64,000 nt of DNA from Psilocybe cubensis (taxonomy: Eukaryota). Shown here piece after piece: positions 1 to 64,000 of this stretch. The stretch covers positions 1,736,001 to 1,800,000 of the forward strand of contig CM039008.1 of NCBI GenBank assembly GCA_017499595.2, in the 5' to 3' direction. The position numbers and the translations under genes were made by a program. The notes under the pieces are model-generated. The model was not told the origin of the DNA. It was given only the letters and a program-made list of their open reading frames with translations, and did not search any database. Position 1 is the stretch's first letter, and every line of letters begins with the position of its first letter.

Positions 1-1087
1 AAACGTTGAAGGTTTCCCGGCCACGCTCGAAGAATCGTGTTCACGTGCCGCAGGTACAACCTGATCGGTAATGGCGCGATTGACTTTCGACCATCCGTGG
101 GTCCGTAGCGCAAAGTTAAGTGGTTGATTTTTTTTAGCTTCGACGAATATATCAGTGTTGGTGTCAAAAAAAGTTGAAAAATATCTGTAGAACCGATATC
201 ATGAACGCGAAGAGCTTGACAGGATACGAAAATAACGTACCATTTGAATCAAATACAATGTACAAACTCTTTATCGACGGGAAATGTTTTACCAAAGAGT
301 TGCATTCCTTGTTAATATCCCGAAATGTCCAAGAAGTCTGATCAATCCGTAGATACATCATCTCGAGGCAAGGTCCTTGAACGTTGATGCTTTCTTGAGA
401 TGCTGGATAGAGATTGCAAACAACCGGAATACTGGAGGCTTCAATCATCTGGAGACGTGGAAGTGAGAAACTGATGTTCGAAACCACAGTGCTTGCAGAT
501 CTGGATAAACCACAGTTAATAACCATCAAATTTGATATCGACGTATTTTTTAAGATGTCCCTGGGGAGATCTCGCACGTTGCAGAACCGAAGCGCTACCA
601 ACGTAGGAGATTGAATGGTATGGAGCAAGGATTGCAGAACACGAGAGGGCAAAGAAGAGAATGCCAGACCGTGAAACTCGAAGGTATGCACCCGAGCTTC
701 TGAATGACGGAGGGAACCCAAAATAAATTCTATGCCTTGAATGCTTTCTTCACATAGAGTGGTTGCTGGAATGCCATAGAATGAAGTTGCTGGCGAAAAC
801 ATTTGGAAACTTTGAATGTGGCTGAGTATGCCGAGTTTCACGTCTGGGAGATCAATAAGACTTCGAAGGTGTTTAATTCTTGAGAGAAACATCTCTTCAT
901 TGTCCCCCGAAAGGCGAACAGTTCTGAAAAGGTGCTGCTTCGCGCTCCACCTGAAGCTAGGCGAGACTTTGAGGCATGTGCGCAACGTTTCCGCGCATTC
1001 CGGCTTGAGGACAAACTGGTCGCTATAAGCGGCGATGGCGTCAATAATACAAGTTTGGATCTCGGGAGGGACCTTTTCTTCAGACAT
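1..1087 (-). CDS. Agaricomycete F-box-like/LRR-like hypothetical protein, 3' end runs off the window
   Basis: N-terminus VPPEIQTCIIDAIA...TLRTCLKVSPSFRWSAKQHLFRTVRL resembles the F-box-like start of expanded mushroom families, followed by LxxL-type repeats. After an intron near 190-240 the frame stays open to base 1. Confidence 0.6.
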
Positions 1088-1634
1088 GGGCGTTTGACTC
1101 CATGTAAAGCATTATTTCCACATATAAGTAGTAGGTATGGCTTCTGTACATCTTGGCCTAACGTCCTGTCGACGATTTCATTATTCAAGAAGTAATTCAA
1201 GAAGTAAAAATGTTGTTGAACTGCAGCACTACAATTGCAAGGAACGTCAAATTTCGGATTATAAGCACTTGACCAGTCAATAGACATACGGTATGCCTGG
1301 TATGCCAAATTTGGCGCGCTTAGTTGGAACCGAATCATCAAAACCGTAAAGGTACATCTGAGATCTGAGATTTGGTCTAACATCATACAGTTTACGATGT
1401 GTCATATGCACATCTCAGCAGGTACGGTGAATCTTGATATGCGTTTTCTACATCATGGCATCTGTATTCCGCCCTGTACATATCTAAAGATCTGCGATTC
1501 ATGAGCTTGCAGGATGTAGGTATAAGTAAAGCGCGCGACTTTGTCTGATAGATGCTGTTGCCTTCGAGTTCGCCTCTGTGTTTTTTTACTAATTTCATCT
1601 ACTTTCCGGGTCGTTTCTCGCATACGTTTTTGAA

Positions 1635-2210
1635 ATGCGTCTCTCCACATTTCTGGCCTTGGTATATGTAACTGTCGGTGCAAACTCCATCGTGCAGAGG
1701 GACGGCTATCCCCGTGAGTCCCTATCTCCTCACCTTATTTGTTCATTGCTAACACATACAAATATCATATGGGATGCTTCAATTTTGATGCACCAGCATG
1801 CTCCATTCCTTGCGTGACCAATGCCGACGTCGGAAAATGTATAACTATGACCGATACACATTGTCTTTGTACAGACCCTACTTTCGTGAACAACACGACT
1901 CTGTGTATTTACCAGGCCTGTTCCGGTCAGAGCCTTGAAGATGCGCTCGCGTTCTCGCGCAGTCTGTGCCTCAAAGTTGTACGTGTTACTCTTAATATTT
2001 TTTGGTTTTTGCGCTGACTGAGACACTGTCGTCTTGTCTTTGCAGGGCGTTACTCTTACCTCGTCAGTGACCAACCCAACAAGCACACCCTCTTCATCCA
2101 TATCGAGCGCAATTTTATCCAGCTCTGCTGCAGCAACTTTTCACAGTGCAACCTCCAACACCATTATCAGCGCCACCCTCGCTGCTGGCCTCACAGTTCT
2201 ACTTATCTAA
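1635..2210 (+). CDS. CFEM-domain secreted, probably GPI-anchored cell-surface protein (3 exons)
   Basis: Signal peptide MRLSTFLALVYVTVGA; intron 1714-1796; eight-Cys CFEM pattern PCSIPC...GKC...DTHCLC...TLCIYQAC...SLC; Ser/Thr-rich stalk and hydrophobic tail ATLAAGLTVLLI*. Confidence 0.9.
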
Positions 2211-3899
2211 ATTCAATGATTCCATGGTTATCAATGACGTCTCGATTTTTTCCTTCAAGGTTACGTAGCTAGATTGTACGTATGTACACGGGCTTGGGCT
2301 CCGAACTCTCTAATATAACTCTATATGGATAAAATGTTGCAATCAAAATCTCACAAACAAAGCGATTAGGTTAGCATCATTTTGTTAATCAGCAAAACGT
2401 TTGCGAATAGAGGCTAGCTATAAACTACCATCAAACAAAGCACGTTGTGGAGGAATGTTGTAAATTAGCGACGCCAAACAACCCCAACTGACTCCACAGA
2501 TTGTTGGCACCGGCGCGCTGCTTTCACTTTGTTGATGTATTCTTTCAAGGGAGGGAAGTCGAAGGAAGAAGGAAGTGTGTATATATTTAAATATTGCTTG
2601 TTATTTACTGTGCAACTATGTAATATGTTCAGACTCAAATTTCAAGTCAGTCAGACATTTCTCAGGATTAAAATGAATATCTAAATATGTCTAGCTCATG
2701 GTCAGTCAGCCGTTCTACTGCCAAGAATGATGTTTCCTAATAAGCGACTTATAAGTGTGTCACAATCACTGATGTTCAATTAAGAAAATGAAGTGCCATG
2801 GGGGCGTATCTAGATCCAGGTACCCTCGAATACAACAGTTGAAAATCTTGTTAATTAGGGCGCATCGTTAGGTTTATATCACACTCTGAAATGTACCTGG
2901 AAAAGCCGATCGACTGCTCGGGGAAGAGGCACAACTAAAGCTGACAACGACTCACTTTATCGAAGTAAGTGACCGCAGAAACAAGATTTAATAATTGACC
3001 AAACAACCAACCTTGTTCCAAAACCGTCCACGTACCTGTGAAATTGCCACTCGGCACTGTGACGCGACTTCTAACTTGAAGCCTTTCAAGAGCATACAAT
3101 GCCTTCCATTCAGAGCATACGCAATTCACGCAAATCAACGGGGTATCACTATGAATCGCTTTGACCAGACGCTTTTTCCATCTATGGAAATTCGTCATCT
3201 AAATATAAAATCGAGCTAGGCGCCTCCTCACCGAACCTCACCCAACCATACTCGATTTTTATTCGCGTGATAGAAAACTCCTGTTATCTGCCTTCTGCCT
3301 CAATATGTCACACAGCGTCAATCGAAATCCTCTTTCGACGTCTTACGGCGCAGATTTCTCCCCCTCACAGTCTCCAAAGTTGTTAGGACCGCAGACACGC
3401 GTTAAGTCCGTTTTGTGTTAAAATACGTTAAATTCTGACGCGTTAAATACAGTTACGTCGTTCTAAGCGCGCAAAGGCGAGTAAATGCTGTTTGTCTGCG
3501 CCATTATATCTTTCTGATTTAACCACTATAGAGTTACAGACCCAATAAAAGATTGGAGGACAGGGACGCGTCTCAGATGCACCGGACCCAGTCTGCGGCC
3601 ACATATCTTGTTGGTCAATCTGTTGAGAAACAAATAAGTTTCCCTGGTCCGTGTATTCCCAAGATATGTGTTGATATCTGACTCGTTATATTTGTGGCGG
3701 CTGTTTGATTGCAGAACGACAGTCGGATGTTACTTGACCACCAAGTGCCCGATAGTGTACAGTCAGTATCGCATAAGCAGGCGGACCTAATCCCGGAGAC
3801 AGAGGTAAGAAAATTCTCTGCCTTCCTCTGTGTTCTCACTGTTGACGTGTTTAGTCCCAGATTAATGAATTAAACCAACTACATGTCAGTTGTCGAGAC

Positions 3900-4661
3900 A
3901 TGCATAATGGGCCGTGTGCTGGCCTTCAAGACATAAGACGCGACTACGAGAAGCATATTAATGCTATTAATCATTACCGTGAAATTGAGAGAAAGGAATT
4001 GAACGAGACAAAGATGATGCTCACTTCTTCCATGCTAGACTATGCAACACTGCTCTCCGAATTCCAACAGGCGCAAGATGCATCAGACTCCCAGAATCAA
4101 TACTTTCAAACAATTATCCATAAATTGTCGACTGAGCTAGATGCGACAAAGGCTACCTATTGGAAAGACGTCCAGTCTATTCTTCTTGATTACCAAAGGT
4201 CCGAGGCAAAGCTTTGTATAATGCACGACGAGGCGATTGCAGCGCAGAGGACCCTTGAAGAGCGGACTAAAACCCTAAATGAGCTGGAAATTCTCTTGGA
4301 ATATGAGGGAGCAGCTCGTGAGCAGCTCGACGAAGACCTTGCTTATGCACAAAATGCTCTGGCCAGTGAGTGTGAGGTTACTGCTCAGACTCCGGCTAAC
4401 CAAGGCTGTATTTCAGGCACCCTTGCTTGCGAATTGCGCCAGTCCGAAGCCCAACAATCTAGAGAACGATTAGTCGAGGATTTTATTACAAGGCTAATCG
4501 CCCAGATTTCCGATGCTACGCACGTTGATCAATGTGACATCTTGTCGCACCAAACCCCCGAGGCAATCGATGTTCTAGCAAGGTATCGTACGTTGGCGGC
4601 AATTATTGGAGAATTTTCGACGGTTATTGAAACAAACAAGGGATTGACTACGATGATGTAG
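3900..4661 (+). CDS. Hypothetical coiled-coil protein; probably has further upstream exons (~3715-3803)
   Basis: 253-aa open frame rich in E/Q/L heptads, preceded by a GTAAGA...TTAG intron in frame with an upstream exon. No recognisable domain. Confidence 0.5.
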   Translation: MHNGPCAGLQDIRRDYEKHINAINHYREIERKELNETKMMLTSSMLDYATLLSEFQQAQDASDSQNQYFQTIIHKLSTELDATKATYWKDVQSILLDYQRSEAKLCIMHDEAIAAQRTLEERTKTLNELEILLEYEGAAREQLDEDLAYAQNALASECEVTAQTPANQGCISGTLACELRQSEAQQSRERLVEDFITRLIAQISDATHVDQCDILSHQTPEAIDVLARYRTLAAIIGEFSTVIETNKGLTTMM

Positions 4662-4829
4662 ATTAACATCAGCGGCTCTTATAGAAGTTTGTAACGTTGA
4701 AGTGTGTATTGGTTGGAAAAAGAGATAGATTATATTGTACCGGTATTGAACGATTCCAACATAATTCTAGATTACAATCCAAGATGAAAGGACTTGCATC
4801 TCAAAATTGCGAGCACGAAAGCACAGAAC

Positions 4830-5297
4830 AAAAGTGGATACCCAATCGGCTTGCTGAGAATGTTTCCGCGATTGAGGACAAAGGTGAGCGCATCCATGAA
4901 GGTGTGTAATTTTCTAGTGATTCAGGCGGGTCTGATATTTGCCTTTCCAAGCTCTTTGTATCGAATGTGTAAAAATTGCGCACGCGCAATGCGCTGGAGT
5001 GAAGAGATTACTCTGATTCAAGAAGAAATGAGACATACGCCGGCATTCCTGGAATGGCAGGCCGACTGGTGGAAAGGCCATGGACAAAAACTGGATCACG
5101 TCGATTCCGTTACTATGGAAGGAATGAGTGCTTATTGCCAACGTCAAGCAGCACTGAGATAAGGCTTGCGGGACCGTTTTAAAGAGAATTGGAAAGATGT
5201 TGAAACGTGGGTCAATTGGGGAAACGAAAAGGCTACATCGGGTGATCTCGATACTGATGATTTACAACCTATTGAACCCAGTAGTTTACTAGACTAA
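4830..5297 (+). mobile_element. Relic C-terminus of a CxC2/KDZ (Kyakuja-Dileera-Zisupton) transposase-type protein
   Basis: Motif (ALCIE)..CKNCARAMRWSEEITLIQEEMRH..FLEWQADWW...EGMSAYCQRQAALR*GLRDRFKENW matches my recollection of the conserved C-terminal tail of basidiomycete KDZ proteins. Frameshift near 4965, in-frame TAA at 5160-5162, no catalytic core upstream. Confidence 0.7.
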
Positions 5298-6809
5298 TTT
5301 GCATCTGGGCGCCCCCAGTCGACAATGTGTATTCATACCTGTAGTGATAATGTAAATGCGAACAAAGGTGACCCCAGAAGAGTAATAAGAGCAATGTGAT
5401 TGTCAAAAGGGAAGCATGAGCAGCCCAGTGTATGCCCAGGCATGAGTATTTCTAGGCTGCCATTGCGAGAAAGGGTGGGGACATTCAAAAAGAAGAGTAG
5501 TGACGCACCCAGAACCCAATATGATACCTTTTCCCAATGCTTGCCTATCTATCCTCCGAGTTGTCACTCCTTGCGATAGGAATGTGGCTGGTGGATGGCG
5601 TCGAAAAAGCGGCAACAGAGAGCACTCGATGAGGGGTGAGAGACAGGTGGCGACAAGGGTGCTGACGCGTTGGAACGGGTAGTCACGTCACCACAATCAC
5701 ACGTGGGGGTCCCGCCTTGGCCTTGGCACTAATCCCGCCATTGCCCTAGATTGGAATGAGTGCATGCGCCGTATAGCGGTCGTTGAGCAGTCGGTAATGT
5801 ACAATGGCGGGATTTGAAAGCTGAGTTTACGCTGCATATGCAGGTGGATGTCCTTGTTGAACAGCACACCCTTGAACACAAGCGAATCATCGATGTGTCG
5901 CCATTGGAATCCGCCCAACTTGCGCGTACTTCTTTTTGTTGTCACCCGACGCGTAATGCCCGCAGGCAAATTTCTCCATTGTTTCACAAGTTTGGTTCCA
6001 ACGGAGGGGAATCATCTCGACGCCTGAGGAAGTTGAAAGAGTAATTGAAATGTTTAATGGTGTGGATGGCAGACGGAGAGGTGGAGGATTATGTCGAGAT
6101 CATTACAATCACAACTGGATGGATATCGGGAATGAGGAGTGAGAACAAATACACTAAAAATTCATTGGCTGTGTCGGAGGGGTTTTTTGTTGAGAAAAAA
6201 AGGAAACTCACCGAAGGGGGCGCTCGACAATGATCTCACGCACAATCAATTTGCTCTCATTCTTCAGGTTTTCCTGGTTTACTATTATGGCATTGTCAGT
6301 GGATGGGTAATAAAAGGAGGAACACGCACAAGATGCCGCCCATGAGGTGGAGTCGAGCATTTCTCTGGGACTCAGGCATTTCCTCACAACGTCGGGTACT
6401 AGTGACATCCCAAATTAACACTGGTATTGTATAACACCCATCATGTTTGCATCCAGCTGGCTTCCATTGAAGATGAAGAATGTTGACGCACATTGGCTGG
6501 AGTGATCTTCGAGATCTGTGCGTCATCTTTCCCAACAAAGTTCATAGCTGTCTCGACAAGCACCTCGATACTGCTGCATCAAGTTTTTTCCTTCAAGCTT
6601 TCGCTCTGAGATGGTGTGCTTCATTAGTGCCAGATAGTCGGCACGGGGGTAAGGATTATCGCAAGTCGAAGAAGACGGTGTTGGGTGGCCAGTTTTGTAT
6701 GTTGCCTAGAGAAGAAAGCTGATAGGCCGAATTACATGATTTCTGGACTCTGGCTGAACAATCCGTCGGAAGTGCAAGGAAGGATCGGTATATACGAAGT
6801 AATAAGAGA

Positions 6810-8059
6810 TCATGGGCGTGTTGTAGGTAGGCGGCCTGACTGGGGACGTAATCGAGATGGGCATTGAATGGAAAGGTGGCTTTTGTTTAACGTTGTGGAA
6901 TTCCTGTTAAAATGAGCAACAAAGAGGGCGGCTGACGCAGAAGAAGATGCAGATATTGGTGATTCAGGTGGCGGAGGCGGTAACGCACGTCTGGGTGCAG
7001 GTGTTCTACCGCTGCCGTTGCTGCTACGCGGGCGCAATGCTGCCCCGGATGTAGACGCAGATGTCAACGAAGAGGGTCCATCAGGTAGAGGTAATAATGG
7101 CAAGGGTGAGTTGGAGCGGGCATGTGAATTAGTTTGAATAGTTGACGTAGGTGTAAATGTAGACGATGAAATTTGAGCTAGAGTTGTAGATTGTGCAGTA
7201 TTAGCAGTAGTACCAATGTTCGTGTTTGTGTTCGTGTCCGTGTTCGTGTCGCTAGGTGCGGCGTTGTTAAGAGAACCTCCAGCTTTGCCATCATAGAGAT
7301 CATTAATATCCCCCTCCTTCTCCCCCTCATCTCCCTGATCGCCGTGCTGCACTTGGATTAACGTATCTTCCACTTTTCCACCCAAAGAAAAGGCTACCTC
7401 CGTCGCCGGGAGTATAGCAGGAGGAGATGACAATAAGACTGGAGTCGGAGAGGGCGATGGGGATGGCAGCGCTAGTAAAACTCTAAGGGAGTCCTCCCTC
7501 CACCCTCACCTGTCCCAACAGGCGAACGACCACCCCCTCCATATCCCGACCCAGAAGCAGAGCCAGACTCTGAATCATAACCAGTGACCAACTCATCCCC
7601 ACCAGTGCCCCGGGAGAGCTCAGCGCCAAGCATTGGCTGGGACATATATGGCTTGTAAGTATAGTTCAGGCCCTCTGCCGTGCGCGAGAACTGCGCATAC
7701 GGGTCATTCTTGATGTTGCTCCTCCGCCTTTGTTGTTTATCGTAGTCTTCAGTATCAGAGATAATGCCGTCGATATTTCCACTCCCGTTGGACGCAGCAG
7801 TACCCGTGCTCCGCATGCGCGAGTGCAGATGGGCCTGCGTGTCGAGCGAGTGCGAGAGGCCGTGCGTGGGCCGCGGTCTGGAGGTGAAATGGGGGTTGGA
7901 GGTGGACTTGGTGCTGTCCGCATCATCTTGCGACTGAGAGTGGAAGTGAATGCGGGGTGTGGAAAGCTTCCTGCGGTTCGGTATCCGAATGATGCCCTTG
8001 AGTGACGAGATCGTTTGGGAAAAGGAAAGCTTGTTCGTATGTGTGCTGCAGCCACGGGT
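6810..8059 (-). pseudogene. Ser/Pro/Gly-rich low-complexity exon with one frameshift (gene fragment or assembly error)
   Basis: Frame open from an acceptor near 8060 through ...GRTPLEF, then continues as LLALPSPSPSPTP... in another frame at the T-run near 7478, open to 6810. Confidence 0.45.
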
Positions 8060-9739
8060 CTACACAAGCAACATAGCAGTTATAAAGAGTAAGTACAAAG
8101 ACAAAGTTGAACGCAACGATCGGTGCATGTGCAAATAACGGTTGGGAAAAAGTGACTGACCTTGTTCTGAGAGCGTCCGTTATGAGCGCTAGGCACAGGC
8201 GACACCACAGGCTGTATCGCTGAGACCTCCATGTACAGGTTATGTTGAAGGGGGTCGTGGGCTCGTTTGAGCGATTGTTGTTTGTTTCGACGTTCAAGAC
8301 GAAAGCAGTCAAAAGGCCAAAGCAAGCCGAATGACGCAAATGAAACAATCAACTGCTTTCTGAATGCAGGTGCAGCGAAGCCGGGGAGCTCACGATGTAA
8401 TGTGGGAATCGGGGGAATGGGGGATCAGGAATGTATATGGCAGTTCAGAATTGGTTTAGAACAAGCACGCCTCGAGGTTGGCGCAGATAGGGCACCCGCG
8501 CGGACTTTGTCTCTGTCGAAAATAAACTGATTGGATTAAAGCAAAATTAGCACTGGAAACCAAACCTGGAGCACTTGAATACAGTACTTGCAGAACGCAA
8601 TGTGTGAACCAAGGTTCAACTCACCTTGTAGCCCGTGTGGGGACGCCGACTGTGCCTCCTCCGCTGACTCAACCGCGCAGAATGACAAAGACGTGTGATA
8701 ATCGGTGGGCGAAAGGTGGGTCGCTGGTTGAGATGAAAGAAAAGGAGAAAACGAACGCTCGTTACGCGGTCTTTGCGGTGGTGGTCGGTCAGCTTCAAGA
8801 TATAAGCAGGGTCTTGAAGCAAAAGGACGCACAAAAGTACAATTCCGAGCAATTATTGCAGAATCGGCACGGATCCAGGGTGAGAAGCGGGCGTCCTTTC
8901 TCTAACATACAAAATACAAAACACAGCCGGTGATGGCCCCGATCAGAGAGGACTTGTGCCCAACGCGCATTTTCCATTTTGAAACTCAGTCAACGCCGAC
9001 TTCCCTTTCCTGCCATTTCGCCCGCAACCACTACTTTAACAACAACTGCGTTTCATATGTTTTATGTCTTTCTCCTCCAGAAAACACAGTGCTCGCGCAT
9101 GGATCCTCCCCGCCTTTTGGTGACATCACCCAGATAATGACGGGCAGAGTCGTGCATTCATCGGAACACTTCCAAGCCTAGTACAATCAACATACCGCAT
9201 CTCCAGGGATATGACCAGTGAATGAACAAGTTTCCTGCGTAAAAGGGCTTCTGGTTCATCCAATCGCCATTGCACAAATTGAATTATAGCTCAATGGACA
9301 TACCTTGGACCTGCATCAACCCTTTGCCTGCCCCACCTATTTCTCTTCCATTCTGCACCTATAACCCAGTAAAATTATATCATAACATCAAAACGAGTTG
9401 AAGGGCTATGCGGCTCAACAATCCTTCCATGCCGTCTTGAGCCTGTTGTCATTTACGACCTCAATACCCACCCGACCAAGGTAAGTAAGAAGCCGTCGTC
9501 ACAGATCAGTTATCTAGCTATTGATGCCATTGGCCATTTACCCCCTTCAATCCCACTCCTCCGCAGCTCAACGGCTGTGTGGCACATAGGCGAATTCGTT
9601 CACAAAAAAAGACAAGACCGTAAGGTGAAAACCAAGTATATAATTAATGAAATTCATACAATCGACGAAACCATTGAATATCAAAACAAAACGAGCGTGT
9701 AATTTACCACATACGAACAAAAGATGACCAGATCAAAGC

Positions 9740-10489
9740 CTAAAGGACTACGGGTAGAAAGAATGAAACACTAGATCGAGAAATACCTAGCGAATGAATA
9801 CAGTTAATGTTGATGTACGTCCCACCGTCGCCTCCATCCGCTCCAGTTTCTACTTCTACCACATCCTGGATAAAACAACCTCCAGAAGCCGGCTGCTTTG
9901 TTGTGGTAGCAGGTTCCTGGGAGTCTTAATGTGCTTGTTCTCTGGTCACTTGGACGTCAAAAAGAACAGCATTCTTTTCCTCAGGCTTCTCGTTTCCATA
10001 CTTCTTATCCTTATGCCTCCAAGGTTTCAAGTCCGGTTTTTGGTCGTCAGGCTCCGAGCCGTCGCCTTTCTTGCCGGGGTGACGATATTTTCTACGCTTA
10101 GACTCAATGTTCTTCTGACGTGTCATCCGCGGCATAAGAGACATTCCATCCATAATTCCTACATCGTTGAGCGTACTTTTGAGTGCAGCGTTGCCTTTTG
10201 AGTCATCTCTCTGTTCGACGATGGGACGCCATGAGAATTTATGACATGGAGGCGAGGCAGAAGACTCGTCGTCATATCCTCCTCCTCCTACTTTGTTGGA
10301 GGCCGGTACTTGAAAATAGAATCTACCGTCAGCAACGGTGTTTATGCTTTTCCCAGTTCATATCATATCTTTTGCACGTTCGGCTGTTCTACCCCGAAGA
10401 ATATTTGGAGCGCCGAGTGCTTGGATGACTCCAGCACTCAGTATTTGAAGAATATAGAGCGACAAGGTGAAAAAGGAATGTTTAAACAT
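9740..10489 (-). pseudogene. Small secreted-type orphan gene, possibly with a premature stop
   Basis: MFKHSFFTLSLYILQILSAGVIQALGAP signal-like start, intron with CTGAC..TAG, K/E-rich body; TAA at 9926-9928 followed by 61 more open codons. Confidence 0.35.
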
Positions 10490-11418
10490 ATTGCTGATCA
10501 AGTACGGTGTCAAGGAGTGTAATGATTGAAAGAGCGCTGGAAGACCTTGGGATACTGGAATAAGGAGAGAGTAGCGTTGACCGCAATTTTATAGTTTTCA
10601 AGAGTTGTACCATATCCTCTGGACCCGAAGGACTGTCCCAAGTTATGGCGTCCACCCCTGTACTAAAGGACTAATAGCCATCATTTATTCTGAAAAGAAT
10701 AGAAACTACATATCAGATAGCATATGGTTTTACAGATAAATGGAATTCAACATTAAAGAAAAAACGCTCTATTTCATTGAAACAATGTATTAGAAACAAG
10801 TCGCGGTCAAGCATTGCTCGAAAATAATGTGCAGAATTCCCTCGAGTTCGGCTAATTTAGCTTTAAGACGCTTTACTTGGGCGTTTATCGTTTGAATTTG
10901 TATTTATGACGCCTGACGCAATGCTTTGAATTGAAGAACCACATTATCAGGTGGACATTTATTGTGCTTGACGTTTTGCAGGCCCATGGTTTCGTCGGGT
11001 ATCCTATTTGAAAATCAAATAATCCAAGTTTACTACATAAGTCACAATTGAAGAAGAAAATCTGAGCTATTTCCTTACGCTTGACTTTGAAATGGTGACC
11101 TCGAACACAGTGAAACCGGGCAACAACCCTAAACCTGTATATGATTGGCGACTTCGACCATTTAGCTTTGCCCGAGTCATGTGGGCTTCAAACATCAGGG
11201 TAGTTTGTGTAGAGATATTTGCCAATCCAGATTAACAATTAAATGACAGTTTATCCAAATTTCATTTTCCGAGTTCTACGACATTCCGTTTGAAACTTTC
11301 AAAAGTTACCTGGGACCGCAAGTTTGGGGGTATATTAATAGATTTTTTATCCAATAAGTCCGACAGTGTCCCTTACAAATGTTATAAGATGTTTGAATCC
11401 AAGACTAGTCCACCCAGC

Positions 11419-12742
11419 TCAATTAACATCCTCATCCTCATCCACAATCTCGATAGCTACACACCAAAACATCCTTCCCCATGGCTCCTTTCCGTTCCTA
11501 TCTTCTCCTCCTTCCTCCTTCCGCACCCGCTCACAACAAACAAACCGAACCGGCTGTCCATCCCAATACTTCATCAAGTCAAAAGACAATCCCCCGGGCA
11601 GTTGCAGGAGCTAACGTCGGCGCAAAACTGATAAACCCATAACAAAAATCGGTCGTGATCACATCCTCCGGGCCGAAGACCTGCCGGCGGGCTTTTTGCG
11701 CAAAGTAGCTGCGCCGCTGCGACGCTGTCTAAAGCGTCTGCAGTTTCCGCTCACGCTTCATATGGCGTTCTCCTTGCTCGGACGACGAAGAAGAGCCGGT
11801 GCTAAGCGTACTCCGCGCACGCTTTGGTTTGACTTTGCGCATGGCGGATTTGACAGAGAAGCTCAAGCCGCCGGTTGAGGATCCCTTCGAGCTGGATCTG
11901 GCGGTCGATAGGGGACTCGGGCTTACCGGTGCAACGTTGTCGGAGGAGGAGGACGCAGAGCGGAATGATGTTCCTGATGAGCTGGATGCAGAATCTCCCT
12001 CATCAAGCTCATCAGAGAGGGCAAGGTACAGCCCAGAGTTCCTGTCTTGGATGGACTGGTTTGCTGAGAAGGGGGGTAGCATACATGAGGAGGAAGAAGG
12101 TGGAATCCTCGTGTGCATGAAATGAGGCATGGTCGATATTAGTGGTGAAAGTGCCCATGGCTTGGTGGAAGATGTGAGGTCGTGTTTGAGAGTTGGGTCG
12201 ATGTAGCTATAGAAATGGAGATCAGTTGAAGTTAAAAATATAGAGATGGAGAGAGATGGAGAGAAAAATAAAATGAGCGTACTGCATGAATTTAAGTACC
12301 GCGCTTGTTCCCCATGGTAATTTGAGAGGCCTATCGAATGTGTTTCCGAATAAAATGTCGTCCGCTGAATAGAGTACGAGGAACCGGCCTTCACACCACC
12401 CAACGTAAAATAACACCGAAAGTCAGCACACGGAATCACACGAATAACCCTTCCCCTTCTCGCGACTCGAACATCGTGCAAATTCGAAATACCAAAAATA
12501 GGCAAACCAAACTCACCTCGGACAACGATACTCCATGTAACACCGCCGCGATCTTCTCTCTTGAAATATTCAGACTCGTGTACTTTTCCCTGTTCGTCCG
12601 TCATGCCCTGAATCTGCGCTACCAATTCACCTTCAAACAAATCGGAGCGGATAGGGTGTGAATGTGGAGTGTTGACGAGGTGTGTTATGGGAACCATCGA
12701 GGAAGGAGATGTACCTGCAAGGACCCGGAGTCGAGGAGCCAT
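11419..12742 (-). pseudogene. DUF1769-family gene carrying a nonsense codon and a frameshift
   Basis: Family-like blocks RLRVLAG, TWSI, DDILFGNTFDRPLKLPWG, YIDP..KPWALSPLISTM, TTDFCYGF, LPGGLSFDLMKYWDGQPVRFVCCER, FWCVAIEIV; 2 introns; TAG at 11729-11731 and a +1 shift near 11608. Confidence 0.8.
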
Positions 12743-13194
12743 TAGAGTATCAACTATGTGGGGTTAGGTTAAAGGATTGAAGTAGCCGTCGATGCGGAAA
12801 CGGTGAGCGTCTACAATTTTGTGTGGACGCCCGCGATGTGTTAATAGTACTGGAATGATATGGCGCTCCTGGCGGGTAGGTGTACCGGGTGTGAAAGGGG
12901 ACGTAGACGGTGAAATATCCACAGTTATGATCGGTTATGTATGTATGTGTACCAGTGCAAATGAGGCTCCCCAGTCTACCACCCCAATTTGTATTGAGGC
13001 TGAAGAGCGTTTTGGATATCGTCGTCAACTGGAATCGAAAGGCCAGTAGCGGCACACAAGAAGACAATCCCAAAGATGGCGACAAAGAACAAAGGTGAGT
13101 CAAAGTGCGACAGAAGGGACGGTGTCAGACGGTCGCTGCAGAATTGCACAGACAAAAAATTCACGAATGAGCAAAACTGCAAGCCGTTGCAGAC

Positions 13195-13356
13195 AAGATA
13201 GAATGGTTTTTTCTCCTCGTCGGACATGCTTTTCCATACTTTTCCGGCTTGCTTGCTGAGCTCGTGTTGCTGGACCTCCCTGGGTGCGCGCATACAATTG
13301 ACATACCACGAGAATGCATTGGCGTTTGGGTGCGGTATGGGTGGTGATGAGTTCAT
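13195..13356 (-). pseudogene. Truncated HMG-box fragment
   Basis: IPHPNANAFSWYV...QQHELSKQAGKVWKSMSDEEKKPFY corresponds to HMG helices 1-2 and the start of helix 3; the rest of helix 3 is not present. Confidence 0.6.
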
Positions 13357-14818
13357 GCACTAAAATATAGAGCGGGTCTGTAGGGTGTAGCTTTGGACGT
13401 TTATTTTGAAGCACAAACAAAAAAGAGACTCACTCATAACAAATACGGGGGCCTGCGGGATGACAATAAATTGTATCACGCACTATTCTGAAGAAACGTG
13501 TCCCTTCAAATCAATCCACATTGTATAGCTGAGAGTGCCAGTGTTAGCAAAATATCACTGTACAAGAAAAGTTATAAATCCATCTCCTTCCACTGTTTAC
13601 CGGAAGTCAAAAAATCAAGTTATATGCTATGTACTTAGTGAAAACGTTACCTTCGACTTCAAGAAAAAGGAAAATAGATACACGTAGACCTTTAAGACAA
13701 TGATAAGGAGTTGAAATGGATACACTCAGATTGTGTTATGTCGCTACGAAACTCACTGAAAAAGCGACTCACCACTCACTATACCTTGGCATTGATTAAT
13801 AAGCGGTCACTTCTCAGTGAGTCACTTACTGTTGAGTGACTCACTAAGTGACTTATATATAATACATTTTATGAATTTGAAAATATTCTTTTGCACAAAA
13901 AATATCGGCAGAATATATGATTGAAAATTCTCCAAAATACTTGACAGAAACATAACGTATATCTAATTTAAAAGTTGTGACAAAAGCGTCACGAATTTAT
14001 CTAAAAAATACGAATCAATATTCTTTTTATATACTATTACATATATTAGTACAAAATATCACCAGTAAAGTCGAAAATTATAGGTTGAAAATACATTTTG
14101 TATATGATACTTTTTTTGAGGCAATATATAAAACATATTTGGCAACAAAATATCAATTTTTAAACACGAAACATGTTTCTAATTCGTATATTTTCGTCAT
14201 ATACGGATAGCTGCCAGCAGTGTTAGCACAGTTGAACGTCGATTTATATATTCGAGCGTCGGACCTTTTCTGGAACGAGTCAGAAATTTGATGACGTGCT
14301 ATTACCACGGAATCAAGTGAAAAAGTTGCAAAGAGTTCAACGTTCACAGTTCGGTTCTCGAGTGACTTTAAATCTTGATTTAACTCAATCCTTCTTGTCA
14401 CGATTGTTTACAGATTTTGAAGAACCACGGACGAATCGTTGGTATTAGCCCCTGACGCTAAAAATAAATTGAACAGTCCGTGCTCTTCGTCTGTGGATAT
14501 ACATGATGTTAGACTGTTGAAGCTAGAAAGCTATAAAGACTTGATGGCTTTTGAAAGATGCTGAATTGGTATAGTTTGCCCTTGGCCGTCCTTGGATGAG
14601 GTTCGTCTAGACTGGAAAAACGACTGGCCAACGAGAGTATTAGGTGATCACTCCCATACTTTATGATCATGACCGTGATGGGTTGAGTAATTGTAGTGCG
14701 TGGTTTGGTATCTTCTACGGGAAGAAGATTCATGGAGCGTCCAATGCAACCGGCATAATCTCTAAATATCGCATAGTATAAAGGAGGAGGGAGTTGAATG
14801 CGATTGCACGCTCAATAA

Positions 14819-15809
14819 TTATGATCTGGGGATTGGTCGTAGTTCTTTCTCGGCCACATGATTATCTTCTATACCTGCGTGCTTGGCCCATAAATTTTTT
14901 TGCTCTTCTTTTGAAAGCCCCATTCTACCCCGCCAATGAGAGAGAAATGTTGGAGGAGCAGTTGAATCCAAAGGTTTAACGCCCTTTCTAAGCGATTCGA
15001 GTGCTTGATTAATGAGTGAAGGAGCGTCGTCGGGTTTGACTATTCCAAGCCTTCGAACCACGTTCAATTTGACAATTTGACGTTATATACAGGCAAGACG
15101 TACCATTCACCCTGTGGGTATATCAGTACGTTCGCTGCATATCTGCATATGGAGTCGTTATTTTTGTTAGGTGAATGAAAAATTGCAAAGCTCACTTGTG
15201 TCCACCAACATGGCCTACTTCCCCAATCCTGATATTGCGAGCGATAGGTTCCCTTTGCCGAGCATCGTTCACCGCTTTTACCAAAGCATTATACACCTGT
15301 TTTCCGCGCTCTCCACACCGACAGTCACGGACACCATGAGTACATACATAAATATGTATATCTGAACCCCCTTTCTCTCCCTCGGTAAGCAGTGAAGGCC
15401 CTTGGAGGTGTGTCTTGATGGTATCTTCGACCTGGTCAATGTTCTCAAGCGAGACATCGGGAATTTCAAGCTTTCCGCCTAGACGTGAAAATACAGTCGC
15501 TGGTTGTAGCCCTTTCTCGATCATCTGTGGAGCTGATCCGTCGTTGAACCAGGAGAAATTCACGATACCACCCCACCTCGTTGCACGCGCCTGTAGCTCG
15601 AGGGATACTGATGTTTTCTGAACCTTTGGAAATAGTTCTGGAGACTGCGACGCGTGTAGAAAAATGTAACATTGATGCTCTGGAGCTGTTCCTTCTAGCC
15701 TTCCTTCATAATACTCCGGTGGTTTGGAAATTTCGGTTCTTCTCGTTAGAAATGTTCGACAGTGTCGCATAGTTGGTTTACGGGGTCTACCGAGTATACA
15801 GGAGAGCAT
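14819..15809 (-). CDS. Sucrase/ferredoxin-like thioredoxin-fold 2Fe-2S protein (Aim32/Apd1 family), 3 exons
   Basis: YVCTHGVRDCRCG and HVGGHK/YAANVLIYP motifs (C-x8-C...H-x-G-G-H), C-terminal HWRGRMGL; Arg-rich N-terminus resembling a mitochondrial presequence. Confidence 0.9.
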
Positions 15810-16370
15810 GACTTAGTTCTATAATCCTGCTAGAAGTATCCAGCTGGAATTTGAAGGCGAAAAATGGGGGTGGGGTATATAAAGGAAACATATCGGCTGA
15901 AGACGTGCGCGTCACTTGGGCACATAACTTAGTACTGCTTAGTCATACTGTATTCGACATCCGTTGATCCGGTAACGGCATCCATCATGTACGATTGTGG
16001 TCCTACTGTGAATGGAACTTATTTTTTTCACTGTTCGAGGTAGAATCAGGGTGCGGTTACATATTTTAAGCAGATTGTGAACCTAATAGTTACTGAAAGT
16101 GGGATAATGGATATTAACCTGAACGCACTTCCCACCTCTCGTTAAAAGTCCGATAAGAGCTGACGTCAGACTTCAGCAGAAGTTCAACTTCCGACATCCA
16201 ATCCATACCAAATCCATATCAGTGTCTATGAAACATCTTTTTCCCTTAAGATTGTGTTTATATCTGATTCTGAGTGTAAGTGGTGATCCAAATTTGATTG
16301 ATTTCGATAATGAGTGACATTTTCACTTTCAGAAGTAGAACTGCGTAAATTGCCTCGGTGAACCCGTCGT

Positions 16371-16488
16371 TTCTCGAAATTTCTGGGAGGCGCTGGCATT
16401 TGCCGATGCATTTCTAGCATGCTCGAGCGACTTTGTAGAAGATGACTTCACCATGGCCACGCACGCAAGCACCTTGCGATTATAAAAG
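16371..16488 (+). promoter_or_regulatory. Heat-shock element plus TATA box of the Hsp20 gene
   Basis: TTCtcGAAatTTC at 16371-16383 is three alternating nGAAn units; TATAAAAG at 16481-16488, about 130 bp before the ATG. Confidence 0.8.
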
Positions 16489-16613
16489 GGGGATCCAGCC
16501 CGAGCATCCCTCAGAACACACCAAAGAACACCAAGTCATAACAACCCTTGCCATCCTCTCTTCAAACCTCAATCACATCTTCTAATTTCAACTTTACCCC
16601 TTCCCTCATCAAA

Positions 16614-17198
16614 ATGTCAAGCGTTTTCTTCTATGAGCCTTACTACGACATCGACCGCTTTTTCGAGGAAGCATTCTCTGGGCCCTTTTTGCGGCAGAGA
16701 CAGAGCTCCAACAATGGTGGCCAGAAGAACGTTGACGGCGCCGTGAGGTCGCTCAAGCCAAAGTATGTATTACTTTGATTTTATACGTGTTCAGTACCCG
16801 ATTTTGACATACGTTTTTTAGAATGGACCTCCATGAGGACAACGAGAAGAACCTCGTCACCGCTTCATTCGAATTTCCTGGAGTAACAAAGGATGACATT
16901 CAAATCGAAATGCATAACGGCAAGCTCACGGTCTCGGCTGAAACGAAGCAGTCCACTGAGCACGATGAGAACGGTTATGCTGTCCGAGAGCGACGATTTG
17001 GAAAATACTCCAGGACGTTACAACTGCCCCAGGGTGTAAAGGTATGTCGTTTTTCAGTGTCTTCTGTTAATCTGGAGACAGTTGCTTACATTTTTGCAGG
17101 ATGAACAGGTTACTGCTGCAATGAACAATGGGATCCTCACCATCACCTTCCCCAAGTCAACACCAGACCTAGCGCCCAAAAAAATCACCATATCATAG
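16614..17198 (+). CDS. Small heat-shock protein (Hsp20/alpha-crystallin), 3 exons
   Basis: MDLHED...FEFPGVTKDDIQI...ERRFGKYSRTLQLP...AAMNNGILTITFPK...PKKITIS*. Confidence 0.95.
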
Positions 17199-17753
17199 GC
17201 AGACTGTTTGGCGCATTGAATCCGCCTTGTTAGTATACAATGTAGCATAGTATTCTTTCATTTCCTCTTTCGTTGCACTGTAACATTACAATCAATTCAT
17301 AGTACTTTTCCTAATATCCTTCAAGTAATTGATGGTCCCATGAAGACAAGATTCGCTTGGAAAGCTGGACTACCGTGATTATGAAGTTCGATACTTTCTT
17401 AGATTCTAGGTAAAAACAGAGGCAGTTAAGCTCTAAGCTTTATGTAATGCGATTCATTGCTGTGTATCAACTCTCATGTGTAACATTTTGCTATGCAAAG
17501 GCTGAACGTGAAGCAGTGATTAAAGGTCTAATTATATCGCGATGATGGGTGATTTCCGGACATCCTAGTCAAATCCTAGTACGAGTCATCGCATCTTCAC
17601 ACATTAGCATTACCATGCAGAGAAAAGGAGGCTGTTGCTGCTGCTATGGTGGATAGATCCCAGAAGCAACGATTACAGTCTTCAGTGCATCTAAGTGCTG
17701 TTAAATTCCCTCTTTTACCACCCGAGCACCCCATAATCCTAATCGTCTACGAT

Positions 17754-18820
17754 ATGCCCATAACTGTAACCCTTGGTACACCTCAACGACGGCGCTGCGA
17801 GCAGTGCGAGAACTGTCTCAGTCACGTCGAAAACGATAATTGTTCACTATCGGTAAAAAATTGCAGCCGTCGACACATTCCCCTACTACTGACTTGCGCG
17901 AGATGCAAGGAGGTACGATATTGCGTAGGTTGTAATTATTAATTCCCAGTCGACTGTTCCTGAAAGTAGTGACGCCTGTATTGGTTTCAGTCTAGACAAT
18001 GCCAGAGGTCACATTGGAGCTCACATAAAGAACATTGCGAAACCAGTAGAAGAATTGCGATTGCCTTGAATATCCTAGGACCACGGGTTGAAAGAACTTT
18101 CAAAGCATTCGCTAAATTTTGTAAAACTCTGGGAGCCCATCTAGAATTGCCTGCCATCAGCGCCCTCAATCTCCGCTGGGGAAAGGAACGAGTCAGTGCG
18201 TCAATGCTTTCTATCTCCCGAAATACACCACCTAAGTATATTAATGCAAACCTGCAGACACTCATGTATTTTTCATCAGAATCAGAGCGAAGGAGACTAT
18301 TTTCAAACGGAACCATAAAGGAACTCGCGGTTGCATAACATTCAAATTATTAACCGCGGAATGTAAAACAATGGCAGAAATTCACGAAATTATGGATTGG
18401 CGTAATCCTTCCTGCGGCCCAGAAAAGACGGAAGTTACTATGGCCCACCGACCTGGTCTACTTCGCCTCTACATTATGGACGTTAGCGGTCTCCTACCGG
18501 CGCCACTAGACGGCTACACACTACCCACTGATATATCTCTCTGGCCAGACAGTTACTACAAAAGATATGACCCGAATTGGATGGAGAATCTCCTAAAAAG
18601 TATAGGGCAGCCAACGACTGGTCCATTGGCAGGGCAGGGAGATTTTTCAAACTCGATATTTACCGCGGGATGTGAAGAGGAAGAGGTACAGGTACCTCCT
18701 GCCCGACCCTCCAGCCCAGTCGAAAATGAATTTAACTTGAATGAGAACGATGTGTTTGCAAATACGGCATTAGACCTTGACGCACTTGGACTGGGGCTTG
18801 AATCCCAAAAAAATCCCTGA
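17754..18820 (+). CDS. MYND-type zinc-finger protein, 3 exons
   Basis: CEQC...CARCKEVRYC/SRQCQRSHWSSHKEHC; a second GTGCGT...CAG intron (~18196-18257) restores the frame through to the 18820 stop. Confidence 0.8.
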
Positions 18821-19065
18821 GAGGAGAAGGTTATGAATACGTGAAGGAGACTTCCCTAGGTAATATGCTGTCTGATTGTCACATGTATATCCTTGTCCCT
18901 GTATTGATAGTGCCCTGAATTTCGTTAAATATATGTTACTGAACATGGTGAATGCAGTCCAGGCCTTCCGAAAGAATGTAAAGAAAGGCTAAGGATCTCA
19001 CATCACACCTTTGATCTACACAACGAATTACGATGTTTGTTCTCTTCCAATCCCCGCCGCCTGCC

Positions 19066-19905
19066 TCAATAAACCGGATATGTGACAGTTTTGAGGTTAT
19101 TTTCGGCTCGTAGTTGGGAAGCATACTTGATAGCCACATATATTGACACTATCATGGCATTGTCAGAGAATCCAAGAGGATACCAGAGGCGTATGAGTGA
19201 CAACTTACAAACTTCTAGCATCCAAGCAAACTCAAAGGTGCCCAATGAAAGCGCTTTGACCAGCATTCCGTTATGGCACAAATTGTTCCATGCCGCAGTT
19301 GCGATTAAACGAGAACAACTTGCCACGCGCTCGAGGGAGGTAGTGTTCTGGAAAATGATATGGAGGCACATTGCGCCGGAGATTACACCGAAGATCAAAT
19401 GACCACAAAGAAGGGCTGCAAAGAGTTGCGGACGGGTGGTATGTGTATTGGTAATTGCAGCACAGATTCTGTTGGAGAAGTGAGCCAAGTTGATGAGTTG
19501 ATTTCTATTTAGCATATATGGAAGATAATAGCTGACTAATGTGGGAAAGGACATACCCAGCAATACCTGAGACCCCAAGAAACGTGAAGCTCATTATATG
19601 GAAGAAGATGACCAGGCGTTGATAATCCGTTATTACATGATCTGACCCAATATCAGTCAACAAGCAAAAGGAAAGCGCAGTGCGCACATAAATATAGTTT
19701 ACGGACCAAGCTTCTTCACCAAATAGTTGCCACCAACGCCCAAGAACGCCGAAATTAAGAGAATCAGGAAGGAGCACAGCCATACAGCAGTCCTAGCACG
19801 GATAATACGAAGAATATAGACGTGCTCTCTGTGTTCTGGCTCTGAATGTACCAAAGTGCTGGCTCCAGGAGAGAGAGGTTCGTCTGTCCAGTGCATGGAA
19901 GGCAT
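19066..19905 (-). CDS. Small four-TM membrane protein with two loop cysteines (tetraspan-like topology)
   Basis: Four hydrophobic segments spread over ORF pieces (AVWLCSFLILLISAFLGVGG; LVIFFHIMSFTFLGVSG; LFAALLCGHLIFGVISGAMCLHIIF; LSLGTFEFAWMLEV) joined by plausible introns. Exact junctions uncertain. Confidence 0.55.
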
Positions 19906-20725
19906 CGTTTAAACTCAGCAGGGACACTATCGTGGGATATATATATGAGTTCGTTGAGGGCCAGCCTACAATTAAGTCAAATGGATCAACCACCGAAGAA
20001 GTCAAAAGTATTCGAGAGAAGACGCTTCAGTGGGGAACAAGACCAGCTCGTTGCCGAAAGATCTTTTGGACGCTTTCCTTTTATATGGCGATCAGTGTCA
20101 CAGTTGATATATGGAGATGTCTAAAGGTGTATCCTTGGAGACCGTTTAAAGCCTGAGCTCGGAGAGACTGCGAGAGAGGCGACTCGAGGATGGAAGACGC
20201 AAGACTCAAGAGTGGCTACATAATGAACATAGGTGCCTGCTACCCGATTCTGGTTCCCTGAAGATGTGAAAAATAACCTGTCGATCCCTAAGGCTAGCCA
20301 AAAAGGTGTCGAGTGTATACGGACGAGATGGTTCGACGAAAAAAAACTCCTAAGAGAGATGCGCATCGTGGCGTTGTTTGTTGACGCGACCTTTGCCAAA
20401 CAACGCCTGTTCACGATCTGATCAGCCGAACTTTGAAGCCTGCAACGCTATACCAGCGTTGAAACGTTGACCCCCGCCCATCGTTGTTCTCAATAAACCC
20501 AATCGAAATCTGGGCTGCGAGAATACGAGGTATCCCGTTTTCATCTGCTTGTATCAGCTTGAATCTAATTTTGTGTATTTGTCAATGCTCGTGCTAGTAG
20601 TTAGCGTGTCGTCAGCTGGTCGTCAACCGCGCAACAACCGCGTCGAAGGACCGCCATTTCTTCTTTTTATGTATTGGGCGTAGAAAGCCTAGGTCTTCCT
20701 GAGAGTTTGACTAAAGTCATCGGCC

Positions 20726-23700
20726 ATGGCTTCAAAACCCTCGACGGCGCCATCGGAATCCTCGACGCGTTTCTCTCAGACAACGCGACGATCGTCGATA
20801 TTGGGCTCGTCAATGTCCTCCAATAGCCTATCAAAACCCAGAGCTGTTTCTAACGCATCAATGACCAGCGGTACTAGCACAATTCGTCCCAGCAAAGTAG
20901 GAACACCATCGCGCTCGCCCAATGCAACACCTGTTCCTGTACCGTCTGTCACCGCGAAGCGCATGGCCAGCTCTATACCATCACTCGGAAACAGCAAGCG
21001 TATCTCAGCACCCGTCCCCGCATTTCCTCGACTGGATCCAGGAAATTCGACCTCCCAAAGTGGAGGAGCGACACCTCGCAGAATGAACGAGCAATCGACT
21101 CCGTCATCTGTGACAGGTTCGATGAGGATGGCTCGTTCTACATCGATGTACATGACATCCTCGCCAATTCAATCTCCAAAAACCACCAAACTCCAACAAG
21201 AGGACACATTTTCCGTCAGCCGGCCTAGAGCGCGAATTACGTCCATGACGCCACCTCGTCGTACATCAGCCAATCACGTACCTACTTTGTCTACAAGCTC
21301 GCTTTCGAAGTCCCCGTCTTCAAGCTCTCTCCTCTCAGCTTCCCCCTCTATCAACCTAACCTCACCAAGCCCACAAAGACCCGCCAAAGTATCAGGCACA
21401 CCCCGCGCCACCCCTCCAAAATTCTCCCTCGGAAATAGTCCATCTAAACAGTCCTCCGCCACTCCAAAAGCCACTCCTAAGTCCACCCCTAAGAAGGTGC
21501 AACAAACTGAAAGTAGAGATTCTGACGTCTGGTCTTCTCCTCATCATCAAGCGCTTTTGGATGATACTTTGACGTTTGGGAACGGGAAGGTCTCTAGCAT
21601 CGGCACTGGAACGGCCGTTGCGACTGACGATGGGCTTGGAAATGCCTTTTGGGATGGCGACGATATGTCTCTTGAGATGGTCACGGATGTAAATGATGGC
21701 GATGTCGACGAAGAGGTACGTTTTATTAAATTGGTACAAAATCCAAAAGGCTGATAGCAATGATTGCTCAGATGGATACAGCTCTTCAGAACATCCTGCA
21801 AATGCATACTCGGAAAATACTGCATTATAAACGACTGCTTGAACGTGCACAAGCTTCCACGGCCGCACAACTACATGCTCTTCAAGCTCAAGTACGGGTC
21901 CTCCGTGAATCTGGGGCGTCTGGTGCTGGCGTGACTCATGTCAACCAGCTACTTGCCGATGCGGACGATGTCGGACTATGCGTTTGCGGTGGAAAGAAAC
22001 GCAAAGGATATTGGAGTGGATATAGAGATGATGAAGAATATGACGATGCAGGAGATCTTTCCAAGGCGTTGAGGGGTGATGGTAAAGGCCAGTTTAACGA
22101 GCTTGAGGTGAGAAAGGCCCTACGAGGGTTGGGAAGGGAGGAAAGAATGCGACTGTAAGGTTGAACTTCCTGCTCGCTGACTTCGTGATCTTAACTCCTA
22201 TGTTATTTTTTAGGATCGCTATAATTCTAGATTGTGCGATTCATATTTCTTATGTGAAACTTTGCATTCGTTTTGCTGATTCTCTTTTTGATAGCTTGCC
22301 TTCCTGGCGACATACGTCTCCAAATTCTGCTTTTAGAGAAATATGCCAAGTCAACATTCGATATTCTTGGGACACTTTCTCCAGACCTGGCTTTCAAGGT
22401 CCTCAAAAATCTTTCCGTAAAACAGCTACTCGCCATTGAACCTGTAAGCAAATCTCGACCATAAGAAAAATCGCTCACTGTTATGACCGACCGCCTATAG
22501 GTGTCCAAGAAATGGCAAGAAGCCGTTCATCACCCTGCCTTATGGAAATACCACTGCCTCAGGATCACCGAACACGACCCATCTCCTGTTGTGCCTCCAG
22601 CCAAACCAGAAGGCTGGTACGTATGCCTCAACCGCGCATTTATTTACATATTTGATACAACTTTTTGACTTGCTGTTACTCACAGGGAACCTCTATACCG
22701 CTCTTTACATCATCGCGAGTCCAATTTCCGCAATGCGCTTCCTCAGACCATCAGGTTCTTGAATGGACACACAAACTTTTGCACGACGCTGTTGTTACGT
22801 GGCAAACGCCTCATCAGCGGGAGTTACGATGAAACGATTCGCTTCTGGGATATTGAGACTGGAGAGATGAAGAAATGTTTGCAGGTCAAGAAACCTGTCA
22901 GCTGTGTTGACTTTTTGGCAGAGGAAGGTAAGCCATAAGTAATTTCGTTTTCTTTGGAACTTTCTCTGATTAGTTATGTGCAGAGGTTTTCGTGGTCGGC
23001 TTCCACGACGTGGGGTATGTTATCTTCTTCAGAATTCCCTGATATTATGCTGATTTTGTTCAACAGCCGAGTTCATCTCTTCTCGTCAGTGACCTTTACC
23101 CCTTTGCAGCAACTCGCAGGTCACCTCAACGGTATCCGCGCCGTTGCGTTATCATCAAAGAACCTTGTCTCTGCAGGGGCTGACAAAGCTCTCGTCTGCT
23201 GGGACTGGCGAGCAGGCACAAAAATTGTTCGTTTCGGGCAACAGACCACGATCAACATCGGTGTTCAGCTTATCGCTGGCGACCCTGGAAATGGAGCAAA
23301 CGATGAGGGCGAGAGGGTGGTCAGTGTAACCATTGATGGAATAGTTCGGGTCTTTTCTATCAGTGAGTGTGGTGGCATTTTGTCGGAGGGACAGAATTTG
23401 ATAGAGACTTCCAGAACGCCGTGAAATGATTTCACAGTTCAAGCTGTCAGAACTGGGAGGAGGCGATCCTGTGCTGAACTCGAAACTCTTCAACGTCGGC
23501 TCTGCACCAAATAACATGCTTCAGTATGTTAGACCTTTATATTGTCATATAGTTACTGATATTGTTAACAGATGGTTTGCTGCCAAAGGCACTCAGATGA
23601 CGGTACGGTTGATCGTTTAGCAAGCGCTTTTAATTTGCCCTAACAAATAAATCTGCAACAGTGCGCGACGAAATCCGTTATCTTACACTTGCAATGGAAC

Positions 23701-24697
23701 GAAGGGGAGGCAGCTCCAGTTTTATCACAATCTCTAACCTCCAGCTCGCCGGTGGCCTTGACTAGTAGCCAGGGTCCATTACGCAGCCGGACGGGTTCTG
23801 TGCTCGGACGATCCACAACATCGAACAGCATCTCTACCCCTCAACGTAGAATATCGTTGGCCACTTCTGCTTCAGGCAGCGTTTCAGCTGCAAACAAGTC
23901 ACGCCTGAGTGTCAGTGGATCGCGTACCCCCACTACACCACTCAGTCCATCCCCTGGCCCTGGCGGTTTCCCAGTAAGATTTGGCCGAGCAGCAATTCTG
24001 ACGGCTCCTCCCAAGTTGGTTGCTATAGTCGAAACACCGGATGTTGCTGTTGGAGCTGTCGACCCAAAGAAGCGACGCGTGGTCACTGCAACCCGCTTTA
24101 GTTCCAGAGCAGGGGCAGATAGGAGGGTGAGTGCAACATCCCTAGTATTTCATATGATATGAACGTTTTGAATTAATCGTTAATTCATTTTCTAGATCTT
24201 TATGTCGACACATCAGGATAAGGAGAAGACATCCATATCCGAGCATACAGAAAATGGCACTGGCGATAACAATGGAGACGAGCAGGACGATCAGGACGAT
24301 TTGAATTTCATCACGCAAATCGCGCCGTCCCCATCTGTTGACGTTGATACCCATATACAGCCTCTATCAGGCGCCTGGGGCGCGCTTGCTGATGTAACTT
24401 TGGGATCAACCGTCGGGGTGAAGGGACTGCTCGGCTCTTTACCACCCAAGTTTGGAGGCCTCGCGACACCAGAGAAGAACCCAATGTCGATGCAGCTCAG
24501 CCACGAGGAGGTCGTGGTGGGCTGTGCCGATGGTACGATTTAGTGAGTTAATTCCAGTTATTAGATGAAACCCTTGTGACTGATATTGGTGAAGTGTAAT
24601 GAACTTTGTTGGATACCAATATCAACTCGAACGCAAACCTATCATCGAAGACGAAGGCTTCGCTGATGCCGATAAAGACTATGATTCAGACTATTAA
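20726..24697 (+). CDS. F-box/WD40-repeat protein (SCF substrate adaptor) with a long disordered Ser/Pro N-terminus
   Basis: F-box [36 protein letters not shown] repeats [24 protein letters not shown] and [24 protein letters not shown]; many short introns and micro-exons; stop at 24695-24697. Confidence 0.9.
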
Positions 24698-24957
24698 ATG
24701 GAATGGAAATGGGGCTATTAATTCTGCGCTGTTCTCAGTATGTTTTATTATGACACTATGCAATATTTTAATAATCCTAGAGTGAAACGACATTACGAAT
24801 GGTTGTGACAGGGTTGAATAAGTGTGATGGAACTTTTTTATCTTCTATGCCGACGACAATATCCACCATGGTACACATTGCTAATTATTCAATCTATTAG
24901 GTTGATATCTTGTCCACAACCGTTATCGCCCAAGAACCTAAACATTCATGCCCACTT

Positions 24958-27118
24958 CTAAGTCGGTTCCAGCAACCTAACTGATGGTCGAATCCACCGC
25001 CAAGGGTCCTTACTATCTGACTTCTCCGTCGTATAGACACCCTGGGAAGTCCCTCCAGTCTTTGGACATGGGCACGTATTGTCTGTATCCCTGTTGAGCG
25101 CTGTTGTTGGACAGAAATGGGTCATTACAAACGTGAAATCAAAGTTTTATGACGAGCTTACCTTTCTCCCTCATATCTTTGAATTCTGATACTCCATCAA
25201 CTTCGAAGTATCTATGGACGAGCAACCGGTCAATTCCCATTCGGGTTTGGGGACATGGATCCACAAGCTTGGTAAAAAAAGTTTTGAACGAGTCCCCATG
25301 GTCATTTAGGAGCACTACTAGTAGTGACTACTTACCCCACAGACAAGCTGTAATTCCAGCTCCAGATCACATTCTTCCACCGGAAAATATTTCTTGAAGT
25401 AAGCAAACCTTTTCTTGCGCTCCCTGTGAAAGTACGCCCACCCTTCTACATTGTCGGACGACAGAGCTTCCAGGAACTACCCATACAAGAAATCAGCAAA
25501 CGCATCAAAACAACAGCCAGACTAGTACATACATCGTAATTACCAACCACCATCTCCCAAAAAATCAAACCGAGTGCCCAGTAATCAACTTGATAGCTGA
25601 ACCTTGGCGGATCTTCAACACTCTCTGGAGCCATATACCCTTCTGTACCTCCATATTTGCGCCCATAGGCGACGGTGGCTTTGAGAGGTCCAACCTTTTT
25701 GGCGATACAGCTAAGACCAAAATCGCCGATTCTAACGTTCCGGCGAGCGTCTAGGAAGATATTGTCAGGCTTGATATCGGCGTGAATTACACCGATACTG
25801 TGGAGTGTGGCAATACCAATAGCCTGTGGAGAACATCACAAAACAAGGTTCATGAGCTACACTTAATACTCGGATGAAAACAAAAGGAGGGCCGAACTCA
25901 CACACTGAGCCATGATTCGACGTATATCGCCCTTCGAAATCTCAGTGGATGTCTTGTATCTACGGTCCAGGACATCTCCTAACGTTGTCGGCATTGCTGG
26001 CTGTATCAACAAGTAACTTCAGCAAAATATTAAGTGCGTACTTCATCAGATTACACACGCACCATAACTAATGCCCGTTCGCTGATACCAAGCATGTCCG
26101 TGAATGTCACAGCAGCTTCGAGCCACATAAGAAACTGGGCGCCTGGTTCCTCTTCCGAAACTGTTGCAATCCGGGCATACACTTCCCTCTCAGTCTCCAT
26201 TTGCACACCTCCATCTCTGGACATTATTACAGGGTTATGCCTTTTGAGAACAAGAACTTTGCCTCCTTCCCCTTCCACAAATTCCAAAGTTGTTGAGCCG
26301 AGCTCCGCTGAACTTGAATGCCAGCCTCCCGATCTTTTGGTCGCAATATTGGCCAAGAAAGTGAACGATAAAACTTTCCCATATACCGACTCGCTATTTC
26401 CTGTGGACCTACGAATCTTTGCTCCGTGAAAAATGTGATGTGGCAAAATGGAACTGTATTCCCTTAGCCGTGGGTCTAAACGATCCAGCAAAATGGCCAT
26501 TCGCTCAGCATCTTGTTCTAAGGGTGCCTCTTCTTCCTCGTCGTTTTCTCTGTCAACCCATACAATCTCTCGGTCTCCTTGATCCGATTCCCGATCTTCT
26601 TCTCCATGCTCTATTACTGCAGAGTCACCTTTTGAGATGTTATTTGTGATCGCTCTGGCAGGAAGTGACTCGCTCTGCTTTTCAGCTCCCGAAACCTCTT
26701 GATTGATCAATTCAGTGGAATCATTGTCTCCTGAGCTTATCAACCGCGTTGGAGAAGTCTCCAACCTTGTTGGCAATCCGCTATGCTTTAATCCTGTTAC
26801 CGCATTTTTTTCTGATTTGGAAACGGTGTCATTTTTGAAGGCAATTCCAAAACCATGGCTTTCGCTATTGTCATCTGCACGTTTCCGGGCCTGTGACGAG
26901 TTTGGTTTGACTGTTGTTGGTCGTACGTCGCCTTCATGTTTGGGATGCCCATAAATTAAGCGCCATGGCGGAATTGTTGGGGAACCCGGGTTACAACACG
27001 ATAGAAATGCATCGACATCAAAACCATCGTACTTTATCCCATGAGCGACAGCCTCATCCTGCACGTTGATGATGCCACTTATGGGTAATGCAACATAGGT
27101 ATCTTGCAAGGGATTCAT
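24958..27118 (-). CDS. Ser/Thr protein kinase, non-RD (HAD) type, copy 1, apparently intact
   Basis: VYGKV, VLVLK, ETEREVY, IHADIKPDNIFLD, IGDFGLS, GGTEGYMAPE, VDYWALG, LVDPCPQTR; spliced through to TAG at 24958-24960. Confidence 0.9.
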
Positions 27119-28233
27119 CTTGATGCGCAATGTTTATCTTTGTGGCTTTATTATAGATGTATGCAAGAGGATTCACTTGTTGACTATTTGCTGCGCGACT
27201 ACAGTGGTCGAAACCGATAGCCAGAGCCTCTGGAAGAGATGGAATGACGATGGCTTAGGAAAGAAGGGGAGGTTGGTCTGACTCAAGCTGTGAAGTGGCC
27301 CATCCACCGTCCTATCATACTTATTTGGAATTTGACCTCGCGACGCAACCTCTGTAATTAAGCGCGTGCCACTGATGCCCTTGATCACGGGACCGCGTTT
27401 TGTGTCTTGCCCTATGAGAGCTGGATTGAAGGATTGGAAATGATCTAACAAAGTAATTTAATAGTTACAGCAATCGCTGCTATGCCCACTGCCCCACTAG
27501 AAAGGGGATAACTTTACCAACTGAGAGCCGCTATGAAATACTCTCTGTTCTATGCTTTGGCACGGGCACCGCAACCTTTCGAGGTCCACATTGTTCTTCA
27601 AGTTTGTGTGACGGATCCTCTTTTTGTTTACTAACGACCTGGGCTTCAGAGAAATGTAGCAATATAATCATGACGGAGTATCGGATATACCACAATTCTT
27701 TGTGTCACAAAACCAAGACCGAAGCATGTCCATCAGATTATGATAGAGACTACAATATTGTAGAGCCGAATACCTTGAGATTGGCACTAATGGAATATCT
27801 TGCACGTCCCAGATAGCTGAAACTTGGCTGAAACAACCTCAACTGAGCCTCAATAGATAAGTGCTATCCTTCTTAGGTTAAGTGCAGTTGGAAGAATGGA
27901 GACCAAGGAAGCTGCCAAGTACTCTTCCCCTCAACTTTAACCCTCGAATCCACAAAAATATGGAAATACAATCTGCAAAACGAGTGGAAGTAGGTGACTA
28001 TTTTAGTATCCTCCAAACTGTGATTTTTTTTCTCCTGCGGGCAAACAAAGGCTGTCAATATTTGCCTGCGACGTACCAAAGTCCATCAGTACACGGACAT
28101 TGAAATCGAAAAACCCCGACCTTTAAATCCGCACCAAACGGATAAATCTCTTGCGGAAATTCCCGGGTCTTGCAGAATGATAGAGGGCGTTGTGATATAA
28201 AGACGTGCTAGTATATCTGCCATGTAAGTTTAT

Positions 28234-29413
28234 ATGATGACTATCATTTCACAAGACCCCATTATCCTTGCAGATCTTGACACTCAGACATTGCTCACGA
28301 GGTATGTTCTCGTTGGATGCAGTTCGGTGGGCGCCTATTTTTGCTCTTTGATAACACCCACTTTGGAGTGCACTGACCGATTGACTGAAAAGGTCATCAT
28401 TTGGGACATCCTTGCCAATCTGAAAAATGATCATACATTGCTGTTCAAGCACAAAATTAAATATCCAACGGTCGTATATGTCCTTTCAAGGTTAGTAATA
28501 TCGTCCATCGTAGTAATCATCTATTGTTTTATCGTGTCCCAATGTCTGTTTTCCTCCCAGGTTATCAACTTTGAGTTATATACTCATAGGCACTATTTTT
28601 GATAGTAAGCTTCCTTCCTTTAAGTTTCAACGATAAGTATGTGGCAGCTAACAGTACCATTTTTCCTCTGTTTTAGCGGCACCACTCGAAGATTGCAACA
28701 AATGGGTTAGGGCATCACATTTATTGATGACAGCAGCCATCTCTTCTACAGCCCTTCTCTTCTACTTCCGTCTGACAGCCATATACCAAGGAAACAAGTA
28801 CATAAGAGTTTTTTTTGCTCTCCTTTGGGTTCTTGTATTCGTCGGTTTTTTTGTTACCTTTCATGGTGTTGAAGCGCAGTCGGCATCTGTTGGCAATAGC
28901 GTGTCTTCAAAATTCTGTATGACTACCGCATTGTCGCGCCATGTGGCCCTCGACTACGTGCTCCCTCTCTTACATGATACCCTCGTCTTCCTTGCGATAT
29001 CTTGGAGGCTTGCGCAGAATTCTGTGCAAAAACCAAGTCTCCATACTGGGTTTCGGGCTGTGATTTTTGGTAATTATATGCCGAAGTTTTCAAGAGCGTT
29101 GTATCAGGATGGTCAGATATACTACCTGTGAGCATTGCTCGTTAAATTGTTTTACAAAAAGTACTCACCGTTTTTAATCAGAACTACCGTCACCACTGGT
29201 CTCCTGGCCTTCGTAATGTTCCTTATACCACACTCACAGGATACATTCAAGGCTACGTTCATCGTGCCAAATATAATGCTTATGAACATAATGGCCTGCT
29301 ACGTCTTCAGAAAGACCAAGTTTGGAGTTTTCCCCGAAACCGGAATCTCTACCGTCAACTATTCTCAGTCTATCCCTCTCACTTTCGAAAGAAATGTAAT
29401 TACATCATCATAA
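28234..29413 (+). CDS. DUF6533-like multi-pass (about 7 TM) membrane protein, copy 1
   Basis: RYVLVG..IWDILANL..D..LL...PTVVYVLSR, LLFYFRLTAIY, HDTLVFLAISWRL, LYQDGQIYYL, NIMACYVFRKTK; 5 exons. Confidence 0.8.
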
Positions 29414-30031
29414 CCCATAATCCTATCATCTATCCCGTGCACTCCGCGAATGCCTGACGATCATGGTTGCCTTCTCACTTTCAAAGTCGAGTCCGTCTAA
29501 AAATAGACGGCTTTTCTTGGTCATTATCGGGGAAACGGAGATCGAGGCTCGAGCAGCGTTGGTTCAGGGAGCAGGAAGCAGGGGTATGATCCTATTTTTG
29601 ATTTTTTGGAGATGGATATCACGGCACACGGTCTCCTCTAGCAGAACAGTCGCAGCACTACAGCGGCATAATTTATCGTTTAACCTCATAATAGTACGTA
29701 CAATGAATACACCTCGATGTCGGACAACTCGATGCTATAGTTTCAAAGTAATTTACCCAGTGAATGACAAGTGCCAGTGCGTCCGAACGTGTTTCCCTCA
29801 ATACCGGCTCTACTTATTCATACATTCGCTCGTCACTGCGACCGTTAAAAATCATGTATTTAAGGATGCCTGACAGCTGAATTTGCAAGGTGCTTTGTGA
29901 TCGGATCGATGCTTCTATTTTATGATTTGTCGACACTCAATATAGGCCTGGCTTCCAGCGAACATTTCGGTTTCCCCTCTTTCTTCATTGCCCTTAGCTA
30001 TTGAGGGTGTGGCCAGGACGCCTTCTCTTAC

Positions 30032-31168
30032 ATGGGAATGATATACGCATCAAACATCACATCTAATAGCCAGCAGATTCTCAACCCCGCCACGCCCACG
30101 GCGTACCTTCGTCCTGACGAGGCATTCCAGGTTGTAATCACAACATATGTCATAGTTGCTTCCTGTGGGGTGAGTCCTACAGTACTACTACAATGTTCAC
30201 GCAATTTCAATATTCGCAGGTTTTCATCTGGGATGTCATCACTAACTTGGGGAACGACTACACGCTGGTGTCAAAATATCCTGTGAGGTTTCCGACGATT
30301 GTATACGTGCTATCCAGGTCCGAGGATTCCTACTTTATACGATGTCAGCCATTTTGACGTACAATAGATTGGCTACGTTTGGATATGTCCTTGCAGCAAC
30401 AATATACCAAAGTATGATGCTCCCTCATTTTATAATCGCCAATTTCGCGGTCCTTAAATGGATTTCTTTCAGCCGCGCCAGTGGGAAACTGCGCTCGGTT
30501 TGAGATGGCGTTGAACGCCTTCAACACACTCGCAATTCCTATCACATCCATCCTTTTCTTCATCCGTGTGAGGGCCATCTATGAAAACGAGAGGTATATC
30601 TCCATCTTCTTTTCGATCATGTGGCTAGCTGTCTTCGCCGGGAGTTTGTCAACAACGTTCGGTGTCACTGGAATATCGATTGGCCCTACCCGCTACTGCA
30701 TGATCAGCAAAATGTCGCCTTACGTCGTCGCTGCCGGGGTGGTTCCCCTCGTGAACGACACCCTTATATTCTTTGCAATATCTTGGCGCTTGACAAAAAA
30801 CTCTCTGCACCATCTGGATTTCCAAGTCGGGTTCCGGGCCATTGTGTTTGGTGACTACATGCCAGTATTCTCGAGGTCGTTGCTGCAGGACGGACAGAAG
30901 TATTACTTGTAAGCATTTTTATTTTTATTTTGCTTTTACGGTCAATTTATCATCCTACGGTCGTGAACGTAGGACAACTGTTTCTTGTGGCCTTGTAGCA
31001 GTAGTTCTGCTCACTGCCAGCACTATTCCTGTTACATATAGAACAATACTGATTGTTCCTAATTGCATTCTCACAAACATTATGGCTTGTGGAGTTTTTA
31101 GGAGGACAAAATTCACACATTTAACAGAGGGTAGTGGGACACCAACCTCTCTTTCATTTCTTGTATAG
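30032..31168 (+). CDS. DUF6533-like multi-pass membrane protein, copy 2 (tandem paralog)
   Basis: Same motifs (IWDV, PTIVYVLSR, FFIRVRAIY, NDTLIFFAISWRL, LLQDGQKYYL, NIMACGVFRRTK) and the same intron positions as copy 1. Confidence 0.8.
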
Positions 31169-31894
31169 CATCTTGTACAATATATCCACGTTGACAAAGG
31201 ACAATCAAGCACCTTGATAGAAATTTCACTGTATGATAACAGATGGCGAACTACATCCTTGAAGACCTTGTCAAAATACCACAGTTAAAGCACACTAAGA
31301 TTGCAATACTTGCAACCAAAAAAAAGCAAACTACAAAATATACCAAGTTGCCTAAAGAAGACATGAATTAAAGACTTGTTTCTGTTTGCTGTATTCAACC
31401 TTACAATTAAATAATTGTGAGATTAAGTATAGCAGCAAAGAGATAAAAGTCCTCAAAAGAAGAGGATCCCCCGACGACACAAGCCGGTAGTGCAGCAGCA
31501 AGGTCATCGCGTCCAAGGGGTGCAAGCAGAGCCCGAGGAGCTGGGGCGGCAAAAATAAGATAACCAAGAATGGAGCCGGTGGCTCCATAATAGTGGTTAA
31601 ACTATTAAGAACAGATACTACACTTGATCTAAGCCAAAAGGCCAGAGTGGTAAGGATTCAAAATGTTCGCACGTCCGTTATATAGTAGCGGGATGTGCAC
31701 GGACCAAGAGCGGGATTTCCTTGCACGTGATGGCCAGAATAGCCCCCGACAGCTGCGGTATTTCCCTTTTAGTATGTTCCACGTTCGCCGCGTCGGCGTT
31801 GAATTAGCGCCCAACTGTTAGTCGATCTTGATCATAACATAAATTGTTATAAACAACCGATTGATCGACCTCTACACTATGTATAATTCCCTGA

Positions 31895-34051
31895 TTACAA
31901 GAAATTATATTTCGTCAAAAAACGTTCGAATTCTTTCCTTCCTATTCCACCATCCGCCGCCCAAGTATTCGCGAGCTTCGGCTTCATATTTGCAGCATTT
32001 TTGCGTATCTCTGTTCCTCTCTCTGCGCGTAAGTCATCAATGACCCGCCGTATTTCAATCCCGAAAGCCTCGCGAGACCCCTTGGCCTGACGTCCATTGC
32101 GTCGTAGAGGTTTTAAACCCGATGCTCCTGTTCTGACTTCAATGAGTTCTATGCCTACTTTGAGGTTTTCACTAATATGTGCGGCGCCATAAGGTTGATC
32201 AGCGTGGAAAGGCCAACACAGCCTATTTATTGAAGTTAGTCCTTACAGGCCGATTATGCATATCAATTCTGAAGTACTTACATAGGAATCCCACTAGCTA
32301 GCGACTCCATTACGCTATTGTGTCCACAATGCGAGATGAACCAACCGGTAGCCTGAGTAAAAATCTCAAGTGGAATGAAGCAAAGCTTGCAGTAGTAACT
32401 ACTTACTGGGTGGTTCAGAATAAACTGTTGAGGGAGCCACTTAGATACAAGACCTATGCCGGACCCTTGGACTTTGTTGATGATTTCTTCCGAAAGGTTA
32501 GCTATGTGAGATGCATAGCAAAGAAGCTGTAGTCGACCATGGTCAATTCTGCTGCTTGTGTCATGTCAAAATGCCTTACAAATGGGATATTCTTTTCAAT
32601 AAAAGCTTCGATTGCTTCTTCGATATAATCTTGCGAGGTGGGCCAAAACACAGTACCAAAAGATAACTGGATCAAGATCCTTGAACTCCGGTCTACGCTC
32701 ACAATGCCAAACATTACTCACGAAGATGACTGAGTTTTCGCCGTGTTCTTTTAGCACTTTGTCGAGGAAATCTCTAGTTTCCTTGGATCCACGGTCGCTT
32801 TCCTCGAGTATGCCATACCCAGAAGGTAGCAAGGGCCCAATGATGTACGCATCTTTATTCCATTCCGACAACCAAGCCTTTAGTCCATCCATGGACTCCT
32901 CTTCAAAGGAATGGGTGGATGTGACCAAAACATCGTCAGCTTCTTTGATACTTCTACATATACCATCACACAATACTGTGGAAAATAGAACAGTGACAGC
33001 TCACCGATGACCAAATTTCACGATGGTAGAAAGAGGGACTTCAACAGGTTGAGGGAGCTAAACCAGAAAGTACATAAATTACAAGCTGAGCCAACTCGGG
33101 AGTCTTTGACAGGAACGAAGGTAACTTTGCGACTTACAATCTGGGGAAACAACTCCCAATCGTACATCTCCACCAGCCCCGGTACTTTAACAATGGTTCC
33201 AATCGAGGTGTCCAGTAGCTTGAAAATTTGTTTAGAGGTTTCACTATTCTTTAAAAATTGTGAAAATAGCATCCTTACAGAATCACCAAGTTCCAAAGGG
33301 GAAACCCCCAAGCGCGCGGCTTCTGTCTTCATTTTGGCACCTAAATCACCTATTCCACCGAAATGCTCGGGGCCCATTGAACGAATCACGTTCGAAACAT
33401 GACCCGTTATCCATGCAATAATTGGTACGGACGTTCCTGATATCGCCCGTGTTACTTGGAGTATCGGATAAGCCATGTACTATGCAGGTATTAAAGTAAA
33501 TACATGTAGGAGTCGAAAAAGAACATTGCATACGTCAATAACCACAACATTGGGGGGTGTAACACCATCAAAGATAGTGCCCGTCACCGCACAGGTAAGC
33601 GCCTTGCCTTGGATAAGAGCAGGGTAATACTCTGATGCATATGCTTGGGCGTGTACCCTGAACAACTCGACAAGTCTTAATTTCTGGTGCTTGATGGAAG
33701 AAAGAATGCTGAAATGAATTTAATAAACATTTGTTTAAGTTGGCTCTGTTTATCTCACCGAACTCGTCGAATAACGCTGTCGGGCACCGCACCGCGAAAT
33801 TCCGCCTCAACCTCAGCTTGAGCGTTCTTGATCAAGTTTGGGGTGAGCAGCAAAGTCACAAGCGCATGTTCGTCCTCCTTGACAATTCGGGCCGCTAGGT
33901 TACAGAAAGATCTGGTATGACCTAGTAAGTAAGAACAAAAAAAAAACCTCGTTATCTATCCAATCTTTGGTTGACCGAAGAAAGCAAGATTACCCCACGC
34001 TGGAATGGAAGAAAACAGAAAGTGAGGGTTTTTCTTATGGGAAGAAGACAT
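31895..34051 (-). CDS. UDP-glycosyltransferase (GT1 family)
   Basis: N-terminal PAW/GHTR with the catalytic His, SFGTVFWP, and a PSPG-like box PQQFILNHP/ATGWFISHCGHNSVMESLASGIP..CWPFHADQ; multi-exon. Confidence 0.92.
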
Positions 34052-35209
34052 TGTGCAACAGTGTAACAGACCTGGAGTGGTGCATGAAAGTGCGCCTTGG
34101 ATTATATAGATTTGGTTACTTTGGCGAGTAAAATAGAAAGCAGGGTTTTGGGGTCTCGTTGCGCAGGATCTGTTCGATATCGAAGTCTGTCTAGAAGAAA
34201 TGACCTTCGGCACACTGAGCTCGGTAGCGAATAGGAGGTGTCGATACAAGGTAACAGAACGCGTTCGATGGTTAATATTCAATCGTCATCGAAAATTTAT
34301 GCGACATCGAATGTGCAAAATATTCACACTACCTGTCTAATGCTATACTTGCTCACGGAAGATACTCTTGCCGCGATCGCTTATAGAGCGTCCCGCATAA
34401 TTTGCATAGCACCATATTTAAAAATGTACTTACAAAGGATGGTCTGCTATGATATGAATAATATCCATCCAATTCAGGTTCATCTTGAGTCATAGTCGTC
34501 GTTAGCTTTGGTGAATTGCTTCTAGGTCCTGATTGTGTAATTTTAAGTCTGCATTAGAGAGTGTGATATTGGTGTCAAATAGGTTTAATTACTACTTGAT
34601 CTCACCATTCACATTGTCCTTGCTCGTTGGCATTGTAAGAAAGTTAGATGGAGCTCACGGGTGCTGATAGTGCCTCTTTTTTTTGCTCCTGTGTCATCCG
34701 CCATCCTCGTCTAGGCAGGTGAAAACCCTCCAAGAAAGATTGCAAATGAAATCCTCAGCACCCGTCAACAACACGTTCAGAAGTACTAAGGTTGGGCACC
34801 GCCTTTTCTTGGGAATGGTGTACGACAAATTAGTTGTATGATTGCTTGTACACGTGCGGCTTTCCTGGACATCATCTGTGTCAGAGTAGAATGTGCCCAT
34901 GATAAGGAACAATTGTGCAAGTTCAGGTTGTGCTCGTCAACGGAAGATCGTGGTGGTTGCCGTCAAAGTTGATAGCCGAGACACGACCCCTCTTGTCACT
35001 CTCTTGATATCAAACAGTCAAACTCCGGACAGCCTTACACTCAAGTTTTGTGGCCAACTCTCTATTTGACTTGTACTCAATATTGAGGTGGCGAACAGAG
35101 CCAAGGAAGAGAGCGCTGAAGATTCACCATGTTATAAGTGGATCGACCTCTTCCACGACACAGAAAATACGACTACAGAGGCACATCCATTCGACGTCGG
35201 AGAGTTATT

Positions 35210-43183
<7,974 letters not shown>

Positions 43184-43863
43184 CGAAACGGCTACCAAAA
43201 TTGATCTTTCTTTTTTAATTTATTTTTCATTGGATGTATATTTAATGGCGCTGTCGATTTTCTTTCGTCTATTTCCATCTTTGTCTTCATATCATACACC
43301 ATTTTTTATTCTATCGCATTTTCATCTTTCAACAATTTATATGCCATGCAAATCTTAAGAAAGGTTTATAGCGTCTGTCGAATAATAGATGATCAGATGA
43401 GTAGCGCTTTCCATCAGTCAAAAAGATTGGGGTTGATCCATGCCCACTCGTCGCCGTTTGACGACTTGTCTGAAATGGTCATGTCGAACCCATTGAGTGC
43501 CTGATTTGTTGGATCGTGACAATTTCTGGCCTTGCCAGTGTTATACTTAGTAGGATGAATTCGGTGAATATATCACCCACAGTGCACACTACAAAAAGGA
43601 TGTTGTCGAAAAAAATCTCCCCATTCTTGAAATTCTTAGCACTGGTCTTTAAATTCTTTTTCGAAGTATTTCTGAAGGAGCAATCCATCGAACCCGATTG
43701 AATCATTGGGAAAAAATCGAGAAGCTGAAGATTAAACCAACCCAGTCATTCATTTTAATCAATTTTAATTCAAATTGTATTCAAAATTATACTACATCTT
43801 CTACAATTATACTACAATACTTAAAGCGATACATTAATCCAAAAGCCGAAATCCCCTGGTATC

Positions 43864-45920
<2,057 letters not shown>

Positions 45921-47236
45921 TGTTGTATATCTGTTCGGCCACAGGTAGTATGGATGGGTGATTGGCCTGTGAAAATGCCACAACTCGATCTTCTATGAAT
46001 TGGTGGGTCGTGCAAGGAAGGGATCAAAATAATATGGCCTGGATGGACGAGTAGTTGTTGAACAACTCAACCTCTTCACCCGTTTTCTTGGGAGTAAAAG
46101 GGATCACCGTGAAGGAGCAATTAGTTATTCAGAAGGGGGCCAATTTTCATTGTTCGACTGCGTTCGATATAGGGAACGTGACTTGGCAATTAACACGATC
46201 GCGTTTTGCACGGGACCGCGTTCCTCTCGTTCTGTTATCTTCTCGACTGTGTTCTGTGTAAATGACTACTCCTCTGTGATTCCAGCCCACGGAGTCTATT
46301 GAATATGAGCTGAATAGGCATTGCAGAATGAACATTGAATTCTAATTTTTATGCGGTGTTACAAGAAGATATGAAAGCTTTTGTCTTATTCGAATGTCGT
46401 AGTCAGATGTTAGCCGGCCTCAATTTCGGAAAATGCAGGATTGATCCATGTATAGAATTCCTTTTGCTTTTTTAAAAAATTCATTTATTGTCCTTTGAGG
46501 TAATTCCTTATATGTTATTACTTTTTTTATTTCTTTTGCTTCACACATGACTACCACAGTACCACTCCATCATACTTCACAATTTGGTGTCCCGGTGTAG
46601 CCTTGCGAGGTTCGAGACGGGAGAATTTCGCTACGAAGTCCAAATGATCTAATTATCAAGGAGACAGAACGTCGTTCTCATACCGTTTCATCTACCTAAA
46701 TGAACTTTCTCTTACGTTCTCCTGTCAGAGCTCGGTCGGTGCATCTTTGTCGGAACATCTTTGAATCATTCACAGATGTTCCACAATCTCAATTAAAACC
46801 TCCGAGAGAAACCTCCAAAATGGAAGTGGAGAATCAGTCGAAAAGAAAACACACTAAATGGGACTGTGGTTGCCTAAATCCAGACATCTCTGTACTGTCA
46901 CTGCAACGATATGACGCACGGCACGGCCCTGTCGCAATCAATAAAAGCTATCTGAGTAGTTGCCTTGTTCAATGTTGTACTGCTTTTCTGCTTAAGAATA
47001 GCAATCCAATGTTTCTGCAAAGCGTAGGCACACCGTGGTTCGGCGAAGATATCCGGCAAATAGAAGTGTGATTCCATACAATGTGCAGCTCATCGTTTGG
47101 CTCAGGAAGGGTGGAAAGATAATGGGGTGACTACATTCCGTAAAAAATTCAGATACTATGTTACTTTGTGACAAAAGATTTAATGTGGTTTTCCGGCTCT
47201 TCTCCATGCATCATATTTAGCTAGAAATTACAACTG

Positions 47237-48792
47237 CTAGGTCACTCGACGTACAAGTAACCGCGAAAATGCGGCAAAGGGTCGAAAAAATAAACGAGGA
47301 ACAAAAAGAATCGCTCTCACCGTCAATCGGAAGAAGTAAACGCCATACGTGCCATATGGAACATGTCTGTTCAGATAGTAAAGAAAACGCAAATAGAGCG
47401 AGGATCGATCATCCCGATAATCTGCCCACTGATTCACAAAATCATCAGGAAGGTCTTTCCACAAATCAGTTTCGCAGTATGCAGGTGGGCGTGGGGCGCG
47501 ATCGGTATACAAGGTTCGCAAACCTGCCGCAGTTGGAAGGATGCCTTCCGCAAAGGAAAGGGCCTCCTTGGCCGTAAATCTTTTGTCCAGCCGAGAAGTC
47601 ACCATCCGATCAATGAGAGGTGCAATAAGTGGCACATCCTTGACTATGTGCTGAACATGAGGTTAGGGAGTAGTTTGTTTGTTATAAATAATTACAGTAC
47701 CTGGAACGTGTCGCTAAACCAAATTCCAAGCAGAGCAACATCATATTTGAATGGGTCGTAATCGACGTGTCCGTGAAGAGTTTCGAAGGGAGGGAAATCT
47801 CCGATTACATCCGCCCCAAGTATACCGAGTCGAGGATTGGGACCGTATCTCTCCTCATCCAACAGGATCGAGAAGTCAAAATCCGATAAGACGCATACCA
47901 AAGCGCCTTGCTGCAGCAGGTGCTTTCTGAATGGATTGATTGGCATGCCTAACAGCCCTGCATTCGAAAAGTGGTTGATCAACATGTTCCTGCTGCATAA
48001 ATCCTAGGAAGCAGAAAGTGAGCCAAAACGTATGAAAGGTGGACATTGCAAACATACGTGATGAAAGATCCTGTTTTCATGAAGAAATGTGAGGGCCTGT
48101 ATAAACCGCTGGGTTAGAATTTCATGGGGATAATGCAGAAGGCAATTACCTTCAGTAGAAATATAATCTGTTGTACACAGACCTCCGGTGTTGGAAACGG
48201 TACCGAGTTCCAAGTGATATCCCACCTTGACAGATGTGTGGTTTAACCGACTATATTAATCAATTCGGTGTAGATATTGCTGACCTTGGCATGACTGCAA
48301 ACCAATGACCCTCGCAAGGTAGAAGATCAAGAATGGGTATTATAGCAGTAAAAGTCTCCCTCTTCTTGAGCTCAGGCCGGCTTGCGAGCAAATGGAGGAT
48401 TTTATCCTCCTCAGAACCTCCTTTAACAAGCTTGATCACCACATGTCTCCCTTCTGTATCCTGCGCAAACATTACGCGTCCCTAATTGGTAAAAATCGGA
48501 ATTGTCAATAGTTGGGTCAGATAAAGAGGGGAAATTCAGAGACAGTATATAGACCCAGTTCATACAAATCGTCGTCACGTTTGTTGTGGTAATCCCCTCC
48601 CATATACGCATACGGGAATGGGTCCTCCGCTTCAAATTCTTTCTTTCGTACATTCAATCTTGGGTGTGGGTTGTATGGAATGGTTGACGTGGCATAGGGA
48701 ACGATACAGGGATCATCGAAGATGGTCAGGCGGTAAAGATGATATCCTCTTTCTGCGAACCACTCTCGCATGGAATCCCAAAACACCAGCAA
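47237..48792 (-). CDS. Agaricomycete-type (AgaK1-like) protein kinase; 5' end uncertain and lies further upstream
   Basis: FAQDTEGRHVVIKLV, WFAVMPR/W, LTFLHENRIFHH/DLCSRNMLIN, LSDFDFS, YDPFKYDVALLG, PLIAPLIDRMVT..KRFTAKEAL. Confidence 0.85.
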
Positions 48793-50267
48793 TTGGTTGG
48801 TGGTGACCGAGTGCCTATCCCCAGGATCAAACCAAATCTACCTTAATAGTTAATACTAATCCGATAGTCATTGTAGGAGCTTTGACTTGCCAAGTTTCCC
48901 ATAACTTACGAACCAGAAGAAAGGGAACAAGCAGAAGAGCTATGAGTGTTATGCAAGCTCGTCGACCGGTTTACCTGTGCTTCCAAGCTCCTAAGAGAGA
49001 AAATCGCTGCTCTGGCAATACGCACGACAACAATAATTCGAACTCCGTTCCGAGCGCCGGCCTTTAAGCTAAAAATGACAACACAAAATTGTAGAATGTG
49101 CGACCGGCGCAATTCCCATCGAATTGTCACAATCCCTGGCAATTTGACGGAAATGTTAAGTTTAAAATTCGCTTGTTTCACATTTTACAAGTTTGTGTTG
49201 TGGATAAAATACGACAGAGGTGTGTAACGGCAAATTGCGGCACATGCCCAGAGTGGCAGGTCATTAACATTACTTATCTATATTTTTATTATAGCTATTT
49301 TCATATCGATAGACCTATCCGCTAAATTTACACGTACACGGATAAAGAATTTTATTGAGCGGAGCATAAAATTTAAAGACGGCAAATTACGGGAACTAGC
49401 AAAATCGTCGATGAGTATTTACAAAAAAAGTCGAGCTACAAGAACTAAAGCAATACCACCACATCAGCAGCATCCTAGAGACACTCCCTTCTCAAACTGA
49501 AAGGCATGTCAGCGCTTTTCTGCAAGATCGTACCATAGATTAAAATAAAATCAACATAGGAGCATTCCTTATGTAACAAGGCTACGCAGAAATTCAAGTC
49601 CGACTGTATGAATATATTTTTACGTTGGGCCTATCGATATGAAAATAGCTGTAAAATGCCAAGATTTACATTTTTGGAACATGTAGAAGGTACTACTTAA
49701 GTTACAGTTACACCGCCGCCAACTCCACAGAAAGATTCCGGCGTATCTCAGAGGTATAGAGATTCACTTTTAAATCGGTCTTCGCTGACAGCGCCCGAAT
49801 CAACAATCTCCGAGATAATCCGCAGTCGTAGATCTACTTACAACGGGGTTGAAGGGATATGACTCGGAGGTTCTGAATTTCGATCATACAACCTCTTTGT
49901 GATTGGTGGTGCGATTACTCTAAAGGGTTATACTAGACAAGATTAGAGCCGATATTACAGGCAAAGGTATGTAGTGCTGCTATCGTGCTTTGATCATCTA
50001 TATTCTCTCAACCCATAAAGAACAACCCTCGTAAATAATCAGACCGATAACTTCATCAGGAGAATCGTGACCGAGTCAAAACCACAATACACTGTAATGC
50101 ACTAACTTGCCAACCGTTTAGTTATATCTAGATTACGCCTTATTTTGTCCTCGTCGGATACCATGGAATTCATATAAAAGTACGACCTATCGTAATGGTC
50201 TTCAGTACCCCATAGTACCTATTCCACAGTCGAAGTTCACATTTCTTTTGCTTTTTGCTACCTCTTA

Positions 50268-50887
50268 ATGGCTTTAAACACTAGTGCTGTCGTCGTCCCC
50301 AACCCACCCCCGGACAGTGACCCTTATTATATCTCAATGAGGCCTTCATACAACATCAACGACCAAACATATCTTCGCGAACGAGAACGTCTCGTAGTGG
50401 TAAAAGAAAGACTCGAGGATTTGAAAATTCGTTGGGACCTTTTTGACGACATCAACAAGATCAAATATGTCCAAGAGTCTACAGCTGTTCGTGTCGTTGA
50501 CCGTCGTTCGAGACTCCATGAATCGGTGGGTCCTCAAGTGATTTGCACCACCATCTCATTACGATTTCCTGATTGCGATTTGCTCTTTTACTCAGCCAAC
50601 AGTCGATACATTGATCCATCGGTACGCGGAGTACCGCGTAGAAACCATTCTGCCTATAGAATGTCTTATGGTCCACCAGGAATCTACGGTTCTTCAGTAC
50701 ATTGTTGCCCACAGTGACCTCGAGGAAGTCAAACCGCTGGAAGATACACGAGATAGGAAGTATAGTGTCGGTGAACATTTGATTTTTTTCAATTATACAC
50801 TGGTTAATTGTTTGTTTTGTAACAGAGTGGGACTGTTTGCTGGCTAAGATCGTCAAAGTATACAGATCAACATCCAGCTTTGGTTAA
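50268..50887 (+). CDS. Small orphan hypothetical protein, 3 exons
   Basis: TATAAAAG about 95 bp upstream; two GT-AG introns join the 50268 and 50611 ORF pieces and a last exon EWDCLLAKIVKVYRSTSSFG*. Confidence 0.55.
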
Positions 50888-51512
50888 AAATAGCCAAGTA
50901 ATAATCACGTCGTCGCAATATTCGACCACAGCGGTACGCAAACATGCAGTCACTATTCCAGCAGCCATTATTTATTGACACTTTTGTTATGATGTCTTGA
51001 CCAGTGGTATAAGCTTGGCATAAATACCGACAATCTCAAGTACACCGTCAATCTTTTGACTAAGTCAACTATGTCAGTCCCGTTTGTCGTTGATAGGTGG
51101 TTGACAGCCAAAGAAATCACTTCCCGGGGCCCGGGCCGTCAGTAGAATTATGGCTGGCTTTCCGTTGGTTGTTGAAATTTCCGGGTCAAAGTGGACAGCG
51201 GGTCTGAGAGTTCGGAGTCGGCCTCAGGAGAATTGTAAAACACATCTAAATTTGAACCATATGATTACATTGTCAATGAGTTTTCCCAGAGAAAGTATTC
51301 CAGGAGAATTTACTGTTGACGTTTACGCAATGGGTTTAAGCATCACGCGTCAGTTCTTCGGGTTAAGTTGAGGCAAAGTGTCGTCAAGCCACGAGGATTT
51401 GACTGAGTTATGGTACTATTGACATGATAGATCGAAGCAAACGTGACTTCGTAATTAACACCGTAACACGACCATCGCGTTTTGCACGGGACCGCGTTCC
51501 GTATATACAGCA

Positions 51513-52061
51513 CACGGCGGGCAAAAGTGCTGACTAGTCAGCCTGGGAGTTGGTCTGACCAGTCACGTGACCACATCGCGACGCGTTCCGTGACGAATCA
51601 ACTGACCAGTCAGGAGAGGTCACACAAATGTTGTCACGCTGGTTAGTATTGGTAAATGAGTTCAGTAACATAAGATTAAATGGCAATTAAATGTTAAACC
51701 ATTGTCTTCCAAAGCACTATCACTGAGGAAAAGCAATGAATAAATTGGATATTTCTCATGTTTGGTTCAAATTTGGTCATTATTCAAATAAATGGACAAT
51801 TGATAGACGTTGTACCAAAATTGTGTCAATGCATGCTAGATATCTTCAACAAGATTCATGAAAGAAGCAAATAATGTAAGTCCGGGGCATAGAAAAGAGA
51901 TCCTCTGTTCTACAATCAATGAGCGGAATTACTGAAACTTAGCAGCGTGACAACATATGTGTGACAGCTACATGACTAGTCAGGTGACTGGTCAGCACCC
52001 TGGTCAGGTGATTGGTCAGACCAACTCCCAGGCTGACTAGTCAGCACTTTTGCCCGCCGTG
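51513..52061. mobile_element. 549-bp MITE with CAC...GTG termini (CACTA/EnSpm-like)
   Basis: 49-bp perfect TIR (61 bp with 2 mismatches) starting CACGGCGGGCAAAAGTGC; 3-bp duplication GCA at 51510-51512 and 52062-52064; repeated subterminal TGACYAGTCA-type motifs. Confidence 0.92.
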
Positions 52062-52230
52062 GCAATGTCTACATTCTATTCTAGCTTTTATTCCTCATTA
52101 TATGCAGATATAAATGCCGCAGTTTGGAATTAGCGGATTGATCGTTCTTTTATCAATGCTCATGATCAACTCACGCGGTCCGTTCCGCGGTGTCTTGTAT
52201 TATATCAGCGGGCACAATTAACATGCAAAG

Positions 52231-53847
52231 CAGTGATGGTCAGATAACTGTCAGCAAAGTCAGAAGCAGTTACGTTCCCATCAGTAACCGTCATGACCAT
52301 GACCATGACCTGACCAACTATACCATAAAAGGTATTTTCTCAGGCATCGGCAAAAGTGACCAAGTCCCAAAATGCCTTTGTTGCCTTTTAAGGAAGGCCA
52401 ATGATTCATGTGACATAATTATGTCACACAAAACATTTGGGTAAAATTTGGAGGCACCCAAAACATTTAGAAGGCATTTGGAGGCTCCAAAAACATTTGT
52501 AGAGCCCAAAAGTTATTACTAAATATTTCACATACTTACACTTATTTCTCAATTATTGGTTTGCCATAGAACTTAGAGTGAATAATTGATCATAAATAAA
52601 AAGAAAAAGAAAAGCTTGAGTTCAACTTGACATGCACTCAAATGATTACCGGCCTTAGAGTGCGCAAAAAATGATTTTTCAATGTAAAAATTTATTCACA
52701 GTATCATCGCACAATGTCAATTTAAGGCAAAGTCCACCGTTTCTGTCTAGCCATCGACAAAGAGCCTCCCAGGTCTGATTACAAATTAAGTCGGAGATTG
52801 AATCAATGTTATGTGTATAATAACTCAAGACATGCCCCGAATTCCTTTCTTTCCTCACTCTCATGTCTCCTGGTTCTGACAACACAATCTTCTGGTGTCC
52901 CATGCACATGACATAGGCCTGAAAGTTAAACTCACAAGGTAAATCAATTATCCCCAACTGCCAGTGCAACCCAACTGACAATTTCTTTTATGTCTTTGCT
53001 CCTCCTTCGACTTTGATACATCTTTCCATCAAGTATAGATTACAGTCTTACGGACATGCATGTTGAATTAATTGTGAGTATATGCGCATCAAATGCGCAT
53101 ACATTTTGCATTTTGCTTACCATGACTCACTGTGACACATCCAGATCCAGATCTCAAATCACACGAGTTATTGTGACCTGGTCACACGGAGTCTCCCAGG
53201 GTCTGGTTGACCATTATCGTCATCTGTACTCGTTTCTATGTACCCTCCATTGTAGTCAATCAAATTTTATTGTGTTAGTATTTCCAAAGTGTGTGATTAT
53301 TGGGAAATGGCTGCTATAAATAAGAATAAACAAGCTGTAGCATTGTGTGAACCTCAAATCTTTTTTGGGTCTCTCAAATGCAACTCAAATGTTGTCCAAA
53401 TGTTTTTGGGTCTCCCAAATTTTACCGAAATGATTTCATTAAATTTAGATTTTGATAAAACATTCATTCTAGTGAAGGATTTGTAGCCTTTCAAAATTGC
53501 GAGTCTCTACTTAGTCGATATAAAAGGCCATTTGCGCCTTGGGGCCTTTGGGCGTCCCCAAATGCCTTACTAAGGCATTTGGGGACTTGGTCACTTTTGC
53601 CGATGGGGGAATGGGACTGGGCTCTTCAGTAGCAAGATAGATTATATAATACAAGCAAACTAAAAAAAATATCAACTGTGATGCCGTGGTTCAATTTTGG
53701 AAAATAGCACTGATGGCACTCAGTCAGCATTGACAGCCGAATGGGTAACGTCATGACCGCTATGAACAGTCACTAACCGTCTCTGACTTTGATGCTAACC
53801 GTAACTTTTATGACCGTCATCCACTGTGGGCTGACCGCCCACCACTG
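52231..53847. mobile_element. Non-autonomous hAT-like element (about 356 bp once the nested insert is removed)
   Basis: CAGTG...CACTG termini, imperfect 13-bp TIR, and an exact 8-bp duplication ATGCAAAG at 52223-52230 and 53848-53855. Confidence 0.8.
52345..53605. mobile_element. 1261-bp non-autonomous TIR element nested in the hAT-like element
   Basis: 34-bp TIR CATCGGCAAAAGTGACCAAGTCCC(A/C)AAATGCCTT with 1 mismatch; inverted subterminal repeats (~52443-52468 and ~53398-53423); GG on both flanks as a possible 2-bp TSD. Confidence 0.88.
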
Positions 53848-54011
53848 ATGCAAAGTCAATCTGCGATATCAGGGCGTTAGGTGATTTTGTTTTTAGGACT
53901 ACGGTTCAGTGAAATCTTGAACGACACTCACCATGGTCGGTTGCCGGCTGCCAGTTTGCCATTGTGTGAGTTACCATGAAGACACACATACTCCATCTCT
54001 CAATACTGTGT

Positions 54012-54720
54012 CACTAGCCTCGCGAGCCAGGCCTTCTGTGAATCTCGTCTCTTTTCTAGATAAGGCAGGTACCGAGTGATATGTTTGTACAAATGTTGTC
54101 TTTGTTTATGTCGTCAAACATTGATCGGAGTGCGAAAAGAGAGAGATTCACAGAAGGCGGATTTGAGGGAATCCTCGTTTTGTGACTCGGACTTAGTGAA
54201 AAAAACGCGATTTGCCTCAACAACAACCTTCCACAACTTAAAAAAAAGTTGTCTTCAGAATCATTTAGATAGGTTTCTTTTATAATAAAATTCATTTTTA
54301 CAAGGTCACGAAAAAAAATTTTTTTGAGAAAAAAATGACTTGTAATTTTAGCCGAAAAATCATATATCATGGCGCAGGTGAACTGCTTCTAAGATTAGAT
54401 GGCAGGTCCGGGCGGTTAATGAACCCAGTCTCTGCAGATGAAACAGACAATGAAAGAGACATACCTGCACATCCCACCTCCATCAAAAGTGAACCTCTGG
54501 ATACCCAGATTGTCCCAAATGCAGTCTCTACATCCTCTGTAGATTCAAATCATGCTTCAGCTTCAGACAGTATGGGCGAGTCTAGCGTGCAGGGTTTGAC
54601 CTTGACATGGATCTTGAGGAAATAGAGGAGGAGTACGATGTTATTGAAGATTCAGAGGATTCAGAATTCGAGGGGGAGGGGGACGGGTAGTGGTCGCAAC
54701 ACTAAGTCCGACGTGACAAA
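54012..54720. mobile_element. Degraded CACTA-terminus relics with internal inverted repeats
   Basis: CACTA at 54012 and 54700, TAGTG at 54194-54198; inverted repeats 54031-54056/54134-54158 and 54178-54198/54700-54720; no TSD found. Confidence 0.45.
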
Positions 54721-55293
54721 GCGTGACTCTGCCAAAACCGAACCGTTTGGCCCAGCCGTTTCTGACGAAACCGAGCGGAGCTCGAAATATGCTGAGTCAG
54801 AAACGACTGGTGTACGAGCCCTACTGTGTCACGGGCGTTACCAGGTACATCATTTGCAAAACCACTCATACGAGATCTCGCAGAACTTGTTGCGTTTTTT
54901 TCCCATACTTTCCGTGGTCTCCATCTGTGTTGAAACCGGGTCTCATGAGAGATTCGCTGCCACCTGCGTCCTGCCTGACTCATATTTAAACTATCGCTGA
55001 AAACCTCTTCCAGTTATACAATTCGGCATTTTCTACACCCAGTTTGCACTCGTCGCAGATGTCAAAAAATGAACCGCATATGGCAAGTCATCTGTTGGAT
55101 GCCGCTGGCACGCAGATATCACCGCTGGTGCGGATCATCACCGAAGCCATCATTTGGAGATCTACACGGCCTAGTTCTACGCCCTATGGTCAAGAAGGCT
55201 TGGTATTTTTACAGTGTTGAAAGGGAAGTATAAAGACACCTGCTCTCGTCATAGTCCTCAGGAAGGCCCCTGCATTTCTTCTTCACTGCAGAG

Positions 55294-56592
55294 ATGTCAA
55301 ACGCTCCTCTTCCCCGGGTCGCCGACCTGTCTTTCGAGTCGTTGTTCTTGAGGTATATTCTGGCTGGGTGTAGTGCCGTGAGCTTCAGAAACTGATTATC
55401 GTTTGTCAATATATTTTAATCGACTCCATGGGCAGGTCATTCTCTGGGACATCCTGAGCAACTTGAGAAGCGAGTTTATACTTCTCGTCCGGCATAGGTT
55501 CAGGGTGGCGACGGGGGTGTATATAATTTCAAGGTCTGCATTATACATCTCAATTATGGCGCTTGCCAACTCCCATCTAAAGCTAATCGTACAATGTATT
55601 ACAAACCAGATTATCAACAATCGCCTTCGTTGTAATGGCCACAATGTACGGGAGTAAGTAGAAAAACCATATCTCCATTGCCCCTACAACCCTCCGATAA
55701 CTAAGTTACTCATCACCGAGCGCTTGTTCCCCATCAGCCGCGCCGATCCAAGCATGCAGCCAATACGTGCTCGCAGTGCACATCCTCATGGCCGGCTCCA
55801 TCGGCACGACCTCCCTCCTCTTCCTCATCCGCGTGCGCGCAATCTACGAAGCAAGCCCGCGCGTCACCGCCTTCTTCGCGCTCAGCTGGCTCGCCGTGCT
55901 CGGCTGCTTCATCTTCACCCTCCAAGGCCTCGAAGCGTACCCCGAGTCCAACCCCTCCGGCACCCTCGTCTACTGCGCAACAGGCAGAATATCGCCCTAC
56001 ATCGCACTCGACTTCGTCATGCCGCTCGTACACGACACCTTGGTCTTCCTCGCTATCTCCTGGCGACTCGCCACCAACACACTCTACAACAACGCAAATC
56101 GCGATAGCATAATTAAACAAGGCGTTCGGGCCATGGTCTTTGGCCATTACATGCCCGCTTTCTCAAGAGCTCTACTCCAGGACGGACAAATATACTATCT
56201 GTAAGTCTTCATTTTCTTCTTTCAATACATTGAAAAGAAAGTACTGCCGAACCTCTCGGTCTTCCTTCTCTTCTTTCAATACATTGAAAAAAGAAAAGGT
56301 ATCGCCGAATTTTTGGGCTTTTGCTGATGCTGAGAATTTTCACTCAAGAACCACCATTACTACCGGACTTCTCGCGTTTGTGATGCTTTTCATAACCAGT
56401 GCCGAAGTGACATGGAAGACAACATTTCTGGTTCCCAATATGATGCTCATGAACATCATGGCTTGCCATGTTTTCAGAAAGACAAAACTAGGTATTTTTA
56501 CTGAAAGTGGAGTGTCCACTATTAACCCTCCTACCCTTCCTATCGCTTTTCACGTTCCAACCGGAGCTAGTAGTCCCTATATACCACGATAA
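55294..56592 (+). CDS. DUF6533-like multi-pass membrane protein, copy 3
   Basis: RYILAGCSA/VILWDILSNL, LLFLIRVRAIY, HDTLVFLAISWRLA, LLQDGQIYYL/TTITTGLLAFVM, NIMACHVFRKTK; same exon structure as copies 1 and 2. Confidence 0.8.
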
Positions 56593-56679
56593 TATTACCT
56601 TTGTAAGAGAAAAAATTAGCCTACGTATACCCCATGTCTGTCTGTATCCATACTATGTAAAATAGAGCAATAAAAAAGA

Positions 56680-56783
56680 TGACCGAGGTAGGGGTCGAAC
56701 CTACAATCTCCTGATTCGGGCTACGGACCCAGAAGAGCACGTACTGATCGTAGTCAGACGCGATGCCATTTCGCCACACGGCC
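56680..56783 (-). tRNA. tRNA-Arg(ACG) with a 32-nt canonical intron
   Basis: GGCCGTG acceptor, TGGCGAAATGG A-box, TCTGA-CT-ACG-A[intron]A-TCAGG anticodon arm, GTAGG-TTCGACC-CCTAC T-arm, T-run Pol III terminator immediately downstream. Confidence 0.93.
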
Positions 56784-57776
56784 ATATTTAACGTCAAAAC
56801 ATATTTATTTTTATCCGCAAAAATAGTCTCTTGGGCCCAGAACACACGAAACGCGGTCCTTGCTTCCCCTAGTCTCTCGTAAACAGCCTGTTGACAGCCT
56901 GTAACACCCTCACACTCAATGAAACGATGCATAAGCATTCAAAAATATATGAAAAGCAAAAAAGCCGATGTACGGTCATTCCGAATTTAAACTCTACAGC
57001 GCCGCCACCAGGCACCGGCCCAGCGCAAACTTGCAAATTACTAATACAAAACACCGTTCAAGTTGATGGTAGCACCGAGAAAATTACGAGAAAAAAAAAG
57101 ATCACAGTTCGCAGTTCGATGTGTACATTGAATGATTTGTACAATGTAGTTGTACAAAAAAAACATGATGATGATATCGGATTGGATTGGATTGGAATTT
57201 GAAAGCTAAAAATTATAATATCACCGCGGGGATGTTAATGATTGGTTTGACTACCGCCAGACGGCGTGATAACGAGCATTGAGTCGAGGAGAGAAGAAGA
57301 GAGGGCGGGGGGGAGGGGGAAGGGGAAATCCCACGTCGCGCGCGATCAAGGAAGGGTATAAACATGGACATGGCATGGATATGGACATGGACATGAACCT
57401 GTACAGGGATAAACTATAAAACGTACAAAAACGCAAGGGAATAACGGTAAAACCGGGGAGGGTGGGGATGGTTGGGTGAGGTAAATGATCCAATCCTTGC
57501 ACCGAGTAAGTAAATACTAAACTGAATGAGTGAGAAAAAAAGGGAAAAAAACAACAACAGTATAAAACACAACATCATTAATAACACACGCAAAAAAAAA
57601 ATTCGTGAATGGGATGATTCCAGAGCATCAGTCCAAGAGTAACACCATCAACCATCAACCATCGTTTCTTCTTTCTTCTTTTCACTTCCTTCTTTCTTCC
57701 ACTTCCACACATCCCTCACAAGGGGGTACAAATCCCACACACCCAGCTACCAGCTAACCAATCACGCCTCTACCCT

Positions 57777-60700
57777 CTACAAAAACGTGAACCCCTTCGA
57801 CCTCGAAAAGTCCACTCCATTCTTCAACTGCTCAAGCGTCAAAAATATCAAAATCGTCGTTGGCTGAAGACGCGTCCACGCAGGCACCCATCCCTTGAAC
57901 ATGAACATCGGTCCGTCCGCTTTCATCGATGCGCGGATGACGCCTAGTGTTGACTGTTATTGTTATTAATCAAGTATTGTTTTTTTAAAGATTTTTGTGA
58001 AGGTAGCGTTAGTACGATGTGTGGAGAGTAAAATTGGATAGAGAACGTACGTTCGAGCCAGGTCCGGATGCATTCATAATTCGGCTCTACATAACATAAA
58101 CCACAACATCAATCATCATGTACAACTACAACGCGAAACACAAAATCAAAAAACCCACCTTTAGCACATCAGCAGGCGAGCACACAGTCGTAGCCACAGT
58201 TCCCTACAAACCCAAGCCAATCAGTCCAACATCAAGAAAGAAAGAAAGCCAAAAAAAAGACGAACAGCAGCAAAACTAGCAGTAAAATGACACATAATGT
58301 TATCATCAAAATACTTAGTCTTCAACAACTCCGCCTTGAAGAAATCGTATCTGCAAACATCAACGCAATACACGGTCAGAGACAGAGATACGCGGTTGTA
58401 AAAGCGAACGTGGAAAATAATAACGTACGAAGCGAGTTGACTGGCGTTCATCAACACAGCACGGAAGACGTTAGGTGTAACTCCACGACCAAGGGACGAT
58501 ACACCTTCCTCTCTCACCATCTGAAAATGAGAAATTCAAGGCATTAGTAACATGCAATAGGACGAGTAAAAACCCCTTCGAAAAGAACCATCTCCAACCC
58601 CTTCCCCCCCAAAAAAAAATTAACCCAACGATAACCCAACGAGGCTCTGAAAATCATAGCAGACCCATAATGTATAACGGCTTTTTACCCCTGATCCAGC
58701 CCAATGATGCCGGATCACCGTCCCAGGACCTACGTCATCACTTAGCAATGATATCATCCCACCAACGCCGACGATCAAAGCATCAATGCTCTTACCCCCT
58801 AACCGGTAGCCCCTAACCCCTAATTCGCCCACAGTCGAACCACCACAAACGTCCCTGAAAGCTTCCAGAGTACCCAAATCGCGCATATACGAACCCAACC
58901 TGCGCAACGCCACCAACCCAGAAACGCAACCAACCAACGCAACCAAAAACGAACCAAGCAACCAAAAAGCCAACCAACCAAAAAAAAAATCCAAAGAGCC
59001 AAAGAACCAAAACCCAAGAACCCAAAATCCCAAAATCCCAAAAAACATGCAAAGAAAAAACCTGCAAAGAAAAACCTGCAAAAACTCACCCTAAAAAGCG
59101 CATCAAAACAATGCTTATAATTGAACCTCTTCTCAGGTGGCTTCGCAAAGTCTCCCTGGAGCCGCACCATCACGATCTCTGTTAACAAAAAAGGGTATTA
59201 GGTTCAGTACGGCGGATGCACGTAGATGTAGATGTGGATGTGGATGGGTATGTGGATGTGGATGCGTACCTCCGGGGTTTCCGATGAGACCTGCGATACC
59301 ACCAGCTGTAAGATGTAAGATGAGATGGGCGGTGTTAGCATTGTACTCGTGCATCCAAATCACAAAGCTAAAAAAGGACAGCAAAAGAAGAAGAAGAAGA
59401 AGAAGAAGAAGAAAAAAAGGGAAATAGGGAAATAGGGAGGAAAGCGAAAGCCAGTACCAGAACCAGCACCAGAACCAGGACTAAAGAAAGAAACAGCGTG
59501 GTAGTAGAACCCAGCAAAAAAAAGAGTGGGTCCAAGAAAAACGCGTATCCCAACCTAAACCCAACCCAATCGAAAGCTAAGCGCCCACTGGCCCGCTCGC
59601 TACACCAATCAAAAACACAAAACAGAGCAGGGCAGAGTAAACCCTCCATCTCCATCTCCATCTCCATCACCCAATCCAACTCAATTCAAAAAAAAGTCAA
59701 AAGGCAAAGGCAAAAGTCAAAAGTAACGCGGGTCGGGTCGAACGCGTTTCCCGCCTACTCCGTACACGTACGCGTACATGTACGCGTCTCGCCAAACCCA
59801 TAACCGAACCCTCAACCGGCGGCAAATCAACTTCCACGAATCCGGGTAGAAATAGAGGTAAAGGTCAAGGCATAGGTAAAGGTAGGGTGCCTGGCCTGGC
59901 GCGAAGTTTAAATTCCTCCATGGGATGGTGGGATGGTGGAGAGGCCCCACTTGCGAGTCCAGTCCAGAGTCGGGAGTTGGGAATTGGGAGTCGGGATGTG
60001 AGTGTGGGAAGGGGAGTGGGACTGTACTCGGACCCGGCAACAGACACGGACACGGAGACGAAATGAAAACGAACAGGGTAAAATCCAATAGCAAAGTCAA
60101 AGCAAAACGAAAAAAAAATGAAAGCAAACTGAAAAAAAAAAAAAAACCAAACTCTGGCAAAAAAACACAAAAAAACACAACCCACCCATACTCCCAGCCG
60201 CCGCCAACTTCCACGCCGGCGCGTCCGGACCAGCGCCGAGGATCTTCTTGCTCTCGTCGTAGGCCCAGAAGCGGCACATCGAGTAAGACATTTGGCGGAG
60301 CCATGTGCCGGATATGCCGTCGAAGAGGCCGCGGACGCCTGTGTGGTGTCAGCGCCAGGTTATGAAGTTTAATTGGTTGGCGTTGGTGTTGGTGAGGGTT
60401 GGGTGCGTGTAAAGTATTGGGTTTGGACGCGGTGTGTATGTGGTGTAGTGTAGTTGAAGGTTGAAGGTTTGACGATGGAGGAAATGCGGTGGGAAACGGT
60501 TGATCAGCGATCGAGTCGTTAATTCAATTCATGAACAATACAATGACGTGACCCCCGTCCGTCCGTTGCGATGCGATCAACTGGACAACGAGGGGGTGGG
60601 GTAATAGAGATAATAGCGTACCTGCTGTCGAATACGTCTTCTTGATACTCTGAATCATGCGCTTATCGCCCGAGGCCTGTAGGCGGACTTTGGTCAGATC

Positions 60701-60909
60701 CAGGGGGCTATACGACAAAACAAACACGAGGGTGAGTGTGAGTGGATCGCAGGACCGAAGATTGGAACTGGAACGCACTGGGTGATGGAGGCGGCGATGG
60801 TGGCTGCTACACCGCCGAGCCAGAATGGGTAGGGCTGTTTCTTGGGTTTGGCGGGTGCGAGCGCGGCGGGGGCGGCTGCTTCGATCGGGGGTGTTGTGGT
60901 GGATGCCAT
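57777..60909 (-). CDS. DIC1: Mitochondrial dicarboxylate carrier (SLC25 family), about 10 exons
   Basis: YPFWLGG, PLDLTKVRLQ, LRQMSYSMCRF, GNPG/EIVMVRLQGD, RAVLMNASQLASYD, CSPADVLK/SRIMN, FKGWVPAWTRLQP: three carrier repeats with Dic1-type signatures. Confidence 0.92.
58668..58872 (-). ncRNA. Candidate intronic H/ACA-type RNA in the DIC1 intron
   Basis: Hand-folded hairpin, then AGAGCA (H box, 58792-58787), a second hairpin, then ACA+3 nt (58673-58668); sense to the host intron. Many G-U pairs, not verified computationally. Confidence 0.35.
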
Positions 60910-63900
60910 TGGATTTTTGGGTGTGTGTGTGTGTTGATCTATGCGATGCTGGTCACTGTGCTGTGCTGTGGTGCGCTTGTTAGATGTGGTTTGGTAAGGA
61001 ACTGGGTGGGTGAGAAAGACTTGCCAGTGCTCTACGGTTGTATGGGTGGATCTAGATGGACGGAAAGGTGGGCACCCAGGGGAAGGAAGGGAGGAAGGCG
61101 GGGTAAGGAAAGGAGATAGAAGGAAAGAAGGGAGGAGAGGAATCAGGTAAAGGCAGAGAGACTAGTTAAATAAGAGACGGACACGAGTGTGTACTCGGAA
61201 TTGTGGGTCGTGTGCAGGGGCGGTTGAAACAGAGTTTACTATGTACTACTCGAGTCTTGACAAGCGAGAAAGGAGAAGTAATGCTGGCCCTATGTTTAGG
61301 CGAGGCTCGCTCGGTGCAGCGTCGGTAGGTTCAAGTTGGATGGATGAGAATAGAGGGAAGCATTCTTCTTGAAGGACGACTGCCTGCTATGAATAGCGCG
61401 CTCGGCTCTTGACTCCGTTGGACCATCCAGATCTGGCTCGTTCGGGAGATGAGTCCATTTCGTACCGCAGTGGGAAGGATGAGTGACAACAACACTTTCC
61501 TTCCTTTCCTGTAAATAGTCACCTGCCTCGATGATCTCATGATCTCCATCCCTGCACCTCACTCAATCCCTCTGCTCTATCCTCAACGCTCAACTAGTAG
61601 ATAACAAGTATTCTATAATTAACCCACCTCTACCCCGCATTATATCTCTTAGCTCTCTGTGGGGTACGTACAGCCTACAGGCACCTTGAATTCGATCCAA
61701 TTACCAATTCTTCTCCCAGCGTCATCTGCCTTCTCACCGGCACCTGCTACACTCGCCCCATATATATCCTTTATCCCATCCCTTGCGCCTCCTTCACAAA
61801 TTCATCTATCATCCACTCACGGAAGGATGGATCGCGATCCCTCTCCCGCGGCGGAACCCCTTGACAGTGTCAGTCAATGTCATATATCCTCCTCACCACC
61901 TCAATTCACAATCCGAATCGACCCGACATGGGCATATGTCATTGATTCCAATTCGCCTTTTTCCGCTCAAGGGTCCGACTCTTCTGGCGCATCGAATGTC
62001 TTGGTTGCTCTAGAGTCAGACTAGAGTCCAAACAAGTTCGACGCATCGTTCCTTCTTTTCTGTCCATTCATCTGCTTCTCATTCATTTATCACAAGCTCA
62101 GGCTCTCAACCCAGAAAGGGAGCTTGAACGAACGATGACCGTCACCTACCTCACCCGCTATCACGTATCGACGCATCGACACATGGCTATACTATCTATA
62201 CTATTATATTCCACCCGTCATGGAAGCTATCACCGACAATCAAAAGAGAAGACTAGAGACATATATACTTAGCACGCACACCAACGTGCTATGTATAACA
62301 AGCACCAGCACGAGCGCGATCGTCCCGGGCTACAAAAGACACGGACACGGACACGGACGTGTATGCGCATGCGCCCGCGCAGGCTATACTTACAACCGCC
62401 TCGCAACGTTCCACGTCACCCTCCATTCCCTTAACCTTTCCCTCCACTCCATAGTTTCACTGGCATTTCAATTGATAACAACACATCCAAACGACGTGAA
62501 ATTTATCAATGAATTGAATGACCGTACGAGGGAACAATTTCTCTCGTCTTCAGATCCGGTAACCTTCAACTGTATGTATCAGCTCTTTAGTCGTTTCTCA
62601 TCTCTCACATTTCACATCTCGCATTTTTTTTCACGTCTTTTTCAGGTTGCAGAATGTGTCTGCTTCGGCTGCAGAACTTTCGAGATCGAAATAGCGCAGG
62701 TGGCAGTGAGGCGTCCGCAACAACCTCGGCGCGTCCGTATACCCAAATATCTACGAATATATGCGAGCATATCATGCTCTAATATTATCACAGTGATACG
62801 CAATGCGCATAATCACGCATGGCACACATCTCTCATACCTTTTATTTATTATTTATTATTTCTTTTGATTCAGTTTTTTCATTCGTTTTTTCAGCGAGAC
62901 CAACTGTAACTGCCAGTCACGGTCTTTTGGATGGACATTGCCAGTGGACCACGCCCGACTGACCGACCGCCCGCCCGCCCGCCCGCGTCTCATTGACAAA
63001 CTCGAGATTTTCGCGTCGTCTGCGTCTGCGTCTCCTTCTCCTTCTCTTTTTCCGTCTAAATCCTTTTCACAGCACACCCCTGCATCCATCCATGCATTCA
63101 TTTATCCCCCAACAACCAAAAGAAGAAGAAGAAGAAGAAGGAGATGTGTACGTATACCTACCACTCACCCAGCGGCACTGCGCATTTTGCACTCAGCACT
63201 TCAAGTTGGCACTCTGCCAGTAAACCATTCATCCAAGTCGAAACGTTGAAACGGAAGGCCTATTCCGAAGATGCCAGTGTTCGTGTTTGTGCTCTTACTA
63301 TACCGTAGAACCCCTCCGCTCCCCATCCTCATCATCGTTATAGTTATCATCCTTCTCATCCTCCTCATTATAACTATCATCAATATCATCAACTGCTCAT
63401 GCCGGACGCTCCTACGACTCGGACTCGGACTCGGACTTGGACTCGGACTATCTGCGTCTTATTCTTACCTTGTGCTCTCGCTTTAACTGTCGTTCTGGCT
63501 TTGGCTGTTAGGCTCGGTATAATAGGTTAGGTTAGAGTCGTGCCAGACCGCAGACCGCAGATCAACCACCATTGCATTGGCATTGGCAGCGCGACGGCTC
63601 CCAAGTCCGCTGTGCGCTCCTTGAAAACGATCCTTGTTGTCGTCCCGCTGGCGATTCACGAGGGCCTACTTCTACTTGATCTTGGCTGATGACGACTGAG
63701 GTACTGAGGCCCGGGATTATGTGTGTAATTTGTGCTGCAGCTTGTTGTGTAGCGTTTGGTTGATTCTATATACGCTCTACGATGTTCTGTGTTCTGTGTT
63801 CTGAACGGAAAATCGTGTCATACAGGCCACACTCATCTACATCTACATTCCCAGTCGCATGCGAAGCACCCCTCACCCCTCACACCTCTTCCCTTCTCCC

Positions 63901-64000
63901 CCTTTGGCGCATATGCATACATGCATATAAATATAAATATACATACACACATGAATGTATTGCATAGATGGTAGGGTGGCGAGGCACAAGGCACAAGGTG

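Follow-up and report, generated by a model that had tools for sequence, protein, structure and literature searches.

The closest described relatives of the receptor-like proteins considered here are DUF6533-type seven-helix proteins of basidiomycetes. Ustilago maydis Gpe1 and the DUF6533 proteins structurally related to it form a basidiomycete GPCR family in which a DG motif in helix 6 is common to all relatives except Gpe1 itself; the accessible part of that paper describes no kinase partner for Gpe1 (PMC13652807). According to the available part of its report, fruiting-body patterning in Coprinopsis cinerea requires SNB1 ('snowball'), a DUF6533 protein with seven helices (PMC10949477). As far as their available text goes, these two papers make outdated the statement, in an earlier note on the present locus, that DUF6533-like proteins have no established function. 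The three proteins of our locus, mem1, mem2 and mem3, share several features with the Gpe1 family as described there: seven helices, restriction to basidiomycetes, a DUF6533-type helix 1/2 region, and an Arg close to where helix 3 ends on the inner side together with a DG at the start of helix 6, at positions presumed, rather than aligned, to be equivalent. In addition, the structure modelled for mem2 finds its matches among class A peptide GPCRs. In contrast to the Gpe1 family, mem1–mem3 are known from sequence and a model, and their match to Pfam DUF6533 is borderline. SNB1, by its description in the available text, resembles mem1–mem3 in being a membrane protein of the DUF6533 seven-helix type from a fungus that forms mushrooms, but it is described as highly conserved, whereas the branch that contains mem1–mem3 evolves fast and expands in tandem.

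For the neighbouring kinases, the accessible parts of two sources describe FunK1 and AgaK1 as families expanded in Agaricomycetes and assigned, in the Coprinopsis kinome, to the 'Other' group (bioRxiv 10.1101/349894, PMC4704728). The kinase kin1 resembles these families, so far as those parts characterize them, in belonging to a lineage-specific, multi-copy eukaryotic protein kinase family, which has undergone a recent tandem-like expansion with six close P. cubensis paralogues. Unlike FunK1, kin1 matches Pkinase (PF00069); Pkinase_fungal (PF17667), which we take to be the FunK1 model, is not among its Pfam matches. The locus recalls the animal GPCR kinases in that a Ser/Thr kinase gene adjoins the gene for a GPCR-like protein with a Ser/Thr-rich tail. 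However, the scores of GRK1 and GRK6, two relatives of kin1 with solved structures, do not exceed those of RSK, Chk1, PhK or MRCK; Pfam identified neither an RGS-homology domain nor other GRK features in kin1; and we know of no GRK genes linked to receptor genes. Like the plant non-RD receptor kinases EFR, XA21 and FLS2, kin1 is missing the Arg before the catalytic Asp, but those proteins, as portrayed in partly available sources, belong to the RLK/Pelle group and combine receptor and kinase in a single chain, whereas kin1 is a separate soluble protein of another group in whose family the loss of Arg is variable (HAD, HND, HSD, HRD).

The window, a stretch of 64,000 nucleotides of the Psilocybe cubensis genome, contains two head-to-head kinase/receptor pairs with identical order and orientation. 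In pair 1, kin1 (24958-27118, minus strand) and mem1 (28234-29413, plus strand) diverge from a spacer (27119..28233) that, by start-codon coordinates, is exactly the 1115 bp given in the earlier note. Pair 2 consists of kin2 (43864-45920, minus strand) and mem3 (55294-56592, plus strand), with 9373 bp between them, and our gene models agree with the earlier observation that it repeats the arrangement of pair 1. The third receptor copy, mem2 (30032..31168, plus strand), lies in tandem downstream of mem1 and does not adjoin mem3. All gene models were built by hand; the shared exon layout was validated by mem2, which corresponds to the public protein P0012.

The six exons of kin1 (27118-26063, 26000-25902, 25823-25533, 25476-25336, 25267-25162 and 25100-24958) encode an intact non-RD (HAD) Ser/Thr kinase of 611 aa whose N-terminal half is long, acidic and disordered. 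Over exon 1, identity to the public P. cubensis protein P0002 is 100%; this public model stops early, within the last intron. P0002 matches Pkinase (PF00069) in Pfam with 112 bits, compared with a cut-off of 31.7, and the strand-3 Lys, helix-C Glu, catalytic Asp (HAD), DFG and APE are all retained in kin1. The profile match and the absence of Arg before the catalytic Asp identify kin1 as a non-RD eukaryotic protein kinase. Most likely, kin1 is an ordinary soluble kinase that is probably active. Its NCBI name, Polo/CDC5, is generic: Pfam analysis of P0002 returned kinase-type families only and no Polo-box, so this assignment was rejected, and PLK1 is last among the 60 solved relatives of kin1 listed.

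The paralogue kin2 has the same six-exon layout (45920-44895, 44836-44750, 44681-44435, 44363-44232, 44166-44058 and 43994-43864), with a GC-AG donor in its first intron. A single lesion near 44498 combines a 1-base frame shift with the loss of ~15 codons, including APE; HAD and DFG are present, and all exons are otherwise open once the break is read as X. Because of the frame shift and the loss of the APE-bearing codons, kin2 is likely a pseudogene. The two kinases are mutual best matches (218 bits, 34% over 443 columns; the next paralogue scores 196 bits), and HAD is common to these two alone, the paralogues having HND or HSD and a Panaeolus relative HRD. Both lie on long branches in the kinase tree, where their sisterhood is unsupported (42/1). 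When named proteins were searched with the kinase domain of kin1, eight were listed: kin1, six P. cubensis paralogues, of which four are recorded on a single other contig, and a protein from Panaeolus. An orthologue from P. cyanescens was absent among these eight.

Each receptor gene has five exons. The introns of mem1 (exons 28234-28326, 28393-28490, 28561-28604, 28677-29127 and 29182-29413) are all GT-AG, and its product is a seven-helix DUF6533-like receptor-type protein of 305 aa, to which no public protein of at least 262 aa matches at high identity. Its tandem paralogue mem2 (exons 30032-30169, 30220-30317, 30368-30411, 30473-30908 and 30973-31168; 303 aa) is 100% identical to P0012 from residue 3 and carries the UniRef name 'DUF6533 domain-containing protein'. 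The intact paralogue mem3 (exons 55294-55377, 55436-55533, 55610-55653, 55738-56200 and 56349-56592; 310 aa) is 93% identical over 230 residues to a partial public P. cubensis model, P0018, and 68% identical to its P. cyanescens orthologue, P0015 (P. cyanescens receptor accessions are PPQ94179.1 and PPQ88824.1). Pairwise identities are 50.7% for mem1–mem3, 46.4% for mem1–mem2 and 42.8% for mem2–mem3; the impression that the third copy is nearer the first than the second is thus borne out, and the receptor tree agrees.

Against the Pfam DUF6533 model (PF20151, gathering score 24.1 bits), mem2 (P0012) scores 24.2 bits, barely over the cut-off. Exon 2 of mem3 alone (32 aa) scores 14.5 bits (E 0.039), and exon 2 of mem1, queried as a single exon rather than as a spliced N-terminus, gives no match. 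Among 84 long relatives, 30 match PF20151 at E ≤ 1e-3 and 12 reach 24.1 bits. A profile search with exon 4 retrieved 1619 proteins at E ≤ 1e-3, including 232 at E ≤ 1e-30. Homology to bona fide DUF6533 members is reflected in a 99-supported clade containing mem1, mem3 and mem2. These three are divergent DUF6533-type seven-helix proteins.

The predicted structure of mem2 (pLDDT 91.5, pTM 0.86) has seven long helices, with a beta hairpin between the fourth and the fifth. In a Foldseek comparison with the PDB, which covered the model of mem2 alone among the three receptors, 31 matches were obtained at E ≤ 0.001, and all 50 rows listed were GPCRs (best 8iy5_R, E 1.6e-4, TM 0.51). This GPCR-like seven-helix fold strengthens the earlier proposal that the membrane proteins are sensors. 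R31 and Q143-D144-G145-Q146 (numbered along exon 4 of mem1) do not vary among mem1, mem2, mem3 and P0001. R123, nearly invariant in 59 relatives, is located in helix 98-127 of the mem2 model, and the DG motif in helix 223-251. Ser and Thr account for 10/35, 8/23 and 9/39 residues of the C-terminal tails of mem1, mem2 and mem3, respectively, and by composition these tails are plausible kinase substrates. By analogy with their characterized relatives, the receptors most likely act as membrane sensors that signal on their own.

The long spacer of pair 2 contains repeats and insertions, which the earlier note had described in part correctly. Its direct repeats are real but longer than it had stated: copy A (46174..46224, about 51 nt) adjoins kin2 and copy B (51439..51500, about 62 nt) is on the mem3 side, the two differing by an 11-nt indel. 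They bracket a 5.2-kb segment (46225..51438) in which Pfam detected no recognizable coding domain among 13 ORFs of at least 90 aa; 35 ORFs of 55-89 aa from the whole kin2–mem3 spacer likewise gave nothing in Pfam. Next to copy B is a foldback or MITE-like insertion of 549 bp (51513..52061), whose inverted arms match at 97% over 61 nt and, when extended to about 140 nt, at 80%; its flanks carry a 3-bp duplication, GCA. A further insertion of 1261 bp (52345..53605) has 37-nt terminal inverted repeats (95%) and no convincing flanking duplication (GG only). Of the two transposon insertions thought to be bounded by target-site duplications, both are inverted-repeat elements, but only the first has a convincing duplication of this kind. 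Removing the three pieces leaves, by our coordinates, ~2.3 kb of spacer rather than the suggested 1.9 kb.

Upstream of kin1 lies a bipartite element (27354..27399) composed of GTAATTAA, 24 nt, and the 14-mer CACGGGACCGCGTT. It spans 236-281 nt from the kin1 start codon, with the 14-mer at 268-281 nt; the corresponding distance of the 14-mer from the kin2 start codon is 289-302 nt. In pair 2 the element flanks the 5.2-kb segment on both sides, as GCAATTAA, 15 nt and the 14-mer in copy A, near kin2, and as GTAATTAA, 26 nt and the 14-mer in copy B, whose form is nearer the kin1 element than that of copy A. The 14-mer has three exact occurrences in the window, each upstream of a kinase or in a direct repeat, compared with 0.21 matches expected by chance, and none of 100 shuffles reached three. 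A TAATTA-type box and the 14-mer survive upstream of both kinases, while the remaining spacer has diverged past alignment. Since the element is far from the start codons of mem1 (about 835 nt) and mem3 (about 3.8 kb), it appears to be linked to the kinases. In 69 receptor loci of other fungi the element was absent, with a single match carrying two mismatches in 453 kb.

By tblastx, the kinase and receptor genes are the only duplicated genes, colinear and in the same orientation, and no flanking gene is shared. The receptor tree has the topology ((mem2, P0011 second half), ((mem1, P0011 first half), (mem3, P0015))), in which P0011 and P0015 are from P. cyanescens and the 6-row and 4-row receptor clades have SH-aLRT support of 99. 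Because mem1 and mem3 form sister lineages and a separate P. cyanescens orthologue belongs to each, the repeat is explained by one old segmental duplication. This duplication took place in the Psilocybe lineage before the split of P. cubensis and P. cyanescens, and later than the tandem duplication that produced mem2. The colinearity, the sister relationship of mem1 and mem3, and the mutual best match of the kinases with their shared HAD all uphold the view that a two-gene unit was duplicated once. The idea that the second unit is decaying holds for kin2, with its one lesion and lost APE, but not for mem3, which is an intact, open and conserved gene.

To assess whether the pairing recurs, 69 loci (453,608 bases) with 89 receptor-like copies were drawn from a scan of fungal metagenomes, all from fungi outside the Psilocybe clade; 56 of the copies are distinct at 97%, and 32 distinct copies have at least 3.1 kb upstream, sufficient for a neighbouring kinase to be seen. 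A kinase was found near the receptor relatives in 0/69 loci (tblastn with the kin1 kinase domain, E ≤ 1e-3). A kinase-family HMM gave no match among 9,636 six-frame ORFs of these loci; in the window, the same HMM recovers 12 ORFs, all from kin1 and kin2. More than one receptor match occurs in 18 of the 69 loci, mostly in tandem and in the same direction. Tandem arrays are the normal arrangement of the receptor family, and pairing with a kinase is not a general property of it. Nor is a kinase domain fused to any of the 84 long family members. From the DUF6533 count of Phlebia radiata (187 of 12,133 genes) and the 306 kinases expressed in Coprinopsis cinerea, both taken from partly available sources, a rough, cross-species estimate gives about 9 neighbouring kinase/DUF6533 pairs per genome by chance, about 2 of them head-to-head.

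We consider it probable that the two pairs reflect a single old segmental duplication, ~4.5 kb long, in which two neighbouring genes happened to lie, with no functional link needed. A fast-evolving Agaricomycete-type Ser/Thr kinase (HAD) would have lain beside a GPCR-like receptor of the DUF6533 group, transcribed apart from it. After duplication, both genes of copy 1 stayed intact over the 1.1-kb spacer. In copy 2, the spacer gained the 5.2-kb segment and two small inverted-repeat elements, and the kinase a frame-shifting deletion that removed the end of the activation segment, the receptor staying intact. The repeated pairing would then descend from one ancestral adjacency between members of two very large gene families. 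Several observations sit less easily with a plain duplication: adjacency and orientation have been preserved in both copies from a time before the two Psilocybe species diverged, the bipartite element is kept upstream of both kinases, the receptor tails are rich in Ser and Thr, the intact kin1 could serve mem3 in trans, and the sister status of the kinases is unsupported by the tree. The last point, together with the greater divergence of the kinases than of the receptors (34% vs 51%), would also fit two independent origins, in which a kinase clade landed beside a receptor clade twice, pointing to selection for pairing. We regard this as very improbable: order, orientation and exon layout are identical in both pairs, mem1 is sister to mem3, kin1 and kin2 are each other's best match and have HAD in common, and the faster kinase divergence is explained by kin2 being a pseudogene.

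The adjacency could instead reflect a lineage-specific signalling module in which a ligand is sensed by a GPCR-like receptor whose dedicated partner is the non-RD kinase encoded next to it. This kinase would either phosphorylate the Ser/Thr-rich tail, as animal GPCR kinases do, or pass the signal on in the manner of plant receptor-like cytoplasmic kinases; following the duplication, a redundant kin2 would have decayed and kin1 would now serve both receptors. The head-to-head layout retained in both copies (over 1.1 kb in copy 1), the receptor fold of the mem2 model, the helix-3 Arg and helix-6 DG shared with Gpe1 relatives, the receptor tails, and the Lys, Glu, catalytic Asp, DFG and APE of kin1 are consistent with such a module, and 0/69 is compatible with a lineage-specific one because the comparison loci come from outside the Psilocybe clade. 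We nonetheless find it unlikely, since the repeat is one event and therefore not independent evidence for a functional unit, the 69 loci of receptor relatives gave no kinase, no separate kinase accompanies mem2, of the sister lineage, kinase fusions and a P. cyanescens kinase orthologue were lacking among the proteins listed above, and kin1 is no nearer to GPCR kinases (GRK1, E about 2e-14) than to many AGC/CAMK kinases (RSK1, 4e-16). A bidirectional promoter could also keep the genes linked for joint expression only, through co-regulation by, for example, a factor binding the TAATTA-plus-14-mer element, their products never touching. The short divergent spacer of copy 1, the matching distances of the 14-mer from both kinases and the element on both sides of the 5.2-kb segment favor this explanation, which we also hold to be doubtful given the distance of the element from both receptor start codons, its absence from the 69 loci and the intactness of mem3 despite 9.4 kb to kin2.

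The proposal that kinase and sensor form a co-regulated functional unit is therefore not sustained: the comparison loci lack the kinase, the repeat stems from a single duplication event, mem3 is intact beside a dead kin2, and the eight kinase relatives listed include none from P. cyanescens. Nothing found shows the kinase and the receptor working as a team, and the repeated pair is best read as an ordinary duplication. The most elaborate possibility is a Psilocybe-specific two-gene sensor, comprising a class-A-like DUF6533 GPCR and its own non-RD kinase, expressed from a shared promoter with the TAATTA-plus-14-mer element, the kinase acting on the receptor tail or relaying its signal. We judge this to be quite unlikely; if true, it would give fungi an equivalent of GPCR kinases or of the receptor/cytoplasmic-kinase pairs of plants.

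The kinases and receptors described here add new members to gene families already known, and the duplicated block is an ordinary one. Gene models were built by eye from the sequence and verified by translation and splice-site print-outs; introns in the window are short and of the GT-AG type, and the DNA is fungal. In the first pair, kin1 (27118 to 24958, minus strand; six exons, 611 aa) stands head-to-head with mem1 (28234–29413, plus strand; five exons, 305 aa), and the 1115 bp that an earlier note had counted between their start codons is borne out by the models. A further receptor gene, mem2 (30032–31168, plus strand; 303 aa), follows in tandem behind mem1. In the second pair, kin2 (45920 to 43864, minus strand), which has the six-exon layout of kin1, and mem3 (55294–56592, plus strand; five exons, 310 aa) have start codons 9373 bp apart. 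Exon 1 of kin1 is 100% identical to the P. cubensis protein P0002, whose contig measures 3.05 Mb, and the mem2 model is identical, residue for residue, to the P. cubensis protein P0012. The latter match validates the exon layout that mem1 and mem3 share with mem2, including two exons, of 98 and 44 nt, whose phases agree. Single-exon queries in word-indexed protein searches gave one match each, and the receptor relatives used below came from a profile search. Among public proteins of at least 262 aa, mem1 had no full-length counterpart, the only match being one 45%-identical metagenome protein; its five-exon frame is open, in parallel with the verified model of mem2, and the gene seems to be unannotated in public protein sets. 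Intron 4 of mem3 (56201–56348) measures 148 nt, versus 54 nt in mem1, and by eye contains a stretch of about 45 nt duplicated in tandem.

The stretch that separates the two pairs holds a full-length U2 spliceosomal snRNA gene (31465–31653, minus strand; Rfam RF00004, 114.9 bits), a glycosyltransferase-like gene, which follows the U2 gene on the side away from mem2, and a large gene (35138–43064, plus strand) with Pfam domains for Armadillo-like repeats, a DUF4704 solenoid, BEACH and neurobeachin-type WD40. At the far end, 88 bp past the mem3 stop codon, Rfam matched a 104-nt, probably intron-bearing tRNA gene (56680–56783, minus strand; 47.7 bits), although ARAGORN detected none anywhere in the window.

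Against the protein kinase profile kin1 scores 112 bits, and it retains the strand-3 Lys, helix-C Glu, catalytic Asp, DFG and APE. The catalytic-loop sequence is HAD, which makes kin1 a non-RD kinase as previously proposed; kin2 likewise has HAD, together with DFG. The family varies at the RD position: six close paralogues from P. cubensis have HND or HSD, and a relative from Panaeolus has HRD. The N-terminal half of kin1 (about 280 residues) is acidic and has no family match in Pfam. Among solved structures, RSK, phosphorylase kinase, Chk1, MRCK and GRK1 are about equally similar to kin1 (E values of 4e-16 to 1e-13), and Pfam found no polo box in P0002. Because the structural resemblance is spread evenly over several kinase groups and a polo box is absent, we regard the NCBI name "CDC5-like" as generic. 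In the public model (P0002, 571 aa), the reading frame continues into the last intron and stops early there (region 24958–25162). With the sixth exon the protein regains a C-terminal motif, (W/Y)xW(I/V)xP, behind an acidic Ser-rich stretch, which is common to kin2 and the six paralogues. Those six (P0003–P0008) make up one tight, short-branched clade, and four of them are recorded on one other P. cubensis contig of 2.3 Mb, which points to a recent local expansion of the kinase family elsewhere in the genome.

Between the conserved GTE and YQVDYW motifs, kin2 has one base only. In kin1 and in all but one of the seven relatives retrieved, this interval spans about 13–15 codons, including APE; in the remaining relative, P0009, it is a longer, divergent stretch. 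The frame of kin2 shifts at this lesion and then runs into a stop codon. With the break translated as X, every other exon is open, so kin2 carries a single disabling lesion; its first intron requires a GC donor. Judged from its sequence, kin2 is likely a pseudogene. The proposal that the second unit is decaying therefore holds for the kinase, with its frameshift and missing APE, but not for mem3, which survives beside it.

The receptors were characterized with a profile built from the large exon 4 of mem1, mem2 and mem3 and of one metagenome relative. Searched against 1.84 billion representatives, the profile matched 1619 proteins at E ≤ 1e-3, 232 of them with E ≤ 1e-30. Pfam was then applied to the 84 matches of at least 279 aa among 150 listed: DUF6533 was matched at E ≤ 1e-3 in 30 of these long relatives, with 12 reaching the gathering score of 24.1 bits, a polysaccharide deacetylase domain occurred in one, and a kinase domain in none. 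The DUF6533 score is 24.2 bits for mem2 and 14.5 bits for exon 2 of mem3 alone, and exon 2 of mem1 alone gives no match. With such borderline and partial scores, "DUF6533-like" is a fair label for mem1–mem3, which would constitute a divergent branch.

The AlphaFold model of mem2, based on 59 aligned relatives, is confident (pLDDT 91.5, pTM 0.86) and has seven long helices with a beta hairpin behind helix 4. Foldseek returned 31 matches to this model in the PDB at E ≤ 0.001, and all 50 matches listed are GPCRs, mostly class A peptide receptors. On the modelled fold of mem2, the mem receptors are placed in a GPCR-like family. The model agrees with two published descriptions: SNB1 of Coprinopsis is a DUF6533 seven-helix protein required for fruiting-body patterning (PMC10949477), and the Ustilago maydis peptide receptor Gpe1 has many DUF6533 structural relatives that share a helix-3 Arg and a helix-6 DG (PMC13652807). 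Both of these features are invariant in mem1–mem3. In view of SNB1 and the Gpe1 relatives, the statement that DUF6533-like proteins lack an established function is outdated. The first links of DUF6533-type proteins to development (SNB1) and to peptide sensing (Gpe1 relatives) date only from 2024–2026.

When the left and right parts of the window were compared by tblastx, only the kinase and the receptor were duplicated, in colinear arrangement, and no flanking genes were common to both pairs. This agrees with the view that a unit of constant order and orientation was duplicated once. As noticed earlier by eye, mem3 is nearer to mem1 (50.7% identity of the spliced receptors) than to mem2 (42.8%); mem1 and mem2 share 46.4%. 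In a tree of 46 family members, mem1 groups with the first half of the P. cyanescens receptor P0011, mem2 with its second half, and mem3 with the P. cyanescens receptor P0015; SH-aLRT is 99 for both the six-row clade and the mem1/mem3 clade. The accessions of the two P. cyanescens receptors are PPQ94179.1 for the tandem and PPQ88824.1 for the mem3-like one. The tree implies that the mem1–mem2 tandem is present in P. cyanescens too and that mem1 and mem3 split before the two species did. Each of the two kinases has the other as its best match (218 bits, versus 196 for the next paralogue); in a nine-row kinase tree, however, both sit on long branches and the sister status of kin1 and kin2 is unsupported (42/1). 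The simplest history would be that a block of kinase and receptor underwent a single segmental duplication and that one kinase copy, kin2, then decayed.

The spacer of the second pair contains direct repeats (46174–46224 and 51439–51500) around a 5.2-kb segment. The repeats reported earlier are real, but they are longer than had been stated, and they differ by an 11-nt indel. They were rejected as a typical target-site duplication, being copies of a promoter piece. The 5.2-kb segment begins with TC, a start that made a Helitron a candidate, and has no domain recognisable by Pfam, no long terminal repeats and no other copy within the window; across the ORFs of the 9.4-kb spacer, Pfam found no transposase or other domain. 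Two inverted-repeat-bounded elements lie at 51513–52061, with a 3-bp flanking duplication, and at 52345–53605. Removal of the segment and both elements leaves about 2.3 kb, rather than the roughly 1.9 kb calculated before.

Both direct repeats contain the 14-mer CACGGGACCGCGTT, which also occurs upstream of kin1 at 27386–27399. These are the only three matches in the window at up to two mismatches; the expectation is 0.21, and three were reached in 0 of 100 shuffles. The 14-mer lies 268–281 nt from the start codon in kin1 and 289–302 nt in kin2, and is preceded by a G(T/C)AATTAA box at 24, 15 or 26 nt (27354–27399, 46174–46224 and 51439–51500, respectively), so that in copy 2 the bipartite element is present on both sides of the 5.2-kb segment. 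The remaining spacer sequence of the two pairs does not align. Near receptor relatives of other fungi the element was not found, with one match at two mismatches in 453 kb. We read box and 14-mer as a candidate cis-element of this kinase lineage. The alternative that the 14-mer is a small coding exon lying upstream was rejected, since it has no in-frame start codon and only about four shared codons.

The earlier note had proposed a co-regulated unit of sensor and kinase. When metagenome contigs were scanned with the receptor profile, 255 stretches matched; 74 of them encode relatives, which fall into 69 distinct fungal loci totalling 453,608 bases. These loci hold 89 receptor-like copies, 56 of them distinct at 97% identity. 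For 32 distinct copies the upstream sequence is at least 3.1 kb long, so that a kinase catalytic exon placed as in the kin1–mem1 pair would be visible. With the kin1 kinase domain, tblastn gave no match in the 69 loci at E ≤ 1e-3 and only chance-level matches at E ≤ 50 (best E 2.4); the control on the window worked. The kinase family HMM matched none of the 9,636 six-frame ORFs of these loci, and in the control it picked up 12 ORFs of the window, each belonging to kin1 or kin2. More than one receptor match was present in 18 of the 69 loci, mostly in tandem, and same-strand arrays with a spacing of 2–3.5 kb are common (e.g., L059, 8207–15837; L003, 4506–9608). To judge from these loci, the receptor family grows by tandem arrays without kinases. 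Some receptor copies in the metagenome loci are split into shifted frames and resemble pseudogenes. When named proteins were searched with the kin1 kinase domain, eight were listed, namely kin1, six paralogues from P. cubensis and a protein from Panaeolus. None of the eight is from P. cyanescens, although both receptor orthologues occur there; as the search was word-based and length-limited, this is weak evidence.

Functional coupling of kinase and receptor is unsupported by the tests run. In its favour, both copies keep the adjacency and the promoter element, kin1 is intact, mem1–mem3 have Ser/Thr-rich tails, and the kinase-free comparison loci all lie outside the Psilocybe clade; against it, the repeat amounts to a single event, and we consider a functional module improbable. 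Published counts are 187 DUF6533 genes among 12,133 genes in Phlebia radiata and 306 expressed kinases in Coprinopsis; from these, a rough, cross-species estimate gives about nine neighbouring pairs per genome by chance, about two of them head-to-head. Since the repeat traces to one event, mem3 survives next to a dead kinase, and mem2 has no kinase, the best reading of the repeated pairing, and a reasonably probable one, is hitch-hiking.

In mushroom-forming fungi, DUF6533-type seven-helix proteins and lineage-specific kinases each number in the hundreds, and to our knowledge a role is known for almost none of them. A dedicated kinase partner, if true, would be a first handle on how DUF6533-type receptors signal. 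The evidence points instead to a single segmental duplication as the origin of the repeated pairing. The outcome is a set of corrected models, with kin1 longer than its public version and kin2 a probable pseudogene, and a candidate promoter element of the kinase lineage that may now be tested.
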